NCBI GenBank assembly: GCA_944323255.1
Contig: CALURU010000012.1
Span: 3,459-67,458, forward strand
DNA from: Candidatus Gastranaerophilales bacterium
GTDB taxonomy: Bacteria; Cyanobacteriota; Vampirovibrionia; Gastranaerophilales; Gastranaerophilaceae
DNA length: 64,000 bases
Direction: 5' to 3'
Shown here: one piece after another, positions 1-64,000 of the stretch
How the letters are laid out: each line of letters starts with the position of its first letter
How positions within the stretch are numbered: position 1 is the first letter of the stretch
The notes under the pieces: generated by a model
What the model saw: the letters and a program-made list of their open reading frames with translations, nothing else
Database searches by the model: none
Told to the model about the DNA's origin: nothing
Program-made: the position numbers and the translations under genes

Positions 1-2628
1 CATTTTATACAAAGGAACATCCATTTGCCTTGCAAGAGTTTCCACAATGGTTGTTTTACCCGTTCCCGGAGGACCTTCGAGAATAACTCCGCCTGGAAGG
101 CTTCTTCTATTTGCAATAAGCATCTGGCGGACTTCCGGACGCCATACATCTATTATGTTTTCTTCAAGCGCCTGCTTAACTTCATCCATTCCGCCTAATT
201 CATCCAGTGATTTAAAATCCCAGTCGTTGTATTTGTGCTGTTCCAAACCTGCTTTATTGCAAAATTCGCCCATCAAACGTTTATTATAATCATCAAAACA
301 TTCTTTTATACATTCGCCAAAATCTTTATTGTTCAGAATTGCAGCTCTTTTTGCGTCAGTCAAAACAGAGGTTATTGTTGACATAGAGCTTCCGTCAAAT
401 TCTTTTGCGGCTGCTTCAAGAAATTCTTTATCATTTGCTAATTCTTTAGTGAACGGAGTTTTTGCAAGTTCTTTTTGAACAACATCCATAATTGCGGCTT
501 TGTCAGGATTAGAAAAGGCAATCCAGTTTCCGAGTCTGCCTCTGCGCTTTAGTGCAGGATCGATTCCGTCAAGGTCATTGGTTGTGGCAATCAGGATAAA
601 ACCTTTTGATGACGGGTTGTTAAGCTCCTGAAGCAATGTGTCGGTGACTTCCTGCTTGTGACTTGCTGTATTATCACCTCTTGCTTCGCCGAGGGAATCA
701 AATTCATCAAAGAACCAGACTGACATTTCTCCCGTTGCTGCGTATTTGTCGTTAAGCTGCTTTGCCATTTCTCTTATACGGCGGCTGACTTCGTGAATAT
801 AAGAACTTGCAACGTCGGAAAGTTTTGTTTCATAGAAAGGAAGCCCGAGTTCACGAGCTAGAACTTTTGCGGTTAGGGTTTTTCCGTTTCCTGCAGGTCC
901 GTAAAAAATTGCACCGTCAGGAATTGCGCTGCTTCCGAGGTTTTCTTTCAGTTTATCAAGATTCTGGAACGGCTCAATGTAGAGTTTTTTCAACTTTTCT
1001 TTAATATCAGGCATTCCGCCTAAATCGTCAAGTTTCATAATCTCGTCTGACGTTACCGGTATACGTTTAAATTCAGGCGTATCGTACATTGTGGTTTTGT
1101 TAAACTCGTCAACCGGCTGGATTCCTGCTGCTTTAGTAAATTCTGCGAGTTCTTCTCTTACGGTTTCCGGCTCAACGCAGTATTTTTTGTTGTAGACAGA
1201 TGCTCTGGCGCTTTCCGCAAGCACGTTTTCAATATCGGAATACTTGAACCCTTCTGTCTTTTCACCTATTTCATTAATCATTTCTTCCGTGTTTAAGTCT
1301 TTAAACAGGTATTTATCTTTAAAATATTGTCTCAAATACTCTTTTCTGTCCTCAATATCCGGAATTTTAAGTTCCATAACTTTGTCGAAGATTCCGGAAC
1401 TTAGGAATTTTGAGTCAATATCGCATTTTTTATCTGCGGTTGCAAAAAGCAAAGCGCCTTTATCTCCGCAGTTTTCGGCTGTAAGCAGAAAATTCTTTTT
1501 GTCTAAATCGCAGTTTGGTCCTGTTGTGAAGAATTTATCAAAACCACGGATTAGAACGATTGTTCTTAAACCGTTTTTTGCGTACTCTTTTTCAATATCT
1601 TTGAGCATCGGTTTAAATTCCTGCGGATTGTACAGCTGCAAAACCGGCATTTGGGTTTCGTTAGAGAGTGCTTTAACAAAATTTACCGTATCTTCGGAAG
1701 TTTCCAGCAAAATCCCGTTAGGAATTCCGATATTGTTGGCTCTTAGTGTTGCATTTGCTGCCTGTTCGTTAAGTGGAATAATGACATTTTCTTTCAATTC
1801 TTCCTTAATCTTGTCCATACCGATAATTTCATCTATATTTTTCGGGTCGGAAGGCAGGATTTGAAGCGGTGCATAGTTTTGGAAAGAGGAAGGAAGTTTT
1901 TTTGCCTCAGGCTTATTTAATTTTTCCTCCTTTTTTCCGTTATCTACAATTTCTTCATAATCATTTTCCGGAACAGCTGCTTGTTTATCTTTTGAGGTTT
2001 GTGCAAGTTCACTGCTCTGCGGAGTTTCTTCTTCAACCTCTTCAAACGAGTCAAAAAAATCTATTTCCGGTTCTGTTTTTTTACTCTCTTCCGGTTTTGC
2101 CGGAATCGTTTCTTCGGTTTTATTTTCCTCTAAGTTTTGAGCCACAGGCTGCATTTGGGCAGGTTTAACAACAACAGGGTCTGACATGTACATTTTTGCT
2201 GCCGAAGTTTTTGCATCTTCAACATTTGGATTTTCAATCTGTAATTCAGGCTGTGGTTTGGACGAATACTCAACAGACTGCTTTGGCGGCAATATTTCGG
2301 CAGAATATTTACCCCCCCGCTGAACAAGTATATTTTTCATCTCGTCGCTTTTTGCATAATCAAGCGGAGTTTTACCATTCGGGGCAAAGTTTATAATCCC
2401 TTCTCTTGCGTTTGGTTTTGCTGTCAAATAGTTAACCAGCATTAAATAATTATTGTTTACAAATTTCTGAAAAAGAGTCTCCGAATTTTCATCCACAAGG
2501 TTCGGATCAAGTTTACCCTTTCTTGAAATATTTAAAAATTCTTTTTCTGTCGGAAACGTTTCATCTTTTCCTTTAAAAGCAGGGGTAGTATACAATTCTC
2601 TGTTATTGGGGATTGAAAACCTATACAT
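1..2628 (-). CDS. Multi-module AAA+ ATPase (N-terminal ankyrin-like repeat, acidic linker, at least three tandem classic-AAA modules); runs off the left edge, so absent from the ORF track
   Basis: Manual translation of sampled segments from ATG at 2628 (RBS GAAAGGA) stays in one open frame down to base 1. Motifs: GKTPLDYA (2353-2376); degenerate module GIPNGILLETSEDT; module 2 Walker A GPAGNGKT (877-900), Walker B WFFDEFD, SRH TTNDLDGIDPALKRRGR; module 3 Walker A GPPGTGKT (52-75). Confidence 0.85.
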   Translation of the reverse strand, partial: MYRFSIPNNRELYTTPAFKGKDETFPTEKEFLNISRKGKLDPNLVDENSETLFQKFVNNNYLMLVNYLTAKPNAREGIINFAPNGKTPLDYAKSDEMKNILVQRGGKYSAEILPPKQSVEYSSKPQPELQIENPNVEDAKTSAAKMYMSDPVVVKPAQMQPVAQNLEENKTEETIPAKPEESKKTEPEIDFFDSFEEVEEETPQSSELAQTSKDKQAAVPENDYEEIVDNGKKEEKLNKPEAKKLPSSFQNYAPLQILPSDPKNIDEIIGMDKIKEELKENVIIPLNEQAANATLRANNIGIPNGILLETSEDTVNFVKALSNETQMPVLQLYNPQEFKPMLKDIEKEYAKNGLRTIVLIRGFDKFFTTGPNCDLDKKNFLLTAENCGDKGALLFATADKKCDIDSKFLSSGIFDKVMELKIPDIEDRKEYLRQYFKDKYLFKDLNTEEMINEIGEKTEGFKYSDIENVLAESARASVYNKKYCVEPETVREELAEFTKAAGIQPVDEFNKTTMYDTPEFKRIPVTSDEIMKLDDLGGMPDIKEKLKKLYIEPFQNLDKLKENLGSSAIPDGAIFYGPAGNGKTLTAKVLARELGLPFYETKLSDVASSYIHEVSRRIREMAKQLNDKYAATGEMSVWFFDEFDSLGEARGDNTASHKQEVTDTLLQELNNPSSKGFILIATTNDLDGIDPALKRRGRLGNWIAFSNPDKAAIMDVVQKELAKTPFTKELANDKEFLEAAAKEFDGSSMSTITSVLTDAKRAAILNNKDFGECIKECFDDYNKRLMGEFCNKAGLEQHKYNDWDFKSLDELGGMDEVKQALEENIIDVWRPEVRQMLIANRRSLPGGVILEGPPGTGKTTIVETLARQMDVPLYKM

Positions 2629-2771
2629 ATTTTTCCTTTCAAATATTATAGCGCTATTTATATTTATTTACCCCAAAAATTGTAAAAATATTTTTTGCTA
2701 AATCTGTAACGATACATTAAAGAATTGTAACAAATAGTGGAAATAATTTTTTTTATTGATTAGAATATCTA

Positions 2772-3314
2772 TTGGGTATAGAAAGAGGGGAATTTTTTAA
2801 AATGAATGCTAATAAAGTACTTTTACCTAATGACGTAAGAAAACTTTTAAACGTTGATAATAAAGAGATAGTTGAATTATGTAAAAAAACTTCAGTTACC
2901 CCGAAAAAAGACCACAAGGGTCAGATATATTTTTCCGTGGATGAAGTTAAAAAACTGAGAAGTGCAAAAACCTCGGTTATGACAGGAATGAAGAATAGCG
3001 AAAAGAAAGTGACATTACCCATGATGACAAAACCAAATTCTCAAACCGTTGTTAACGGTTTATTAGAAACCCTCAACAAAATGGAAAACAATATTACCAC
3101 TTCCATGACCAAACTTATTGATGAAAAATTAGAAGGCATGGATGATGTTGTTTTGGAGCTTGTAAGATGCAAGACAGAAAACGAAAATCTTAAAAATAAA
3201 GTTAATGAATTAAACAAAGAAAACTTTAAGCTGAAAAATGTTCTAAACAGCTTTAAGCCGCTTATGTGCGGATTCTATATCAAAAAAGAAGAAGAAACTA
3301 ATTTTATGTTGTAG
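2772..3314 (+). CDS. MerR-type HTH plus coiled-coil protein, RacA-like
   Basis: N-terminal NDVRKLLNVDNKEIVELCKK..PKKDHKGQIYFSVDEVKKL has MerR/RacA HTH spacing; C-terminal heptad coiled coil (MDDVVLELVRCKTENENLKNKVNEL). Likely start is the ATG of MNANK. Confidence 0.55.
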   Translation: MGIERGEFFKMNANKVLLPNDVRKLLNVDNKEIVELCKKTSVTPKKDHKGQIYFSVDEVKKLRSAKTSVMTGMKNSEKKVTLPMMTKPNSQTVVNGLLETLNKMENNITTSMTKLIDEKLEGMDDVVLELVRCKTENENLKNKVNELNKENFKLKNVLNSFKPLMCGFYIKKEEETNFML

Positions 3315-3369
3315 ATAATGAGCAGTGAAGTTAGAAGGGTACGATAATAATATTATAAATTCCAATCAC

Positions 3370-3390
3370 TCTTCACGCTTCACCCTTCAC
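3370..3390 (-). repeat. Three GTGAAG(A/C/G) heptamers in inverted orientation upstream of recA
   Basis: tcttcac-gcttcac-ccttcac. Confidence 0.7.
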
Positions 3391-3411
3391 CGGAATGAGA
3401 AAGGTTAAAAA

Positions 3412-4431
3412 ATGGCAGTTAAGGAAGAAACCGCAGTAAATACAGCAGATGAAAGAAGTAAGGCGCTAAAACTTGCAATAGAGAAAATTGAAAAGGATTT
3501 CGGCAAAGGCGCTATTATGAAGCTCGGTGACAAACCTTCTGTCAGTGTAGAAACTATTCCGACAGGTGCTCTGGCGCTTGATGTTGCTCTTGGCGTAGGT
3601 GGTATTCCGAGAGGACGTATTATCGAAATCTACGGACCGGAATCTTCAGGTAAAACAACTCTTGCACAGCATATTGTTGCAGAATGTCAGAAACAGGGCG
3701 GAATTGCAGCGTTTGTTGATGCAGAACACGCACTTGACCCTGAATACGCAAGAAATCTGGGCGTTAATGTAGATGAACTTTTGATTTCACAGCCTGATAC
3801 AGGTGAACAGGCTCTTGATATAACGGAAGAACTCGTTCGCTCCGGTGCGGTTGACGTAATCGTTGTTGACTCTGTTGCAGCTCTTGTTCCGAAAGCCGAA
3901 ATAGAAGGCTCTATGGAAGACCAGCAAATGGGTTTGCAGGCAAGATTAATGTCTAAAGCTTTAAGAAAATTGACCGGTATAATAGGTAAAACAAGAACTA
4001 CAGTAATTTTTATCAACCAGCTTAGACAAAAAATCGGCGTTATGTACGGCAATCCTGAAACTACAACAGGCGGTAACGCTCTTAAATATTATGCATCAGT
4101 TCGTTTGGAAATCAAACGTGTTGAAGGTTTGAAAGGTGATGGCGAAGAAATCGGAAACCACGTAAGAGTACGTATTTTGAAAAACAAAGTTGCTCCTCCT
4201 TTCAGAACGGCAGAATTTGATATTATTTTTGGAAAAGGTATTTGCAAAATCGGCAATATCCTTGATGTAGCTGTTGATTTGGATATTGTTAAAAAAGCCG
4301 GGTCATGGTTTAGTTTTAACGATGATAAATTAGGTCAGGGCAGAGACAAGGCTAAAGAGTTTCTCGGTGCTAATCCGGAAATACTCAATCAGATTGAAAC
4401 CCTTGTTCGTGAAAAGCTTGCAGCAAATTAA
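3412..4431 (+). CDS. recA: Recombinase RecA
   Basis: [53 protein letters not shown]. Confidence 0.99.
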
Positions 4432-4470
4432 GAGGCGTATTGCCCCCTCTTTATTGAGATTTACTTTTTG

Positions 4471-4499
4471 TTGACAAAAAAGTATTATTATGATATAAA
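4471..4499 (+). promoter_or_regulatory. Near-consensus sigma70 promoter downstream of recA, with no CDS following on this strand
   Basis: TTGACA (4471-4476), 17-bp spacer, TATAAA (4494-4499) with extended -10 TG. Confidence 0.65.
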
Positions 4500-4505
4500 G
4501 TTAGT

Positions 4506-4556
4506 GGGGTAAATGTATATTTTTGAGTCTTGCACACACTGCAAGACTTTCCTTTT
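4506..4556 (+). ncRNA. Candidate ~50-nt small RNA beginning GGGGUAAAUGUAU
   Basis: Lies between the promoter at 4471-4499 and a terminator hairpin at 4526-4548 with U-tract; purely a prediction. Confidence 0.35.
4526..4556 (+). terminator. Intrinsic terminator (recA and/or sRNA)
   Basis: AGTCTTGCA-cacac-TGCAAGACT followed by TTCCTTTT. Confidence 0.75.
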
Positions 4557-4619
4557 GCTTATTGCGTTTTAACCTGGTTTAAGCCCCAAAAAATTGCTTT
4601 TAAGCCGAAATGTGGCAAA

Positions 4620-6125
4620 TTACAGGTCGTTCTTTTTATTTTTGCTGCTCTTTTTGTCCTTAATACGTTTAGGCATGCTCTCTTCGTGCTCGTCGCAGCC
4701 CAGAACTTCATTCAGGTGGTTAATAAGCGCTTCCGAATGATAACACATTGCATGCTCGGACTTGTGATGGATGTCAATTATATGATAGTGCATTGCCATT
4801 TCTATCTGAATCAAAGCCAGATTGTAGTTGTAAATTGTGTCTATATAATGAGTGATAGCCATTATGTAATCTTTTCTTGCATCCTGAAGCGCAACATAAT
4901 TTAATTCCCCTGTTTTGTATTTGCTTTCTACAAGTTTTAAATTTTTTAATGCCTGGTCGGCTTCCAGCTCTGAGGTCGGAATCTGATTCTCCGCTTTGTC
5001 AAAATTGTTGAATGCACGTTTTACTTCGTAATACAAATCTTTTTTAAACAAAACTATTTCATTATTCGCAAGATTAACCTGCGCATCCGCTCCCTTAATA
5101 GAATGTTTAAGTTCCATCAAATTGACGTTTGAACTTAAATTCACACCGACCTGCAAGCTGTTGTTAGAAACTTCGTTTGTGTTGTTAAACCCATAGCCTA
5201 CATTTCCCGAAAGTGTTGGCAGGTAAGTTTTTTTGATATATTTTAAAGACTGAATCATTGCATCTTTTGTAGAAGTCAAAACTCTTAAATCCGGACTGCT
5301 CTCATATGCAAGTTCTACTGCATCTTCACGTGAGAATGGAAAAATATATTTGGAATATGTTTTTGCCTTATGCAGAGATGAATTATACCCCCAATCGTTA
5401 TCATAATTGAAGGTTTGGGTGTTTTTTATATTAAAATCCGGCTGGTTATCCAGATACATTGAATTAGTCAGGTCAACTTTTGCATTATAATAATTGTTTT
5501 GCGCCTCCAGAAATGCAACTTCCGCCTCGCTTAAATGAAGTTCTGCAGTCGTTCTGTCTGCACCTGATTTCGAGTTTTTTACAAATTCTCTGTTTATCTC
5601 TACGTTATTTTGTGCAATTTGCATCAACGCCTTAGCTCTAAGCATGTTATAATATTTGACCTTAATATCAAAAAGAGTTGCGCAGAGACTGTCCATAAAT
5701 TCGTATTCGGCACCGATTTTATAAAACTCTTCCATCTTTATATAAGAAGTAGTTTTACCAAAGTCCCATATCATTTTGTTGACAGAAACTCCTACATTCG
5801 GAAGCTCTCTGTAATAATGGTTATAATATACATTATCAGAATTGTTTTCGTTATAAAATCCAACTCCTGCACTTATTATAGGAAAATACGCAGACCTTGC
5901 TATTCCGAGATTGCTTTTTGCAATGTCCAGATTATACTTCTGCCTTTTAATTTTTGGACTGTTTTTGAACGCAGACGCCACGCAATCCGTCATTGAAAGA
6001 ACTGTTCCATCTTTGATTTCTCTTGCGTGAAAAAGCTCGTCATCATCGTCGTGGGCGGATGATGAGAGGGCTAAATTCCAGCAAAAAAATGCAAGAAAAA
6101 AAAGTGTGAATAATCTCTTTCTCAT
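4620..6125 (-). CDS. TolC-family outer membrane efflux protein
   Basis: Signal peptide; two OEP repeats (LGIARSAYFPIISAG, KKTYLPTLSG); C-terminal KYKTGELNYVALQDA. Confidence 0.88.
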   Translation of the reverse strand: MRKRLFTLFFLAFFCWNLALSSSAHDDDDELFHAREIKDGTVLSMTDCVASAFKNSPKIKRQKYNLDIAKSNLGIARSAYFPIISAGVGFYNENNSDNVYYNHYYRELPNVGVSVNKMIWDFGKTTSYIKMEEFYKIGAEYEFMDSLCATLFDIKVKYYNMLRAKALMQIAQNNVEINREFVKNSKSGADRTTAELHLSEAEVAFLEAQNNYYNAKVDLTNSMYLDNQPDFNIKNTQTFNYDNDWGYNSSLHKAKTYSKYIFPFSREDAVELAYESSPDLRVLTSTKDAMIQSLKYIKKTYLPTLSGNVGYGFNNTNEVSNNSLQVGVNLSSNVNLMELKHSIKGADAQVNLANNEIVLFKKDLYYEVKRAFNNFDKAENQIPTSELEADQALKNLKLVESKYKTGELNYVALQDARKDYIMAITHYIDTIYNYNLALIQIEMAMHYHIIDIHHKSEHAMCYHSEALINHLNEVLGCDEHEESMPKRIKDKKSSKNKKNDL

Positions 6126-6188
6126 ACATTTAATTATACCATGTTTGTCAAGCCTAACAGTGATTAAATAAAGGTTAAAAATATGTAT

Positions 6189-6974
6189 TTATCTGCATTC
6201 AGGAGAAATTCCCCAGTGGAGTTTGTTTCTTAAAACCGAATAGAAACTTGCATCATTTAAGAATGCAAGGCGGGCTTTAAGATTGGAGGTTTTGATAGAA
6301 ATTTGTTTTACGCATCTTGAAGTATCTGCTCCGTCTGCTGATACAGAAAGCAATTTGTCGCTTGTTTTGACAGTAATTGTTTCGTGAACCGGTACAACAA
6401 GCGGGCGAACATTCAGCGTGTGCGGGCAGACCGGTACAATTACAATTGCCTCCAGAGTCGGGTACAAAACCGGTCCGCCGGCTGATAGCCCGTATGCGGT
6501 TGAACCGGTCGGAGTCGAGATAATTAACCCGTCTGCAATGTAGTCGCAGACAAATTTTCCGTTGATTTCAAGATAAAACTTGGAGGTTCTGTAAGTGTTG
6601 CATCCTTTTATTACAAAATCGTTAAGAGCAAGCGAAGTGCCGGATTCTAGCATTAATCTTTCTTCTGTAGAGTATTCTCCCGCAAGAACTTTTTTTACAA
6701 CATTATCAATATCATCTATTCCGGCTTGGGAAAGAAATCCGAGTCTGCCAAGATTTATGCCGAAAACAGGTGTTTGTGAGCCGGAATAAAATCTTGCAGC
6801 TTTGAGTAAAGTGCCGTCTCCTCCTATAACAAAAGAAAATTCGCCAAAATTTTCGGCATTGTTTACCTCAAAACTCTTAAACTCAACATTATGTGCTGAA
6901 AGTGATTTTTTCAAAGCTTCCAGCACACTGCCGTATCCGGCGATTTTGTTATTATACACAACGTTAATTCTCAT
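6189..6974 (-). CDS. nadK: NAD(+) kinase
   Basis: GGDGTLL, GINLGRLGFL, ALND, ADGLIISTPTGSTAYGLSAGGP. Confidence 0.97.
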   Translation of the reverse strand: MRINVVYNNKIAGYGSVLEALKKSLSAHNVEFKSFEVNNAENFGEFSFVIGGDGTLLKAARFYSGSQTPVFGINLGRLGFLSQAGIDDIDNVVKKVLAGEYSTEERLMLESGTSLALNDFVIKGCNTYRTSKFYLEINGKFVCDYIADGLIISTPTGSTAYGLSAGGPVLYPTLEAIVIVPVCPHTLNVRPLVVPVHETITVKTSDKLLSVSADGADTSRCVKQISIKTSNLKARLAFLNDASFYSVLRNKLHWGISPECR

Positions 6975-7044
6975 ATCTCGGATTATATCATATAATTTGG
7001 TTTTGTGATATAATAATCGAAAACACTGGTTGAGGACTGATTTT

Positions 7045-7554
7045 ATGATAGAAATGAAGGTGATGGGTATAGCGCTTGATGTGAGAACGAATTCTCCTAT
7101 AGTTGTTCTACACGATCTTGATAACAGAAAAGCTTTGCCTATATGGATAGGTTCGGCAGAAGCAAGTGCTATTATAAGATGTATTGAAGGGCTTGTGGTT
7201 GCACGTCCGATGACGCATGATTTAATTGCGAATATAATCGAAAAAACCGGTTATACGCTCGAAAAAGTAGAGATTAATGATGTCGAAAAAGAAACTTATT
7301 TCGCAACCCTGTTTCTTGTAAAAGACGGTGAAACTCTTGAAATTGACGCTCGTCCTTCTGACGCTATTGCAATTGCTATGAGAGCAGAAGCACCTATATA
7401 TGTTACTGCAAATGTGCTTATGAACGGCTCTGTTTCTACTGATACGGCAAAAGATGAAGAAGAAGCGCAGGAATTTAAAGATTTTATCCAGAATATCAAA
7501 CCTTCTGATTTTGAAAAAATGATGAAAGGCAAACATGAGGAAAATGATCAATAA
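7045..7554 (+). CDS. Bifunctional nuclease family protein (DUF151)
   Basis: LPIWIGSAEA, RPMTHDL, TYFATL, IDARPSDAIAIA; ATG at 7045 after GAGG (ORF track starts 7030). Confidence 0.93.
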   Translation: MIEMKVMGIALDVRTNSPIVVLHDLDNRKALPIWIGSAEASAIIRCIEGLVVARPMTHDLIANIIEKTGYTLEKVEINDVEKETYFATLFLVKDGETLEIDARPSDAIAIAMRAEAPIYVTANVLMNGSVSTDTAKDEEEAQEFKDFIQNIKPSDFEKMMKGKHEENDQ

Positions 7555-7582
7555 AGTTCCTTTTCTTAAAAAAAACAACAAT

Positions 7583-7604
7583 CCCTCTGCCCGCAGGCAG
7601 AGGG
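7583..7604. terminator. Hairpin between convergent DUF151 and RHH genes
   Basis: CCCTCTGCC-cgca-GGCAGAGGG with upstream A-run. Confidence 0.65.
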
Positions 7605-7683
7605 GTATGTATATTTAACCTGTGTAAATATAACTGTTTTAAATCTCAATTACAAGGTTGTTTTATATGTTTTGTGCAAAGCA

Positions 7684-7872
7684 CTAATCCAGAAGAGCTT
7701 CAAGTATAGCCGCATTTTTTCCAGCCATTGTATTAGCTTTTACTCTGCTTTTGTACATGTAGCTTCTTAATGCTTCTCTGATAAGTTCAGAACGTGTTCT
7801 GTTTTCGCCTTCTGCGACTTTGTCGATTCTGTCTAAAAATTCTTCAGGCATTGAAATTAGTACTCTTGCCAT
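7684..7872 (-). CDS. CopG/ribbon-helix-helix DNA-binding protein
   Basis: MARVLISMPEEFLDRIDKVAEGENRTRSELIREAL fits the RHH pattern. Confidence 0.88.
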   Translation of the reverse strand: MARVLISMPEEFLDRIDKVAEGENRTRSELIREALRSYMYKSRVKANTMAGKNAAILEALLD

Positions 7873-8048
7873 ATATTTCTCCTTTACTATGTAGTGACTA
7901 TTGATATCCTATATATATAAAGTCTTGTGAAGAAAAAAAATTGCTTTTTGAGATTGAAATGTTAACTTTTGTAACGAAATATATAAGAAAAAGTGGGCAA
8001 AATCCTTTTGAGATAAGGATTCCGGTTAATGTATTTTTATTGTGCAGG

Positions 8049-8319
8049 GTGAGGGGTGAGGAGTGAGGAGTGAAGGGAACATTTAAGTAGGTCAGGTTTT
8101 ACCTGACATTAACTTTTTTCTGGATGCATCGGTTAGGCATACCTGCGATATATCGTGAAGAGTGAAGGGTGAGGAGTGAAGATTGTAGGTCGGCTTTACT
8201 AAGCCGACAAAAACTTTCTTATTAAAATATTAATTTTTTGTTTATTTTTTTAAGTTTGTTTAAAAAGAGTGGTTTAATGATAGTACAGTGACTAAGTGAT
8301 TAAGTGACTAAGTGATCAA
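8049..8319 (+). repeat. Mosaic intergenic repeat element upstream of dnaK
   Basis: GTGA(A/G)G(A/G) heptamers x4 (8049-8076) and x4 (8155-8182); GTAG-hairpins (8087-8108, 8185-8208); GTGA(C/T)TAA-type octamers x4 (8288-8319). Confidence 0.85.
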
Positions 8320-8340
8320 GAAAAAGTTTTAGCCGTTTAA

Positions 8341-10233
<1,893 letters not shown>

Positions 10234-10263
10234 ATCTTGAAGTAATTAAAAATTTAATAAAAT

Positions 10264-10310
10264 AATAAAAGCCCGGTGGGCGGATTATATCCGCCCACCG
10301 GGCTTTTATT
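10264..10310 (+). terminator. dnaK intrinsic terminator (21-bp stem)
   Basis: AATAAAAGCCCGGTGGGCGGA-ttata-TCCGCCCACCGGGCTTTTATT. Confidence 0.9.
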
Positions 10311-10380
10311 GTTTCATCGTGTTAAAATTTAAACAAGAGATTATTTCAACAATAAAAAGTGTTTATTTGCTATTCACTGA

Positions 10381-10410
10381 TTGACATGTGTCGGCGTTTT
10401 GTAGTAATCT
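10381..10410 (+). promoter_or_regulatory. Probable sigma70 promoter of smc
   Basis: TTGACA (10381-10386), 18 bp, TAATCT (10405-10410). Confidence 0.45.
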
Positions 10411-10443
10411 AAATTTAGACATGTCTTATGGGGAAGGGATTTA

Positions 10444-13400
10444 ATGTACATTAAGCAGCTCGAAATCGACAATTTTAAGTCGTTTGCGAACAAGGTCGAA
10501 ATACCTATGCTGAAAGGTTTTACTACGATTTCAGGACCTAACGGCTCCGGAAAAAGTAATATTATCGACAGTATTCTTTTTGCACTCGGCTTGTCTACAA
10601 GCCGTACTTTGAGAGCTGAAAAACTCTTCCACCTTATATCAACCTACAACAAGAGAAATGAAGCTTACGTAAAAGTAACATTCGGCGAAACCGATGACGG
10701 AGATTTTTCAGTCGCAAGACGTATCCGAAAATCTTCGCAGGGGTTCAACAGCATTTATTACCTCGATGATAAAATCGCAACATTGAGTGATATTCACGCC
10801 AAATTAGAAAAATACAACATTACTCCTAACAGCTATAATGTAATGATGCAGGGCGATGTTATGAGTATTACAAACTGTACTCCAAACGAGCGCCGCAAAA
10901 TTATTGACGAAATAGCGGGAGTTGCGGATTTTGACAGAAGAATAGAGCAGGCAACAGGTGAATTGGATACGGTAGAAAAGCGTGTTGTTAATTCCACTCT
11001 TATTCTGAATGAAGTTAATGCCCGTCTGGAACAGCTTAACGAAGAAAAAGAAGTTGCACTAAAGTATCAGAAATTAAAAGATGAAAAAACTGCGCTCGAA
11101 AGCCAGATTAATACGGTTAAATTCTTCGACCTGCGCAGAAATCTTGAAAAAGCGCACGAAAATATCTTAGAATTTACCAAAAGAAAAAAAGAAGAAGAAG
11201 TTAAATCAAAAGACCTTGAAGAGCGCTTGAGACTTATCAAAGAGAGGTATGATGAGATTTCTAAAACCATTACCGAAAAAGGTGAAGGGCATCAGCTTGA
11301 ACTCAAACAGAAAGCGGAAGAAATAAAAGGTTCAATTGACAGAAAAAATTCTTCTATAGCTTACGCTGACAAACAGATTCAGGACAATTTAAAAACTATT
11401 GAAAACGCTAAAAACGGTATTGAGGTTCAGAAAGATAAAATCAAAGATGCCGAATTAAAAATTTCGCTCAAACAGGATCAAATTAAGGGAATAGAAAAAA
11501 ATATTGAAGAGCAGAAAGCTATTTTGCACAAGATTCTGGAAGATATGTCCGGTCTGAACGAAACAGCCGAGAAGCATATTGAAAAAAGAAACAGTTTGAG
11601 AAAAGAGCTTGAAGAATTGCAAGATAAGGAGACAAAGCTTATCCAGAAACAGGCGCCGATGGAAGCAGATTTATCAACAAAGAAAAAAGCGCTTGAAGAT
11701 GCAAAGGCAAAGCTTGCGGAATTAGAGAGTTTCAAGGCGAATTTTTCGGAGACAAGATCCTCAAAAGAACTTTTGATAGAACAATTAGGCAAAGAACTTG
11801 ACGATTTCAAAATCATCCTTAAAAATACATTGTATGAGTATGATAAAACTAAAAATGAAATCACAGACCTGGACTACGACCTTCAAGCTGCACGTAAGAA
11901 AATATATCAGCTTGAGGCAGTTAAGCAAGCGAACGAAGAAGCTAACCTCGGACGTGCGGTTGATACAGTTGTAAACGCAAACATTCAGGGGGTTCACGCT
12001 CCGCTTGTAAAGCTCGGTCAGGTTGACGAAGAGTATTCAACAGCCATGGAAATTGCAGTCGGCGGCAGAATGTCGCACATAGTTGTTGACGATGAGCACG
12101 TCGCCTCAACCTGTATTGAACTTCTTAAATCCTCAAATGCAGGCAGAGCAACATTTGTCCCGCTTAACAAAATCGTAAAATGCCCAAGAAGCCTAAACCT
12201 TCCAAAAGAGAAAGGTGTAATTGATTTTGCAATTAACCTGATTGATTTTGACGATGAGTACCTTAACGCCTTCTATTACGCAGTCGGCGAAACACTTGTC
12301 GTTGAAGACCGCTCGGTCGCAAATAAATTAATCGGCAAGTACAGAATGGTTACACTCTCAGGCGACCTGTTTGAAAAATCAGGTTCAATCACCGGCGGTG
12401 CTGTCAGAAAAACAGGGCTTAAATTCTCGCAGAATTCCGACAGCGAAATTGATACATTTAAATCAAGGCTTAAAGAAATGGAATCAAAATACGCTGCACT
12501 CGTCTCCAAACGCTCAACTCTTGAGGCAAAAATGGAGGACGTAAGAAGCAAATATTCCAATTCCACAACAGAATTTAACAAAGCAAAATTAGAACTTACA
12601 AGTCTTGAAACCAATTTTGCAAACACGCAGCAAAATATAGAAGAAAGACAAAATTTCATCAAAACTACAGAACCGGAAATTTCTTCTCTCGAAAAATCTT
12701 TGGACAAAATGGAAGAAGAGCACATAACGATTTCCGAAAAAATGACCGATCTTCAAACTTCGATAGAAGAAGTTGAAAAGCTCATGAATGATGCGGACTT
12801 GAAGGATTTGAAAGAAAAAACAGCAGGAGTTGAGGCGGAAATTAAGCGTTATGAGAAAAATATGGCTGACACAAACCACGAAATAGAAGGTTTAAAGCAG
12901 ACAATTGATTTTATCAAAAATACAACTCTTGAGACCATGAACGAAACAATCGACCGTTCGGAGAAAGCAAACTGCGAGCTGGAACTTGACAAGGCAAAAT
13001 TTGCGGAAGAAATTAAAGGTCTAAAAGAGCAGCTTGAAGTTCTTGAGGTTCAGATAAAAGAAATTACCGAAAAATTAGGAGAACTTCTTAAACAACGAGA
13101 CGAAATTAACAATGACCTCGTAAAAGTCGAAACGGACAAGAACCTGAAAGCAAACGAGATAGAAAAAATTGCAGAACAGATTGAATCCTTCAAAGCCCGC
13201 AGAAGAGAGTTAGAGCCGCAGCTCGAGGAGACTAAAAACATTCTGGAGGAAGCAGGGGTGAATATTAACGACCTCACTCCGGTTGAAATGTCAATTGAAG
13301 AAATTACTTCCCGCATCCAGCGTTTGCAAAAAAGAATGGATGACCTGGGCGCAGTTAACATGAAAGCGCTTGAAGATTTTGAAAATGTTTCTGCAAGACA

Positions 13401-13938
13401 ACAGGAGCTTCAAGGGCAAATAGAAACACTTAGCCGTGAAAGAGAACAAATTCTTGAGAGAATGAAAGGCTACGAGGATTTGAAAAAAGAAACCTTCCTC
13501 AAAACTTACAATGTTTTAAACGAAAACTTTAAAGATATTTTCCACAAGCTTTCAGACGGTGAAGGAACACTTATTCTTGAAAACGAAGAAAAACCGTTTG
13601 AAGGCGGACTTGACATAGAAGCACAGCCGAGAGATAAGAAAAAACAGCGTCTTGCAGGTATGTCAGGCGGTGAAAAAGCACTGACGGCACTTTCTTTTGT
13701 TTTTGCAATCCAAAAGTACATGCCGGCACCTTTCTACGCTTTTGACGAAGTTGACGCAAGCCTTGACGGTATAAACGTTGAAAAGCTTGCCCATATTGTA
13801 CAATCTCAGGCAGAGACGACACAATTTATCGTAGTAAGCCACAGAAAACCAATGATTGAATCTGCTAACAGGACAATCGGCGTAACCCAGAAAGAAAAAG
13901 GCATCTCCAAAGTTACCGGTGTCAAGCTCCGCGACTAG
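10444..13938 (+). CDS. smc: Chromosome segregation protein SMC
   Basis: Walker A GPNGSGKS, coiled coils, hinge (GRATFVPLN, GGAVRK), signature MSGGEKAL, Walker B AFDEVDASLD. Confidence 0.98.
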   Translation: MYIKQLEIDNFKSFANKVEIPMLKGFTTISGPNGSGKSNIIDSILFALGLSTSRTLRAEKLFHLISTYNKRNEAYVKVTFGETDDGDFSVARRIRKSSQGFNSIYYLDDKIATLSDIHAKLEKYNITPNSYNVMMQGDVMSITNCTPNERRKIIDEIAGVADFDRRIEQATGELDTVEKRVVNSTLILNEVNARLEQLNEEKEVALKYQKLKDEKTALESQINTVKFFDLRRNLEKAHENILEFTKRKKEEEVKSKDLEERLRLIKERYDEISKTITEKGEGHQLELKQKAEEIKGSIDRKNSSIAYADKQIQDNLKTIENAKNGIEVQKDKIKDAELKISLKQDQIKGIEKNIEEQKAILHKILEDMSGLNETAEKHIEKRNSLRKELEELQDKETKLIQKQAPMEADLSTKKKALEDAKAKLAELESFKANFSETRSSKELLIEQLGKELDDFKIILKNTLYEYDKTKNEITDLDYDLQAARKKIYQLEAVKQANEEANLGRAVDTVVNANIQGVHAPLVKLGQVDEEYSTAMEIAVGGRMSHIVVDDEHVASTCIELLKSSNAGRATFVPLNKIVKCPRSLNLPKEKGVIDFAINLIDFDDEYLNAFYYAVGETLVVEDRSVANKLIGKYRMVTLSGDLFEKSGSITGGAVRKTGLKFSQNSDSEIDTFKSRLKEMESKYAALVSKRSTLEAKMEDVRSKYSNSTTEFNKAKLELTSLETNFANTQQNIEERQNFIKTTEPEISSLEKSLDKMEEEHITISEKMTDLQTSIEEVEKLMNDADLKDLKEKTAGVEAEIKRYEKNMADTNHEIEGLKQTIDFIKNTTLETMNETIDRSEKANCELELDKAKFAEEIKGLKEQLEVLEVQIKEITEKLGELLKQRDEINNDLVKVETDKNLKANEIEKIAEQIESFKARRRELEPQLEETKNILEEAGVNINDLTPVEMSIEEITSRIQRLQKRMDDLGAVNMKALEDFENVSARQQELQGQIETLSREREQILERMKGYEDLKKETFLKTYNVLNENFKDIFHKLSDGEGTLILENEEKPFEGGLDIEAQPRDKKKQRLAGMSGGEKALTALSFVFAIQKYMPAPFYAFDEVDASLDGINVEKLAHIVQSQAETTQFIVVSHRKPMIESANRTIGVTQKEKGISKVTGVKLRD

Positions 13939-14020
13939 GGGGGGTAAATGTATTTGGTCGGTAGGTAAAACTACAAGTTAGGCGTTTTACAAGGGGGGTA
14001 AATGTATCGGGTTGGTGAGT
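13938..14020 (+). repeat. Diverged direct duplication starting GGGGGGTAAATGTAT, period 54 bp
   Basis: GGGGTAAATGTAT at 13941 and 13995; downstream TTGGTCGGTAGGTA vs CGGGTTGGTGAGTA. Confidence 0.8.
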
Positions 14021-14037
14021 AGTGAATGGTGGGTATG

Positions 14038-14108
14038 GTGACTAAGTGATTAAGTGACTGAGTGACTAAGATTAGTGAAGCGTGAGGTGTGAAGCGTGAA
14101 GGGAACAT
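14038..14108 (+). repeat. GTGA octamer x4 plus heptamer x4 array upstream of the ORF6N gene
   Basis: GTGACTAAGTGATTAAGTGACT is identical to 8288-8309; ends GAAGGGAACATT as at 8072-8083. Confidence 0.85.
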
Positions 14109-14195
14109 TAAACAAATTTGGGCGAACACCTTCCTTTACGAGGTAAAGTCGGGATGAGTGATAACAAGAATAAAAGTTCTCAAAGATAGCAAAAT

Positions 14196-14705
14196 ATGGA
14201 AAATTTAGTACAAATCCAAAATTTAATATACGAAATTAGAGGATTCAAGGTAATGCTCGACAGCGACCTCGCAAAGTTGTATGAAGTTGAAACAAGAGCT
14301 TTAAATCAGGCAGTAAAGCGTAATATTGAAAGATTTCCGGCTCATTACATGTTTCAGCTTACAAAAGAGGAATACAAAAACTTGATATCACAAAATGTGA
14401 TATCAAATTGGGGCGGGGTCAGAAAAATGCCTTATGTTTTCACCGAGCAAGGTGTTGCAATGCTTTCATCGGTTTTAAAATCCAAACGTGCAATTCAAAT
14501 TAATATCCAGATTATTGACACATTTGTTAAGCTAAGGCAGCTTGCAATTGAGCACAAGGATTTGGAGCAGAGAATTGCAGAATTGGAGCATTACTTCATC
14601 GAACATACAAAAGATTACAAAGAAGATATGAAGGAAATTTATCAGGCTATTGACTTATTGATGGACAGAACAAAGCCTTCAAAAGTAGGGTTTGTTAAGG
14701 AATAA
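14196..14705 (+). CDS. ORF6N domain-containing DNA-binding protein
   Basis: IRGFKVMLDSDLAKLYEVETRALNQAVKRNIERFP...PYVFTEQGVAMLSSVLKS. Confidence 0.93.
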   Translation: MENLVQIQNLIYEIRGFKVMLDSDLAKLYEVETRALNQAVKRNIERFPAHYMFQLTKEEYKNLISQNVISNWGGVRKMPYVFTEQGVAMLSSVLKSKRAIQINIQIIDTFVKLRQLAIEHKDLEQRIAELEHYFIEHTKDYKEDMKEIYQAIDLLMDRTKPSKVGFVKE

Positions 14706-14881
14706 TTTTATGATAAAAAAGACTATAATAATAAAGAAACGCCCCTCACCCGAATTTCTAAGTTCGCAAAACGCTCACTAAGAAATTCTGCCCTCTCCCT
14801 CAAAAACTAACCTAAGATTACAAACCGGATGCAGGCAGCAGGGAGAGGGGATAAACAAAAAGTAGGGATTGTTAAGGAATA
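14681..14881 (+). mobile_element. CCCTCACCC/CCCTCTCCC...GGGAGAGGGG REP/MITE-like element flanked by a 24-bp direct repeat
   Basis: Element at 14742-14850 with internal hairpin GAATTTCT..AGAAATTC; AAAAGTAGGG(T/A)TTGTTAAGGAATA at 14681-14704 and 14858-14881. Confidence 0.6.
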
Positions 14882-14993
14882 GTAACATTCATGAAAACAG
14901 AGGATAAAAAATAGTATAATATAAATTAAAATAATAATGGGAAAAAGGTATTTTTCCGCACCTTCTTTTAATAAGAAGGGGAGTAATGGAGAT

Positions 14994-15926
14994 ATGGCAT
15001 TAAATAATATAGAGAATATAAGCAAAAGTACGATCGGGTTGACATCTCACCCTAATACTCTTCTCAAGGAAAAGGAAATAGAATATGTTCAGGAAGCTGA
15101 AGTTGACGGAATTGAGATTCTTGTTAATATGGCAAAACACGGCAAAATTGACCCGTGGCATGTTGATATTGTTGAAGTTACTGACAAATATTTGATGCAT
15201 TTATTTCAGTCTAAGGCGCAAAACCTTAGACTTACAGGCAGAACGCTTCTATTTGCTGCAATACTTTTGAAACTTAAATCAAATATTCTAGAAGGGCTTG
15301 ACGTTCTTGATTTTGAGCCACAGCATGAAGAAGATTTCAATTACGATGATGATATGCCGTTGGATTATGGGGAAGAAGAATATATTCCGACTAATAATGT
15401 AATATCTATTGACGAAGTTTTGCAGAGAAGAACAAGCGTTAGACTTAACCACAATCGTGTTGTAACTTTGAGAGACTTAATCAGGCAATTGGAATTTTAT
15501 GAAATGCTTGATAAAAAGCAGTCGCTTAAAAATGCCCACGAGCGTGCTAAAAGGCGTGTTCAAAATTATGCAAGGCTGTCACCTGATGATATCATTAATC
15601 TTGCGCATGATGAATATATAGAAAACGGAGTTCAAAGGTTGAAGGCAAACCTTTCAGAGATTTTGAGCAGGCAGGATAAAATTGAATTGAATGAACTTAC
15701 GCTGCTTGGAATGGACAAAATTAGTGCTTATATTTCACTTTTGTTTTTGACAGCTGAAAGCGATTATGATTTGGAGCAGGACGAGTTTTATTCAGATTTG
15801 TACGTTGTAAAAAGAAAGCCAACTCTGACTCTTCCTGAAGAAGAGGGAAAAGAACTGGACGGTTTCATTAATAATGCGCAGAGTGTCATAGCAGAAACAG
15901 CAGAAGAAGATAAGGTTGGTGCATAA
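14994..15926 (+). CDS. scpA: Segregation and condensation protein A (kleisin)
   Basis: IDPWHVDIVEVTDKY, LLFAAILLKLKS, VTLRDLIRQL; located between smc and scpB; ORF track starts 14937. Confidence 0.88.
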   Translation: MALNNIENISKSTIGLTSHPNTLLKEKEIEYVQEAEVDGIEILVNMAKHGKIDPWHVDIVEVTDKYLMHLFQSKAQNLRLTGRTLLFAAILLKLKSNILEGLDVLDFEPQHEEDFNYDDDMPLDYGEEEYIPTNNVISIDEVLQRRTSVRLNHNRVVTLRDLIRQLEFYEMLDKKQSLKNAHERAKRRVQNYARLSPDDIINLAHDEYIENGVQRLKANLSEILSRQDKIELNELTLLGMDKISAYISLLFLTAESDYDLEQDEFYSDLYVVKRKPTLTLPEEEGKELDGFINNAQSVIAETAEEDKVGA

Positions 15927-16534
15927 TGGAACAATTAAAATCCAGAATTGAAGCCGTTTTGTTTGTCACTGCCCGTGTGCTTCAAATAAAAGATATAGCA
16001 GAAATTTTAGAGGAAGAACCGGATAAGATTGAAGAAGCCTTGCTGGAATTGATTATGGATTATGCCTCACGTGATGGCGCTCTGGAGATTGACGACGAGG
16101 ATGGATATATTTTGCAGGTAAAACAAGAGCATCTGGATATTGTAGAAAAGCTTTGTCCTGTAGAGCTAAAGCCGCCTGTACTCAAGACACTTACTGTTAT
16201 TGCGCTGAAAGAGCCTATCAGACAGTCTCTGCTCAAGGAACTTAGGGGTTCAAACGCTTACGAACATGTGCAGGAGCTTCTGGAAAAAGGTTTAATTTCC
16301 CGTCATAAAGACAAGAACGGCAGATCTTTTAATATTAAAACAACTCCAAAGTTTGCGGAATATTTTAAGCTTAAAGGCGATGTAAGAACTCTGGTCAAGA
16401 CGTTGAATATTGACAAAGGGGTAAAGGACGATCCGGAAGAAGGACGCCAGACTTCTCCGCAGGGTGAAAAAGGGGTAAAGGACGATCCGGAAGAAGGACT
16501 CCAGGCTTCTCCGCAGACTGCTCACGAAAACTAA
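15926..16534 (+). CDS. scpB: Segregation and condensation protein B, with a C-terminal 18-aa duplication
   Basis: IEAVLFV, LKTLTVIALKEPIRQS, ELRGSNAYEHVQELLEKGLI, TTPKFAEYF. Confidence 0.95.
   Translation: MEQLKSRIEAVLFVTARVLQIKDIAEILEEEPDKIEEALLELIMDYASRDGALEIDDEDGYILQVKQEHLDIVEKLCPVELKPPVLKTLTVIALKEPIRQSLLKELRGSNAYEHVQELLEKGLISRHKDKNGRSFNIKTTPKFAEYFKLKGDVRTLVKTLNIDKGVKDDPEEGRQTSPQGEKGVKDDPEEGLQASPQTAHEN
16415..16516 (+). repeat. In-frame 54-bp tandem duplication in the scpB 3' end
   Basis: AAAGGGGTAAAGGACGATCCGGAAGAAGGAC at 16415 and 16469 (KGVKDDPEEG x2). Confidence 0.95.
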
Positions 16535-16553
16535 CATTTAAAAGGGATGGTAA

Positions 16554-18044
16554 TTGTCAGGGTATAAAATTTCAAAACCTAATAAAAAACCGGCGTTGAA
16601 CAGTGTAATTATTTATTCACTGCTCGGTTTTATATTGATTTTTATTTTATTATTCAGGCATTATGCTGATGATATTTATGGAGAAATCGGAAACTGGTAT
16701 TACAGGCACAACCAGATTTCGGAGGCTCAAAAATTCTACGAAAAATCATTCAAACTCGGCAACAATGATTCTTTTAGACGGGGAATTTACGTAAATTCAA
16801 TTATTAATTCGCCGTTATCTCTGGAGTCGCAGGAAAAACTGGTTAGTATAGCTGAAGATAAGGTTCAGGACAGTGCTTCAGTTAAAGCAAAATCTTTTTT
16901 GCAGGATTTAAAAAGAGAAATTCACAGACAGTATCCTGACAATTATATCAAACAATGTCCTTTTAATCAGAAGGTTATTCGCTGGAATCGTTTTCCGATA
17001 ACGTATACATATAATAATATTCAAAATGTTCCCGGAGAATACATTAATGAGATAAACAGGGCGTTTTCGGAGTGGGAAAAAGCTGGAATTGTTTTATTTA
17101 CGCAGACAGAAGGCAAGGCTGATATTGTTGTTAACTTTCGAAATAACAAGAATGAAAATATGGAGTATGGCAGAAAGTACGTAGTTGCTTATACAGTTCC
17201 TCAGGTTTCCAATACGGCATTAAATAGAATGGATATTAATTTTTATATTCAGGATCCGGAAGGGCGCAGATTTTCTGCCAACCAGATATACAACACTGCG
17301 CTGCACGAAATTTTTCACGCATTAGGGTTTATGGGGCATAGTTTTAATCCGGATAATATAATGTATCTTGCTAAAGATAACAATACCCTGATTAATGATT
17401 CACGCACAACTTTAACTAATGCAGATATTTCAACCTTAAAGCTTTTGTATAAGATAAAGCCTGATATTACAAATGAAGGCGAATTAAAGAGCGAGTATAT
17501 TTCTTATCTGGTTCTGGGGGATGATGAGGAGGTAAATATTTCCAAGGCAAAAGAAGCAAAGAATTATATTTACCATGCTCCGACGCTTCCTAGCGGGTAT
17601 ATAGATCTTGCAGAGAGTCTCGTTGCAGAAAAACGTTATCCTGACGCTATCCGGTATCTGGAAAAGGCATTGAGTCTTTCTGATACTGACGAGATGAAAT
17701 ATATATCTTATTACAATCTGGCAGTGGCTTATTATTACATAAATCATCTTCCTATGGCGATGGAAAATCTTAACAGAGCAAAGGCAATAAAAGACAGTGA
17801 GGAATTGCATTTATTAAAAGCGGAAATTTTGCTGGAGGCAGACAGGAATGCCGCAGAAAGAGAGTATGAATATCTTATCCGCTCTGCTCCCGACAATCTG
17901 GATTATGTTATGAGGCTTGCAAATCTATATATAAAAGACAAAAAATATCTGCGTGTGAGGAAGTTGTTAAAAAGTTATATCAGGCGTAATCCGGAATCAC
18001 GAAATGATGAGCGTTTTATTCCATATAAGATATTGCTCTTTTAG
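16554..18044 (+). CDS. Membrane-anchored matrixin (M10-like) metalloprotease with TPR repeats
   Basis: N-terminal TM; ALHEIFHALGFMGHS (HExxHxxGxxH); Met-turn NIMY; TPRs (GYIDLAESL..AIRYLEKAL, YYNLAVAYY). Confidence 0.88.
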   Translation: MSGYKISKPNKKPALNSVIIYSLLGFILIFILLFRHYADDIYGEIGNWYYRHNQISEAQKFYEKSFKLGNNDSFRRGIYVNSIINSPLSLESQEKLVSIAEDKVQDSASVKAKSFLQDLKREIHRQYPDNYIKQCPFNQKVIRWNRFPITYTYNNIQNVPGEYINEINRAFSEWEKAGIVLFTQTEGKADIVVNFRNNKNENMEYGRKYVVAYTVPQVSNTALNRMDINFYIQDPEGRRFSANQIYNTALHEIFHALGFMGHSFNPDNIMYLAKDNNTLINDSRTTLTNADISTLKLLYKIKPDITNEGELKSEYISYLVLGDDEEVNISKAKEAKNYIYHAPTLPSGYIDLAESLVAEKRYPDAIRYLEKALSLSDTDEMKYISYYNLAVAYYYINHLPMAMENLNRAKAIKDSEELHLLKAEILLEADRNAAEREYEYLIRSAPDNLDYVMRLANLYIKDKKYLRVRKLLKSYIRRNPESRNDERFIPYKILLF

Positions 18045-18067
18045 CAATTTTATGGTATCATTTCAGT

Positions 18068-18283
18068 GTGAAAGTTGATTCTTCAAGAGCGCAATCCATT
18101 ATCACTCCAAGAACAACCGGTTATGCTGCAACTGCTTGTCTTGGGGCTGCTGTGTGGAGTGGCATAAGCAAGAATAAAACTTTTAGACACCAACACAAGC
18201 CTCTGGCATATATTACTGTTTTGCTGACAGCAGTTCATATAGGTTTAATCGAATATTATCGTCATAAATACAAAAAAATGTAA
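18068..18283 (+). CDS. Small hypothetical membrane protein
   Basis: 71 aa with two hydrophobic segments, co-oriented with its neighbours. Confidence 0.6.
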   Translation: MKVDSSRAQSIITPRTTGYAATACLGAAVWSGISKNKTFRHQHKPLAYITVLLTAVHIGLIEYYRHKYKKM

Positions 18284-18371
18284 CAAATTCCACTTATTCA
18301 ACAGTGGGTTGTTACATTTTTTTGTTCTTTATAATACAATTAATTTAAGTAAAAAATAACCAGAGGTAAAA

Positions 18372-19049
18372 ATGTTTAACGAGATTAAGACTCACGAGAT
18401 TACGGTAGACATTGTAATTTTAACAATAAAAGACGATGCATTGCAGGTTTTGCTGGTAAAACGTAATAACGAGCCTTTCAAAGATAAATGGGCTATACCG
18501 GGCGGATATGTAAGAATGTCAGAAAATCTTGATGAAGCTGCTATGAGGGTTTTGAAAGAAAAAACAAATGTTGATAACATTTATCTTGAGCAGCTTTATA
18601 CATTTGGCGATCCATTGAGACACCCTGTATCACGTGTTATTACCTGTGCATATTTTGCGCTAATCAGAGCCGAGGATTTCAATGTTGTAACAACGCCTGA
18701 AATAGCATGGCATAAAGTTTCAGACTTACCACCTCTGGCGTTTGACCACAAGGAAATTATCGAGTATTCACTAAAGCGCACACGTGAGCGTTTAGAGATG
18801 TGCCCTGTAGCTTACCAGTTATTGAATGAGAAATTTACGCTTACTGAAATGCAAAAAGCATATGAAATGATTATGGGCAAAAAGCTTGATAAGCGTAATT
18901 TCAGAAAGAAGGTTATCACAACAGACGGATTGCGTGAACTTAATGAGTTTTCAAAATCATCGTCCAAACGTCCTGCTCGTTTGTACACATTTGACAGTAT
19001 AAAGTTGAATTCAAAGCGTGCCCACTTTATTAAAAAAGGCAGCGGGTAG
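18372..19049 (+). CDS. nrtR: NrtR-family Nudix plus wHTH transcriptional regulator
   Basis: WAIPGGYV..ENLDEAAMRVLKEKT (degenerate Nudix box), YLEQLYTFGDPLRHP, PPLAFDH, wHTH FTLTEMQKAYE..LDKRNFRKK..RPARLY. Confidence 0.88.
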   Translation: MFNEIKTHEITVDIVILTIKDDALQVLLVKRNNEPFKDKWAIPGGYVRMSENLDEAAMRVLKEKTNVDNIYLEQLYTFGDPLRHPVSRVITCAYFALIRAEDFNVVTTPEIAWHKVSDLPPLAFDHKEIIEYSLKRTRERLEMCPVAYQLLNEKFTLTEMQKAYEMIMGKKLDKRNFRKKVITTDGLRELNEFSKSSSKRPARLYTFDSIKLNSKRAHFIKKGSG

Positions 19050-19131
19050 GTAAGTTGGTGAAGCGTAAAATGTGAGGGACAGGCAGGTCGGTTGGGCATA
19101 TTTGCCAGACAGGATTAAAAAAGGAGAATAA

Positions 19132-19356
19132 ATGTTAACACTAGTTTGGACAATACAGGTTATATCAGCTCTATTATTGATAGTATTAATTTTGATGCAC
19201 TCGCCAAAAGGCGACGGCATCGCAGGGATCGGCAATGCAGCACAAATGTTTTCTTCCCAGAAGAGTGCTGAAAAAGGCTTAAATAAACTAACCGGAATAA
19301 TTGCTGCTGTATTTGTTTTGTGCATATTTCTTTTAGGATTTGGCATAATCAAATAG
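19132..19356 (+). CDS. secG: Preprotein translocase subunit SecG
   Basis: LIVLILMHSPKGDGIAGIG...SAEKGLNKLT. Confidence 0.92.
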   Translation: MLTLVWTIQVISALLLIVLILMHSPKGDGIAGIGNAAQMFSSQKSAEKGLNKLTGIIAAVFVLCIFLLGFGIIK

Positions 19357-20100
19357 ATGAATGAAATTTTTGCAAGAAATATTTTATACTGGGGCGAGGA
19401 AGCACAGTGTATATTAAATTCTGCACATGTTGCCGTATTCGGACTCGGAGGTGTGGGCGGATATTGCGCAGAAGCACTTGCCAGAAGCGGTGTGGGGAAG
19501 CTGACACTGATAGATTTTGATAAGGTCTCCAAAACCAATATAAACCGCCAGATTATTGCTTTAGAATCTACTATAGGACAAAATAAGACTGAACTTTTTA
19601 ATCTAAGGTTGAAGGATATCAATCCCGGGATAAGATTGAATTTAGTAAACGATTTTTATCAGGATGAATTTGACTTTTCCGGTATAAATTATGCAGCGGA
19701 TGCAATCGATACTATGCGCTCAAAAATTAATCTTTTGGTAAAATGTGTTGAGATGAAAATTCCGGTCATATCTTCAGTGGGCGCAGGCAATAGAATGAAT
19801 CCGGAAAAACTGTACATTTCAGACATTTCTGAAATCCATGATAAAAAAGCTCCGTTTGTATCTAATATTTTGTACCAATTAAATAAACGCAGCATAACAA
19901 GCGGTATAACTGTTGTAGCGAGTGATGAAAAACCTTTTGTAAGAGAAAAAATATCCGAATGCGAAAATATAATGACCGCTGACGGGAGTGAAATTCAGTT
20001 TAATAAAATAATTCCATCGTCGACCCCGTTTGTTGCCTCCTGTGCGGGAATATTCATGGCTTCGAGAATTGTATCGGATTTAATCGGCAGTAAGATTTAA
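19357..20100 (+). CDS. tcdA: tRNA threonylcarbamoyladenosine dehydratase (ThiF family)
   Basis: VAVFGLGGVGGY, LIDFDKVSKTNINRQ, DAIDT, SSVGAGNR, VVASDE. Confidence 0.9.
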   Translation: MNEIFARNILYWGEEAQCILNSAHVAVFGLGGVGGYCAEALARSGVGKLTLIDFDKVSKTNINRQIIALESTIGQNKTELFNLRLKDINPGIRLNLVNDFYQDEFDFSGINYAADAIDTMRSKINLLVKCVEMKIPVISSVGAGNRMNPEKLYISDISEIHDKKAPFVSNILYQLNKRSITSGITVVASDEKPFVREKISECENIMTADGSEIQFNKIIPSSTPFVASCAGIFMASRIVSDLIGSKI

Positions 20101-20105
20101 GAAAA

Positions 20106-20133
20106 AGGGCGGAGCGATTTATCGCTCCGCCCT
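20106..20133. terminator. Hairpin between convergent genes
   Basis: AGGGCGGAGCGAT-tt-ATCGCTCCGCCCT preceded by an A-run. Confidence 0.8.
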
Positions 20134-20157
20134 GTCAAATTGCCTTGCTTTAAAACC

Positions 20158-20718
20158 TTAATTCAATCCGAGCTGGCTTCTGTAGAATCCGTTGCTTGCT
20201 ATCTTTTGTTCAACGAGATTGTTGTTAGAAGATGAAGCCAGATACAAACCGCTTAATTTATCCAATCTTCTTGTAAGTTTGCTGTCAGGATAAGTTTTTG
20301 ATGCGACTTTAACTCTTGTCCAGCAGGAAGCTTCTTTTTGGGTTGCAAGAGTTTCTTCTTCCAAATCAGCGCTGTAGCCTGTATGATAGCTTTCGTGAGC
20401 AATCAGGCATGCTATTTGTTCTGCCGGTGCATTTTTGTATGCAGAGTTAATCAATATAACTCTTGTACCATAATTATTGTATGTGCTTACGGCAAAAGCA
20501 TTTTTACCGTTTGTTACCATTGATAAGTCATCAAACTTAATTCTCATGCCATATTTTTGAAGGTTTCTGAACACATCCTGTTCGCCGGCTTGTTCAAGAA
20601 CTTTCATAGCTGCAATAATTTTTGCGTCTGATGAGAAGGTTGTAATTCTGTAAGCGAATGCTTGTTGGTTAATACTTAAAAATAAGAATGCAAAAAACAC
20701 TAATACTACTTTTTTCAC
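20158..20718 (-). CDS. Secreted hypothetical protein with HExxH motif (zincin-like)
   Basis: Signal peptide (..QQAFA); LIAHESYH followed by a downstream EEE. Confidence 0.65.
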   Translation of the reverse strand: MKKVVLVFFAFLFLSINQQAFAYRITTFSSDAKIIAAMKVLEQAGEQDVFRNLQKYGMRIKFDDLSMVTNGKNAFAVSTYNNYGTRVILINSAYKNAPAEQIACLIAHESYHTGYSADLEEETLATQKEASCWTRVKVASKTYPDSKLTRRLDKLSGLYLASSSNNNLVEQKIASNGFYRSQLGLN

Positions 20719-20949
20719 GACTTAAAGCTCCTAATCAACTTATTTCCTATGTGAGTGTTTACGGAACGTTTTTGTGAAATCTTTAGCTTTTTGCCCGGCG
20801 TTGTTACAAAACTTTATAAAACTCAATAAATCTTCAAGAAAAAATGGCTGAAACCCGCATTTTATCTGGGTGGTTATTTTAAGATTTAAATTTTAAGATA
20901 TAATAAGAAGGTATATAGAAAGTTTGGTTAATTTTACATTTCTTAACAT

Positions 20950-23900
20950 ATGGAGGGTTATATGAATCGTATTTTCTGGAAAAGGCTTGGTATATTGCTT
21001 GTTGGGGCGGTTGTGCTTTTATATCTTGTATTTTTATCCTGCCCGCTTATACTCAATCCGATTATCGAGGGTTATATTCCCCAGATAAAGGAGATTATAA
21101 AAGAGACAACCGGCTTGGATTCTAACCTGGAAGGTGTGCGGGTTGTAACCACTCCAAAACTTACAGCAGGATTGAAGGCGGAAAAGTTTGAACTTTTGAT
21201 ACCTGACGGAAAGAGGGTATTATCTGCCAGCGGTTTTAGGGTAAAAATGTCTGTAATTCCGCTTTTTGCAAGAAGAATTGAAGTTGATGCCATTCAGCTT
21301 GATAGTGCAAAGGCTAATTTATTGGTCATGCAAGACGGGACTTTTGAGGTAGAAAAATATTTCCCTAAGAGTGAAGAGACCGATGAAGCGGCTGAACATG
21401 AGACTGCTGCGATAACAGGGCTTCCGCTCGGGTTTAAGTTGTCCAATCATCTGCCGGATATAGAGGTTAAGGATTATACAGTTACAATAACTGATGGTGC
21501 TGACGAATATACACTAAGCGGGTTTAATACAAAAATCAGTGATTTTATTTTAAATAAGAGCATTAAGGTAAAAGCTTCCGGAAAAGCGGTTTTAAAGGGT
21601 AGAGAGCAGTTCAGTTATAATGTTAATATTTTGAATAAAATCATGCCGGATATGGAGTTAAATGACCTTGTGTTTAATCCTGCACCAGCGGAGGAAAAAG
21701 TTCAGAAGGAAACTTTCAGGGTTAATATAATAGAGATTTTGCAGGGAATCTATGCAAATAATCTTATGGCGAAGGCTGATGCTGATTTGACAATAGCAAA
21801 AGAAGGAATCAACGGGCAGGCGGAGATTACTAATTTATCTATTATAAATCTGCCTCCCAGTTTTATAAAATTGAAGTTTAAGGAAAACAGCGTCGATATT
21901 TTATCCGATATTTATACAGCAAAGGGCGAAGTATCAAAGATTGACGGGATTTTTCAGGGCGGCAAAAAGCCGAAAATTGACTTGAATTTTAAATCAAAAG
22001 TTGAGATTGCAAATATTTTAAAGATAGTAAAAGATATTGCTGTAATTTTTGATATAAAAGATTTACAGACTTTGAGCGCAAACGGTAAAATCGATGCAAA
22101 TTTTAATATCAAATCAGATTTAAAGACGGTAAAATCAAGCGGGTATTTGAATATACCTTCTGCAGACGTTTATTATGGTTTGTACAAAATCGGGGTTGAC
22201 AATATCAATGCTGAAGTAAAACTTAACAATAATAATATCAATATTAATAATATAGGGTTCACTATTTTAAACCAGCCGCTTAAATTATACGGAACTATAA
22301 CTTCTGATGCAGTAAGTGATTTACACCTGACAGCAGAAGATTTGAACCTTAAAGGTCTGATTGTTGCGGCAGGTCAGGCAGCTTTGATGAAAGATAATCA
22401 GGTTAACTCGGGCTTGGTCTCTATGAAGGCGGATATTACAGGCAGGCTGGATAAGATTAATCCGGCAGTTAAACTGGATTTAAAGAATATTAATATTAAA
22501 AATATTCCATCCAATACAACGCTGAAACTCCCTTCTACTACCGTAGGAATAACGACGGACGGAAAGACATTTAAGGGAACAGCAGTTGCTTTGGATATCT
22601 TGGCAGCTAATCCTTGTGCAAAAATTTCCATACCGGAAATAAAGGCTGTTATTAAGGAAAATGAAATAAGTATTTCTCAAACCCCTGTAACTGTCGAAAA
22701 AATTAAATTTAATCTTTCAGGCAAAATCAAAAATTATCTGACAGATAAAATTGACTTGGATTTTGTTACGACAGGTGATATAAAATCAACTCTTAGCGGA
22801 ATTGTTAATATGGCAAAACAGAGTTTGCACCTCACTTATGCCACTACGGAAAGTTCAACAATTATCATACCTATGTTTGACAAATCCAAGATGACATTTA
22901 CCGGAAATATTCATATTACAGGCAGTATGATGAATCCGGTTTTGAACGGTGCAATAAATATTCCGTCACTTGAGATTCCTGAGATTCCTGTCACAATGAC
23001 CGCCACCGAAATTAAACTAAATGGTCATATTCTTAATGGCAATGCGTCTGTTTTGAAATTTGCATCAGGCGGAATTGAGGCGCAGAATCTTACCGGAGAT
23101 TTTTCGCTCAAGGGTGAAAATTTTTATCTGAATAACCTTAAAGGCGATGCTTTTGACGGAAAAATTAACGGAAATATCATATATAATATTACAAACGCAA
23201 AAACATCCGTTGAAATGAGCGGTGAAAATATGAATGCAGAAAAAACCGTAAGAGGCGGAGTCGGTATCAAAAACGCAATTTCAGGAACTTTGAATTTCAA
23301 TACCAAGTTATCTTTAATCGTAACGGATTACAACGAAATGATGAAATCGCTTGCGGGAAATTTGAAGTTTAACGTAAAAAATGGTGCGTTTGGTTCAATC
23401 GGAAGGTTAGACCAATTCCTGCTTGCGGGGAATATAATTTCAAATTCGCTACTAAAGACAACAACCGAAACCATTGTTAAAAATACAAGTCTATCCGATA
23501 CTGCCAAGTTTGAATACATTGACGGGAATTTAAATTTTGCAGACGGCTGGGCAAAAATAGAGCCGATTAAGAGTTCCGGAAGTGTTCTGGCATACTATAT
23601 TTCAGGTAAATATAACCTTATTAACGGAACTACCAACGTTAATCTGCTCGGAAGATTAGATGCCCAAATCGTCGCCAAACTTGGACCGCTGGGTCATCTT
23701 TCGGCAGACAAGCTGCTTTCTTATATTCCGAATTTTGGCTCCTCTACGGCAAAAATTGTGAACGCCCTTACCGCAGATCCTAAGAGTGAAAACACAGACG
23801 CTATTCCGGCGCTTACAAGCGGAAGCACAAACTATCAGGATTTTAAAGTCCAGTTTAACGGCGGTTTGGAAAGCACAAGCTCCGTAAAATCGTTCAAATG

Positions 23901-24135
23901 GCTTACAAAAGTCGATACAAGTGCAATTGAAACCAAGTCAGTATCCGAAACAGTAAAAGATATTACAACTTCTGTTAATGAGGATCTGACAAATACAGTT
24001 AATACTGTTAAAGATGCAGTTTCAGCTTCTAAAGACGAATGGAATGCCACAAAAGAACAATTGAAAAATAGTGCGGAAGAGTTGAAAAATCTGTTTAAAT
24101 TCAAAACGGAATCTTCTTCCAATACTGCACAATAG
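20950..24135 (+). CDS. AsmA-family (AsmA/TamB-like) envelope protein
   Basis: N-terminal TM, long beta-rich body, AsmA-like C-terminus (GNLKFNVKNG, YYISGKYNL..NVNLLGRL). Confidence 0.75.
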   Translation: MEGYMNRIFWKRLGILLVGAVVLLYLVFLSCPLILNPIIEGYIPQIKEIIKETTGLDSNLEGVRVVTTPKLTAGLKAEKFELLIPDGKRVLSASGFRVKMSVIPLFARRIEVDAIQLDSAKANLLVMQDGTFEVEKYFPKSEETDEAAEHETAAITGLPLGFKLSNHLPDIEVKDYTVTITDGADEYTLSGFNTKISDFILNKSIKVKASGKAVLKGREQFSYNVNILNKIMPDMELNDLVFNPAPAEEKVQKETFRVNIIEILQGIYANNLMAKADADLTIAKEGINGQAEITNLSIINLPPSFIKLKFKENSVDILSDIYTAKGEVSKIDGIFQGGKKPKIDLNFKSKVEIANILKIVKDIAVIFDIKDLQTLSANGKIDANFNIKSDLKTVKSSGYLNIPSADVYYGLYKIGVDNINAEVKLNNNNININNIGFTILNQPLKLYGTITSDAVSDLHLTAEDLNLKGLIVAAGQAALMKDNQVNSGLVSMKADITGRLDKINPAVKLDLKNINIKNIPSNTTLKLPSTTVGITTDGKTFKGTAVALDILAANPCAKISIPEIKAVIKENEISISQTPVTVEKIKFNLSGKIKNYLTDKIDLDFVTTGDIKSTLSGIVNMAKQSLHLTYATTESSTIIIPMFDKSKMTFTGNIHITGSMMNPVLNGAINIPSLEIPEIPVTMTATEIKLNGHILNGNASVLKFASGGIEAQNLTGDFSLKGENFYLNNLKGDAFDGKINGNIIYNITNAKTSVEMSGENMNAEKTVRGGVGIKNAISGTLNFNTKLSLIVTDYNEMMKSLAGNLKFNVKNGAFGSIGRLDQFLLAGNIISNSLLKTTTETIVKNTSLSDTAKFEYIDGNLNFADGWAKIEPIKSSGSVLAYYISGKYNLINGTTNVNLLGRLDAQIVAKLGPLGHLSADKLLSYIPNFGSSTAKIVNALTADPKSENTDAIPALTSGSTNYQDFKVQFNGGLESTSSVKSFKWLTKVDTSAIETKSVSETVKDITTSVNEDLTNTVNTVKDAVSASKDEWNATKEQLKNSAEELKNLFKFKTESSSNTAQ

Positions 24136-24189
24136 AATTATCTTTCAGAAAAGGGGTACAGAGGAAAAACGCTAAGCTTTTCCGCAGGG

Positions 24190-24229
24190 TGAGAAGAGGC
24201 GCCGGCAAGCTTGCCGGCGCCTCTTCTCA
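24190..24229. terminator. 40-bp perfect palindrome between convergent genes (probable bidirectional terminator)
   Basis: TGAGAAGAGGCGCCGGCAAG|CTTGCCGGCGCCTCTTCTCA, no spacer. Confidence 0.7.
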
Positions 24230-24242
24230 ATATTCATAAACC

Positions 24243-25268
24243 CTAGTGCTTTGCAGGGAAAAACTCTCTGTTCATATTGTCCGCCGCCTTTTTGAAATCC
24301 TTATCTACCTTCAGCGCTTTGGATTTTTTTATTGCTTCAAGAAAAGCCTTGTTGTCAATTTTTTGGGAAACTTCAATTCTTGCAGGTACAACCAGTCCGG
24401 TGTTTAAAAAATATTCACTGCTTTTTGCAGAGGCAAGATAATCTACAAATCTTTTAGCTTCTTCCTTATGTTTGGAATTTCCGGAAATCGCCCAGCCGGA
24501 GCTGTCAAGCGGTACGATTCCGGGAAATGTAATAACATCCCAGCTAAAATCAGCCTTCTCGCTTATTTTTGGATACATCCATCTGCCCGAAAGATAAAGT
24601 CCGATTTTACCCTCAAGAAACATTTGCGCAAGAGTCGAACTTCCAACTTCTGACGGTGAAGGTGCATATTTACCCTCCAGATTCTTATAAAACTCTACTG
24701 ATTTTTCCGGATGATAAATATCTTCACCCATAGTTAAAGTATAAGGAAACATAAAATAAACATCCGGTTCAAAGCTTATACAATATTTTTTGCAATTATT
24801 AAAAATACTTTCCAAATCCTCAAATGTTGCCGGAGTGCGGTTTACTAAAGTTTTGTTCCTATAAAATACCAGATTGGAAATATCTCTCGGAATTGCGTAT
24901 AGCCTGCCTTCATAGCTCAATGCTCTTAAACTTTCCGGATAGTATTCATTTTTATCTTTATAGTCCGACAAATCTTCAAGCTTTGAAGCATAAAGAGGTA
25001 AATACAAATTGTTTAAAAAAATTACATCAGGTGCTTGAGATGAAGCAAAGAGAAGGTGTAATTTCTGAAAATAATTCTGCGGAATGTGTATAAAATTAAT
25101 CTTGATATCCGGATTTTCGGATTCAAAATCGGAAATAATCTTATTAAGTATTTGAACCTCAGTAACAGACCCCCACGAAGAAAATGTTATTTCTGTTTGC
25201 GCACAATTTTTATTACATCCGCATAATATCAAGGGCAGAGCAAGAAGGAGCAGCAATTTTTTTAGCAT
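24243..25268 (-). CDS. ABC transporter sugar-binding lipoprotein (SBP family 1)
   Basis: Lipobox LILCGC; APDVIFL, YAIPRD...FYRNK, MFLEGKIGLYLSGRW. Confidence 0.88.
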   Translation of the reverse strand: MLKKLLLLLALPLILCGCNKNCAQTEITFSSWGSVTEVQILNKIISDFESENPDIKINFIHIPQNYFQKLHLLFASSQAPDVIFLNNLYLPLYASKLEDLSDYKDKNEYYPESLRALSYEGRLYAIPRDISNLVFYRNKTLVNRTPATFEDLESIFNNCKKYCISFEPDVYFMFPYTLTMGEDIYHPEKSVEFYKNLEGKYAPSPSEVGSSTLAQMFLEGKIGLYLSGRWMYPKISEKADFSWDVITFPGIVPLDSSGWAISGNSKHKEEAKRFVDYLASAKSSEYFLNTGLVVPARIEVSQKIDNKAFLEAIKKSKALKVDKDFKKAADNMNREFFPAKH

Positions 25269-28129
25269 AAATCCATCACAAATTCCATATCATTTTCTTT
25301 TACGTTCAAGATAAACTTGTGAATACCGATTCTTACAATATATCTGACAGTTCCGTCCTCAAGTTTTTCGCTCACACGTGACTGCAATTTTTCTGTATCT
25401 AATTTTTCGTAGTACTTAATCTTAAATACACTGTCGCCAGCAAAGCCAATTATGCAATACCCTTTACTGTTTTTAGCAAGGTAACAGCCCATTCTGTCCG
25501 TGAAATATGAAGCGTTAACAATATTAAACCTTTCGCCTTCAAGTATGCAAAATTCCGGAGTAGGAACTCTCGGCGTTATTTTTCCGCTTTTTATGCCTTT
25601 CATTTCAGCTTGAGCTTCTTGTTTTGCAACGATTTTGGCTCTTCTATCCTGCTCAAGACGTTTAATCTTGCTCAAAAGCTTATCAGCCTCAGTCACTTCC
25701 TCCAGATCTTCCGGCTTTGAATACTCTTTCAAAGAATTATCAGAATTTTTAACAGGTTCTAAGTCAATTTCCGCATTGTTTACAGATGGCAAAAGTTCAT
25801 TACTTTCGCTGCTAACCGGCTCTAAATCAGTAATAGCAGGTATCTCTGTTTCATTTCGCATAGGTTTTGTATTCTCTCCATCTGCTCTAATTGTTTGTGC
25901 CGCCTGAGCAGCTGCACTGCTGGAATTTTGCGGCTTAGAAGCTTCTTGAGAGGCAGCACTGTTTCCGTCTTGCGCTGCACCGGCATCATGTTCCTTATCC
26001 AAATCTACATATTTTCCGTCATAAAGTGTTTCAAAGTCATTTTGATCCGTTTCCTTGATTTCAACCTGAACATCATCTTCATCACTAATGATTTCAAAAT
26101 TATCACCAAACTGGTTGAATTCCTCCTGCATATCAGAAACAGTAGGTGCAGGTCCAAAGTCGTTCAAAATTTCAAAGTCTCTCGTTCCGTCATCAAACGG
26201 TTTAAATGTAACATTAGAAATGTTTTTGAGAAGCGCTTCTTCGTCGACTTCCACCTCTTTTTCTTTAGGGGTTTCGTATTTTTCAGGGTGCTTAAGCATA
26301 TCCTCCAGATCCGGAAGCTCATTTCCTATCGACATTTTCTGAACTTCATAACTTGTATCAACGTATTGAATATCATCAGACGGTCTTACTTTGTAAGCAT
26401 CTTCATTATTGAGTTCCTTAGAAAGATCCGGCAAGTCCATATTGAGTTTTAACGTACTTACCTCGTACCCTTCACTTGCATATACAACCTGCGGTTTAAC
26501 CTCAGATTCAATTCTTCTTCCGCCCTGTTTCTTGAGCGCCTCTGATAAGTCAGGAAGCATGTCTTTTACATTGAGTGTTAATAGTTCGGAAGTCTTGTGA
26601 GGTTTTGATTTCTGTCTTGCAATCTCATCCTGCATTTCCTGCATTCTGCTCGGATTGGTCCTCAAATCTGTAATGAAATCTTCGTCCAGCTCTACACTAA
26701 TGAGTTTGTACAAAGCTTCAACATCTTCTTTTGTAAATGTTAAATTCTGTTGTGTTATGTATGTTGTAACAAATTTTTCCAGAAGCTCAAGTGCGGACGG
26801 CTTTCTGTTTTTCTCTGAAGACTCAAGAAATTCGGAAGCATGACGTTTTGTATCGTCACTTATTTCTGAATCTATCAGAGTTTCAATTCTATCCACATCG
26901 TCTTTTGAAAATTCAAGATTTTCATCGTTTATACATTTGTCATAAAGTTCTTCATCAATGCCCTGTTCTTCTTCAGCTTGTTCTTCCTGCCCGTCCTCAT
27001 CTTCTTCATCAAAGTTGTAAGTGCTCAAAAAATCTTCTAAAGCGTTGTTTCTCGGCTCTTCAAATTTACTGTCTTCTGTGGTATCAGAAGGCGTTGATGC
27101 CTGTTTACTCTGTTCATTTAACAATTCGTCAAGATCAACAATATTTTGTGCAACTTCCTGTACTTCTTCCTCATCATTGATTTGTGAAGAATTTTCTTCT
27201 GCTGATTGGCTTGTAGGCATTGTTACAGGTCTTGAATATTTTTTATCTATATTCTTAATTGTTGTGTTAAGTTTAGATTTACTGCCGGTTTTAGCTTTTT
27301 CCTTATCTTTTTTCTTCTTATCTTCTGGCTTAGGCTCGTCACTTACGTCATAATTTGCTTGTTCTCCGGTAATTTCAACCAGTTTGTCTTTTGCTTTTAG
27401 CATAAGGAAAAATGAAGTGACAATAACAAATGCTACACCAAGTATAATATACAAAAGTTCCTGATGGCTGGAAGGCTTATCTGCTTCCTGAAGGTCATTC
27501 AAAGTAGTCATCTCTTTTGTTGGTGCTTTTTTCTTTTTGCTTGTTGTCTGGCTTTGAGACTGGAATTGTTTGAGGCTCTCATTAATATCAACAGGTGTGA
27601 TTTGATCTACGCCGCTCTGTGATCTTATCGTATTACTGCTGCTATTGTTTCGACTCCGTCTGCTCCTTGAAGAAGAATTATTGTCATTATCTGAAGCAGT
27701 TGAAGTTTGGGTTGTTGTAATCATATCCGGCATGCTTCCCGGAGGAACATATACCAGAGTGTTTACATATAATGGGGCGCTTGATTTTGTCGTGATTGTT
27801 ATTTTTGTATAGCCGTTGCTTTCTTTTGTATAAGGCATAGTTTGAATATCCAAACTTTCAATGCTTTCGCCGAGAGCAGTGCCTGAAGGAACTTCACTGT
27901 TTGTTTCAGGAAGCATTATTACATAAGTACTGGCACTTTTACGTATCGGGCTAATGCTATTTGTCAATTTTTCTTTTGTCTGAAGCGTAACATTTACACC
28001 CCCGCTGCGGGTGGTGCTAAAATTGAGTGCCATTAAACTATTCTTATAATTCTCTGCGCCAAAAGCTCCAACTACGGTTACTACAGAAGCCAGAACTAAT
28101 GCCAAGGTTCTCTTCTTAAACTGCTTCAT
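25262..28129 (-). CDS. Large single-pass membrane protein: exported N-domain (AMIN-like), TM, very acidic cytoplasmic region (FimV/HubP-like architecture)
   Basis: Signal peptide; TM LLYIILGVAFVIVTSFFLML; long D/E-rich tracts; compact C-terminal domain. Confidence 0.55.
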   Translation of the reverse strand: MKQFKKRTLALVLASVVTVVGAFGAENYKNSLMALNFSTTRSGGVNVTLQTKEKLTNSISPIRKSASTYVIMLPETNSEVPSGTALGESIESLDIQTMPYTKESNGYTKITITTKSSAPLYVNTLVYVPPGSMPDMITTTQTSTASDNDNNSSSRSRRSRNNSSSNTIRSQSGVDQITPVDINESLKQFQSQSQTTSKKKKAPTKEMTTLNDLQEADKPSSHQELLYIILGVAFVIVTSFFLMLKAKDKLVEITGEQANYDVSDEPKPEDKKKKDKEKAKTGSKSKLNTTIKNIDKKYSRPVTMPTSQSAEENSSQINDEEEVQEVAQNIVDLDELLNEQSKQASTPSDTTEDSKFEEPRNNALEDFLSTYNFDEEDEDGQEEQAEEEQGIDEELYDKCINDENLEFSKDDVDRIETLIDSEISDDTKRHASEFLESSEKNRKPSALELLEKFVTTYITQQNLTFTKEDVEALYKLISVELDEDFITDLRTNPSRMQEMQDEIARQKSKPHKTSELLTLNVKDMLPDLSEALKKQGGRRIESEVKPQVVYASEGYEVSTLKLNMDLPDLSKELNNEDAYKVRPSDDIQYVDTSYEVQKMSIGNELPDLEDMLKHPEKYETPKEKEVEVDEEALLKNISNVTFKPFDDGTRDFEILNDFGPAPTVSDMQEEFNQFGDNFEIISDEDDVQVEIKETDQNDFETLYDGKYVDLDKEHDAGAAQDGNSAASQEASKPQNSSSAAAQAAQTIRADGENTKPMRNETEIPAITDLEPVSSESNELLPSVNNAEIDLEPVKNSDNSLKEYSKPEDLEEVTEADKLLSKIKRLEQDRRAKIVAKQEAQAEMKGIKSGKITPRVPTPEFCILEGERFNIVNASYFTDRMGCYLAKNSKGYCIIGFAGDSVFKIKYYEKLDTEKLQSRVSEKLEDGTVRYIVRIGIHKFILNVKENDMEFVMDLC

Positions 28130-28188
28130 ACCAGTATTCTATCACAATATACTTAAACAACATATACATTATTTAAACTACTTATTGA

Positions 28189-29193
28189 CTACATATCAGT
28201 TACTATAATACGTTTGTCCGAAGTTATTTTATCAACATTCAAAATAGTATAAAGTGTTCCGTTATACATTAATTCCTGTGCAAAATACCCGTCACTGTTA
28301 TCAATCGCATCTGTTTCCAAAAATTCAAACAATTCATTAATCTTGTCAATCAAAAGTGCCAGTTTTAATTCATTACACTTTACTATAATTACAGGATTTT
28401 TGTCATTTTTAGAAGACGCTTTGAGTCCTAAAAATTTCTTGAGATTTAATACTGTAATATAATCTCCTCTCAAGTTCATAATTCCTTCAATAAAATCAGG
28501 CGTTCCAGGAACAAATGTAATGGATGTATCTTTTAAAACCTCTTTTACAAAATTTAATTCTATACAATAAGAATCATCGTTGAGGTTGAAAGATATGTAC
28601 TTGTTTTTTGCGTGCAATTCTCCTGAAGCAAGTTTTAAATTAGACTTGTCTGCAATAGCAAGTGTCCTCTTGCTCATAATGCTTTTGGAAACTTCGTCCT
28701 GTGGAAATAAGGACTGTATTTCAACTTCTGCCCATTGATTGTCATGCTGTTTCAGTAGATTTTCTATAGCATAAATGTTTATGATAAAGATTGTTTCATT
28801 ATTATACTTGTACAGGGAATCTATAATCATCTTGTGGTCTACAAACGGAATTGCATCCACAAGTGCAGCATCAAAAGGAAGTATACCTAGAACTTTATCG
28901 GTTATTATTCCAAAAATTGTTTCATCAGTTTTAATGATTAAAAGTTCTTTGTTGATGTCATACGGTGTAACTTCCATATCCAGATAAAAACGGATATCGA
29001 TAATATTAATTACAAAGTTATTGTATTTTAATAGTCCTATTATATTGTTCGGAAGTTTCTGCGGATAATCAAGTTCAGGAAGCTTCATAATTTCCAGCAC
29101 ATTATCGGTATTTACGGCATATTTATTACCGCCGACACTAAAGTAAAGGTGTGTATTTTTTCTTTGTTCAATATAATTATTGCTGCTGCTCAT
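28189..29193 (-). CDS. cheW: Tandem double CheW-domain protein
   Basis: Two CheW repeats: KYAVNTDNVLEI..IIGLLKYNNFVINIIDIR and SYCIELNFVKEV..VPGTPDFIEGIMNLRGDYITVLNL. Confidence 0.9.
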   Translation of the reverse strand: MSSSNNYIEQRKNTHLYFSVGGNKYAVNTDNVLEIMKLPELDYPQKLPNNIIGLLKYNNFVINIIDIRFYLDMEVTPYDINKELLIIKTDETIFGIITDKVLGILPFDAALVDAIPFVDHKMIIDSLYKYNNETIFIINIYAIENLLKQHDNQWAEVEIQSLFPQDEVSKSIMSKRTLAIADKSNLKLASGELHAKNKYISFNLNDDSYCIELNFVKEVLKDTSITFVPGTPDFIEGIMNLRGDYITVLNLKKFLGLKASSKNDKNPVIIVKCNELKLALLIDKINELFEFLETDAIDNSDGYFAQELMYNGTLYTILNVDKITSDKRIIVTDM

Positions 29194-30634
29194 ACAAAAT
29201 AACTCTGTTTCTGCCGCTCTCTTTAGCTTTATATAATGCTTCGTCCGCAGATTTTAACATTTCCGCAGGTGTGTTAAATTCCGGATAATTCATTGTTAGA
29301 CCTATACTTACGGTAACTTTTGACTTAACTCCGTTATATTCAAAATCATATTCTTCAACCGTTCTTCTAAGCCTTTGTACAGGAATAATTGCGCCTTCAA
29401 TATTTGTTTCAGGCATAATCATAACCATTTCTTCTCCGCCGTAACGATATAAGAGGTCTGTTTTCCTAAATGCAGCCTTCATCAAATCCGCAATCGTCTT
29501 GAGTACATAATCGCCATACTGGTGACCATATGTATCATTAACTTTCTTAAAGAAGTCAATATCAAGAATAGCAAGGCTGAAATCCGAAGGATGGCGCTTT
29601 GTTCTGTTATATTCCTGCTCCAAACTTATCTCAAACTGGCGTCTGTTGTATAATCCGGTAAGTCCGTCAAGTACTGACATAAATTCTTTTTCGGTATACT
29701 GATATTTCATCTTGAAGATTGCAAGAAGTTCGCTTATCATAATATCAAAGTATCTGAAAGAAGCGTAGTCCATATCCTGACGGGTGTAGAAACAAATACC
29801 TCCGATGAGTTTTTTGTCAAATATAAGCGGAATAATGATTTTTGAAGTCAGATCCGTAAACTTGTAGTCAAGTTCTTTTCCCAGCAGAATCCTTACAACT
29901 TCAAATTTTGTATTTTTTAAAGCTCTGTATTCTTCCATTTTTCTGAAAAAATCATACTGAATATCGGATAAGAGGCTCTTACTCAAGTTTCTGCCAAGTG
30001 TATCAATGTATAAGATATTTTCAGCAAAATCATCCGGAGATGCAAAAAATATCCCTGCAACAGAATATTCTACAAACGAACTCAAAAGAGAAAACAGTTT
30101 TTCTACCAGAACTCTTTCATAGTTCATAAAATCGCTCAGGTTGCGAAACTCGTTTGCAAAAACGGATTTTAAAAGTAAATCATTAAGAATTGTATTAAGT
30201 CTTACCTGCGCAGAATCAGGAGAAGACTTTGTCATAAGTGCAGCTTTGTACTCTTCAGAAAGCGGATAGCGCCTAAGTGTTGCCTTAATCTGGCGTACAA
30301 GTTCGTTCATGTCGATAGATTTTGACAGAAACAACTGTGCTCCGGCTTTTTTGCCCCAGAAACTGTCAATTTTTTTGTCCAAAACCGTCAGCAAAATAAC
30401 CGGAATTTTTTTGATTTCGTCAACATTTTTAATCATTCGGCAAAGTTGATAACCGTCTATGACCGGCATCATAATATCAGACAGAACAAGATCCGGAACG
30501 TATTCAAAAATCTTTTTGTACGCCTCGCCGCCGTTAGTTGCGGTTTCAACGTCAAAACCGTTCTCAATTAACCCTTCTTTTAAAAACTTTAACTGGGTAT
30601 CACTGTCTTCTACTAATAAAACTTTTGCTGCCAT
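29177..30634 (-). CDS. Response-regulator diguanylate cyclase (REC-linker-GGDEF, WspR/PleD-like)
   Basis: REC LLVEDS..VLSDIMMP; DGLTGLYNRR, DIDFFKKVNDTYGH, I-site RKTD, active site YGGEEM. Confidence 0.95.
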   Translation of the reverse strand: MAAKVLLVEDSDTQLKFLKEGLIENGFDVETATNGGEAYKKIFEYVPDLVLSDIMMPVIDGYQLCRMIKNVDEIKKIPVILLTVLDKKIDSFWGKKAGAQLFLSKSIDMNELVRQIKATLRRYPLSEEYKAALMTKSSPDSAQVRLNTILNDLLLKSVFANEFRNLSDFMNYERVLVEKLFSLLSSFVEYSVAGIFFASPDDFAENILYIDTLGRNLSKSLLSDIQYDFFRKMEEYRALKNTKFEVVRILLGKELDYKFTDLTSKIIIPLIFDKKLIGGICFYTRQDMDYASFRYFDIMISELLAIFKMKYQYTEKEFMSVLDGLTGLYNRRQFEISLEQEYNRTKRHPSDFSLAILDIDFFKKVNDTYGHQYGDYVLKTIADLMKAAFRKTDLLYRYGGEEMVMIMPETNIEGAIIPVQRLRRTVEEYDFEYNGVKSKVTVSIGLTMNYPEFNTPAEMLKSADEALYKAKESGRNRVILYEQQQ

Positions 30635-30717
30635 GTATTCGTATATTCCAATTTTATCTATTTTAGTATAAAATAATTATATAATAAAATACTCAAAAAA
30701 ACTATAGGAGAGAAGAA

Positions 30718-31764
30718 GTGCAAAACGAATTTCAATTTGGACTAAAACAGAAGTTTAATATCAAGTGTGCAATAGATATGAGCGTGTTCGTACTGGCATG
30801 CGTTTTGTTTTTGTTTTTTGCAAAAATGAACCATGTGGCACCTTATGATACGTTTGTATTTCTTGTAATAATTATTTTGTTGAATGTTACTGTTCATATA
30901 ATATCTAAGCAGTGGATACAACGTTCTATAAGACAGGCAGTATTTTTGCAATCGAATTCTCTTGCGGAAACGACTTCGGAGTTTATGGACACTATAATGT
31001 CACAAAAACACATGTCTGAAACGCTCGCTTCTAACGCAAAGGCTCTTTCTTCTTCTATAGAAAAACTCAAAACATTGGCTTCGGAGTATTATACTACAAC
31101 AAAGAATGCCGAAAAGCAGGTTACGCAGTCAATCAATTTCTCGGAAAAAGAGCATGAATCTATCTCTTCTAATGCTGATAAAATGCTTATTTTGAGACAA
31201 AAGATTCAGATGATTGCTGAATTAATCCTTGAGCTTTCAGAACATTCACAGCAAATCGGAAGTACAATCAGCGTTGTAGATGATATTGCAGAGCAGACAA
31301 ACATGCTTGCGCTTAATGCTGCGGTTGAAGCTGCAAGAGCAGGCGAACATGGAAAAGGTTTCGCAGTTGTTGCGGGTGAAATCAGAAAGCTTGCTGATGA
31401 ATCAAAACAGGCTATTACCAAAATATCTTCTCTTACAAATAATATTCAGTGCACAACAAACTCTACGGTCATGGCAACAGAAGAGGGTTCAAAAGAGATT
31501 GAGTCTGTTGTTAAAGATATAAATGTAGTTTCTTCTAATTCTGAAACATTGTTGAATTTGATTAAGGAAATTTTAGATTCGCTTGAGATGCTCAGCCAGA
31601 ACGCAAAGAAGCAGAGTGATATTATTGAACGTCTTAATTCGATTGATGAGGAAACTTCTTCAATCGCAGAAAATCTTACTCAGACAATGTTATCAAATTC
31701 AGAAAAAATTTCTAAGCTGAATGCAATGTCGCAGAATATTAAAAATTCCGCCATTGATAATTAA
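30718..31764 (+). CDS. Methyl-accepting chemotaxis-like receptor lacking a periplasmic sensor domain
   Basis: Two adjacent TMs; hairpin tip [37 protein letters not shown]. Confidence 0.93.
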
Positions 31765-31786
31765 TTGAATAAAAGAGGGCGGTACT

Positions 31787-34753
31787 TTGGATTTTCCGGG
31801 AAATGACAATAATAATAAAGAAATGTTTGCAATCTTCCAGGGTGAATCGGAGGAGATTATTGACCGTATTTTTGAGAGTCTGGATGCACTTGAAAAAACT
31901 CCTGCCAATAAGGATTTAATAGGATCAATTTACAGAGACCTGCACAGTATTAAAGGTGCGGTCAGAATGGTCGGATTTAATAATATTCAAAGTATTTTTC
32001 ACAAGATGGAAGATATCTTTGATGCAGTAAATAATGATCGTTTTGTGCTTGACAAAGAGATGATTCTTCTTATGTCACGCACACTGGAAACTGCTTCTAA
32101 GTATGTACAAGAATCCGTTAAAAATGAGCGTGAGATTATTGGAGAAGAGTTTACTGCGACTATTTCTAATCTTGAATATATTTTAGAAATAGAAATAAAT
32201 GAACAGACATTCAAACAGAATGAAGCTCTGGCATCTATTGTTGATATTGCGGAAAATCCGGCTGAATCGCAAGAACTTGCAAAGCATCAGGAGGAAATTA
32301 ACCAGTCCTTTAATAATTGTTTTGAAATAATTGACGGAATTGTTCCGGAGGAAGAAAGTCAGGATATTGTTCTTTTGAGGGAAGAGGTTCAGAAGATACA
32401 TAGTTTTTTCCTTGAATCCAACCTTTATGAAGTAAGAACTTCTCTGGAAAACATTCTTGCAAAGATTGATTTTGTAATGAATGCGACAAATACGCTTACA
32501 ATAAGCGAGATTTTGGAACTTAGAAATGAATTAAGCTCTGCTGCGGCAAAGTTTACAACCTCCTGCATTGAAACGGAAGAGGCAGGACTTACATTCTTTG
32601 ATGTTGCAGAAAAAATGTCTATGCTTCAGGGCAGCAGTATTTATGCAAAAGAAATTGAAAATGATATTTTGCAGCTAAAAGATGGCGTGTACGACCAGAA
32701 CATACTAGAAATTATAAATATGATTCTGGAAATTTTGCATTTTATTACAGATAACTCTGTTCAGCTGGAAGAGCAGATGACACTCACGCTCAAGAGTGCG
32801 ATGGAATATTGTGCTTCGCCGAATGAAAGCGTTGATAACGATTTAATATTACAGCAGCTTGAGATTATGAAACAGCTTCTGGATCTGAATTATAAAAAGG
32901 ATACGGAAGTCAGCGAGATTAAAAATATTTCAACCCAGACTTCCTCCGGCAATAAATCTGCTTCGTCTACAGAGATTAAAACTCTGCATGTTAACGCACA
33001 AAAGCTTGATTTGCTTGTTAATCAGCTTGGTGAACTTATTATTACAAAGATTAAAACTGAAAAAAATCTTGAGAAAATTGATTCTATTAAAAATGCAAAC
33101 GAAATTTGTCAGAAAGATTTACTTAAAACTTCTAATTATCTAAGATATTATAACCGCAAATATCTTCAGGCAAGTAGTACTGACCAATATACGGGGGTGT
33201 TTGTAAAGCAGGTTTTTTCACTTCTCCTTGATATTACACAAAATGTTTCAAGAACAATATACGACTTGAACTCGCTTTATCGTGCTTACAAAGAGGACGA
33301 TATGAAGATGAGATTAATTATAGATGAAATGGAATCTATGGTGAAAAATATTCGTGTTCTTCCTATTTCTACAGTGTTTAATTCTTTTTCTAGAATGGTT
33401 AGAGATATTGCGAATGAAAAAGGTAAGGATATTGATTTTGAAATAGAAGGTAAAGACACCTGCGCTGATAAAAAAATTATTGAAGAAATTAAAACGCCTT
33501 TGATTCATATTTTAAGAAACGCTATCGACCATGGTATTGAGACAAAGGAAGAGAGAATTGCAAACGGAAAAAGTCCTGTTGGAAGAATTCTTCTGTCTGC
33601 AAAACAGGATGATAATAAAGTTATTATTGATGTTTTTGATGACGGGCAGGGATTTAATCTGGAAAAAATTAAGGACAGAGCAGTTGCAAGAGGCTTCCTG
33701 ACGCAGGAAGATATCGACTCTATGACTGACGAAGCGATAATGAATATTATTTTCTGGCCGGGATTTACCACCGGAGATTCTATTACAAGTATTTCCGGTA
33801 GAGGGATAGGACTTGATGTCGTAAAAACAAAAATCTCACAGCTCAATGGTAAAGTTAAAGTTATATCAGAGTTCGGCCAAGGAAGCTGCGTGCACATAGA
33901 GATTCCTGTAACCCTGACAACTTTGAGAGTATTTCTTGTCCAGATTTCCGGTCAGACTTTTGCAATACCTATTCAGGTTATTACAACATTTATTCTTAAA
34001 AACCAGAATGAAATCAAAACTAATAATGGAATGCGGACAATAACTTATAATAACAGTATCATTCCTCTTTATTATCTGTCTGATATTCTTGATTTGGAGC
34101 CGATTCCAAGAGAGGATAAGGAGACAATACTTATTATTGAAGCTGATGATAAAACAATCGGGCTTGTAGTTGATAAATTGCTCGGCGATCAGGATATTTT
34201 GCAGAAAAAGTTATCACCGCCTCTTTATAAGGTTAAAAATATTTCAGGAATTACAAACCTTGCATCGGGCGAATTGTGCCTTATTCTAAATATGCAGGAT
34301 ATTATGCATTTTGATTTCAATAAGGCAGTTACTTCCGCAAATAATCCTAAGCTGCTTCCGTCAGATGTATTGTCTTACAAGCGAATTCTTATTGTTGACG
34401 ATTCAATAACAACGAGAACTATGATTAAGAATATTTTGCTGAATATCGGCTACATTGTTGATGCGGTGCTTGATGCAGAAGAAGCAATGGTTAAGCTGAA
34501 ACTTAATCATTATGATTTGATTATTACCGATCTAACTATGCCTAAGATTGACGGATACGAGTTTATCGAACGCTTAAAGAACGATGAAATGTATATGGAT
34601 ATTCCGATTATTGTCATGAGTTCTATGCCGGAGAAAAATGCAAGAGCTAAGCTGAATAAGGCTTATGTCGATTACTATATTTCAAAAGATAACTTTGACC
34701 AGAATGACCTTGCTAATCAGGTTAAGAAGATTTTGACCAAATACCATAATTAA
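31787..34753 (+). CDS. cheA: Hybrid CheA-CheY histidine kinase
   Basis: Hpt RDLHSIKG, dimerisation LDLLVNQLGEL, PLIHILRNAIDHG, GRGIGLDVVK, CheW domain, C-terminal REC ILIVDDS..IITDLTMP. Confidence 0.95.
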   Translation: MDFPGNDNNNKEMFAIFQGESEEIIDRIFESLDALEKTPANKDLIGSIYRDLHSIKGAVRMVGFNNIQSIFHKMEDIFDAVNNDRFVLDKEMILLMSRTLETASKYVQESVKNEREIIGEEFTATISNLEYILEIEINEQTFKQNEALASIVDIAENPAESQELAKHQEEINQSFNNCFEIIDGIVPEEESQDIVLLREEVQKIHSFFLESNLYEVRTSLENILAKIDFVMNATNTLTISEILELRNELSSAAAKFTTSCIETEEAGLTFFDVAEKMSMLQGSSIYAKEIENDILQLKDGVYDQNILEIINMILEILHFITDNSVQLEEQMTLTLKSAMEYCASPNESVDNDLILQQLEIMKQLLDLNYKKDTEVSEIKNISTQTSSGNKSASSTEIKTLHVNAQKLDLLVNQLGELIITKIKTEKNLEKIDSIKNANEICQKDLLKTSNYLRYYNRKYLQASSTDQYTGVFVKQVFSLLLDITQNVSRTIYDLNSLYRAYKEDDMKMRLIIDEMESMVKNIRVLPISTVFNSFSRMVRDIANEKGKDIDFEIEGKDTCADKKIIEEIKTPLIHILRNAIDHGIETKEERIANGKSPVGRILLSAKQDDNKVIIDVFDDGQGFNLEKIKDRAVARGFLTQEDIDSMTDEAIMNIIFWPGFTTGDSITSISGRGIGLDVVKTKISQLNGKVKVISEFGQGSCVHIEIPVTLTTLRVFLVQISGQTFAIPIQVITTFILKNQNEIKTNNGMRTITYNNSIIPLYYLSDILDLEPIPREDKETILIIEADDKTIGLVVDKLLGDQDILQKKLSPPLYKVKNISGITNLASGELCLILNMQDIMHFDFNKAVTSANNPKLLPSDVLSYKRILIVDDSITTRTMIKNILLNIGYIVDAVLDAEEAMVKLKLNHYDLIITDLTMPKIDGYEFIERLKNDEMYMDIPIIVMSSMPEKNARAKLNKAYVDYYISKDNFDQNDLANQVKKILTKYHN

Positions 34754-34792
34754 ATAAAAAAGTACTAGAGCCAGGTAGCGTTAAAGTCAGGG

Positions 34793-35416
34793 TCAGGAAA
34801 TTTTTGCAAAGTGTTTTCTTAGAAAAGACGGGCGGTGATATTTGCACAAACCGTATTTATCAATTGCATCAAGGTGCTCTTTGGTTAAATATCCGGCGTT
34901 TTTTGCCCAGTTATACATTGGAAATTCTTCGTGAAGCATTGTCATGTACCTGTCACGGCTGACTTTTGCAAGAATACTTGCCGCCGCAATTGAAGCGGAT
35001 TTGGAGTCACCTTTTATAATATATTGCTGTTTGGGTTTAAAATCCTTAATTAATTTGTTTCCGTCTACGAGGATTAAGGAATTTGAATCCGGATTTAAGG
35101 CAGAACAGGCAAGTTTCATTGCTTTGAGCGAAGAGTTCAGAATATTAATTTTCTCAATTTCATCGACTTCGACGCACACAATTTTATTCAAAGTGTTATT
35201 TTTTATAATGTCAAAAATTGATTCACGCTTTTTGGGAGTAAGTTTTTTGGAGTCATTAAGGATTGCAAGATCTTTTATTAAACCTTCCGTAACCTTTTCA
35301 AATTCTACTGCTGCGGCAAAGACCCCTCCGGCGGCCGGACCTCTGCCGGCTTCGTCTGTCCCGATTATCGGGCAGGAAAAAGATTTATCAAATTCAAATA
35401 ACTGTTCAGAGCTCAT
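34793..35416 (-). CDS. rnhB: Ribonuclease HII
   Basis: IIGTDEAGRGP, LNDSKKL, LVDGN, KGDSKSASIAAASILAKVSRD; ATG 35416 (ORF track extends to 35491). Confidence 0.97.
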   Translation of the reverse strand: MSSEQLFEFDKSFSCPIIGTDEAGRGPAAGGVFAAAVEFEKVTEGLIKDLAILNDSKKLTPKKRESIFDIIKNNTLNKIVCVEVDEIEKINILNSSLKAMKLACSALNPDSNSLILVDGNKLIKDFKPKQQYIIKGDSKSASIAAASILAKVSRDRYMTMLHEEFPMYNWAKNAGYLTKEHLDAIDKYGLCKYHRPSFLRKHFAKIS

Positions 35417-35447
35417 GCTGTTATTGTAATATAAAAATTGCTGAGGT

Positions 35448-36227
35448 TTAATAAATTTTTGAGAATGATAAAAAGAAATCAGAAATAACATTGATAAGCA
35501 TCGGAAGAATCCATATCATAATTGCAGCACCAAATACGGGTTTAAACAGGAAGCTTAATTGGAAAACGTTTACTTGCGGGGCTGTTTTTGAAATTACACC
35601 CAGAATAATATCCTGCCCGAGTGTTGCAAGAAGTACCGGAGAAGCTATTTGCAAACCCATATATAAAACATTGGATGTCATTTTGACAAGATAATCCAAG
35701 TTTACAATTTGCTCCAGCGGTATACTTACAGCATAAAGAGGAAATATCTCGAAACTCCTCACAAGCGCATTTATAAGCCAGTAAAACCCGCCGAGTTCCA
35801 TAAATATTACAAGTCCCAAAAGAGTAATCACACGGCTCAAGATAGAAGTTTGGCTGTTTGTCGTCGGATCCATTACCATTGCCGACGACAGACCCATCTG
35901 GGTGTTAATCATATCACCGCCGGCTTCTATTGCAAGGATTAATAACTGGGCTATGTAACCTATTATTGCTCCAACTGCAAAGTTTAGCAGTAAAAGAAGA
36001 AGCGGCGAAATCTCTGATGGAGGAATTCCAGGCTTCAAAAGCGGAGTAAGCATTACTGTCAGAATAAATACAAATGACAACTTAACAAGACCGGCTATTT
36101 CTCTGCGGTTAAAAATCGGTGCAAATCTGATAAAACCTAAAAGTCTTGCAAAGACAATAAATCCTGCAGAAAACCAGCGGTCAAATTCCGGAAATAATAT
36201 AGCAATCTGACGTATTAATTCATCCAT
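35448..36227 (-). CDS. fliR: Type III export gate protein FliR/SctT
   Basis: FARLLGFIRFAP, AGGDMINTQMGLS, IASPVLLATL..LGVISKTAPQVNVFQLSF. Confidence 0.93.
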   Translation of the reverse strand: MDELIRQIAILFPEFDRWFSAGFIVFARLLGFIRFAPIFNRREIAGLVKLSFVFILTVMLTPLLKPGIPPSEISPLLLLLLNFAVGAIIGYIAQLLILAIEAGGDMINTQMGLSSAMVMDPTTNSQTSILSRVITLLGLVIFMELGGFYWLINALVRSFEIFPLYAVSIPLEQIVNLDYLVKMTSNVLYMGLQIASPVLLATLGQDIILGVISKTAPQVNVFQLSFLFKPVFGAAIMIWILPMLINVISDFFLSFSKIY

Positions 36228-36228
36228 A

Positions 36229-36597
36229 TTACTGCTTTACCTCCGGCGGCAAATCGAGTTCAAAATTATAAACTTCACTCTCTGGCGGCTGATCTATTGC
36301 ATAAATCTCAAACCCTTTAGCATCGCTTATGTTTGTTTTATCTTCCGTAACCTCTATATTAAACATTACCTTGTCTTTACCGTTTTTCAGTACGCATAAT
36401 CTTGTCATGCCGGTTTTCAGAGGGTGCACAAAAAGCGTATTTTTTTCGTTCATTATTGTAAAAAGAGGGTAAACATCCACTATGTCATTTTTTTCAATAC
36501 TAATATCCGAAAGTTTGCCGTCAGTAATTATTACACAATCTTCAAAAGCTTGTGCGGGAAGGATTATTATACATAACAAAAATAAGAACTTCTTCAT
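36229..36597 (-). CDS. Secreted protein resembling the pilus-formation/secretin N-terminal Ig-like domain (T2SS-T3SS_pil_N)
   Basis: Signal peptide; ISIEKNDIVDV...NTLFVHPLKTGMTRLCV resembles the RcpA/CpaC N-domain pattern (recognised by eye). Confidence 0.5.
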   Translation of the reverse strand: MKKFLFLLCIIILPAQAFEDCVIITDGKLSDISIEKNDIVDVYPLFTIMNEKNTLFVHPLKTGMTRLCVLKNGKDKVMFNIEVTEDKTNISDAKGFEIYAIDQPPESEVYNFELDLPPEVKQ

Positions 36598-37085
36598 TAC
36601 CTGCCTAACATTTTATTAATCTCTACAAAGTTACCTTTTGGCATTGGTGCACGTGGAGCTGTATCATACTTAATCTTCTGGTTTTTATCTATATAAGGAA
36701 CTTTGCCGGGATTTTTCATAATATCATTGAAATTATCCTGATTTTTGAATGAATCTTTCATCTCACCCTCAAACGGTGTTGTGTACTTATAATAATCAGC
36801 CGGAAGAACAAAGCTGTCATTTTTAGGAACAGTGTTAAACGCCAGCGACATTCCTTCTGTAAACAAATTAGTCAAAAGTCTTATAAACCCCATGCCGCCT
36901 ATAATAATTACCAAAAAGACAGCAAAAATTTTCGGAGCAGCGGCGATTGTTTGTTCCTGAACCTGCGTTACAGCCTGAATAATACCTACGACAAGACCTA
37001 TTGCTGCAGCTGTCAGTACGCAAGGCATAGAGATTGCAAGCATTGTCATAAATCCTTTTGATAAATATTCAGTTAACATTTCCAT
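36597..37085 (-). CDS. fliQ: Export gate protein FliQ/SctS with ~75-aa C-terminal extension
   Basis: GLVVGIIQAVTQVQEQTIAAAPKI motif; 162 aa versus the usual ~90. Confidence 0.9.
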   Translation of the reverse strand: MEMLTEYLSKGFMTMLAISMPCVLTAAAIGLVVGIIQAVTQVQEQTIAAAPKIFAVFLVIIIGGMGFIRLLTNLFTEGMSLAFNTVPKNDSFVLPADYYKYTTPFEGEMKDSFKNQDNFNDIMKNPGKVPYIDKNQKIKYDTAPRAPMPKGNFVEINKMLGR

Positions 37086-37086
37086 T

Positions 37087-37387
37087 TTTTTAACCTTTCT
37101 TATCGGGCGGCATCGATTTTTATTCTGTATTTATTTTATTCCTACCCGTTGCCCTCTGCTGTTCGTACTACCTGTCTGACGTTGCGAAATTTTTAACCTT
37201 TCTTGTCGGGCAGAACCTGACCTGCAATTTTTAGTCACTTTTGCTTACCCCTCACCCTATCCCTCTCCCAACAGGGGCGAGGGGAAAAAGGCTTCCTAAC
37301 CGCATTATTCATTTGTCATTTATCTGGCAAAGCCTGACCTACAATTCTTAGTCACCCAGTCACTTATTCACTTTAACCACTATTCAC
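37087..37387. repeat. Mosaic repeat element between fliP and fliQ
   Basis: Duplicated TTTTTAACCTTTCTT(A/G)TCGGGC (37087, 37190); two inverted GTAG/GCAG hairpins (37204-37225, 37321-37342); CCCCTCACCCTATCCCTCTCCC..GGGGCGAGGGG (37248-37284); inverted GTGA octamers (37348-37387). Confidence 0.8.
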
Positions 37388-38025
37388 TAATTATAACTTT
37401 GCACCAAGCCCTGAACAATTAACGCCCATCCATCAACTGCAATAAATATAAGCAATTTGAACGGAAGTGAGATAATTGTTGGTGATAACATAAACATACC
37501 GAGTGCAAGAAGTATGTTTGCTACAACTAAATCTAATACAATGAACGGAACAAATACTATAAAACCGATTTCAAAAGCTGTTTTGAGTTCACTCAAAATA
37601 TACGCCGGAGCGACTTCCCAGAGGGTTATGTCTTCCGGACTCTTAGGAGGCGTTTTGTGTTTCAGCTCTACAAAAAACGCTAAATCGCTCTCTCTTGTTT
37701 GTTTCATCATAAATTCTTTCAGCGGTTTTGAACCTTCATTTATGGCTTCAATCAAGTTCTGGTTCTTCTGGTACGGAATCGAGCCCCTGTCATACATTTG
37801 CTGAAATACATTCCCCATTGTGTAAAAAGTTAGTATCATACATAAACCGATTGTAACAATCGCCGGCGGAACCTGTACACCCATAGCTGTTTTAAGAAGC
37901 GAAAATACTATCGTAAATCGCAAAAAACAGGTCATACAGCAAAAAACAAACGGTAATAACGAAAACAGTGTCATTACTGTCAGCATTTGCAAAACCGGAT
38001 TCATATCTTGTATTACTGATTCCAT
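37387..38025 (-). CDS. fliP: Export gate protein FliP/SctR, short form without signal peptide
   Basis: MTCFLRFTIVFSLLKTAMG..QVPP, PAYILSELKTAFEIGF..FVPFIVLDLVVANILLALGMFMLSPTIISLPFKL. Confidence 0.95.
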   Translation of the reverse strand: MESVIQDMNPVLQMLTVMTLFSLLPFVFCCMTCFLRFTIVFSLLKTAMGVQVPPAIVTIGLCMILTFYTMGNVFQQMYDRGSIPYQKNQNLIEAINEGSKPLKEFMMKQTRESDLAFFVELKHKTPPKSPEDITLWEVAPAYILSELKTAFEIGFIVFVPFIVLDLVVANILLALGMFMLSPTIISLPFKLLIFIAVDGWALIVQGLVQSYN

Positions 38026-38045
38026 TTTTTTACCTTTCGTTTTGC

Positions 38046-38150
38046 GTGAAGGGTGAAGAGTGAGGTGTGAAGGTTCATTATAGAAATTATTTAATTGTGA
38101 CTTGTTTTACTTATTAATATTTTTAATTGCTTGCTTCACTCTTCACACCT
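38046..38150. repeat. Forward GTGA heptamers x4 facing inverted copies, between fliO and fliP
   Basis: GTGAAGG GTGAAGA GTGAGGT GTGAAGG (38046-38073); gcttcac tcttcac (38133-38146). Confidence 0.8.
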
Positions 38151-38156
38151 TTCCCG

Positions 38157-38615
38157 TTACCTCATCTTTGAAGCCAAACTTCTTATCACTGATGTATAAG
38201 GCGTTTCTCTTCTGTTTGTTAACATGCTTGAGTTAATTCCGATATTGGATTTGTCCATATATTTTGATTTCGGAAGATTTGCCATTGTCTCCTGAAATGT
38301 CATCTTAGCTGTGTTTTCGCTTAAATCCAGATTTGACTTTGGTATGTCAGGAATAACCATCTCATCTTTTGCAGATTCCAGCTTTGAAATCAAAGCAGTT
38401 TTGCCCACGTCTCCTGCAATAAGAAATTTTTCTCTGCCGGTTGATATCACATACAATGTTTTTCTCGGAGCAATTGTGAGCGTATCCAAAACTTTTAAAT
38501 GCTTTGATTTGCACCCGCCGCCAAATGATGCGCTGTTTTTGAATATCAAAAGCGCAATTGAAATTACCCCAATCATTGCAAGCGTATATACCATAAAATT
38601 TGCTAAATATCCCAT
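38157..38615 (-). CDS. fliO: Flagellar biosynthesis protein FliO
   Basis: Single TM then LKVLDTLTIAPRKTLYVISTGREKFLIA; ATG 38615 after AGAGGA (ORF track 38699). Confidence 0.8.
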   Translation of the reverse strand: MGYLANFMVYTLAMIGVISIALLIFKNSASFGGGCKSKHLKVLDTLTIAPRKTLYVISTGREKFLIAGDVGKTALISKLESAKDEMVIPDIPKSNLDLSENTAKMTFQETMANLPKSKYMDKSNIGINSSMLTNRRETPYTSVIRSLASKMR

Positions 38616-38661
38616 AAAACTTCCTCTTTTAGTTAAGTTTTTACTGTTTTTTATTTGATTG

Positions 38662-39771
38662 TCAACCCTGGTTTTCGACTTCAAAATCGCTGTAGTCAAA
38701 ATCTTCTGCCGGAGTTGCGTCCTGTATTGTTCCGCCTTCCGCTTCTGGAGCAGAATGCTCTTCAGCGCCCGAAGCAGGAGTTGAGGACGAATCGTTAACT
38801 TTTTCTATCCTTACACCAAACCGGTCATTAATTATCACCAGTTCGCCGGATGCCACAAGTTTTCCGCCGACTTTCAGAGAAACTTTGTTGTCATAGACTG
38901 AACATAAATCTACAATTAGTCCCTCTTCAATACTTTTGAGTTCGCCTAAAGTTACTTTTACTTTATCAAATTCTGCCGACATATCAACTTGAATACTATC
39001 CCACAAATTAGTATTTGTATTATTTTCCATACTATCTCCTCCGCCGGTATCATACGGTTCTATTATTTTAATATTAGGTTTTATCTGAAATTTTTGTATA
39101 ATGTTGTTGCACACAAGCGTCATTTCGCTTGATAGGCTGTTTTCAAACACTACAATATCACCGATATCCAGTTTTTTTATATCGGCAACAGGAAACGTAG
39201 TTGTTCCGAGCAAAAGGTTAACTTCCACAAGGCTGTTAGAAAAGTCTTTGTCTTGAAACCTTGGTTCTTTTGCCTTCAAATCCTGAGGTTTAAGAATCTC
39301 TTTCGGAACTGATATGATAAATTTTGCTGCTGCATCTGATATTTCACTTTTGACAAAATAAGTAAGATGCAGGATTTCGTTGTATCTTCTGTGAGGTTCA
39401 ATTGTAAAATTCGGGGAAAGGTTTTCGTACAAAAAATCGTTAAATGCGGTTATTATTCTGGCTTCCAGCTCTGTAACCTCGGTCAGGTCAAACCTTCGGT
39501 TGTTTTTGCCCAGAACTTTATCCAAAATTACATTTATTGCTTCTTGAGAAATTCTTATGTATATGTCGTTTTTAGAATTAATTTTAATTTTGGTGACGAA
39601 AAATGTTTCATTTTGTGATAGTACGTTCATGTTTGTGCTGATAGAAGCAAGCTTGTATTCAAATCCGTCATAGAAAAATTCACTGCTGCAGTTTTTAACA
39701 ACAGGTGTAAACACGGAATCAAACCATGCAAATTGTCTATACAATTCATCAAAAAACACGGAATTTATCAT
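38662..39771 (-). CDS. fliM: FliM-FliN fusion (FliM middle domain plus two SPOA domains; SctQ-like)
   Basis: FliM-like LDKVLG..LTEVTELEARII; SPOA1 VEVNLLLGTTTFPVADIKKLDIGDIV; SPOA2 KVTLGELKSIEEGLIVDL..GKLVASGELVIINDRFGVRI. Confidence 0.82.
   Translation of the reverse strand: MINSVFFDELYRQFAWFDSVFTPVVKNCSSEFFYDGFEYKLASISTNMNVLSQNETFFVTKIKINSKNDIYIRISQEAINVILDKVLGKNNRRFDLTEVTELEARIITAFNDFLYENLSPNFTIEPHRRYNEILHLTYFVKSEISDAAAKFIISVPKEILKPQDLKAKEPRFQDKDFSNSLVEVNLLLGTTTFPVADIKKLDIGDIVVFENSLSSEMTLVCNNIIQKFQIKPNIKIIEPYDTGGGDSMENNTNTNLWDSIQVDMSAEFDKVKVTLGELKSIEEGLIVDLCSVYDNKVSLKVGGKLVASGELVIINDRFGVRIEKVNDSSSTPASGAEEHSAPEAEGGTIQDATPAEDFDYSDFEVENQG
39028..39042 (-). promoter_or_regulatory. Internal Shine-Dalgarno plus in-frame ATG for a FliN-sized product (38662-39030, 122 aa)
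   Basis: Minus strand GGAGGAG-ATAGT-ATG GAA AAT at codon 248, in the linker between the two SPOA domains. Confidence 0.7.
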
Positions 39772-39934
39772 ACTTAACCATTTCCCTACGGATAAACCTG
39801 CTCCTCACAAACATTTATCCCCAAGCTTATAATACATAATTATTTATATAAACACATCAACTGTTTGTATGAATTTTAATCAGGGTAAATAAGCAAGTGA
39901 TAAATGGATAGGAGGATTAATCGGAGTGCAAAAA

Positions 39935-39961
39935 GGGGCGGAATTTGAAAAATTCCGCCCC
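39935..39961 (-). terminator. glnA intrinsic terminator
   Basis: GGGGCGGAATTT-gaa-AAATTCCGCCCC with U-run on the minus strand. Confidence 0.85.
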
Positions 39962-39981
39962 GACTTTATTAAAAAAAACAA

Positions 39982-41343
39982 TTAATATCTTGCAAGATAT
40001 CTGTCGATTTCCCATTGAGAAACGTAAGTTCTGAAATCATCCCACTCAATTTCTTTTGCGGTCATAAATTCATCTAAAATATGGTCTCCGAGTGCAGTTT
40101 TGGCAATCAGTGATTTATCCATAAAATAGAGTGCTTCTTTCAAACTTCCAGGAAGAGATTCAATTCTCATTTTCTTTCTTTCTTTGTCGGAAAGCTTGTA
40201 AATATTAGCTTCTACCGGTTTTGGCGGTTCAATTTTGTTTCTTACGCCGTCAAGGCAGGCTGCAAGAATTGTTGCAAAAGCAAGATAAGGGTTGCAGCTA
40301 GGATCAGGCGAGCGAAGCTCTACACGTGTTGACATTCCTCGTTTTGCAGGAACTCTTAAAAGCGCACTTCTGTTTGCAAGCGACCACGCCATATATACTG
40401 GTGCTTCGTAGCCCGGAACGAGTCTTTTGTAGCTGTTTACAGTCGGGTTAAGAATTGCGGTTATGCTTTTAATATGTTTCAAAATCCCGCCGATTGCGTA
40501 TTTTGCTGTATCAGAAAGTTGATATTCAGCATTTTCATCGTAAAAAGCGTTTTTACCGTCCTTAAACAATGAGATATTGCAATGCATACCTGAACCGTTG
40601 ATTCCGAAAACAGGTTTCGGCATAAATGTTGCGTGAAGCCCGTATTGAGCGGCAACTGCTTTTACCGCAACTCTAAATGTTGCAACGTTATCGGCAGTTG
40701 TCAGGATATCCGAATACTTAAAATCGACTTCGTGCTGACCATCTGCAACTTCGTGATGGGAAGCTTCTATATCAAAATCCATTTCCTGCAGAGTGCTAAC
40801 AATATCTGCACGAACAGCTTCTCCTAAATCATCCGGTCCTACGTCATAATAACCGGCTCTGTCGTGGGTTTTTGTTGTAATATGTTCTTCCTCATCTTTT
40901 TCAAAGAGGAAAAATTCTGCTTCCGGCCCTACGTTCATTGAAAAGCCGAGCTTGTGGGCTTCTTCCATAAGCCTTTTGAGGTTGCATCTCGGGCAGCCTT
41001 CAAACGGAGTTCCATCTGCGTTATAAATATCGCAAATTAATCTTGCTGAATTTTTGCCGTCCCTTTCCTGCCAAGGTAAAATTTGGAAAGTATTTTTGTC
41101 AGGATAGAAAAACATATCAGAAGTTTCAATGTTTCTGAACCCTTTAATTGATGAGCCGTCAAGCATAATTTCATTATTAAGAATTCTGTCAATATGTTCC
41201 GAAGGTACTGCCATATTTTTAACCTGTCCGTTTATGTCAACGAATTGTAACTTGATAAACTGGACATTGTACTCTGTAATAAGTCTTTTGATGTCGGCAT
41301 CAGTGTAATTTGCGCCGTTTAGCGGCTGATGATGAAATTCCAT
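39982..41343 (-). CDS. glnA: Glutamine synthetase type I
   Basis: LDGSSIKGF, NVGPEAEFFLF, EASHHEVADGQHE, TFMPKPVFGINGSGMH, KRLVPGYEAP, RVELRSPDPSCNPYL. Confidence 0.98.
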   Translation of the reverse strand: MEFHHQPLNGANYTDADIKRLITEYNVQFIKLQFVDINGQVKNMAVPSEHIDRILNNEIMLDGSSIKGFRNIETSDMFFYPDKNTFQILPWQERDGKNSARLICDIYNADGTPFEGCPRCNLKRLMEEAHKLGFSMNVGPEAEFFLFEKDEEEHITTKTHDRAGYYDVGPDDLGEAVRADIVSTLQEMDFDIEASHHEVADGQHEVDFKYSDILTTADNVATFRVAVKAVAAQYGLHATFMPKPVFGINGSGMHCNISLFKDGKNAFYDENAEYQLSDTAKYAIGGILKHIKSITAILNPTVNSYKRLVPGYEAPVYMAWSLANRSALLRVPAKRGMSTRVELRSPDPSCNPYLAFATILAACLDGVRNKIEPPKPVEANIYKLSDKERKKMRIESLPGSLKEALYFMDKSLIAKTALGDHILDEFMTAKEIEWDDFRTYVSQWEIDRYLARY

Positions 41344-41373
41344 ACATTCCCTCCGATCTTTCTTAATAATAAT

Positions 41374-41425
41374 TGTACTAACTACACTAAAGCTTTATCG
41401 TATATTATTTTTTTAAATCGGTCAA
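41374..41425 (-). promoter_or_regulatory. glnA sigma70 promoter with a downstream TGTA-N5-TACA palindrome
   Basis: TTGACC (41425-41420), 17 bp, TACGAT (41402-41397); palindrome at 41374-41386. Confidence 0.5.
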
Positions 41426-41484
41426 TAGATTTGATATTAAGAATTTGTAAAGCAAAAAATATTTTTATGATTTTTATAATCTGT

Positions 41485-42681
41485 ATGAATTCATATTTAA
41501 ACCATATACCTGCACAGATTAAAAATTCCGCATTCCCTCTGACGAGGCTGAAATCGGAAAAGCTTGAAGGAATACAGAAAAATATTCCGTTGTTTGAGGG
41601 TGTAAATATGAGGGATATTGCGTTTTTGACCAAGCGGTTTGAGACTTTGAATTTATATAGAGGGTGCAGGGTTAATTGTTCTCACTGTCTGAAGGATGCC
41701 AAACCGCCTCAAAAAGGGCGTGAGACAATTTTGTTTGAAGATTTAATGAGGTTTCTGGACGGATTCAGGGAACTCGGGGAAAGGTTAGGATTCAATGTTT
41801 TTCAGGGAAATAAGTATGTTAATATCATTGATGATGCTAACCCTTCCGACATTCCGATAAGGGGCAAAGAGCGGACGCATAGCGTTGTTGAGGCTATTGA
41901 AAAAATTTATGACAAAATAAATCTTCCGGTAATTTTTGTAACTTCAGGCTGGAATCGGGCTTCCAAATACGCACAAAGTGCTGCGGAAGAGCTGGTTAAA
42001 CTTGCTCAAAAAAAGCCTGATTCAATTGAGTCGGTAGAAGTTTCCATAAATCCTTTTGCGGGAGTAATGGAAAAATCACGAGAAGCGTTAAAAGACGGAA
42101 ATTCTGATAAAGCGAAGTTTTTCAGAAATATTTATACGGATAGAATATCAAATACTCTGGCTGTTTTTCTTAAACTTTTTGAGAGTGGAAAAGCCCGCAT
42201 AATATACCGCCACGCACCTGATTATGAGGGAAATGAACTTGTAGGCGCTCAGGAAACCCGCAGACTTTACGAAGAAATTTATGCAAAGCTCGGAGAAAAA
42301 ACAGGCTCTGCGCTTGATTTTATACCTGAATTGAAGCCCAAAAACCTTACAAAATTTGATAAATCTCACCTGATTGAGCCTAGCGGAAGAGGAAGACGGT
42401 ATTTTCCTGCGGATAAAAACTTAAAAGAGCAGTCCGAACTTATTGATGAAGCCATGGATTGGGAGATGATGAGTCCTGATGAGAGGCGAAAAATGCTTCT
42501 TGATTGTGCTCTCAAGTGCGTTGATATTGACGGAAGTGTTTACGCAACAATGCCTGCAAATAAAGTAGAGCACATTTTTGCGCCTGTAGAGTTAACAATT
42601 CCTGCAAATATAAAACTGAATTACGAAAACAAAACTCCCGCAGGAAATATATTCAGTGACATTGAGTTTATAGGCGGCTGA
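41485..42681 (+). CDS. Orphan radical-SAM-like protein
   Basis: LNLYRGCRVNCSHC (CxxxCxxC, 41665-41688); ATG 41485 chosen because the ORF-track start overlaps glnA. Confidence 0.65.
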   Translation: MNSYLNHIPAQIKNSAFPLTRLKSEKLEGIQKNIPLFEGVNMRDIAFLTKRFETLNLYRGCRVNCSHCLKDAKPPQKGRETILFEDLMRFLDGFRELGERLGFNVFQGNKYVNIIDDANPSDIPIRGKERTHSVVEAIEKIYDKINLPVIFVTSGWNRASKYAQSAAEELVKLAQKKPDSIESVEVSINPFAGVMEKSREALKDGNSDKAKFFRNIYTDRISNTLAVFLKLFESGKARIIYRHAPDYEGNELVGAQETRRLYEEIYAKLGEKTGSALDFIPELKPKNLTKFDKSHLIEPSGRGRRYFPADKNLKEQSELIDEAMDWEMMSPDERRKMLLDCALKCVDIDGSVYATMPANKVEHIFAPVELTIPANIKLNYENKTPAGNIFSDIEFIGG

Positions 42682-42749
42682 GAGGAAAAGCAATAATCTG
42701 ACAATATGGCTCATCTATGGTATAATAAAACCCATTGAAGGAGAAATAT

Positions 42750-44006
42750 ATGAACAAATTAAAAATCGGAATTATCGGACTCGGAACTGTAGGCTGCGGT
42801 GTTTATAAAACATTACAGAATGTAGATAATGTTGAAATTGTACAGATTGCGGTTAAAAATATAAATAAGCAGAGAGGCGTAGACGTACCGTCCGGCATGC
42901 TTACCGATAATCCCTATGAAATTGTTAATAATCCTTTAATAGACGTGGTTGTAGAACTAATTGGCGGTGTAGAACCTGCATATGATTATATTGCAGCTGC
43001 TATTAAAAACGGGAAACATATTGTTACTGCAAATAAAGAACTTCTTGCAAAAAGAGGGGAAGAATTATTTAATCTCGCAGAAGAGAATAACAGAGTAGTG
43101 CTGTATGAAGCGGCAATAGCAGGCGGTATTCCAATAATAATGCCTATTAAAACAATCCTTGCAGGAAATAAAATAAATAAAATCCATGCAATTCTCAACG
43201 GAACAACAAATTATATTCTGACCAAAATGGATGTTGACGGTGCTTCATACGAGGACGTTTTGAAAGAAGCACAGCTGCTCGGATATGCAGAAACTGATCC
43301 GACAGGCGATGTTGAAGGTTTTGATGCCGCATACAAGATTACAACGCTCGCAACTATTGCTTTTAAAAAACGGGTTAAAATTGAAAATGTTTACAGAGAA
43401 GGTATAACTAAAATCAGAAAAGAAGATATGGCAAAGGCTAACGAATTCGGGTTCAAAATCAAGCTTATTGCAAGTGCTACAATTGATGAGAATGATAATG
43501 CAGATGTAAGAGTTCATCCGATGCTTGTGCCAAAAGACAATTTGCTTGCACATACGGACTATGTAACAAATGCAGTTCTTATAAGCGGTCATCCGATAGG
43601 AAGCATAGTTCTTTCCGGTCCTGGAGCGGGCGAGTTTCCGACTGCAAGCTCTGTTGTCGGAGATATTCTTGCAATAGCTGCAGAATTTGGGAAAACGGAT
43701 TATCTTCTGCCGATGATGAGATGCAATCATACTTCTAAGGCAAATCCAGTAAACATTGATAATACTTATAATAAATATTACATATCAATTACTGCTCCAA
43801 ACGCAATCGGTGTAATCGCAAAAATCGGAACGATATGTGCCAGCAAGAACATAAGCCTTTCAAGCATTCTTCAAAAAGGTGTTTCTGAGGATAATACAGC
43901 GGATATTACAGTTATTACCGAAAGCTGTCAGGAAAAACTTATTAAAGAAGTCGTAAACGAACTAAGCGATTGCACGGTAAACAGCTTGATACGTGTTGCG
44001 GGTTAA
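42750..44006 (+). CDS. hom: Homoserine dehydrogenase with C-terminal ACT domain
   Basis: IGIIGLGTVG, HIVTANKELLA, YEAAIAGGIP, ILNGTTNYIL, GYAETDPTGDVEG, GPGAG..TASSV. Confidence 0.97.
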   Translation: MNKLKIGIIGLGTVGCGVYKTLQNVDNVEIVQIAVKNINKQRGVDVPSGMLTDNPYEIVNNPLIDVVVELIGGVEPAYDYIAAAIKNGKHIVTANKELLAKRGEELFNLAEENNRVVLYEAAIAGGIPIIMPIKTILAGNKINKIHAILNGTTNYILTKMDVDGASYEDVLKEAQLLGYAETDPTGDVEGFDAAYKITTLATIAFKKRVKIENVYREGITKIRKEDMAKANEFGFKIKLIASATIDENDNADVRVHPMLVPKDNLLAHTDYVTNAVLISGHPIGSIVLSGPGAGEFPTASSVVGDILAIAAEFGKTDYLLPMMRCNHTSKANPVNIDNTYNKYYISITAPNAIGVIAKIGTICASKNISLSSILQKGVSEDNTADITVITESCQEKLIKEVVNELSDCTVNSLIRVAG

Positions 44007-44043
44007 TTAAGAGCAGGCATGCGGAAAATAATTTTTATATAGA

Positions 44044-44073
44044 AAAAAGCAGGCAATCAGGAGCCTGCTTTTT
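44044..44073. terminator. Bidirectional terminator between hom and the SLH gene
   Basis: AAAAAGCAGGC-N8-GCCTGCTTTTT. Confidence 0.85.
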
Positions 44074-44098
44074 CTTGTTTTAGCGAACGACTTACTTA

Positions 44099-46048
44099 CT
44101 ATTCGCCGCTGCAACCAAATGCAATGGTTACACGTTCTTTTGGATTGATGGCAGAAATTTTGTATCCCTTAGCGTCAACTAAGTATCCGACTTCGTCGCC
44201 GGTTGCCTGTACTAAGCCGACAGTACCGGAAATTGCAGTTCTTGTAAGGTCGATAGGAGCTTTGATTGTGTCCTTAACAACATCGCCGACACTTCTTGCA
44301 GATGCCATAAACTGACCCTGGAAGGCTTCACCTAAGGCAATACCTGTACCGGAAGCTACGTCTTCAAGTGCGTTACCAAGGTTAGATAACATACCGCCTG
44401 TTGTACGACCTACAATACCTAACATCTGACCGCCCCATGTAAGAGGTGCCGTAACGATTCTTGATACAATGTTCGGTGTATTAGACTTGTTGATTTCAGC
44501 GTTAAGGATTTGTCTAGGAAGTGTTGCTTTGCAGCCGCAGTTTTCAATTTCAGTGAATGCAAGTTTCAATGCACCCTTTTGGCATCCTGAAGGTCTTACA
44601 ACTTCTACAACTTTACCGTAAACTTTTGATCCGCAAGGGAATAATTTACCGTTGATTGTAACATCTTCTAATGTCTTAGCTGCAAATCTTTGTCCTACGT
44701 GAGAAGATTTTGCACTGACTTGATCTTTGAATTCCAACTGAAGTGTAGGAATTTGAACAAGTTCTTCGTTTTCAATAAATGCTTTCTTGTCAACAGGACA
44801 CATAGGGCAATCGTTGTTTGCTGTTACAGGGTTTTTGTCAATGCCTGCTGCTACACGAATGTTTTGTAACATAGCTGCGATATCAGCACGGGAAGCATCC
44901 TTAAACGGTGCAATAGTATTAGGGTTAGGTGAGTTATTCAAAGCACCTTTATCTAATGCAATTGCGATAGGAATTTGAGCCCATTCAGGAACTGTGTTTC
45001 CGTCGCAGTATTTAGACAAGATTTCTTGAGCTTTGCATTTGTCCATAGTTGGACATTGAATACCCTTAGATAATGCACAGAGTGCTTCTGCTCTTGTTAC
45101 ATTGTGGTTTGGAAGGAATTTGCCGTCAGGATATCCCTTGAGCAAGTCCTGATGAACCGCAACTGTAATAGCTGAATTTGCCCAGTGGTTTGTAGGAACG
45201 TCTGAGAATAGTTTTTCAGGTGCGCAAGAGTACATGTCTTTGTTAAAACCTTTAACTAACATAGTTGCAAATTCTGCACGTGAAATATTCTTAGACGGTT
45301 TGAATAATCTGTCCGGATAACCTACAACAACATCATTTGTTGCAAGTTTATCGATTTCGCAAGAAGCCCAGTATCCGTCAGGAACGTCAGGGAACATTTG
45401 CAAGCCTGCTGCTGCACCTGTCATGTTGCTGAAAGGTGAAAGGTCAAACGGTACTAATGTCTTTTTAACGGCTTGAATTGAGTTTGCCGTACCCATCTGA
45501 ATAGGGCAGCCGTTACCGTCTATTTTTGCTTCATCTCTTACAATCGGCGCACCAGTGTGTCTCGGCATATCGTTTAGACAAGGAATGTCTGTTGCCGCAC
45601 CCGTAATTGAGCCGTCAGAAGCTACAGTTGTACCCATTGTTCCTGCTGTAAGTTTGTTAATTTCTCTGTTTACCGAAAAACCTTCTGCTGTGTAGATAGA
45701 ATCTTTTTCTGTACCTACAAAATTGTTGTAACCGTAAACAGCGTTAGGATAAGAGTAAACCTGTTTCATATCTGCACGTGACAGATCTTTTGTTCCCGGG
45801 CAAAGTGCACATGAAGGAACCGGATCAGGTTCGCACTCCGGAGCGGCATTACATCCGCAATCCGGTGCCGGAGTAGGATCACAAGGACAGGCAGCACCTG
45901 TAATTTCAGGAATGTCATCGCAAGGACACGCACCCTGTGTTACTACAGGTTTTTGGTCGCACGGGCAGGCTGCCATTACCGTATTGAACGAACACGTTGC
46001 TATCCCAACGGCAATTGCAGCTGCCACAGTAAGTTTTCTAATCGTCAT
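44099..46048 (-). CDS. S-layer homology (SLH) domain protein with Cys-rich N-terminus
   Basis: FPDVPDGYWA..VVGYPDRLFKP..ISRAEFA; FSDVPTNHWA..KGYPDGKFLP..VTRAEA; third SLH ASRADIA; ATG 46048 after GGAGG. Confidence 0.9.
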   Translation of the reverse strand: MTIRKLTVAAAIAVGIATCSFNTVMAACPCDQKPVVTQGACPCDDIPEITGAACPCDPTPAPDCGCNAAPECEPDPVPSCALCPGTKDLSRADMKQVYSYPNAVYGYNNFVGTEKDSIYTAEGFSVNREINKLTAGTMGTTVASDGSITGAATDIPCLNDMPRHTGAPIVRDEAKIDGNGCPIQMGTANSIQAVKKTLVPFDLSPFSNMTGAAAGLQMFPDVPDGYWASCEIDKLATNDVVVGYPDRLFKPSKNISRAEFATMLVKGFNKDMYSCAPEKLFSDVPTNHWANSAITVAVHQDLLKGYPDGKFLPNHNVTRAEALCALSKGIQCPTMDKCKAQEILSKYCDGNTVPEWAQIPIAIALDKGALNNSPNPNTIAPFKDASRADIAAMLQNIRVAAGIDKNPVTANNDCPMCPVDKKAFIENEELVQIPTLQLEFKDQVSAKSSHVGQRFAAKTLEDVTINGKLFPCGSKVYGKVVEVVRPSGCQKGALKLAFTEIENCGCKATLPRQILNAEINKSNTPNIVSRIVTAPLTWGGQMLGIVGRTTGGMLSNLGNALEDVASGTGIALGEAFQGQFMASARSVGDVVKDTIKAPIDLTRTAISGTVGLVQATGDEVGYLVDAKGYKISAINPKERVTIAFGCSGE

Positions 46049-46158
46049 TTTAACCTCCTTTGGTATTAGGTGTGGAGTAGATTTACGTTCATTCTGCAAA
46101 CTTCATTTACCCCTTTTATATGGAGCAGTGGTTTTAGCTCCTTTGAAACTTCTTATCG

Positions 46159-46277
46159 GTTGAATAGTTGAAAAGTTGAAAGGTTGAATAGTTTGTTTTA
46201 AACTGATCTTCGTGCAGATTAGTAAACATTGCAGATTTTTTTAACTTTTCAACTGTTCAACTTATCCACTTTTCAAC
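46159..46277. repeat. Four GTTGAA(A/T)N octamers followed by five inverted copies
   Basis: 46159-46190 forward; 46238-46277 inverted (ttttcaac, tgttcaac...). Confidence 0.85.
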
Positions 46278-46416
46278 TGTATTTCATTGACACCTAAATT
46301 ATGGAGTTTTTCGCAAATTAAATCATTACCAAAAAAGAGAGTCCAGTCGGGTTATTAGAAGTTTTATTAACTTTTGTACCGCTGAACTCTCTCTGGTTTC
46401 TTATCCTGTAATTATA

Positions 46417-48006
46417 CTAATTCAGGCTTGTAGTAAAATCTTCTGCCGAAAATTCTTTGCCTGTCAATTGTTTGATTAAATCGTATTCTTCCACGGAAGC
46501 ACCAAATTTGAAGATATTTTCATCCATATATTTTGAGCTCTCCGGATTTTCGGTGATATTTCCAAGCTTTGATTTCAGAAAATTATAAATCTGAACCTTC
46601 ATAAGATTTGCTCTAAAATAATTCTGATAGTATGCCGGATGAGAAAGATAATGCGGAATTGTCGCCCACTCGTTATCCGCTTTAGTTTTTCTGTTTAAAT
46701 ATTTATAAGTCAAATTATTCCAGAGCTCTTTCGGATTCTGCTCCGGATTTGCGTAAAATTGACGTTCAAAATCGATTATAAGAAGACTTTTTGCTACAAA
46801 ACCCGCTTCATCTTCTATGTGTGTTGCCTTAAATTTCTCCAAAAGCTCGGCAGGAATAATTCCGGCTAAAACATTTTCAGTCTTGATAATATCACCCATC
46901 ATCATTGCAATCGCTTCCGTAACGGCAGGAGAAGAAGCACGTTTATCAAGGTATGTGAGCGAAAGCGAAATCCCTAAATCATAAACGCAGTGTCCGAGTT
47001 CATGATTCAGCGTATCAAGGCTTGTAACATTGTTTGTAAGGTTCGCCAATATCCTTGAATCCTTTCCGGTTTCTACGCCAAAACAGAAGCCGTGGGTGTT
47101 TTTACCTTTTCTTGGAAATAAATCCAGAGTAATTTTTCCCTCTTTCTCAAACTCATCTATATCATAACCCATATTTTTATACATGCTTTTTGAAATCGAA
47201 ACAATGTCTTGAGCCTCCAAAATTTTATTCACCCCTTTTTCAACCCTTTTTACAAGTTGAGCTTGAGCCTCTAAAATTTCATTTACCCCTTTTTCTGGAT
47301 TTGTGTCCAGTAGCAAACCATAATGGTAATTTTCTAAGGAGTTTATTCCAAAAAATTCTTTTAATTCATTTTGCTTCCTAGATAAAATCTCGTTAATTTT
47401 ATTATTTGATTCTGAATAAGTTTCATCTATTAATTTGTCCAGAAAGTCGAAATCTACATCATAATCCTCTTTAAGCTTGTATTCAAAATAATTTTTGTAC
47501 CCTTTGTTTTGTGCAAAACTGTTTCTCATCCTGACAAATTCGACCATGTCATCTGCAATTAAATCTCCGCCCTTGATTTTGGCATCATAAGCTTTTTGGC
47601 GCTTCTCCGGATTGGTTTCCGTTTGCAGAATCTTAAAAATCTCTGTTTTTGTAACCTCTTTTCCGTCAATTTGGGGAATATAAGAATTAAACTTTTTGGC
47701 TATTTCATTTTCTTTTTGCCTTAAAGCTTTCAGCTCTTCACCTGTGTTTAATTCTTCATCAAACTCTTTTAATAAATCTTTAAGCTGCTTTTGTTCGTGT
47801 TTTGAAAGGGGATTTTTATCAACTGTTTTAAATTTTTCATAAAATTCTTCATTTCTGAAAAGCTTTGAGTATTCTTCCTGAACTTCTTCGTATTTTTTCA
47901 AGTTTTCAGGGGTCGAGTTTGTATAAAAATCCCAGCAGGATTTTTCCAGTGCGATAGAAACCCGTTCTAAATCTTTGCAAAACTCATCTCGTAATTCATT
48001 AAACAT
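46417..48006 (-). CDS. M3/M2-like zinc oligopeptidase
   Basis: DLFPRKGKNTHGFC, TLNHELGHCVY (HExxH), EAIAM, WATIPHY..PAYYQNYFRA. Confidence 0.88.
   Translation of the reverse strand: MFNELRDEFCKDLERVSIALEKSCWDFYTNSTPENLKKYEEVQEEYSKLFRNEEFYEKFKTVDKNPLSKHEQKQLKDLLKEFDEELNTGEELKALRQKENEIAKKFNSYIPQIDGKEVTKTEIFKILQTETNPEKRQKAYDAKIKGGDLIADDMVEFVRMRNSFAQNKGYKNYFEYKLKEDYDVDFDFLDKLIDETYSESNNKINEILSRKQNELKEFFGINSLENYHYGLLLDTNPEKGVNEILEAQAQLVKRVEKGVNKILEAQDIVSISKSMYKNMGYDIDEFEKEGKITLDLFPRKGKNTHGFCFGVETGKDSRILANLTNNVTSLDTLNHELGHCVYDLGISLSLTYLDKRASSPAVTEAIAMMMGDIIKTENVLAGIIPAELLEKFKATHIEDEAGFVAKSLLIIDFERQFYANPEQNPKELWNNLTYKYLNRKTKADNEWATIPHYLSHPAYYQNYFRANLMKVQIYNFLKSKLGNITENPESSKYMDENIFKFGASVEEYDLIKQLTGKEFSAEDFTTSLN
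47206..47293 (-). repeat. In-frame 54-bp-period duplication inside the M3 peptidase
   Basis: EKGVNEILEAQ-AQLVKRV-EKGVNKILEAQ; ACCCC cores at 47231 and 47285. Confidence 0.9.
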
Positions 48007-48128
48007 AATTATCTCCTATTTTATATAATTATAATTCCAAATAATTTATATAGGAAAAAGTTTAATATGTCTGTAGGATTACCGGCATAGCCGGTATCAA
48101 TTTAGAGGTAAAGACTCTTCAAAACTTT

Positions 48129-49058
48129 TTACATTTCTTCATCGATATATGTCTTAAATTTCTCCACACGCTCAACTTTCCTCAACTTCTGCAAAGCGAT
48201 ATTTTCAAGCTGCCGGATTCGTTCTTTCGAAAAGCCCATGTCATTTCCAATCTGTTCAAGCGTCTTAGGCTCTTCGTTTCCGATTCCGAATCTTCTTATT
48301 AATATCTCACGTTCACGATTATCGAGTTTGTTTAATAGACGTTTTATGTCTTTTTTGCGGAGATTGATTTGCGCATTACTCTCCGGCGAGGTATACGAAG
48401 TGTCTTCTACATAATCCTGTATACATAAATCATCTGTTACAAAAGTATCAAGACTTATCGGTTCTTTTTTAAGTGCATTTTTGACTTCGTCAATCTTTTT
48501 GCTGTCTAAACCTGACAATTTTGAAATTGTCTCTTCGTCCACTTCCATATTCTCATCATAAGCCGCTATACTGCAAGCTTTTTTATACTTTCTTATTTTT
48601 TCAAGCATATGAACAGGAATCCGAATTGTTCTTGAATGGTTGGAAATTGCTCTTATAATTGTCTGCTTAATCCACCAGGTTGCATAAGTTGAAAACTTAA
48701 AATTCTTTTTGTAATCAAATTTTTCGGCGGCTTTAATTAAGCCCAGAGAACCCTCCTGTACCAAATCCATAAACAGAATTCCCTGCCCGATATACTTTTT
48801 GGCAATACTTACAACCAATCTTAAATTAGCCTGTATAAGTTCTCTTTTTGCCTGTTCCCTCTCACGAATGTTTCCTTCCTGAATCCTCCGTCCAAGCTCA
48901 ACTTCCTCACTTTTTGTAAGCATTTTTTTTCTGCCGATTTCTTTCAGATACATTTGCAGAATATCATCATTGTTAACAATTGTACTGAATGTTCTCGGCA
49001 AATTAGATTCCATTTCGGTGCTGTCTATATATTCAGCATTATTAAACGCTCTGCTCAT
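48129..49058 (-). CDS. RpoD/RpoS-like sigma-70 factor lacking region 1.1 (group-2-like)
   Basis: [67 protein letters not shown]. Confidence 0.92.
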
Positions 49059-49123
49059 CTTATTTTCTCCTCTCAAGCTATTCTAAACTGTAAGACGAAA
49101 AAAAATAAAAAAAGTTCCATTAT

Positions 49124-64000: not shown

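Follow-up and report, generated by a model that had tools for sequence, protein, structure and literature searches.

The octamer GGGGTAAA as a probable shared head of several small sequence modules in Gastranaerophilales

Introduction

The window analysed here, a stretch of 64,000 nucleotides from a Candidatus Gastranaerophilales contig, carries repeated copies of the octamer GGGGTAAA, which a sequence-only reading had taken to be over-represented, always oriented with transcription and therefore suggestive of an RNA-level or transcription-coupled signal. This raises the question of whether the copies represent one signal at all, or sequences of different kinds that share the same eight bases.

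Results

Copies in the window and in related loci

Nine exact copies occur in the window, on the strands and at the positions originally listed, and each is co-oriented with the gene that contains or adjoins it. The copies and variants are as follows, with type I and type C denoting two classes of repeat unit headed by the octamer.

2308..2315, minus strand: coding copy in the AAA+ ATPase gene
2667..2674, minus strand: solitary copy 39 nt before the ATG (2628) of the AAA+ ATPase gene, in its promoter or leader
4471..4556, plus strand: small transcription unit behind recA, with promoter, predicted start, hairpin and U-rich tail; exact copy at 4506
13941..13994, plus strand: full type I unit, ~52-54 nt, non-coding, 2 nt after the smc stop (TAG, 13936-13938)
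13995..14022, plus strand: partial second type I unit, the head and about 14 similar bases
16418..16519, plus strand: two type C units of 54 nt (18 codons) in the C-terminal tail of ScpB, exact heads at 16418 and 16472 encoding Gly-Val-Lys
46106..46113, minus strand: solitary copy just after TATAAA in the leader of an SLH-domain gene, whose ATG (46048) follows 58 nt downstream
47200..47289, minus strand: about 1.6 type C units in frame in the M3 peptidase gene, exact head at 47282
7601: variant GGGGTATGTAT
24153..24195, plus strand: probable degenerate non-coding type C copy with head GGGGTACA, 17 nt after the stop of gene 20950-24135
39809..39821, minus strand: variant in the fliM leader, GGGATAAATGTTT (GGGGATAAATGT at 39810-39821), directly 3' of a TATTATAAG -10-like box

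The three variants had been noticed before, as had the longer identities (GGGGTAAATGTAT three times, AAAAGGGGTAAATGAA twice), and the earlier estimate of one to two copies by chance agrees with dinucleotide shuffles (1.47 +/- 1.17; 0 of 100 reach nine) and with Markov models of orders 1-4 (1.0-1.9). By enrichment, GGGGTAAA ranks only third among the ~33,000 8-mers of the window, and its p of 8e-6 per word corresponds to ~0.3 words expected at such a level. Two pairs of copies are tandem duplicates, leaving seven independent copies, a count at which about a dozen words would be expected at such a level; with one word among ~33,000 tested, the window alone is thus no proof of enrichment. Words with one mismatch are barely enriched, with 56 matches including the nine exact ones (47 variants) against 39.5 expected.

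The enrichment is settled by independent related loci. Across 80 Gastranaerophilales loci (about 1.8 Mb), k-mer counts give 161 copies against 35.4 expected, rank 3 of 32,638 8-mers, and GGGGTAAA is the most frequent of all 280 words of equal base composition. Intergenic DNA of these loci holds 59 copies against 6-11 expected (rank 7), and a second region drawn from metagenomes, whose loci are highly redundant, holds 54 against 5.5. The over-representation first noticed in the window is therefore real, extends across the lineage and is concentrated in intergenic DNA. Relatives also carry octamer arrays, (GGGGTAAA)n and similar, with periods of 8-22 nt, as well as tandem units of 50-54 nt.

These counts, together with the homologous units described below, disfavour the view that chance, base composition, codon use and two local duplications explain every copy. 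Such a view would account for a window excess that is non-significant after correction for ~33,000 words and the duplications, for the four window copies that are codons and for a strand bias near baseline, but it is decidedly improbable given a 4.5-fold excess in independent loci (5-9-fold in intergenic DNA), the first place among same-composition words and the recurrence of GGGGTAAA at non-orthologous sites, where it heads homologous units.

Orientation and position at gene ends

In the related loci, sense and antisense copies number 62:9 in plus-strand genes and 20:6 in minus-strand genes, so that 85% are sense within genes; between genes, 85% are likewise co-oriented. Words of the same composition are already 72% sense and 71% co-oriented, respectively. 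The strand bias is mostly compositional and gives little support to the argument that it points to an RNA signal. What does hold is that the octamer is not replichore-polarised, since its orientation tracks genes on both strands and switches within a few kb in the window. A Chi- or KOPS-like site or a DNA-uptake sequence, which an over-represented G-rich 8-mer might bring to mind, has next to no probability, as the former does not fit this gene-following orientation and the latter does not fit a density of about one per 9 kb with strand asymmetry.

Position is more distinctive. Of the 32 intergenic clusters in relatives, 23 are no further than 30 nt from a co-oriented stop codon, where 10.3 would be expected (P < 5e-5). 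Eight share bases with a TAG stop, and at four the TAA within the motif itself serves as the stop codon. Many of these stop-adjacent heads are solitary, with no recognisable unit behind them. At least eight species carry the motif behind the smc stop, in spacers that cannot otherwise be aligned. Between species with 65-96% SMC identity, the tails of the units diverge but the head remains exact.

A ribosome-related element might produce such an arrangement, with GGGGU resembling a Shine-Dalgarno sequence and TAG-GGG-TAA-ATG supplying a back-up stop and a start for termination-reinitiation, coupling or small ORFs. By reasoning, GGGGU could form five pairs with the anti-Shine-Dalgarno sequence, including one wobble; the motif's TAA is in frame with the stop in 15 of 15 copies no more than 5 nt away, eight of which read TAG then GGG TAA; and ATG continues 34 of 73 intergenic copies. 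The in-frame TAA, however, follows in part from the way ORF ends are delimited; at 3 nt, the gap between GGGG and ATG is too small for an ordinary ribosome-binding site; a predicted start codon follows at 4-10 nt in only two or three copies; most downstream genes are over 50 nt off; and the mini-ORFs (2-19 codons) are not conserved. We consider this explanation improbable.

The arrays could alternatively be G-quadruplex-forming simple repeats, as proposed for the G-rich short tandem repeats GGGGA(C/T)T in Nostoc PCC 7120 and GGGAATC in Xanthomonas, which follow the same positional rule (Rehm et al. 2015, PMC4692102). Some arrays of relatives (L058, L049, L006) do have at least four G-tracts, but just 16 G4-capable motifs occur in 1.5 Mb, only three of them GGGGTAAA arrays, and no window copy has four G-tracts within reach, which makes this a very faint prospect.

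Type I units behind smc

The unit at 13941 starts with GGGGTAAATGTAT, has a potential 7-bp hairpin (GTAAAAC...GTTTTAC) and is homologous to units in five related loci (L001, L003, L004, L008 and L058; nhmmer E 1e-7 to 1e-12). Pairwise comparison of type I units gives z values of 2.3-14, consistent with a family of mutually homologous units with an invariant head and diverging tails; the hairpin shows no covariation support. The partial unit behind it gives way to arrays of octamers and heptamers (GTGACTAA, GTGAAGC) at 14038-14101. A contig of DNA run X16 joins 13937 directly to 13994, indicating a strain without one type I unit. Type I is thus a ~52-nt non-coding unit placed directly behind stop codons, single or tandem, whose copy number varies between strains.

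Type C units in genes and behind stop codons

The ScpB tail repeat has a period of 54, 2.0 copies and 94% matches (TRF). The ancestral C-terminus, ...LNIDKGVKDD*, is retained across the order, and the tails of relatives contain 0-4 type C units in proteins of 168-260 aa. In the M3 peptidase gene, the units, with heads GGGGTAAA (47282) and GGGGTGAA (47228), encode EKGVNEILEAQAQLVKRV and EKGVNKILEAQD; an ortholog (L044) lacks exactly 18 residues, and human-gut relatives have 1, 2 or 3 units (510, 528 or 546 aa). The ancestral codons at this head are NPEK(E/A/G)VNE, so that in both genes the head coincides with ancestral Gly-Val-Lys/Asn codons.

Aligned in the same register, ScpB and M3 units have 19-31 identities over the 46 positions beyond the head, where 12 +/- 3 would be expected. 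For the M3 units of human-gut relatives the figure is 25-31 (p < 2e-4), and for the window's own M3 unit 19-26 (p 0.03 to < 2e-4). In some strains, a non-coding type C unit also directly follows the TAG stop of a ferritin-like gene; near-identical strains are without it. The copy at 24153, just upstream of a terminator hairpin, is about 79% identical by eye to the ScpB unit of the same genome over its 3' 24 nt, its assignment to type C being weak because the nhmmer E-value is only 0.24. Type C is therefore a 54-nt unit found non-coding behind stops and in frame in at least two unrelated genes, and within ScpB and the M3 peptidase it behaves as a repeat of 18 residues whose number of copies varies.

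Type I and type C units have no significant likeness beyond the head, so that their grouping into one superfamily rests on the head, the length and an intermediate copy in L022.

The recA-linked unit and the solitary copies

The copy at 4506 is of another kind. It follows a promoter with TTGACA (4471-4476), a 17-nt spacer and TATAAA (4494-4499), and its GGGG is the predicted transcription start. The predicted RNA opens with a single-stranded stretch of 20 nt (GGGGUAAAUGUAUAUUUUUG), after which come a hairpin of 9-10 bp and a U-rich tail (-14.8 kcal/mol, z -2.6). Across seven other species (L114-L120), its transcribed 50 nt vary at a single loop base, and the promoter spacer, the unalignable flanks and the downstream gene all differ. 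In DNA runs the unit shows 2-6x depth with different flanks, and a metatranscriptome run (X30) contains 4507-4556. The break of that RNA contig at 4507 is seen in a DNA run too and so stems from assembly; it does not mark a mapped RNA start. An Rfam search with the unit returned no family match. Its place at the predicted start of so strongly conserved a small transcription unit gives the copy at 4506 a real role at the RNA level.

Among the solitary copies, that at 2667 lies between TTTACA and TATAAA and is identical in same-species strains, while the SLH-domain gene downstream of 46106 is non-syntenic in the relatives compared. The coding copy at 2308, in the frame nGG-GGT-AAA (Gly-Gly-Lys) by its coordinates, is part of no repeat and is most simply a chance or codon occurrence.

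Discussion

The nine window copies are heterogeneous and form no single signal. The proposed RNA-level reading stands for 4506 and is not supported for the nine taken together: four copies are codons (Gly-Val-Lys/Asn, Gly-Gly-Lys), codon usage being an explanation that the proposal had itself said would refute it, and two pairs are local duplications.

A broader RNA-level account is possible, though we think it unlikely. In it, GGGGUAAAU would be a host signal at gene ends and some 5' ends, read by a dedicated RNA-binding factor, nuclease or termination system, with arrays and tandem units as multivalent sites and the recA-linked 50-nt RNA as a decoy or regulator. The exactness of the head across species with diverging flanks, the strong preference for positions directly behind co-oriented stop codons, its presence behind smc despite unalignable spacers, and a near-invariant small RNA that begins with GGGGTAAA and is present in a metatranscriptome all speak for it. 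Against it stand a strand bias scarcely above the compositional baseline, and the gain and loss of sites among close relatives, as seen at a gene end that bears the motif in L001, L004 and L049 and a decayed version in the window ortholog, and in the difference between near-identical strains at the ferritin-like gene. Moreover, only one or two of about 55 window gene ends bear the motif, the end of the RNA contig at 4507 stems from assembly, and coding repeats anchored on GGGGTAAA require a DNA-level explanation regardless.

On balance, we favour the view that GGGGTAAA(T) is probably a conserved head common to several small, lineage-specific Gastranaerophilales modules, which the window samples along with a few unrelated copies. 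The over-representation would then be generated at the DNA level: type I and type C units may grow and shrink through slipped-strand or unequal recombination and be copied between sites that already bear the head, which, with the A-rich GAAAAA before it, could serve as a microhomology or recognition anchor. Co-orientation and stop-adjacent position would reflect the purine-rich sense strand of this particular genome and tolerance or selection at gene ends. Both the exact head amid diverging tails and the solitary stop-adjacent heads count against this DNA-level module explanation. The exact head, the diverging tails and the barely enriched one-mismatch variants indicate that the head itself is constrained, as would be expected equally of a host RNA signal and of a cis-site for propagation.

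Several known repeat systems are comparable. REP and REPIN elements, reportedly described with their RAYT transposase by Bertels and Rainey in 2011, similarly have a short invariant head before a more variable body with hairpin potential and are intergenic, often at gene 3' ends; in contrast to them, covariation lends no support to the type I hairpin and inverted doublets are absent. The window also has separate REP-like GTAGGTCAGG...CCTGAC hairpins. Rickettsia palindromic elements are said (Ogata and colleagues, 2000) to be about 100-150 nt long and to occur both between genes and in frame in unrelated protein genes. Type C units share this dual location and the addition of a peptide segment, but they are 54 nt long, tandemly variable, anchored on pre-existing Gly-Val-Lys/Asn codons and without a clear palindrome.

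MIRU-VNTRs, as Supply and colleagues are said to have described them in 1997 and 2000, are intergenic units of ~50 bp, oriented with flanking genes, single or tandem and strain-variable; their ends reportedly abut the upstream stop codon, with a small ORF coupling that stop to the downstream start. The units described here agree in length, location, orientation, copy-number behaviour and contact with the upstream stop. Their sequence is unrelated, the type C family also occurs in frame inside genes, and, as most downstream genes begin over 50 nt further on, they show no small ORF of the coupling kind.

Short tandemly repeated repetitive (STRR) heptamers were reportedly described in cyanobacteria by Mazel and colleagues in 1990. 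With cyanobacterial and xanthomonad G-rich repeats, GGGGTAAA shares a unit made of a G-tract and a short A/T-rich rest, a strong excess in non-coding DNA and variable copy number among relatives. Unlike those arrays, it is an octamer, mostly solitary or heading 50-54-nt units, and it also starts a conserved small RNA gene; a preference for four units is absent and quadruplex potential is rare. The Nostoc repeats are biased to the non-coding strand (Rehm et al. 2015, PMC4692102), whereas 85% of GGGGTAAA copies are sense. The host Gastranaerophilales, gut-dwelling and non-photosynthetic, are the sister lineage of the photosynthetic cyanobacteria, and their GGGGTAAA repeats are of the STRR- and MIRU-like kind.

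An octamer over-represented across the lineage

The 8-nt word GGGGTAAA, hereafter the motif or head, occurs nine times in the window, on the plus strand five times and on the minus strand four times, interleaved with gene direction. The sequence-only reading had reported these nine copies, and all of its coordinates and strands are correct; the longer identities it pointed out, GGGGTAAATGTAT with three occurrences and AAAAGGGGTAAATGAA with two, are present in the window, as are all three of its variants.

Table. Exact copies of the motif in the window.
2308, minus strand: Gly-Gly-Lys codons within an AAA+ ATPase gene; part of no repeat
2667 and 46106, minus strand: gene leaders
4506, plus strand: predicted first bases of a small RNA behind recA
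13941 and 13995, plus strand: about 1.5 copies of a ~52-nt non-coding element (type I unit), starting 2 nt 3' of the smc stop codon
16418 and 16472, plus strand: Gly-Val-Lys codons in the ScpB tail (type C unit)
47282, minus strand, with GGGGTGAA at 47228: Gly-Val-Asn codons in an M3 peptidase insert (type C unit)

Dinucleotide shuffles of the window contain 1.47 ± 1.17 copies, with none of 100 shuffles reaching nine, and Markov models of orders 1–4 predict 1.0–1.9. Two of the motif pairs are tandem duplicates, so that seven copies count as independent. Variants with one mismatch show hardly any enrichment (56 matches less the nine exact ones leave 47, against 39.5 expected in all). Among ~33,000 8-mers the motif is the third most enriched in the window (p = 8e-6 each), a rank that does not by itself prove enrichment, since in 64 kb chance alone takes the top words that high. 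Enrichment among 8-mers in the window is highest for the palindrome GGAATTCC, with seven sites (e.g. 1721, 36022 and 50523), or 14 over both strands versus 2.7 expected.

Counts were extended to related DNA, comprising 80 smc loci, 26 M3 peptidase loci and 14 recA loci. The 80 smc loci (L001–L080), obtained with the SMC protein as query, represent one locus per species at 65–96% identity and total 1.46 Mb; almost all carry the label Candidatus Gastranaerophilales or Melainabacteria, and the DNA runs containing the window are chicken-gut metagenomes. Here the motif was observed 161 times versus 35.4 expected, ranking third of 32,638 8-mers and first among the 280 words of composition G4A3T1, and 43% of its copies are intergenic, versus 17% for words of the same composition. 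With intergenic DNA only, 59 copies stand against 6–11 expected (rank 7), and the metagenome loci around the M3 peptidase gene, which are redundant, hold 54 versus 5.5 expected. From these counts in independent related loci, we conclude that the head motif and its over-representation are real and lineage-wide. The top intergenic 8-mers of the smc loci, CATGTCAA/GACATGTC and CCCTCTCC, point to further repeat families.

Motif orientation and position relative to genes

The motif had been described as lying always on the transcribed strand. In the relatives, sense copies outnumber antisense copies 62:9 within genes on the plus strand and 20:6 within those on the minus strand, so that orientation tracks genes of both strands and not replication, in agreement with the earlier proposal that the motif is not replichore-polarised; a Chi/KOPS site or an uptake sequence was rejected on these grounds. 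Words of the same composition are already 72% sense within genes, versus 85% for the motif (82:15), and 71% co-oriented between co-oriented genes, versus 85% (33:6). The sense bias holds, but with a baseline this high it mostly reflects the purine-rich sense strand of the genome, and the motif's excess over the baseline is marginal, given that some tandem and orthologous copies enter the counts repeatedly.

Relative to their flanking genes, intergenic copies are oriented '>>' in 22 cases and '<<' in three. In the relatives they also lie close to gene ends, with 23 of the 32 intergenic clusters that have a co-oriented upstream gene at most 30 nt from its stop codon, compared to 10.3 under uniform placement (P < 5e-5). 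Twelve cases overlap the stop codon: eight read TAG directly followed by GGGTAAA, and four use the motif's own TAA as the stop. Downstream of smc, many species carry the motif, or an octamer array decayed from it, in spacers that are otherwise unalignable. Sites also decay, as one gene end that carries the motif in three relatives (L001, L004 and L049) reads GGGTAGGTAAG in the window's ortholog. Start codons downstream of the motif are usually 30–500 nt away and motif mini-ORFs are not conserved in the relatives; a Shine-Dalgarno role is rejected on spacing, with only 2–3 of 73 intergenic copies located 5–10 nt upstream of a start codon. The genes beside the leader copies 2667 and 46106 show no synteny with the relatives compared, and same-species strains are identical there and hence uninformative on conservation.

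A predicted small-RNA gene behind recA

The copy at 4506 is preceded by TTGACA, a 17-nt spacer, TATAAA and 6 nt, and is followed by a 9–10-bp hairpin and a U-rich tail. We compared the recA loci of seven other species, whose RecA proteins are 96–98% identical. Among the 50 predicted transcribed bases, GGGGTAAATGTATATTTTTGAGTCTTGCACACAyTGCAAGACTTTCCTTT, only one loop base varies, and the −35 and −10 boxes are invariant, while species differ in the promoter spacer, in the sequence on either side and even in which gene lies downstream. This pattern argues that the 4506 unit is a conserved small-RNA gene with the motif as its predicted first bases. In the DNA runs, the unit has 2–6-fold depth and occurs in more copies with other flanks and unchanged −35 spacing. 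A metatranscriptome contains 4507–4556, at a coverage that is sparse for inferring a transcription start; the contig break at 4507 is seen in a DNA run too, so it reflects the assembly and does not map a start. Rfam 15 gave no match at gathering score in the window, with nothing above chance-level hits at the repeat units and the small RNA, and the window contains no tRNA genes.

Three smc loci of relatives (L029 9812–9828, L035 7716–7732 and L045 568–584, minus strand) hold a 17-nt identity to the small-RNA 5' region (TGTATATTTTTGAGTCT), located 3' of a terminator hairpin and a GGGTTGTT head; these sites may be diverged kin of the recA-linked RNA. Upstream of recA, one locus (L108) differs from others of the same species (L107, L109–L112) in the arrangement of the AAA+ ATPase and next gene, with gene ends shifted by ~1 kb and two motif copies by 32–43 bp. 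Within the window's first 20 kb, metatranscriptome contigs are deepest by a wide margin over a 616-aa gene at 8383–10233.

Two families of repeat units

Homologues of the type I unit behind smc are present in five relatives (L001, L003, L004, L008 and L058), single or as 2–4 tandem copies, at non-orthologous sites and with a period of 50–53 nt. Their head, GGGGTAAAT, is invariant and the remainder of the unit diverges. A strain without one type I unit was detected in one of the DNA runs (X16). For a candidate 10-bp helix in the unit, 67% of cells pair in register versus 21–39% with the partner slid; covariation does not exceed that of shuffles and RNAalifold predicts no structure. A central hairpin in the unit is thus possible, with pairing potential yet no covariation.

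Just beyond, at 14003–14103, contig depth in the DNA runs rises 10–30-fold over a GTGACTAA/GTGATTAA array, and many contigs stop there with differing flanks, implying that this array type is highly multi-copy in the genome or the community. An ORF6N-domain (KilA-N-like) gene lies between smc and scpA at 14196–14705; it occupies this position in many relatives and is absent in others (L009, L012, L013 and L016), marking the smc–scpA spacer as a variable region.

The two heads in scpB belong to a different family. Across the order, ...LNIDKGVKDD* is the ancestral end of ScpB, and from its Gly-Val-Lys codons an 18-codon unit is repeated 0–4 times in the window's clade, giving proteins of 168–260 aa. 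The M3 peptidase varies in a similar manner, with exactly 18 residues missing in one ortholog and 1, 2 or 3 units in human-gut M3 peptidases of 510, 528 and 546 aa. Past the head and in the same register, ScpB and M3 units share 19–31 of 46 bases versus 12 ± 3 expected; compared with the ScpB unit, human-gut M3 units share 25–31 (p < 2e-4) and the window's own M3 unit 19–26 (p 0.03 to < 2e-4). Judged by these shared bases, both units are copies of one element, type C. In six loci, a profile search for type C retrieved a non-coding unit directly 3' of the TAG codon that ends a ferritin-like gene, with near-identical strains that lack it, so that type C occurs both between genes and in frame within unrelated genes. 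In the window, 24153–24195, 17 nt past another stop codon, looks like a decayed type C copy, the match being weak (E = 0.24).

Beyond the head, the likeness between type I and type C is not significant, and an nhmmer profile of either family misses the other; one relative's copy (L022) looks intermediate between them. A single event behind the three 54-nt periods of the window was rejected, since ScpB and M3 share a unit and the smc unit is of the other family, with a period of 50–53 nt elsewhere.

Other repeats in the spacers

Many window spacers carry STRR-like heptamer or octamer arrays (GTGAGGA, GTGAAGG, GTGACTAA, GTTGAAAA, TAGTGAA), located at 3366–3391, 8046–8320, 14038–14101, 37231–37400, 38046–38073, 46159–46278 and 63128–63158. 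These are sometimes inverted pairs (46159–46193 versus 46238–46278), often adjoin REP-like hairpins with a GTAG head (GTAGGTCAGG...CCTGAC), and occur in both orientations in relatives (26 versus 18). A hairpin element, CCCTCGCCCC...GGGAGAGGG(A/T)TAGGGTGAGGGG, is found at 37248–37290 (minus strand) of the window and in relatives (L003 13756, L011, L013, L014 and L052), and makes up the majority of the few motifs capable of forming a G-quadruplex. A small palindromic element, CGTCATTGCGAG(G)...(C)GAAGCAATCC, whose first bases are those of the type I unit's 3' end, occurs in both orientations (L003 6648, 13693 and 13854; L004 322, 3318, 3420, 13539, 13641, 19580 and 19650; L078 5750–5776).

Discussion

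The nine copies are of mixed nature: one is the start of a conserved small RNA, others belong to two repeat families or are codons, and some stand alone in leaders. The same exact head is common to at least three module types; tandem copy number changes on short time scales, units are present or absent between near-identical strains, and the in-frame copies are anchored on ancestral codons that spell the head.

Several known repeat families resemble parts of this picture. The G-rich repeats described in Nostoc and Xanthomonas trace back to the idea of STRRs. As a class of G-rich short repeats, with a ~7-nt unit arranged head to tail, at least four G-tracts and a preference for four units, they are the closest described to the motif (Rehm 2015, PMC4692102). 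Octamer arrays of 2–5 motif units are found in four relatives (L058, L008, L006 and L049), with no GGGGTAAA array in the window, and the motif shares with this class its intergenic and gene-end concentration. Unlike that class, there are only 16 G-quadruplex-capable motifs in 1.5 Mb, three of which are GGGGTAAA arrays, none of these three in the window, and a G-quadruplex reading is rejected for the window and for most copies.

Mycobacterial MIRUs are intergenic 40–100-bp units of variable copy number, co-oriented with their flanking genes, and carry a small ORF overlapping the upstream stop and downstream start codons. The units described here are similar in size (50–54 nt), in co-orientation, in their 1–4 copies in the relatives' arrays and in strain copy-number change, and often overlap the upstream stop, but their mini-ORFs are not conserved and downstream starts usually lie 30–500 nt away. 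REP/RAYT elements feature a conserved imperfect palindrome behind the head and go with a cognate RAYT (Y1 transposase) gene; the candidate type I helix has pairing potential and no covariation. The Rickettsia RPE is a repeat that enters reading frames, as type C does, being both intergenic and in frame in unrelated genes. Since each family's defining features are present only in part, we do not count the motif modules among any of them. We found nothing relevant in the literature on the word, on Gastranaerophilales repeats or on the CGTCATTGCGAG element.

We infer that the excess of the motif arises in the DNA itself. Units would grow or shrink in number through slippage or unequal recombination, and would be copied between sites already bearing the head, which together with the preceding GAAAAA/G would offer ~14 nt of microhomology. 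Motif orientation and gene-end position would then follow from composition and transcript tolerance. The sequence-only reading had favoured an RNA-level or transcription-coupled signal, which is partly supported: the 4506 copy does head a conserved small RNA, but the set as a whole includes repeats and codons. That the head itself is read on RNA is consistent with its exactness, with the stop-codon positional rule and with the conserved small RNA, and we consider it unlikely though worth keeping in view. More doubtful still is a fuller version, in which GGGGUAAAU would be a dedicated Gastranaerophilales RNA mark, recognised by one factor both where genes end and where the recA-linked RNA begins; the RNA would titrate or guide this factor, and the 52–54-nt units would be copy-number-tunable platforms, some co-opted into proteins. 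Less likely than this RNA mark is that the 50–54-nt units are DNA copies of small transcripts starting at GGGGUAAAU.

The Gastranaerophilales, gut bacteria related to cyanobacteria, have not been cultured, and we know of no work on their gene regulation. Here, one exact 9-base word stands at the head of a highly conserved small RNA, of mini-repeats next to stop codons, and of an insert of 18 residues whose copy number varies in two housekeeping proteins, ScpB and an M3 peptidase. Copy number varies in the spacer behind smc, in the ScpB tail and in the M3 peptidase insert, and these loci offer ready strain-typing markers for metagenomes. The data also provide clean natural cases of repeat DNA becoming protein sequence. 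The 9-base word provides a concrete target for the role of cyanobacterial STRR-type repeats, a question open since 1990.

Follow-up and report, generated by a model that had tools for sequence, protein, structure and literature searches.

What is encoded in the short intergenic stretch behind recA in this genome, and, if it is a small RNA (sRNA), what would that RNA act on? The window analyzed here is a stretch of 64,000 nucleotides, positions 3459-67458 of contig C12 in a 2.23-Mb genome with 35.5% G+C and an estimated completeness of 98.5%. Its recA homologues place it in the Gastranaerophilaceae, a family of the order Gastranaerophilales, gut bacteria that belong to the Melainabacteria/Vampirovibrionia, the non-photosynthetic relatives of the cyanobacteria. 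Since the family is uncultured, its regulatory RNAs can be found by comparison only, and our literature searches recovered no sRNA described for the Melainabacteria/Vampirovibrionia. An earlier note had read the locus as a consensus promoter that starts a dedicated sRNA of ~50 nt exactly at a recurrent motif, and had proposed that this RNA serves either as a CsrB-like decoy or as a template or guide for 54-bp duplications. The features discussed below lie in the window as follows.

3412..4431, plus strand: recA, a 339-aa ORF, the gene upstream of the sRNA.
4432..4458, plus strand: a weak hairpin, AAGAGG-N10-CCTCTT followed by TATT, read from the sequence.
4471..4476, plus strand: the -35 box TTGACA, read from the sequence.
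4477-4493, plus strand: the promoter spacer of 17 nt, read from the sequence.
4491..4499, plus strand: the extended -10 element, consisting of TG (4491-4492), one base and TATAAA (4494-4499), read from the sequence.
4506..4524, plus strand: the putative start, G4506, and the single-stranded 5' tail GGGGUAAAUGUAUAUUUUU.
4506-4518, plus strand: the recurrent motif GGGGTAAATGTAT, RNA nt 1-13; six bases separate it from the -10 box, its first G being the seventh.
4515-4529, plus strand: the proposed pairing region, RNA nt 10-24, delimited by complementarity.
4525..4549, plus strand: the terminator hairpin, 4525-4534 paired with 4540-4549 around a 5-nt loop (10 bp, of which nine are Watson-Crick pairs and the closing one is G-U).
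4550..4558, plus strand: the U-rich tail UCCUUUUGC, from the sequence and the terminator scan.
4620-6125, minus strand: a convergent gene of the OEP/TolC family (Pfam PF02321, 1.8e-46), not part of the element.

The promoter with its extended -10 element, the motif beginning at 4506, the hairpin with its U-rich tail and the convergent tolC gene that comes next are all present as the earlier note had described them. We scored promoters as the sum of the -35 box, the -10 box and the TG, with a maximum of 13. The promoter behind recA reached 13/13, and none of 5000 random genome positions exceeded 12. Elsewhere in the genome, the motif has 84 first or solo copies; these scored at most 9, no better than random positions, so the copy behind recA is the only one with a promoter, and the arrangement of promoter and motif is more than chance. 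This promoter does not appear in the list produced by our promoter scan only because the scan requires a -10 box that ends in T, and that of this promoter is TATAAA. The terminator scan of the window did report the hairpin at 4525-4549. The sequence that follows it, 4550-4560, reads TCCTTTTGCTT, and the 3' end of the RNA is expected near 4553-4556, which would give a length of ~50 nt. Folded in isolation, the RNA has a free 5' tail and the hairpin. Upstream, the weak hairpin at 4432..4458 is possibly recA's own weak terminator. That stretch is not conserved, and several relatives (e.g., L076) carry a clear recA terminator 5' of the sRNA promoter.

From 110 related loci, we took the 200 nt that follow recA; recA orthologues are 84-98% identical in Gastranaerophilales MAGs. 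In about 30 species of the same genus, a near-invariant block that runs from the -10 box to the U-tract lies 3' of recA and reads TGGTATAAAGTTAGTGGGGTAAATGTATATTTTTGAGTCTTGCA-loop-TGCAAGACTTTCCTTTT, the loop being represented by the variants CACAC, CATAC, CACAT, CATTC, CATTT, CACAA and CATAT. A spacer of 17 or 18 nt, with a sequence that differs between species, separates the TTGACA box from the -10 box, and the flanks of the block are unalignable on both sides. The upstream synteny, comprising a 180-aa ORF and recA, is kept in all relatives and ends at the sRNA terminator (window 4560-4620 onward); none of the downstream genes, the OEP gene included, was found within 3 kb downstream of recA in any other species. 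This synteny break may mark a rearrangement or integration hot spot.

Beyond the genus, the exact 13-mer occurs once, rarely two or three times, in most genomes of the family (0-1 times for the reversed control). Single matches from 15 further genera displayed the same arrangement of promoter and hairpin beside unrelated genes, such as dnaN. The sRNA gene was unlinked to recA in all 15, and linkage to recA is thus specific to the source genus. Column statistics over 50 distinct loci from more than 20 genera revealed that the TG is kept in every locus, TATAAA in 46 of the 50 and TTGAC(A) in 80-90%, with a spacer of 17 nt in 43 loci and 18 nt in seven and a variable spacer sequence. The six bases before the predicted start also vary across these loci, and positions +1 to +17 of the RNA are invariant. 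Since bases vary up to -1 and are invariant from +1 onward, the boundary of conservation coincides with the predicted start site. Further downstream, the U-tail is conserved as UUUC(C/U)UUUU and the loop sequence varies freely.

The terminator itself is supported by covariation. In an alignment of 23 sequences, RNAalifold recovered the terminator helix only; six of the ten hairpin pairs carried compensatory changes on both sides, and 98.7% of cells were paired. None of 500 shuffles matched the observed covariation values, and slid registers were 36-52% paired. The earlier note had held that a terminator conserved without its promoter boxes would speak against an sRNA. In the relatives, the terminator is conserved together with all three promoter elements (-35 box, TG and -10 box). 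A covariance model built from the 23 sequences found exactly one strong match in each of the 49 family genomes of one sample, and none in the 152 genomes that represented other families of the class. When the family was sampled evenly, about 32 of 60 genera gave strong single matches, and in the window, the sole strong match was 4506-4561 (75 bits, E = 3e-12). By comparison, therefore, the predicted sRNA gene is single-copy in roughly half of the Gastranaerophilaceae genera, independently of its neighbours.

Overall, the promoter-hairpin block is very probably a real, independently transcribed sRNA gene. The dedicated ~50-nt sRNA of the earlier note is thus supported by the conserved promoter, the start boundary and the covarying terminator, an unusually clean comparative record for a gene that is also single-copy in each genome; transcription, start site and RNA size are inferred from these features. 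The boxes and their spacing are kept with a free spacer sequence, as for a promoter of its own, and the intrinsic terminator is a covariation-supported hairpin. The RNA is not protein-coding, as the terminator lies inside the only ORF that begins with AUG and no stop codon is conserved; substitutions are free in the loop and compensatory in the stem. We rejected an sRNA derived from the recA 3'UTR in view of the conserved promoter and of the 15 other genera in which the gene is unlinked to recA. The comparison with Rfam that the earlier note had suggested returned no match for the RNA: at the gathering threshold there was no match in the window, and at a permissive threshold only a weak local match at 4429-4469, off the RNA (E = 2.7). 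It is a new RNA family of a known kind. Two traits of it are unusual: its putative partner sites adjoin stop codons, and its first 13 nt are common to a repeat family.

Several RNA-binding proteins and nucleases bear on how such an RNA could work. No match to PF17209 (Hfq) was found in the 98.5%-complete genome, tblastn was negative too, and an Hfq-dependent sRNA was accordingly discarded as a class. RNase III is encoded in the genome. CsrA is encoded at C17:2030-2185 (73 bits in a Pfam search of the genome), a gene that tblastn with E. coli CsrA had missed. A tblastn search of the genome for ProQ was also negative, a weak negative because tblastn missed a CsrA that Pfam detects.

To look for partners, we scanned the genome for complementarity to the 24-nt sRNA tail. 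The top non-self site, C4:8829-8857, lies between the TAG that ends an ~80-aa ORF, which it follows directly, and the terminator of that ORF (gene at C4:8587-8900, the ORF ending in ...GGYFAGYYNNQPNIVGRRLFIEV and the stop). The site comprises GACTCAAAAATATA, the complement of nt 11-24, and TTTACCCC, the complement of nt 1-8. Within a single genome such complementarity is not significant, as an exact complement of 14 nt or more also exists for 27% of shuffled tails, and the case for pairing therefore rests on the position of the sites, their conservation and their matching variants. As for conservation, the 15-mer GACTCAAAAATATAC abuts or overlaps the stop codon of the C4 orthologue in 21/21 genomes of the genus, where (G)ACTCAAAAATATAC stands at the orthologous stop with at most one change; around it, the ORF has diverged at its synonymous positions, and so has the remainder of the 3'UTR. 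A second site in the source genome lies on contig C9, in the 3'UTR of a small acidic protein ending in ...ELDYFFDNVMDTVVDFFKEEVSV and the stop, with a homologous site in genome G405, and a weaker third site follows a single-copy transposase of the IS110 family.

The sites in other genera follow the sRNA of their own genome. In genera whose sRNA carries the variant AUUUAUAAGUC (vs AUUUUUGAGUC), the exact second matches read GACTTATAAATATAC, often extended by ATTTAC, and lie 2-6 nt after stop codons and before terminators (loci L217, L218 twice, L241, L244 and L296-L298). These sites stand behind one orthologous gene in three genomes of genus g18, behind two paralogous genes in g135, behind single genes in g15 and g16, and behind a permease gene in g18. 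Similarly, a site with the local variant follows flgC in six g133 genomes and one g124 genome. Sites in g15, g16, g18, g124, g133 and g135 match the local sRNA variant. Indeed, every 3'UTR match fits the local variant, and non-fitting variants occur only inside coding sequence. The complementary sites are thus conserved and co-vary with the sRNA across genera.

In a rough tally, about 5 of roughly 100 sampled genomes from genera without the sRNA had any match to the 15-mer pattern, a rate comparable to that of matches within coding sequences in sRNA-bearing genomes. Recurrent matches to CACTCAAAAATATAC were mostly of this kind: of six in the g124 search, four lay inside conserved coding sequence and are irrelevant here. 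The match at L305 (g133) apparently has a coding or unclear context, and that at L304 (genome G386, g133) adds another site to the 3' region of flgC. The flgC gene of the source genome has no pairing site. Target genes differ between genera and form no coherent regulon; most encode small proteins without a Pfam family, and Pfam assigned no family to six candidate host proteins. The host proteins are hydrophilic (NPF/GY-rich or acidic), or else FlgC, a permease or a transposase.

Some observations made around these sites are recorded here for their own sake. In genera g12, g19, g20 and g24 (L141, L149, L150, L154, L159 and L160), one or two genes for acidic proteins of ~120 aa lie ~170 nt 3' of the sRNA on the same strand. 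Their products end in ...PLQNFFDEMAGYVSEALV, which by eye resembles the end of the C9 protein, and no site was found behind them. Within the window, a G+C-rich hairpin at 7589-7618, CCCTCTGCC-CGC-AGGCAGAGGG, runs into GGGGTATGTATATTTAA, a sense-strand near-copy of the sRNA tail minus 2 nt in the 3' region of ORF 7030-7554. The transposase gene of the IS110 family lies outside the window (C3:131180-132700; single-copy, PF01548 and PF02371) and has ~350 nt of non-coding 5' sequence. The site behind it, 62 nt after the stop, is an imperfect antisense copy of the sRNA tail, GGCTCAAATTAATATACATTTTTCCCC. Elements of this family use bridge RNAs, and some target repeats.

The position of the sites, their conservation in orthologues and their matching variants make base-pairing the best-supported mechanism. 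In the model we propose, a sigma-70-type promoter (TTGACA, 17 nt, TG-n-TATAAA) would start transcription at G4506 and yield an RNA with a 19-24-nt single-stranded 5' tail (GGGGUAAAUGUAUAUUUUUGAGUC) followed by the intrinsic terminator hairpin. Nucleotides 10-24, often together with nt 1-8, would pair in trans with target mRNAs at sites that lie at the stop codon or within about 45 nt after it, before the terminator of the gene; pairing of nt 20-24 requires opening of the base of the terminator stem. The resulting duplex of 15-23 bp would most likely alter the fate of the mRNA 3' end, for example through RNase III cleavage that removes the protective terminator. Since RNase III is present and Hfq was not detected, duplex-dependent processing of the mRNA 3' end is favoured, its outcome and direction being putative. 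We hold with modest confidence that 3'UTR pairing would be the mechanism of this sRNA, and consider it probable that the account as a whole is right, namely that a free-standing ~50-nt sRNA gene, conserved in the family, acts in trans by base-pairing with 3'UTR sites. The sRNA would then come with a concrete set of candidate partner sites.

Could the direction of action be reversed, or could the sites be inert? The 3'UTR stretches might act on the sRNA as sponges that set its level, or be neutral inverted fragments of its gene, with the real targets being short seed matches elsewhere. In favour of this, a complementarity as long as 15-23 nt is found more typically in sponges or antisense pairs than in seed targets, the host genes vary from genus to genus, and one of the hosts is an IS110-family transposase gene. 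The sites could have originated from copying at the DNA level, as inverted pieces of the sRNA gene; such copying would produce matching variants too, but not the selective retention of a 15-mer. Precisely this retention, at the orthologous position in all 21 genomes while the rest of the copy decays, speaks against neutrality. We regard this reading, taken together, as unlikely, and a sponge role remains compatible with the data.

The motif at the 5' end of the RNA raises a separate matter. With up to one mismatch, GGGGTAAATGTAT occurs in 146 copies in the genome, vs five for the reversed control. They form the heads of a family of dispersed repeats, often in tandem, whose period is 51-56 nt. 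The window contains an example:

13941..14007, plus strand: two units of the ~54-nt repeat, with heads identical to sRNA nt 1-13.

These units abut the TAG stop of a 1164-aa ORF (10444-13938). The 13-nt identity between the sRNA and the repeat heads is real and far too long for chance. The unit consensus is GGGGTAAATGTATTGGGTTGGTWRGT, and its identity with the sRNA ends after nt 13, from where the repeat continues TGGGTTGGTWRGT and the sRNA ATTTTTGAG. The covariance model aligns repeat units by the 13-nt box only, at ~15 bits. By eye, the hairpin arms of units and sRNA look alike; homology of the units to the whole sRNA was rejected by the covariance model and the unit consensus. The converse idea, that the sRNA is itself a unit of the repeat, was likewise dismissed, as it cannot be aligned to the consensus over its full length. 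Short heptamer arrays of the GTGAAG/GTGA type also occur in the window, at 3305-3400 upstream of recA and at 14010-14100 after the repeat units.

Large expansions of the repeat are found only in the source genus (24-51 exact copies), with smaller ones in g18, and most sRNA-bearing genomes have one to three box copies in total. In the g18 genomes (L174-L202), which carry 18-33 copies each at up to one mismatch, the box heads several different downstream sequences, so that what the genera have in common is the box and not the unit body. With crude ORF calls, intergenic boxes have no orientation bias with respect to their flanking genes and split about evenly among the four orientation classes, which contradicts the idea that the motif always lies on the transcribed strand. 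For 30 first or solo sense boxes, an ORF of 80 aa or more ends no further than 200 nt upstream, and 12 of these boxes are found -5 to +4 nt from that stop. Thirteen boxes lie at most 6 nt from such a stop, and 11 of these stops are TAG, reading TAG directly followed by GGGGTAAATG (in the window, 13936-13953). Antisense boxes do not cluster at stop codons.

It is conceivable, if unlikely, that sRNA and box-headed repeats belong to a single system, either because the repeats spread copies of the sRNA 5' end (in sense) and binding sites for it (in antisense), or because the sRNA guides or primes the insertion of units beside stops. If the repeats do spread parts of the sRNA, a single conserved RNA would be wired to many transcript 3' ends; in either case, if true, the system would represent a bacterial example of repeats that give rise to an sRNA network or arise from one.

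The decoy function offered in the earlier note supposes a protein that recognizes the single-stranded GGGGUAAAUGUAU box of the sRNA as well as the boxes of repeats or of mRNAs, so that the sRNA titrates this protein in a CsrB-like manner. The exact sharing of the 13-nt box between the sRNA 5' end and about 146 repeat heads is in line with this, as are the presence of CsrA, the sense-oriented boxes that often abut TAG stops and the invariance of nt 1-9, which are only partly paired in many sites. Against it, the RNA carries one box, although known decoys carry many sites; with one to three boxes in total, most sRNA genomes offer little to compete with; and the intergenic repeat boxes lack a strand bias relative to genes. 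The decoy model does not predict conserved complementary sites with matching variants either. These points make a decoy distinctly improbable. A decoy of the CsrB/RsmZ type in particular, with its multiple GGA motifs, was rejected, as 4506-4556 contains no GGA even though CsrA is encoded.

Even less probable is the other function put forward in the earlier note, in which the sRNA was the template or source from which the ~54-nt units were copied, or guided their insertion. Units and sRNA share a stretch that starts precisely at the predicted +1 and excludes the promoter, the unit length is close to that of the RNA, a chance identity of 13 nt is very unlikely, and expansions occur only in lineages with the sRNA. 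However, identity to the units stops after nt 13, the sRNA is near-identical and strongly constrained in more than 30 genera, in most of which this single-copy RNA occurs without any expansion, and in a non-systematic look neither a reverse transcriptase nor a recombinase turned up in linkage with the sRNA gene. A side role as decoy or template in the source genus is conceivable, if unlikely. Of the original proposal, the sRNA with the motif as its conserved single-stranded 5' part has thus held up, and the decoy and template functions have not.

Least credible of all is that there is no independent RNA gene here, only the terminator and 3'UTR of recA with a promoter that arose by chance, an element that acts as DNA (an operator, say, or an integration site) or a tiny ORF (MYIFESC...): the position directly behind recA with its weak hairpin, the synteny break exactly after the element and a GGGG-UAA-AUG that resembles a ribosome-binding site and start codon can be cited for it, but the same promoter recurs away from recA in 15 genera, the boxes are conserved while the spacer sequence varies, and the putative ORF contains the terminator, with compensatory changes in the stem, loop changes that are not codon-like and no conserved stop.

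How does the RNA favoured here, a trans-acting sRNA that pairs behind stop codons, compare with known systems? It resembles CsrB/RsmZ in being a small RNA with a dedicated promoter and a motif that recurs elsewhere in a genome that encodes CsrA; unlike them, it has one motif copy, no GGA and no presentation of the motif in hairpin loops. With REP/BIME and MIRU-like dispersed repeats, and with the ~54-nt family of its own genome, it has in common a 13-nt head, GGGGTAAATGTAT, followed by a hairpin. Unlike the members of the ~54-nt family, the sRNA copy alone has a promoter, is single-copy and orthologous across genera, and differs after nt 13.

RybB and OmrA/B of enterobacteria are minimal trans-encoded base-pairing sRNAs that consist of a 5'-end seed and an intrinsic terminator. 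Like them, the RNA described here has its own promoter and an invariant single-stranded 5' end at the predicted +1, followed only by a terminator hairpin and a U-tail; it is likewise short, single-copy and family-wide, with complementary sites in several unrelated mRNAs. It differs from them in having no sequence or Rfam relationship to them, no Hfq detectable in its genome, a much longer complementarity (15-23 nt) and sites after stops rather than in translation start regions.

Its putative mode of pairing recalls antisense RNAs whose binding to an mRNA 3' end leads to processing by RNase III, namely RatA/txpA and SR4/bsrG, type I systems of Bacillus subtilis, and GadY/gadX of E. coli. In common with these pairs, a long, near-perfect duplex is predicted between stop codon and terminator, RNase III is present in the genome, and several hosts encode small proteins. 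Unlike the hosts of RatA/txpA and SR4/bsrG, those of the sRNA do not encode short hydrophobic toxins, and one is flgC. A type I antitoxin RNA was rejected, as the hosts are hydrophilic proteins, FlgC, a permease or a transposase and the sRNA is encoded elsewhere. These known RNAs are encoded in cis and overlap their target, whereas the recA-linked sRNA is encoded in trans, at an unrelated locus. If its pairing next to stop codons is true, it would provide a trans-encoded example of a control known mostly from cis-antisense pairs, as well as a handle on the repeat family that shares its first 13 nucleotides.

Follow-up and report, generated by a model that had tools for sequence, protein, structure and literature searches.

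Three places in a 64,000-nt stretch of DNA (hereafter the window) from a chicken-gut member of Candidatus Gastranaerophilales raise the question of how the same word, GGGGTRAA, came to lie twice at a spacing of exactly 54 bp: after the smc stop codon, in scpB and in the gene of an M3 peptidase. The Gastranaerophilales are non-photosynthetic relatives (a sister lineage) of the photosynthetic cyanobacteria, represented here by gut genomes. The initial annotation took the pairs to be the mark of a site-specific process that measures out a fixed length of DNA. We find it probable that the three loci are arrays of one lineage-specific repeat family of about 54 nt, dispersed through the Gastranaerophilales, and that no ruler is involved.

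GGGGTRAA pairs in the window

The window contains 12 copies of GGGGTRAA, where shuffled sequences have 2.58 ± 1.51, and three same-strand pairs are exactly 54 bp apart against 0 expected. The existence of these three pairs is confirmed: the 62-nt pattern GGGGTRAA-N46-GGGGTRAA has three exact matches, at 13941-14002 (+), 16418-16479 (+) and 47228-47289 (-), and is absent from all 100 shuffles. The initial annotation also reported a junction, AGGGT(T)GAAAAAGGGGT, common to the two coding cases, scpB and M3, which is present in both, and in-frame additions of 54 bp to the two genes, which are supported, at sites headed by AAAGGGGTRAA. The loci are composed of the following units:

13939..13992, plus strand: smc-3' unit 1 ("B-type"), a G-run, TAAATGTATTTGGTCGGTAGGTAAAACTACAAGTT and a 14-nt spacer, beginning directly after the smc stop
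13993..14036, plus strand: smc-3' unit 2, a diverged second copy, GGGGGTAAATGTATCGGGTTGGTGAGTAG..., with about 22/25 identity over the head
16415..16468, plus strand: scpB unit 1 ("A-type"), in frame, encoding KGVKDDPEEGRQTSPQGE
16469..16522, plus strand: scpB unit 2, in frame, encoding KGVKDDPEEGLQASPQTA, followed by HEN and the stop
47208..47241, minus strand: native M3 target copy (EKGVNKILEAQ), GAAAAAGGGGTGAATAAAATTTTGGAGGCTCAAG, identical to the single-copy sequence of L001
47242..47295, minus strand: inserted M3 unit, in frame, EKGVNEILEAQAQLVKRV, missing from the closest orthologues

The scpB tandem repeat is clean (period 54, 2.0 copies, 94% identity), with KGVKDDPEEGRQTSPQGE encoded twice. 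At the M3 locus 34 nt are repeated (GAAAAAGGGGTRAATRAAATTTTRGAGGCTCAAG) and 20 nt are unlike, and in the smc-3' pair, which follows a TAG stop at 13936-13938, about 25 nt are repeated and about 29 nt unlike. An independent self-offset scan of the window (at least 25/30 identity, offsets 10-300) returned six direct-repeat loci in its entire length, two of which, scpB and M3, have an offset of 54. Among 101 direct repeats in 1.24 Mb of the order, 3 have an offset of 54, and this offset does not stand out as a general peak.

Sequence, position and fold of the repeat units

Three parts make up a unit, namely the head (A)AAGGGGTAAAT(G), a hairpin that is short and in the A-type reads GGAG..CTCC, and an A-rich tail, and the consensus of the unit alignment is AAAGGGGTAAATGAAnTTTnGGAAGnnnAAGnCCAGCTnCTCCGCATAATnAA. 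Intergenic A-type arrays with the same head, hairpin and tail are found in L001 (11706-11870), L002 (12153-12370) and L050 (15176-15290), and in about 1.9 Mb a stringent 3'-half pattern (..CTCC[AG]C-N3-10-A3-7-G4-9-TRAA) matches nothing other than these arrays and the ScpB and M3 units. The earlier statement that the repeated bodies differ at each locus, and are not one dispersed repeat, proved wrong: ScpB and M3 units of relatives are 41-42/54 identical in phase along their full length (41/54 for scpB unit 1 and the M3 unit of L004), and these coding units are matched by intergenic array units of L001, L002, L050 and L003 as well. When 198 motif sites were compared for similarity beyond the motif, the reference units were followed most closely by M3 units of L003 and L004, ScpB units of L085 and L076 and copies in the 5' region of a gene with an SLH domain, scoring 12-23 against a control median of 5. 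The unit variants QTSPQGE, QATPPDE and NPTSPxxE each occur in both ScpB and M3; the apparent co-variation of unit type between the two proteins is drawn across different assemblies, because the window is the only same-genome comparison. Counting against a single family, the window's own units are diverged, and a profile of intergenic units from other species recovers the six window copies for the most part weakly (E 0.0055-3.4). A core profile lacking the motif detected none of the window's copies. The window's M3 filler agrees with the family at only 11-15 of 30 positions, and its membership would rest on position and on intermediate sequences such as that of L066.

Most units directly follow a stop codon or occupy a 5' region; they are sense-oriented and arranged head to tail. 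Of 41 intergenic motif clusters that are 3' of a same-strand gene, 21 are between -6 and +25 nt from its stop, and in 8 of these the TAA of the motif is itself the stop codon. Nine of 13 intergenic units fold into a GGAG:CTCC hairpin and another three into a similarly shaped but shifted one; in these 12 (z -1.4 to -6.1) the upper stems differ yet stay paired, whereas the coding units have no such hairpin fold (z about 0). Three further features of the window carry parts of this architecture:

46071..46146, minus strand: single A-type unit in the 5' region of an SLH-domain (S-layer-like) gene, with hairpin GGAGC..GCTCC, then ATATAAAAGGGGTAAATGAAGTTTGCAG...CTACTCC
24149..24195, plus strand: tentative degenerate single A-type unit, AAAGGGGTAC...TTCCGCAGGGTGAGAAG, 14 nt past the stop of an AsmA-like gene
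4470..4560, plus strand: putative tiny conserved transcription unit, TTGACA-N17-TATAAA, about 50 nt, hairpin AGTCTTGCA/TGCAAGACT and a T-run

The unit in the 5' region of the SLH gene, a site that holds arrays of 4-5 units in L001 and L002, gives the intergenic-unit profile its best nhmmer match within the window (E 3.8e-4), and its hairpin has a z of -4.6. The unit at 24149-24195 is fused to a strong terminator hairpin and contains the related junction noted near 24181, which is real; the assignment to the A-type is tentative because the profile matches are weak (E 2.6-3.6). The predicted transcript of the tiny unit would start with the 13-mer of the repeat family, GGGGTAAATGTAT, and by its architecture the unit may be related to the family. 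Its transcribed part is identical in 8 species except for the 5-nt hairpin loop and the T-run, a search of Rfam gave no match, and a metatranscriptome contig begins, as a weak indication, at 4507.

The smc-3' units are of a second kind, with the core GGTAGGT..AACTAC. In the source organism the stretch 13941-13979 is present in about 14 copies with differing flanks (depth 2853 against about 200 in record X1), and the two-unit layout recurs at another locus of this genome with a period of 55 nt (records X1-2 and X6-12). B-type units also occur at L001 6731, L004 6530-6680 and L054 6653-6723, 16009-16074 and 17725. The A-type and B-type share little apart from the 13-nt head and an equally placed TAAAAC; they may be of separate origin, and the 54-nt period of the smc-3' pair could then be in part coincidental. 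Directly 3' of this pair lies one more feature:

14038..14101, plus strand: octamer (GTGACTAA x4) and heptamer (GTGAAGC x4) tandem repeats

Units and octamer/heptamer repeats together form a recurring composite 3'-end architecture, seen also at L013 10845, L020 9469 and L054 6653-6830. The octamer/heptamer block reaches a depth of about 10x with at least 17 different flanks in X1, and X7 has a variant with a 14-nt deletion.

In-frame units in ScpB and the M3 peptidase

Whole units have been gained or lost between close relatives, ScpB tails carrying 0-4 and M3 peptidases 0-3, always in steps of 18 aa, with M3 proteins of 510/511, 528/529, 546/547 and 564 aa, and also of 600, 618 and 636 aa. 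Depth ratios in other chicken samples suggest different copy numbers, with more scpB copies in other strains in X6 and X7. Pre-insertion alleles, which the initial annotation had proposed to seek in orthologues, exist for both proteins. ScpB of L113 ends in KGVKDDEG*, and L078 and L103 have the same downstream DNA with an additional 54 and 108 nt, respectively; P0001, with a ScpB that is 99% identical, has four units. The M3 unit is missing from L001 (93% identical) and P0123 (89%), each with a single EKGVN.ILE..D site; P0122 has two of the inserted units. The native M3 site is ancient and conserved (22 orthologues all have E238, K239, V241, N242 and L245) and mimics the head and left hairpin arm of a repeat unit. 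In a structure model, residues 251-265, which are the C-terminal part of the insert and the start of the native copy, have a pLDDT below 50 and lie between two helices. The M3 unit of L003 has a very similar copy (about 80% identical by eye) right 3' of the stop of another gene 3.6 kb away, and in other lineages the M3 site holds other kinds of insert (P0157, P0212/P0216, P0213, P0229, L030).

The period of an array is the length of its own unit. Every coding array, in the window and in relatives, has a period of exactly 54 nt, whereas intergenic A-type arrays range over 51-56 nt (51, 53, 54, 55 and 56), and B-type arrays have 51, 52, 54 and 55 nt in the source genome (51-52 and 55 nt away from smc) and spacings of 57-65 nt in L054. 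Because arrays of the same family also have periods of 51-56 nt, 54 is the size of a unit and not the setting of a ruler; inside genes, only 54 (18 codons) preserves the frame. As in minisatellites, copy number most probably changes by replication slippage or unequal recombination between units. We infer that a unit can persist in a gene only if its length is 3n and it has no stop codon, and that the apparent 54-bp ruler arises in this way from a 51-56-nt family. The first unit at a new site would be copied from another array in a motif- or homology-dependent event, for which template switching and gene conversion are candidates and a dedicated enzyme is possible. The natural C-terminus of ScpB (..NIDKGVKD*) would continue into a unit head placed just after the stop, where the gene meets the next, overlapping one, and the ancient EKGVNEILE codons of M3 (GAAAAAGGGGTAAATGAAATTTTGGAG) would by chance mimic the head and left hairpin arm; these resemblances would be the reason why the two proteins became carriers. 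The inserted peptide, short and rich in Ser, Thr, Pro and Gln, is probably disordered, and the inserts would sit in tolerant places, the ScpB tail and the M3 helix-helix connection. Each new unit holds a copy of local sequence together with non-local sequence, in a varying split (22+32 nt in scpB, 34+20 nt in M3) that always sums to 54, so that plain insertion of a foreign unit would not suffice without later homogenisation.

We consider it unlikely that the units are non-autonomous REP- or MITE-like elements, moved as single-stranded hairpins by a trans-acting enzyme that cuts beside the GGGGTAAAT head (an IS200/RAYT-type HUH tyrosine transposase or other nuclease encoded elsewhere in the genome), with arrays growing through repeated insertion beside an existing head. 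As REPs do (PMC3116915), the units combine a conserved 5' word with an imperfect palindrome whose stems co-vary, and such movement would agree with the empty and filled sites, the dispersed B-type copies with unrelated flanks, the three variants common to two unlinked genes and the other inserts at the M3 site. However, neither the integrase, HUH nuclease or reverse transcriptase that the initial annotation proposed to look for nor a transposase is found among the about 55 ORFs of the window, and the surroundings of the arrays examined likewise show no transposase. The units are direct tandem repeats, whereas RAYT substrates typically form inverted doublets (REPINs), the long local copy in each new unit is not predicted by cut-and-paste of a fixed element, and the source genome has no further copy at least 80% identical to the ScpB or M3 units, and thus no sign of recent movement.

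Of similarly low probability is the proposal that the units are neither selfish nor neutral repeats but modules maintained by selection for a function, with the coding copies as by-products: they might be mRNA-stabilising RNA hairpins of 3' ends or 5' UTRs, Shine-Dalgarno-like/stop/start cassettes (GGGG-TAA-ATG) at gene junctions, or sites recognised by a protein or RNA that also partners the conserved tiny transcript at 4506. Consistent with this are the enrichment at stop codons in sense orientation, the hairpins retained in intergenic and not in coding copies, the arrays in the 5' region of the S-layer-like gene in several species, the 13-mer that also heads the tiny promoter-to-terminator unit conserved in 8 species, and units of L001 readable as 18-codon mini-ORFs (ATG..TAA). 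Presence and copy number nevertheless vary freely among close relatives, which argues against a needed function at any single locus; the mini-ORF peptides are not conserved, TAAATG starts no real downstream gene in the cases inspected, and RNA evidence is almost nil.

The originally proposed machine, recognising GGGGT(A/G)AA and duplicating or inserting any sequence there over a fixed 54 bp (about five helical turns), is now very improbable. It would explain the exact spacing in the window, the two splits with the same sum and the constant period of the relatives' coding arrays, but not the other periods of non-coding and smc-type arrays or bodies that are homologous between loci instead of arbitrary local sequence; reading-frame selection acting on units of roughly 54 nt would likewise yield exactly 54 in genes, and the window holds no candidate enzyme. 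We give even less credence to independent local tandem duplications that share a period and a G-rich word by chance and through Lys-Gly-Val codon usage. KGV is ancient in both proteins (ScpB ..NIDKGVKD, M3 ..NPEKGVNEIL), coding strands here are purine-rich, and the window's own M3 and ScpB fillers are weakly alike, but the shuffles yielded no 54-spaced pairs, the in-phase identity of the relatives' units extends to parts other than KGV, and homologous intergenic arrays are known; for the ScpB and M3 loci, homology between them refutes this explanation. Least credible is ectopic CRISPR-type integration, in which Cas1-Cas2 would insert about 24 nt as a spacer into a pseudo-repeat and duplicate about 30 nt of the latter, since despite a duplicated local segment and non-local filler of constant sum, the "spacers" are one conserved family across loci and species and not diverse captured DNA, the split varies (22/32 against 34/20) and the window has no cas genes or CRISPR array.

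Comparison with known small repeats

Although no described system was thought to have this signature, close analogues exist in MIRU-type minisatellites, REP-type hairpin repeats and in-frame Rickettsia palindromic elements (RPE), and by analogy the repeat family would resemble these and not a new length-measuring machine. MIRU (mycobacterial interspersed repetitive units) measure 40-100 bp and form direct tandem arrays at tens of loci dispersed over the genome, lying between genes of one transcription unit and reaching into the flanking stop and start codons, with small ORFs, internal inverted repeats, empty and filled sites and copy-number variation among strains (review PMC3184786). The Gastranaerophilales family appears similar in unit size, tandem arrays at tens of dispersed loci, placement between genes of a shared transcription unit, stop/start overlap, mini-ORFs, inverted repeats, empty and filled sites and copy-number variation, a likeness of features between different phyla in which no sequence relation is expected; it differs in its strongly conserved 5' word (GGGGTAAAT), AT-richness and short hairpin, and in that two arrays are translated as in-frame 18-aa cassettes in conserved proteins. 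RPEs are in-frame inserts in unrelated housekeeping genes at places tolerated by the fold (PMC10969869). Here too, small palindrome-bearing repeats are in frame in housekeeping genes (ScpB and the M3 peptidase), and the modelled low-confidence segment 251-265 between two M3 helices would be such a tolerated place; RPEs, however, are single copies of about 100-150 bp, whereas the Gastranaerophilales units are 54 nt, tandem, variable in number and mostly intergenic.

REPs are extragenic imperfect palindromes of 21-65 nt with a conserved 5' word, often at the 3' ends of genes, and REPs or BIMEs sometimes form evenly spaced tandem arrays (PMC3116915; PMC3184786). Our units share these traits, with co-varying stems in their hairpins, but the stems are shorter and less GC-rich, the arrays run head to tail, and no inverted doublets (REPINs) or RAYT were seen. 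Nostoc has very small dispersed repeats (SDR). Cyanobacterial SDRs, said by Elhai et al. in 2008 to be 21-27 nt, differ in this length from our units and are likened to them by description. A mention of very small dispersed repeats in Nostoc occurs in PMC3116915. The hepta- and octamer arrays that flank Gastranaerophilales units (GTGACTAA, GTGAAGG, GGGTGAG) resemble the cyanobacterial STRR heptamer arrays in the kind of repeat.

A dispersed family of repeat units

The window is ordinary chromosome of 37% GC and is found nearly whole in chicken-gut metagenomes. Gastranaerophilales, a sister group of cyanobacteria that does not photosynthesise, live in the gut, are uncultured and have received little study; the relatives that we retrieved through the M3 peptidase are gut and rumen MAGs of Candidatus Gastranaerophilales (with Melainabacteria or Vampirovibrio labels). 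No Rfam family reaches its gathering score in the window, and no tRNA or tmRNA was found there. GGGGTRAA is present at 12 sites of the window, where 2.6 would be expected, and three same-strand pairs lie exactly 54 bp apart, as the initial annotation had noticed; 100 shuffles gave no such pair, and chance is rejected as the explanation. A motif-blind scan of the 64 kb for direct repeats (at least 25/30 identity, offsets 10-300) returned only six loci, two of them at offset 54 (scpB and M3). The paired sites and the gene content are as follows.

13941/13995: motif pair downstream of the smc stop; about 25 nt repeated, about 29 nt new
16418/16472: motif pair in scpB; a true tandem repeat of period 54 and 94% identity, KGVKDDPEEGRQTSPQGE being encoded twice
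47228/47282: motif pair in the M3 peptidase gene (46417-48006, minus strand); 34 nt repeated, remaining 20 nt new
Gene content: recA, TolC-like gene, NAD kinase, dnaK, smc, ORF6N gene, scpA, scpB, M10/TPR protein
Gene content, rest: chemotaxis and flagellar export genes, glnA, hom, SLH-domain protein, M3 peptidase, sigma factor, thyX, dinB

Adjoining fliS, a 267-aa ORF (57708-58511, plus strand) has a Pfam match to AvrB_AvrC over the C-terminal part of that family (E 5.6e-13), which is unexpected in gut Gastranaerophilales. Convergent genes are separated at 24190-24228 by a 17-bp perfect GC-rich hairpin (GAGAAGAGGCGCCGGCAAGCTTGCCGGCGCCTCTTCTC), likely a bidirectional terminator.

The paired loci had been described as unrelated, and this does not survive comparison with relatives (L-numbered DNA records), since ScpB and M3 units are identical in phase at 41-42 of 54 positions and intergenic copies exist. 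At the DNA level the ScpB unit of the window agrees with the M3 unit of L004 at 41/54 positions, and the ScpB unit of L161 with the M3 unit of L162 at 42/54; when each of the three variant types is compared with its counterpart in the other gene, the 3' 30 nt outside the motif agree at 23/30. The added M3 peptides (..SQTTPQGK, ..SQATPPDE, ..NPTSPHDE) likewise resemble those of ScpB (..RQTSPQGE, ..RQTAPPVK, ..NPTSPLVE). These A-type units, with head GGGGTAAAT, a GGAG..CTCC hairpin and an A-rich tail, have the consensus AAAGGGGTAAATGAAnTTTnGGAAGnnnAAGnCCAGCTnCTCCGCATAATnAA in an alignment of 22 units, and are found at four loci of the window (scpB, M3, the 5' region of the SLH gene and 24149). 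Arrays of 4-5 of them separate M3 from the SLH gene in L001 and L002, where Rfam gave chance-level matches only; L050 has an array upstream of another gene, and L003 a single unit directly after a stop codon, about 80% identical (by eye) to its own M3 unit. At 46159-46278, where L001 and L002 carry these arrays, the window has two opposed arrays of the octamer GTTGAAAA (x4.4; inverted x5.1).

When about 1.9 Mb was searched with a strict pattern for the 3' half of the unit, matches were confined to ScpB units, M3 units and intergenic copies, and when the 40 nt following each of 198 motif sites were scored for similarity, the reference units were followed directly by coding units, those of L003, L004, L085 and L076. 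The filler of the window M3 unit (AQLVKRV), that is, the part not copied from local sequence, is the most diverged member of the family (11-15/30), and the L066 filler (AQPAKMV; ..CAACCCGCAAAAATGG..) is an intermediate. Nine intergenic units served to build nhmmer profiles; the one for the full unit placed all six window copies within its top eight with weak E-values, and the core model without the motif missed the window units. For these reasons we rely on homology traced stepwise from one relative to another. The junction AGGGT(T)GAAAAAGGGGT, to which the initial annotation had drawn attention, is present and is the tail of one unit joined to the head of the next, and the related site near 24181 is real and proves to be a degenerate single unit 14 nt downstream of a stop codon.

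Empty and filled alleles of ScpB and the M3 peptidase

Insertion at the motif, which had been proposed from the window alone, is upheld by empty and filled alleles of both proteins: the sites begin with AAAGGGGTRAA and gain units of 54 bp as a whole. ScpB homologues at least 80% identical end at ..NIDKGVKD(D..)* or bear 1-4 copies of an 18-aa unit, with four in P0001, an orthologue 99% identical to the window ScpB. The same series is seen in DNA, from the empty L113 (KGVKDDEG*) to L078 (+54 nt) and L103 (+108 nt), all three having their downstream sequence in common; here the ScpB stop overlaps the ATG of the next gene and the array sits at that overlap. M3 orthologues differ in length by 18-aa steps (510/511, 528/529, 546/547, 564; also 600, 618 and 636), and the protein carries 0-3 units where ScpB carries 0-4. 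All M3 inserts are at a single site directly after the conserved EKGVNEILE, which is empty in the closest relatives, L001 (93%) and the protein P0123 (89%), and holds two units in P0122. KGV is an ancient part of both ScpB and M3. Alignment at the contig level gave no 54-nt joints at scpB or M3, and because unitigs break inside repeats the copy-number differences rest on depth ratios and protein alleles.

In the AlphaFold model of the window M3 peptidase (mean pLDDT 82.6), residues 251-265, in which the insert ends and the native copy starts, have pLDDT <50 and are placed between helices 237-250 and 267-278, distant from the HExxH at 335-339.

The M3 site after EKGVNEIL is an insertion hotspot. 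Other lineages (orthologues P0157, P0212, P0213, P0216, P0229 and P0238; L030 10676-10890; L016/L018 10676) carry unrelated inserts just after it, such as ..SQLPCPAGEGWGEGTIV.. and ..EEAAVRAERVTDAGEG.., which look like translated GC-rich hairpin repeats. Elements of the form CCCTCCC..GGGAGGG are present in L004 (6700), L032 and L117.

Unit length, anatomy and the second unit type

The fixed spacing had been attributed to a molecular ruler, and the periods of non-coding arrays speak against this. Intergenic A-type arrays have periods of 51-56 nt (L001 54/51/54, L002 53/53/53/54, L050 55/56). For the B-type units, the second repeat type, the core recurs in source-genome arrays after 12-13 other letters, giving a period of 51-52, while another two-unit locus of the source organism has a period of 55, and spacings in L054 are 57-65 nt. 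Offset 54 is not preferred among direct repeats (3 of the 101 that 1.24 Mb from the order contains), only L001-L004 give rise to the peak of motif spacings at 54, and with no 54 peak in the generic offset scan we reject an order-wide ruler. Arrays inside genes have exactly 54 nt in every case, which would be the expected residue of frame selection on units of 51-56 nt. That frame selection on a unit of about 54 nt can mimic a ruler is a caution for annotation and for repeat-based inference.

The conserved head GGGGTAAAT is an order-wide word, and frequently recurs in close succession, every 8-15 nt (L004, L016, L021, L035, L067). Arrays of the head alone, e.g. (GGGGTAAATTTT)n and (GGGAAGGGGTAAA)n, occur at L004 3607-3699 (-), L021 4748-4794 (-), L067 689-738 (-), L016 21121-21152 and L035 8567-8582, and are evenly spaced G4 runs, which could fold into G-quadruplexes. 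The unit arrays seen all run head to tail on one strand; the sole inverted pair of heads seen is a perfect one in L066 (11779-11801, GGGGTAAATTATAGATTTACCCC, heads at 11779/11794).

Among the intergenic clusters that follow a same-strand gene, 21 of 41 lie within -6..+25 nt of the stop, and in eight of these the stop codon is the motif's own TAA. Read directly, the L001 units form 18-codon ATG..TAA ORFs. In the inspected cases no real gene begins at the TAAATG, and we reject a general role for it in translational coupling. RNAalifold found no consensus among 15 intergenic units because MAFFT misaligned the variable left arm, and hairpins were assessed by single-sequence folding in its place. 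Most intergenic A-type units fold alike: above a lower stem of GGAG:CTCC come a mismatch of one base and an upper stem of 3-4 bp, which varies in sequence among loci yet remains paired. The z-scores are -1.4 to -6.1 in 12 of 13 intergenic A-type units, and coding units have lost the hairpin (z about 0).

The smc 3' pair is of the B-type (G-run-TAAATGTATTTGGnnGGTAGGTnAAACTACAAG), which is also present in L001, L004 and L054, again followed by GTGACTAA/GTGAAGG arrays. What the two types have in common is limited to the 13-nt head and a TAAAAC at equal offset; they may plausibly descend from one ancestor. When contigs of the source organism (about 200x in metagenome run X1, as throughout runs X1-X4) were aligned to the units 3' of smc at 80% likeness, the 39-nt B-type core was found in about 14 copies with unrelated flanks.

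Intergenic tandem hepta- and octamers (GGGTGAG, GTGAAGA/G/C, AGTGACTA/GTGACTAA, TAGTGAA), whose sense strand is G-rich and which recall the STRR repeats of cyanobacteria, stand at 3366-3391, 8047-8320, 14038-14101, 38046-38073, 45430-45448 and 63128-63158. The block at 14038-14101 is about 10x over-represented, with at least 17 different flanks in the source metagenome, and run X7 has a variant lacking 14 nt (two heptamers). The G-run that follows the smc stop (13939-13945) varies among chicken samples (+1 G in X6 and X7) and reaches 9-11 G before TAAATG in other species. Along with these repeats, an ORF6N-domain (KilA-N-like) gene (14196-14705, plus strand) lies between smc and scpA; the gene seems to be a small insert in the smc-scpAB operon, scpA following smc by about 55 nt without it in L076-L088, and L117 has an ORF6N-like gene likewise after smc.

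Spread of the units and relation to known repeats

The units are homologous and dispersed, the period of an array is the length of its unit, and whole units are gained or lost between close strains. Arrays would grow and shrink through slippage or unequal recombination. ScpB would read into a post-stop unit at an overlapping gene junction, and M3 probably became a target through its ancient codons GAAAAAGGGGTAAATGAAATTTTGGAG, a mimic of the unit's head and left hairpin arm. Filled sites combine a copy of local sequence with non-local family sequence (22+32 nt in ScpB, 34+20 nt in M3), a composition less readily explained by a fixed element moving by cut-and-paste than by gene conversion or template switching; a new unit may be copied from another array in this way at the shared head and then be homogenised locally. 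The same three unit variants are found in both ScpB and M3, which argues for some copying between loci. Judged across different assemblies, the unit types of the two genes may co-vary, the same-genome comparison being that of the window, where the two fillers differ. The seeding of a first unit at a new GGGGTAAAT site, and three variants common to two unlinked genes, are of interest for bacterial repeat evolution.

It is less likely that a trans-acting enzyme of the HUH/RAYT type, encoded elsewhere in the genome, moves the units. The initial annotation had suggested a search for a co-occurring integrase, HUH nuclease or reverse transcriptase, and none of these, nor any transposase or cas gene, is present among the approximately 55 ORFs of the window; called genes near arrays include no RAYT (IS200-like Y1 transposase), and the local plus non-local makeup of filled sites suits cut-and-paste less well. 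We hold it improbable, and mention it as a speculation, that the GGGGTAAAT-headed units are copies of a hairpin small RNA family of about 50-54 nt, like the transcript at 4506-4556, spreading by an RNA- or single-strand-templated, motif-targeted process able to introduce cassettes of 18 codons into conserved proteins, with unit variants kept similar at unlinked loci within a genome; if true, this would be a genuinely new way to seed in-frame protein insertions in bacteria. A CRISPR array or ectopic spacer integration is rejected, the fillers being one conserved family across loci and species and the window having no cas genes.

By behaviour the family is closest to MIRU-type, REP-type and RPE repeats, and by descent it is a member of none. 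MIRU-type minisatellites are direct repeats of 40-100 bp that sit where genes adjoin and overlap their stop and start codons; they contain small ORFs, have filled as well as empty sites and behave as VNTRs (PMC3184786). Our units are within that size as direct tandem repeats (A-type 51-56 nt; B-type 51-55 nt in the source genome, with 57-65 nt spacings in L054), occupy many dispersed loci (about 14 copies of the B-type core in X1, A-type at four window loci), vary in copy number with empty and filled sites (ScpB 0-4 and M3 0-3 units, the L001 M3 site being empty), and lie at gene junctions with small ORFs (21/41 clusters near stops, 18-codon ORFs in L001). This likeness is one of kind and not of descent, sequence homology not being expected given 37% GC and the other phylum. 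As in REP elements, an imperfect palindrome of 21-65 nt has a conserved 5' word, here GGGGTAAAT (PMC3116915), but inverted doublets, the main layout of REPINs, are replaced by head-to-tail arrays. As with RPEs, a palindromic repeat lies in frame in conserved protein genes (ScpB and M3), with an insert that the M3 model suggests is compatible with the fold (PMC10969869); however, RPEs are of about 100-150 bp, single copy per site and from Rickettsia, whereas these units are of 54 nt, tandem and from Gastranaerophilales. In our view the units, from an uncultured lineage, form a new family within a known kind of small bacterial repeat. The family appears undescribed, and full-text searches touching on Melainabacteria or cyanobacterial small repeats yielded nothing relevant. 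A conserved enzyme and a condensin subunit with 0-4 copies of an 18-aa cassette form a natural series, useful for how small repeats turn into protein sequence, as proposed for the RPEs of Rickettsia, and the ScpB tail, the M3 peptidase and the smc 3' region offer VNTR markers for Gastranaerophilales strain typing in chicken and human gut metagenomes.

At 4470-4560 (plus strand) the window has a tiny promoter-to-terminator unit, CTTGACA-N17-TATAAA followed by GGGGTAAATGTATATTTTTGAGTCTTGCA-loop-TGCAAGACTTTCC-Tn, which begins with the same 13-mer as the repeat units and has no Rfam match. Further copies are found at L011 20492, L046 1518, L047 5723, L053 6230, L054 14050, L063 13333 and L068 3578. 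In 8 species, whose M3 proteins are only 50-71% identical to that of the window, the roughly 50 nt that would be transcribed do not differ except in the 5-nt loop and the T-run. On sequence grounds it looks like an undescribed small RNA, a 16-19-aa ORF (MYIFESCT..) being less likely. Metatranscriptome contigs are sparse, and one of them starts exactly at 4507.

What the first reader, a model, noticed from the sequence alone, without database searches (positions are those of the whole stretch)
38662..39771. Natural FliM-FliN fusion with a retained internal RBS: SctQ-style tandem translation, no CheY-binding peptide
Seen: one 369-aa frame with the FliM middle domain and two SPOA domains. In the linker, GGAGGAG-ATAGT-ATG (ATG at 39030, codon 248) would give a 122-aa FliN-like product. 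The N-terminal LSQxEIDALL peptide is absent. Known: injectisome sctQ genes (yscQ, spaO, ssaQ) make full-length and C-terminal products from an internal start, and FliM-N binds CheY-P. Inference: this looks like a snapshot of the fliM+fliN to sctQ transition, in a C-ring that probably cannot be switched by CheY.
Basis: partly seen in the sequence, partly recalled or inferred. Interest (0 to 1): 0.75.

Follow-up and report, generated by a model that had tools for sequence, protein, structure and literature searches.

The report
Natural FliM-FliN fusion with internal start
A gut relative of cyanobacteria (Gastranaerophilales) encodes its flagellar switch proteins FliM and FliN as one fused gene. 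That gene keeps a strongly conserved internal ribosome-binding site and start codon, so it probably makes both a long and a short protein, as injectisome SctQ genes do.

Summary
Window 38662-39771 (-) is an intact 369-aa ORF. It has a domain predicted to fold like the FliM middle domain, two SPOA domains, and GGAGG, 7 nt, then ATG at codon 248 (39030). Four independent chicken-gut assemblies and more than 85 related loci all show one ORF, so it is not an assembly error.

An internal initiation site is well supported by comparison:
- All 81 orthologues keep GGAGG or AGGAG 4-10 nt before an in-frame linker ATG.
- The motif is built from different codons (GGA-GGN, GAA-GGA-G, GAG-GAG-G, ATG-GAG-GA).
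- Seven of seven distant relatives with Val at that position use GTG.
- The main start lacks an SD in 76/81.
- Of 396 internal ATGs in the window's genes, only this one has GGAGG upstream.

No protein-level evidence exists.

The gene heads a stand-alone operon of flagellar type (fliO-P-Q-R). So this is a parallel to SctQ in the flagellar lineage, not a demonstrated step towards the injectisome. The CheY-binding N-peptide is absent across the family, but whether the ring can be switched was not tested. An invariant C-terminal EDFDYSDF peptide is unexplained.

The parts
38662..39771 (-). Full-length fused fliM/fliN-like ORF, 369 aa, 41.6 kDa. It is the first gene of the operon.
   Evidence: intact in independent assemblies; single ORF in 80 loci
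39277..39759 (-). N-terminal domain (about residues 5-165) predicted to have the FliM-middle/CheC fold. It has no CheY-binding peptide, and the GGXG loop is reduced to a single invariant Gly (G88; alignment by eye).
   Evidence: AF2 pLDDT 65-81; Foldseek hits to FliM 8umd_C, 4gc8, 4fhr, 2hp7, 7dm9; no Pfam/NCBIfam match
39085..39237 (-). SPOA1 domain (about residues 179-229), the counterpart of the FliM C-terminal SPOA domain and of SctQ SPOA1.
   Evidence: Pfam FliMN_C E 4.7e-7; TIGR02551 SctQ model spans residues 164-324; precomputed PF28396 SepQ_C in relatives
39036..39042 (-). Shine-Dalgarno GGAGGAG inside the SPOA1-SPOA2 linker. The GGAGG core lies 7 nt before the internal ATG.
   Evidence: SD conserved in 81/81 orthologues through different codon solutions
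39028..39030 (-). Internal start codon ATG (Met248).
   Evidence: Aligned ATG in 81/81 orthologues; GTG in 7/7 distant relatives with Val at this position
38662..39030 (-). Predicted short product: 122 aa, 13.2 kDa, FliN-like, made of SPOA2 plus the acidic tail.
   Evidence: inferred from conservation, product not observed
38797..39009 (-). SPOA2 domain (residues 255-325), FliN-like.
   Evidence: Pfam E 6.7e-16 and TIGR02480 fliN E 2.9e-15; the PDB profile search hits Salmonella FliN and the engineered FliM(SPOA)::FliN fusion 4yxb
38680..38706 (-). Invariant C-terminal peptide EDFDYSDFE (residues 356-364), at the end of a disordered acidic spacer of variable length (residues 326-355). It is carried by both predicted products.
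   Evidence: Invariant columns; motif present in 327/338 family proteins, spacer 26-87 aa; pLDDT about 30-47 over residues 331-369; no PDB sequence match
38157..38699 (-). fliO. The true start is probably the ATG near 38615, preceded by GAGG.
   Evidence: Pfam FliO E 3.6e-6; sequence
37387..38025 (-). fliP
   Evidence: TIGR01103 221.1 bits, just above the 217.45 cut-off; SctR models score lower
36597..37085 (-). fliQ with a C-terminal extension of about 85 aa
   Evidence: Bac_export_3 matches residues 5-75 of 162; the product is 154-165 aa in L081-L089
36229..36597 (-). 122-aa ORF with a signal-peptide-like N-terminus, lying between fliQ and fliR. No family match.
   Evidence: a gene of 128-179 aa follows fliQ in L083, L085, L086, L088 and L089 (before fliR where fliR is on the contig); none in L081 or L082
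35448..36227 (-). fliR, the last T3SS gene. RNase HII follows it.
39935..39961 (-). Strong intrinsic terminator after glnA, so the fused gene begins a new transcription unit.
   Evidence: 12-bp stem, 7 GC pairs, T run

Best explanation
The gene encodes the cytoplasmic-ring, or sorting-platform, subunit of the Gastranaerophilales flagellar-type T3SS. It is a single polypeptide: a FliM-like middle domain, then SPOA1 (the FliM C-domain equivalent), then SPOA2 (the FliN equivalent).

Ribosomes also initiate at a strong SD plus ATG (GTG in some relatives) in the SPOA1-SPOA2 linker. This yields a free 13-kDa FliN-like protein.

By analogy with Spa33, SpaO and YscQ, and with the FliM1:FliN3 unit of flagellar C-rings, the full-length protein would fold SPOA1 and SPOA2 into an intramolecular pseudo-dimer. 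That pseudo-dimer would recruit a homodimer of the short product, giving 1 FL : 2 C. The weak main start and strong internal start would supply the needed excess of short product.

Shown: the architecture, the conservation of the SD and start, and the operon context. Inferred: that both products are made, their stoichiometry, and ring assembly.
For: Architecture.

Internal initiation site:
- 77/81 orthologues have GGAGG or AGGAG 4-10 nt (mode 7) before the aligned ATG. The other four use an ATG four codons downstream, with GGAGG formed by ATG-GAG-GAN codons.
- Amino acids change (GG, EG, EE, ME[DE]) while the GGAG core stays.
- Gly-Gly pairs elsewhere in these genes begin with GGA in only 12/92 cases. 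In the window's genes the figure is 5/56, with 48/56 GGC.
- Only 9 of 481 other internal ATGs in the orthologues have any SD.
- About 8 distant 50%-identity clusters have Val at the site. The 7 that were looked up all use GTG with an SD 7-10 nt upstream, whereas GTG is 18% of Val codons in those genes. That gives roughly 6e-6 if the seven are independent.
- The main start lacks an SD in 76/81.

Literature (PMC4832279):
- A Salmonella FliM-FliN fusion mutant makes only fragmentary C-rings and is rescued by extra FliN, not by extra FliM.
- The Shigella internal start is GTG.
Against: - No proteomic, Ribo-seq or expression data exist, and no RNA runs hold the sequence.
- The AF2 model is weak overall (mean pLDDT 56, SPOA parts below 50). 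Homology of the N-domain to FliM therefore rests on fold alone; hhalign and HMMs do not see it.
- Local RNA structure around the internal start is not weaker than elsewhere in the gene.
- SD use is low genome-wide (11/49 predicted starts).
- The orthologues are phylogenetically related, so counts overstate the number of independent events. The 14 clusters below 70% identity all keep the site.
Confidence: 0.78

Rival explanations
1. Only the full-length protein is made. The GGAGG is an in-frame SD-like pause site that slows ribosomes between SPOA1 and SPOA2 for co-translational folding. Alternatively, Gly-Gly-x-x-Met is simply a conserved linker peptide.
For: SD-like sequences inside genes can pause ribosomes (general knowledge). 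The linker is Gly- and acid-rich in most members. No product has been observed.
Against: The peptide is not conserved (GG, EG, EE, ME[DE]) but the RNA motif is. The motif is always paired with ATG or GTG at SD-like spacing. Val at the site is GTG in 7/7 cases. A pause site would need no start codon.
Confidence: 0.1
2. The short product is made, but mainly from a separate internal transcript driven by a promoter inside the gene, not by internal initiation on the full-length mRNA.
For: A promoter-like site (TTCAGA-16-AATAAT, 9/12) lies at 39089-39062 (-), just upstream of the SD.
Against: Promoter-like hits in this AT-rich region are not above shuffled expectation (23 against 16.3 +/- 5.1). Conservation of this site was not examined. 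The same SD and ATG would be used in either case.
Confidence: 0.12
3. The protein is not the switch of a rotating flagellum. It is the sorting platform of a flagellum-derived export apparatus that most gut Gastranaerophilales keep after losing the filament, and perhaps the motor. It would then work like SctQ in function as well as in gene structure.
For: Published genome surveys:
- Only about 25% of human-gut Gastranaerophilales genomes have a full flagellar set. The rest keep export and rod genes, and a secretion role has been postulated (bioRxiv 10.64898/2026.04.24.720558).
- MEL.A1 lacks the filament, cap, junction proteins and L/P rings (PMC3787301).
- No FliG, FliM, FliN, MotAB or FliC were annotated in four Gastranaerophilales genomes (PMC4040986).

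- The fused gene was found in 156 stretches of the species-level genome collection (251 matched a pattern).
- The CheY peptide is absent and the GGXG motif is not conserved (GGXG by eye).
- FliQ and FliR fall below the flagellar equivalog cut-offs.
Against: I could not determine the flagellar gene content of the window's own genome or of any genome carrying the gene. FliO is present, and the flagellar models outscore the Sct models. The same fusion may serve motile relatives as well.
Confidence: 0.35
4. The fusion is an assembly or frameshift artefact that joined separate fliM and fliN genes.
For: None found.
Against: Four independent assemblies agree without indels. There are 80 genome loci plus 9 further loci with one ORF, and more than 1,100 database proteins matching at E <= 0.001, of which the 120 listed are 360-395 aa long.
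Confidence: 0.01

Closest known systems
SctQ of injectisomes (Spa33, SpaO, SsaQ, YscQ, HrcQ), which undergo tandem or internal translation
   Same: - One gene encodes an N-domain, SPOA1 and SPOA2.
- An internal SD plus ATG or GTG in front of SPOA2 would give an SPOA2-only product.
- The expected complex is 1 FL : 2 C.
- There is no CheY-binding peptide and no GGXG motif.
- The TIGR02551 SctQ model aligns across both SPOA domains, and PF28396 SepQ_C hits relatives.
   Different: - It scores below the SctQ cut-off (61.4 against 100.8 bits).
- It sits in a fliO-P-Q-R operon of flagellar type, with no sct genes nearby.
- Its N-domain is predicted to have the FliM/CheC fold.
- It carries a family-specific C-terminal EDFDYSDF tail.
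Canonical FliM plus FliN (C-ring unit FliM1:FliN3; PDB 8umd, 8vib, 9n49)
   Same: Same order of parts: middle domain, FliM SPOA, FliN SPOA. SPOA2 is most similar to FliN. The gene lies immediately upstream of fliO, as fliN does in many flagellar operons (general knowledge).
   Different: - It is one gene, not two.
- The roughly 45 N-terminal residues of FliM (CheY-P peptide plus linker) are missing.
- It lies below the FliM and FliN equivalog cut-offs.
- PF02154 does not match.
- It has an extra acidic tail.
Laboratory FliM-FliN fusions: the Salmonella fusion mutant (Kihara 1996, as cited in PMC4832279) and the engineered FliM(SPOA)::FliN fusion (PDB 4yxb/4yxc)
   Same: FliM SPOA and FliN are joined covalently. 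4yxb is the best PDB sequence hit of the family profile. The mutant's need for extra free FliN explains why a natural fusion would keep an internal start.
   Different: Those fusions are artificial or spontaneous laboratory constructs without an internal start. This one is natural, ancient and conserved.
FliY (Bacillus, Thermotoga, Helicobacter)
   Same: A CheC-like domain followed by a FliN-like SPOA domain in one protein. It appears among the fold and HMM hits.
   Different: FliY has one SPOA domain, CheC-type phosphatase motifs and, in Bacillus, a CheY-binding N-peptide. None of these is seen here (phosphatase motifs checked by eye).
HrcQA/HrcQB of Pseudomonas syringae
   Same: It achieves the same two-product outcome: a long subunit plus an SPOA2-only subunit (PDB 1o9y among the hits).
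   Different: It does so with two separate genes instead of an internal start.

Membership tests
SctQ (injectisome sorting-platform protein) | A single polypeptide with an N-terminal domain followed by SPOA1 and SPOA2 | tested here: met
   Two FliMN_C matches; the TIGR02551 model aligns to residues 164-324
SctQ (injectisome sorting-platform protein) | An internal translation start in front of SPOA2 that gives a C-terminal product | tested here: met
   SD plus ATG or GTG is conserved in 81/81 orthologues and in 7/7 looked-up Val-variant relatives. This is sequence-level evidence only; the product was not observed.
SctQ (injectisome sorting-platform protein) | Score at or above the curated family threshold | tested here: not met
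   TIGR02551 61.4 bits against a cut-off of 100.8; NF006018 39.1 against 223
SctQ (injectisome sorting-platform protein) | Encoded in a non-flagellar T3SS cluster (secretin SctC, SctD/J, SctK/L, needle) | tested here: not met
   The operon is fused gene-fliO-fliP-fliQ-(x)-fliR. Flagellar models outscore Sct models. There are no sct genes in the window or in the eight other contexts.
FliM | N-terminal CheY-P-binding peptide (LSQxEIDALL) | tested here: not met
   Absent in the window protein and in the family alignments
FliM | Middle domain with the CheC/FliM fold | tested here: met
   By predicted fold only: Foldseek hits to FliM with E 3e-8 to 1e-4 and TM 0.50-0.61, on an N-domain with pLDDT 65-81. 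PF02154 and hhalign do not detect it.
FliM | GGXG loop that contacts FliG | tested here: inconclusive
   By-eye alignment of ILDKVLGKNN with AVDNLFGGDG (Salmonella FliM sequence). Only L87 and G88 are invariant. No residue-level structural alignment was available.
FliM | Score at or above the TIGR01397 threshold | tested here: not met
   33.1 bits against 219.6, and only over the SPOA region
FliN | SPOA domain of FliN type | tested here: met
   TIGR02480 E 1.3e-18 (66.6 bits, below the equivalog cut-off of 84.05). The PDB profile search hits Salmonella and Thermotoga FliN.
FliN | Exists as a free small protein | not testable with these tools
   Predicted 122-aa product from Met248; this needs protein-level data
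FliY | CheC-type phosphatase motifs and a single SPOA domain | tested here: not met
   There are two SPOA domains. No D/S-x3-E-x2-N motif was seen by inspecting the sequence.

The most novel reading that the evidence does not exclude
The fused gene and its stand-alone fliOPQR operon belong to a conserved, flagellum-derived export machine that most gut Gastranaerophilales keep after losing the filament, and possibly the motor. In that machine, evolution independently arrived at the injectisome's SctQ solution: one gene, two products, no CheY peptide, no GGXG motif. It also added its own invariant C-terminal EDFDYSDF docking peptide, present in three copies per unit, to tether a partner. This would be a second, independent flagellum-to-secretion-system transition, observable in living lineages that span both states.
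Probability: 0.25. Interest if true: 0.85.

Novelty: new variant of a known kind. Interest (0 to 1): 0.66.

Why it matters
Tandem translation of the C-ring or sorting-platform gene has been reported only for injectisome SctQ proteins in the papers I found. The equivalence 'SctQ-FL = FliM-FliN fusion, SctQ-C = free FliN' was proposed from laboratory constructs.

This is a natural lineage of the flagellar type that uses exactly that arrangement. The comparative evidence that the internal start is functional is unusually clean.

What it offers:
- An independent test of the unified 1:2 / 1:3 assembly model.
- A case showing that the SctQ gene structure can arise, or persist, outside injectisomes.
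- A clade in which some members are reported to be fully flagellated and most reduced. The flagellum-to-secretion transition could therefore be studied by comparison.
- A correction to annotation: family-level models miss the FliM-like domain, and earlier surveys scored FliM and FliN as absent in these bacteria.

Tried and rejected
- Sequence-level link of the N-domain to FliM. Pfam and NCBIfam at E <= 10 gave nothing. hhalign of the family against a small FliM alignment found only the SPOA region. The PDB profile search hit only SPOA proteins. phmmer of the N-domain against 1.84 billion representatives returned only 121 hits, almost all in proteins with the same architecture, apart from four very long multi-repeat proteins.
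- A profile search with the mixed alignment A1 returned again only close relatives.
- Flagellar gene content of the host genomes. The supplementary tables were truncated or uninformative. Cluster look-ups gave no organism names. A literature search for Melainabacteria plus FliG was unhelpful.
- RNA evidence: no RNA run holds the sequence.
- Reduced mRNA structure at the internal start: no signal (mean rank 0.45).
- C-terminal tail against PDB sequences: no match.
- An internal promoter cannot be judged, because hits are at chance level.
- Considered and rejected: FliY identity, assembly artefact, and a pause site alone.

Full report
OBSERVATION. Window 38662-39771 (minus strand) is one 369-aa ORF. 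Codon 248 is ATG, with its A at 39030. It is preceded by GGC GGA GGA GAT AGT, that is, GGAGG followed by 7 nt. Initiation there would give a 122-aa, 13.2-kDa product, against 41.6 kDa for the full length.

IS THE ORF REAL? Contigs from four independent chicken-gut metagenome studies cover 38600-39850 with 0-5 substitutions and no indels. A scan of species-level genomes found 156 stretches encoding a relative. The 80 kept all come from Gastranaerophilales or Melainabacteria MAGs, or from mislabelled bins. All carry a single ORF of 361-430 aa at 39-87% identity. The protein database holds more than 1,100 matches at E <= 0.001, and the 120 listed are 360-395 aa long. The only source name given is 'FliM/FliN family flagellar motor switch protein'. 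The fusion is therefore natural and old.

DOMAINS.
- Pfam FliMN_C matches twice: residues 179-224 (E 4.7e-7, above the gathering score) and residues 258-325 (E 6.7e-16).
- SPOA2 is FliN-like: TIGR02480 E 1e-18. The family profile's best PDB hits are the engineered FliM(SPOA)::FliN fusion 4yxb and Salmonella FliN.
- The SctQ model TIGR02551 aligns across both SPOA domains but below its cut-off. Relatives carry the newer Pfam family PF28396, SepQ_C.
- Residues 1-165 match no sequence family. phmmer of this domain against 1.84 billion representative proteins returns only 121 hits. The full-length family members among them are 370-435 aa and have the same architecture. It is a narrow family.
- An AF2 model built on 45 sequences is weak overall (pLDDT 56) but reaches 65-81 over the N-domain. 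Foldseek against the PDB returns Salmonella FliM in the C-ring (E 3e-8), then FliM middle-domain crystal structures (TM 0.50-0.61), then CheC, FliY and CheX.
- So 'FliM middle domain' is supported by predicted fold only. hhalign against a small FliM alignment saw just the SPOA part.
- The first helix of the domain begins at about residue 5. The CheY-binding peptide and linker of FliM are therefore missing, both here and in about 60 diverse family members.
- By eye, ILDKVLG88KNN aligns with FliM AVDNLFGGDG. If so, the FliG-contacting GGXG loop keeps only its first Gly. This is an inference.

THE INTERNAL START. This is the strongest result.
- In the window's 49 likely genes, 396 internal in-frame ATGs were examined. 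Only this one has GGAGG 3-12 nt upstream.
- Across the window plus 80 orthologues, 77 have GGAGG (70) or AGGAG (7) 4-10 nt (mode 7) before the aligned linker ATG.
- The four apparent exceptions use an ATG four codons downstream. There GGAGG is formed by ATG-GAG-GAN, at a spacing of 5 nt. The count is therefore 81/81.
- The linker peptide itself changes: GG, EG, EE, ME[DE]. The RNA core is retained through codon choice: GGA-GGN, GAA-GGA-G, GAG-GAG-G.
- This runs against the local bias. Gly-Gly pairs start with GGA in only 5/56 cases in the window's genes (48/56 GGC) and in 12/92 cases elsewhere in the orthologues.
- Only 9 of 481 other internal ATGs in the orthologues have any SD.
- In more distant 50%-identity clusters the position is usually Met, but Val in about eight. 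I fetched DNA for seven of those. All seven use GTG with an SD 7-10 nt upstream, although GTG is only 18% of Val codons in those genes.
- The main start lacks an SD in 76/81.
- Exchange between ATG and GTG only, at fixed SD spacing, together with a drifting peptide, is the signature of a start site. It is not the signature of a linker motif or a pause site.

CONTEXT.
- A strong terminator follows glnA at 39935-39961, so the fused gene opens an operon.
- Downstream lie fliO, fliP, a fliQ with an extension of about 85 aa, a 122-aa signal-peptide ORF, fliR, and then RNase HII.
- The same stand-alone operon occurs in all eight other contexts examined.
- Flagellar models outscore Sct models for FliP, FliQ and FliR. 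However, FliQ and FliR fall below their equivalog cut-offs, and FliP passes only just.
- The window contains no other flagellar genes. The adjacent chemosensory genes (MCP, CheA-CheW-REC, CheW-CheW, REC-GGDEF) look Wsp-like and would signal through c-di-GMP.
- Published surveys say only about a quarter of gut Gastranaerophilales have a full flagellar set. The others keep export and rod genes.
- I could not establish to which group this genome belongs.

MECHANISM.
- McDowell et al. [quoted passage not shown] - It also reports that a Salmonella FliM-FliN fusion mutant needs extra FliN to form proper C-rings.
- A natural fusion should therefore retain a way to make free FliN. The conserved internal start, stronger than the main start, fits that need.
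- I put about 0.78 on two products being made from this gene.

COMPARISON AND NOVELTY.
- The gene works like SctQ but fails SctQ membership on score and gene context. It fails the FliM and FliN equivalog thresholds, and it is not FliY.
- I found no paper describing a natural flagellar-lineage FliM-FliN fusion or an internal start in flagellar switch genes.
- I rate it a new variant of a known kind.
- The 'transition snapshot' reading is not demonstrated, and convergence is equally plausible.
- 'Not switchable by CheY' remains an inference.

UNEXPLAINED. An invariant C-terminal EDFDYSDF peptide sits at the end of a disordered acidic spacer of 26-87 aa. It is present in 327/338 family proteins and on both predicted products. 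It has no PDB sequence match. It looks like a tethered docking motif, and its partner is unknown.

Noticed in passing
window 38680-38706 (-), residues 356-364; also L001-L089 and P0273-P0383: An invariant C-terminal peptide EDFDYSDF[ED], usually followed by an acidic tail ending in ...DEDI. It sits after a low-complexity spacer of 26-87 aa. It is present in 327/338 family proteins and on both predicted products. It looks like a short linear docking motif with an unknown partner.
   Followed up: partly
window 36597-37085 (-): FliQ is 162 aa. The Bac_export_3 model covers only residues 5-75, leaving a C-terminal extension of about 85 aa. Products of 154-165 aa occur in all the other operons seen (L081-L089), so the extension is a conserved feature of this T3SS.
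   Followed up: partly
window 36229-36597 (-); L083 3015-3554, L085 3904-4290, L086 3270-3767, L088 2862-3266, L089 7037-7489: A small ORF (122-179 aa) with a signal-peptide or lipoprotein-like N-terminus and no family match lies between fliQ and fliR in many members. There is one weak CagX hit in L083. The ORF is absent in L081 and L082. It may be a periplasmic accessory of the export gate.
   Followed up: partly
window 28189-34753: A Wsp-like chemosensory cluster lies next to the operon: REC-GGDEF (29177-30634, -), a double-CheW protein (28189-29193, -), an MCP (30718-31764, +) and a CheA-CheW-REC hybrid kinase (31787-34753, +). The output would be c-di-GMP, not CheY acting on the motor.
   Followed up: no
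whole window (49 likely genes): There is strong avoidance of SD-like codon pairs. In Gly-Gly dipeptides the first codon is GGC in 48/56 cases and GGA in 5/56, although GGA is the commonest Gly codon overall (33%). Only 11/49 longest-ORF starts have an SD core.
   Followed up: partly
L089 5261-6550; L085 2303-3322: One distant relative has two tandem fliP genes (213 and 212 aa). Another has a 339-aa FliP directly after the fused gene and no separate fliO, which may be a FliO-FliP fusion.
   Followed up: no
window 25262-28129 (-) and 41329-42681 (+): Two large ORFs, of 955 aa and 450 aa, have no Pfam match. The first lies directly upstream of a solute-binding protein gene on the minus strand (24243-25268), overlapping its start by a few bases.
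   Followed up: no
window 39935-39961: A perfect 12-bp GC-rich hairpin lies between glnA and the fused gene. It scores as an intrinsic terminator on both strands, but only the minus-strand copy is followed by an uninterrupted T run.
   Followed up: no
PMC3787301 methods (ACD20 gene list): The 13 flagellar genes shared by all four first Melainabacteria genomes include two flhA genes and an unusual order, fliF-x-fliH-flhA-fliI. This raises the possibility of duplicated or rearranged export-apparatus genes in this class.
   Followed up: no
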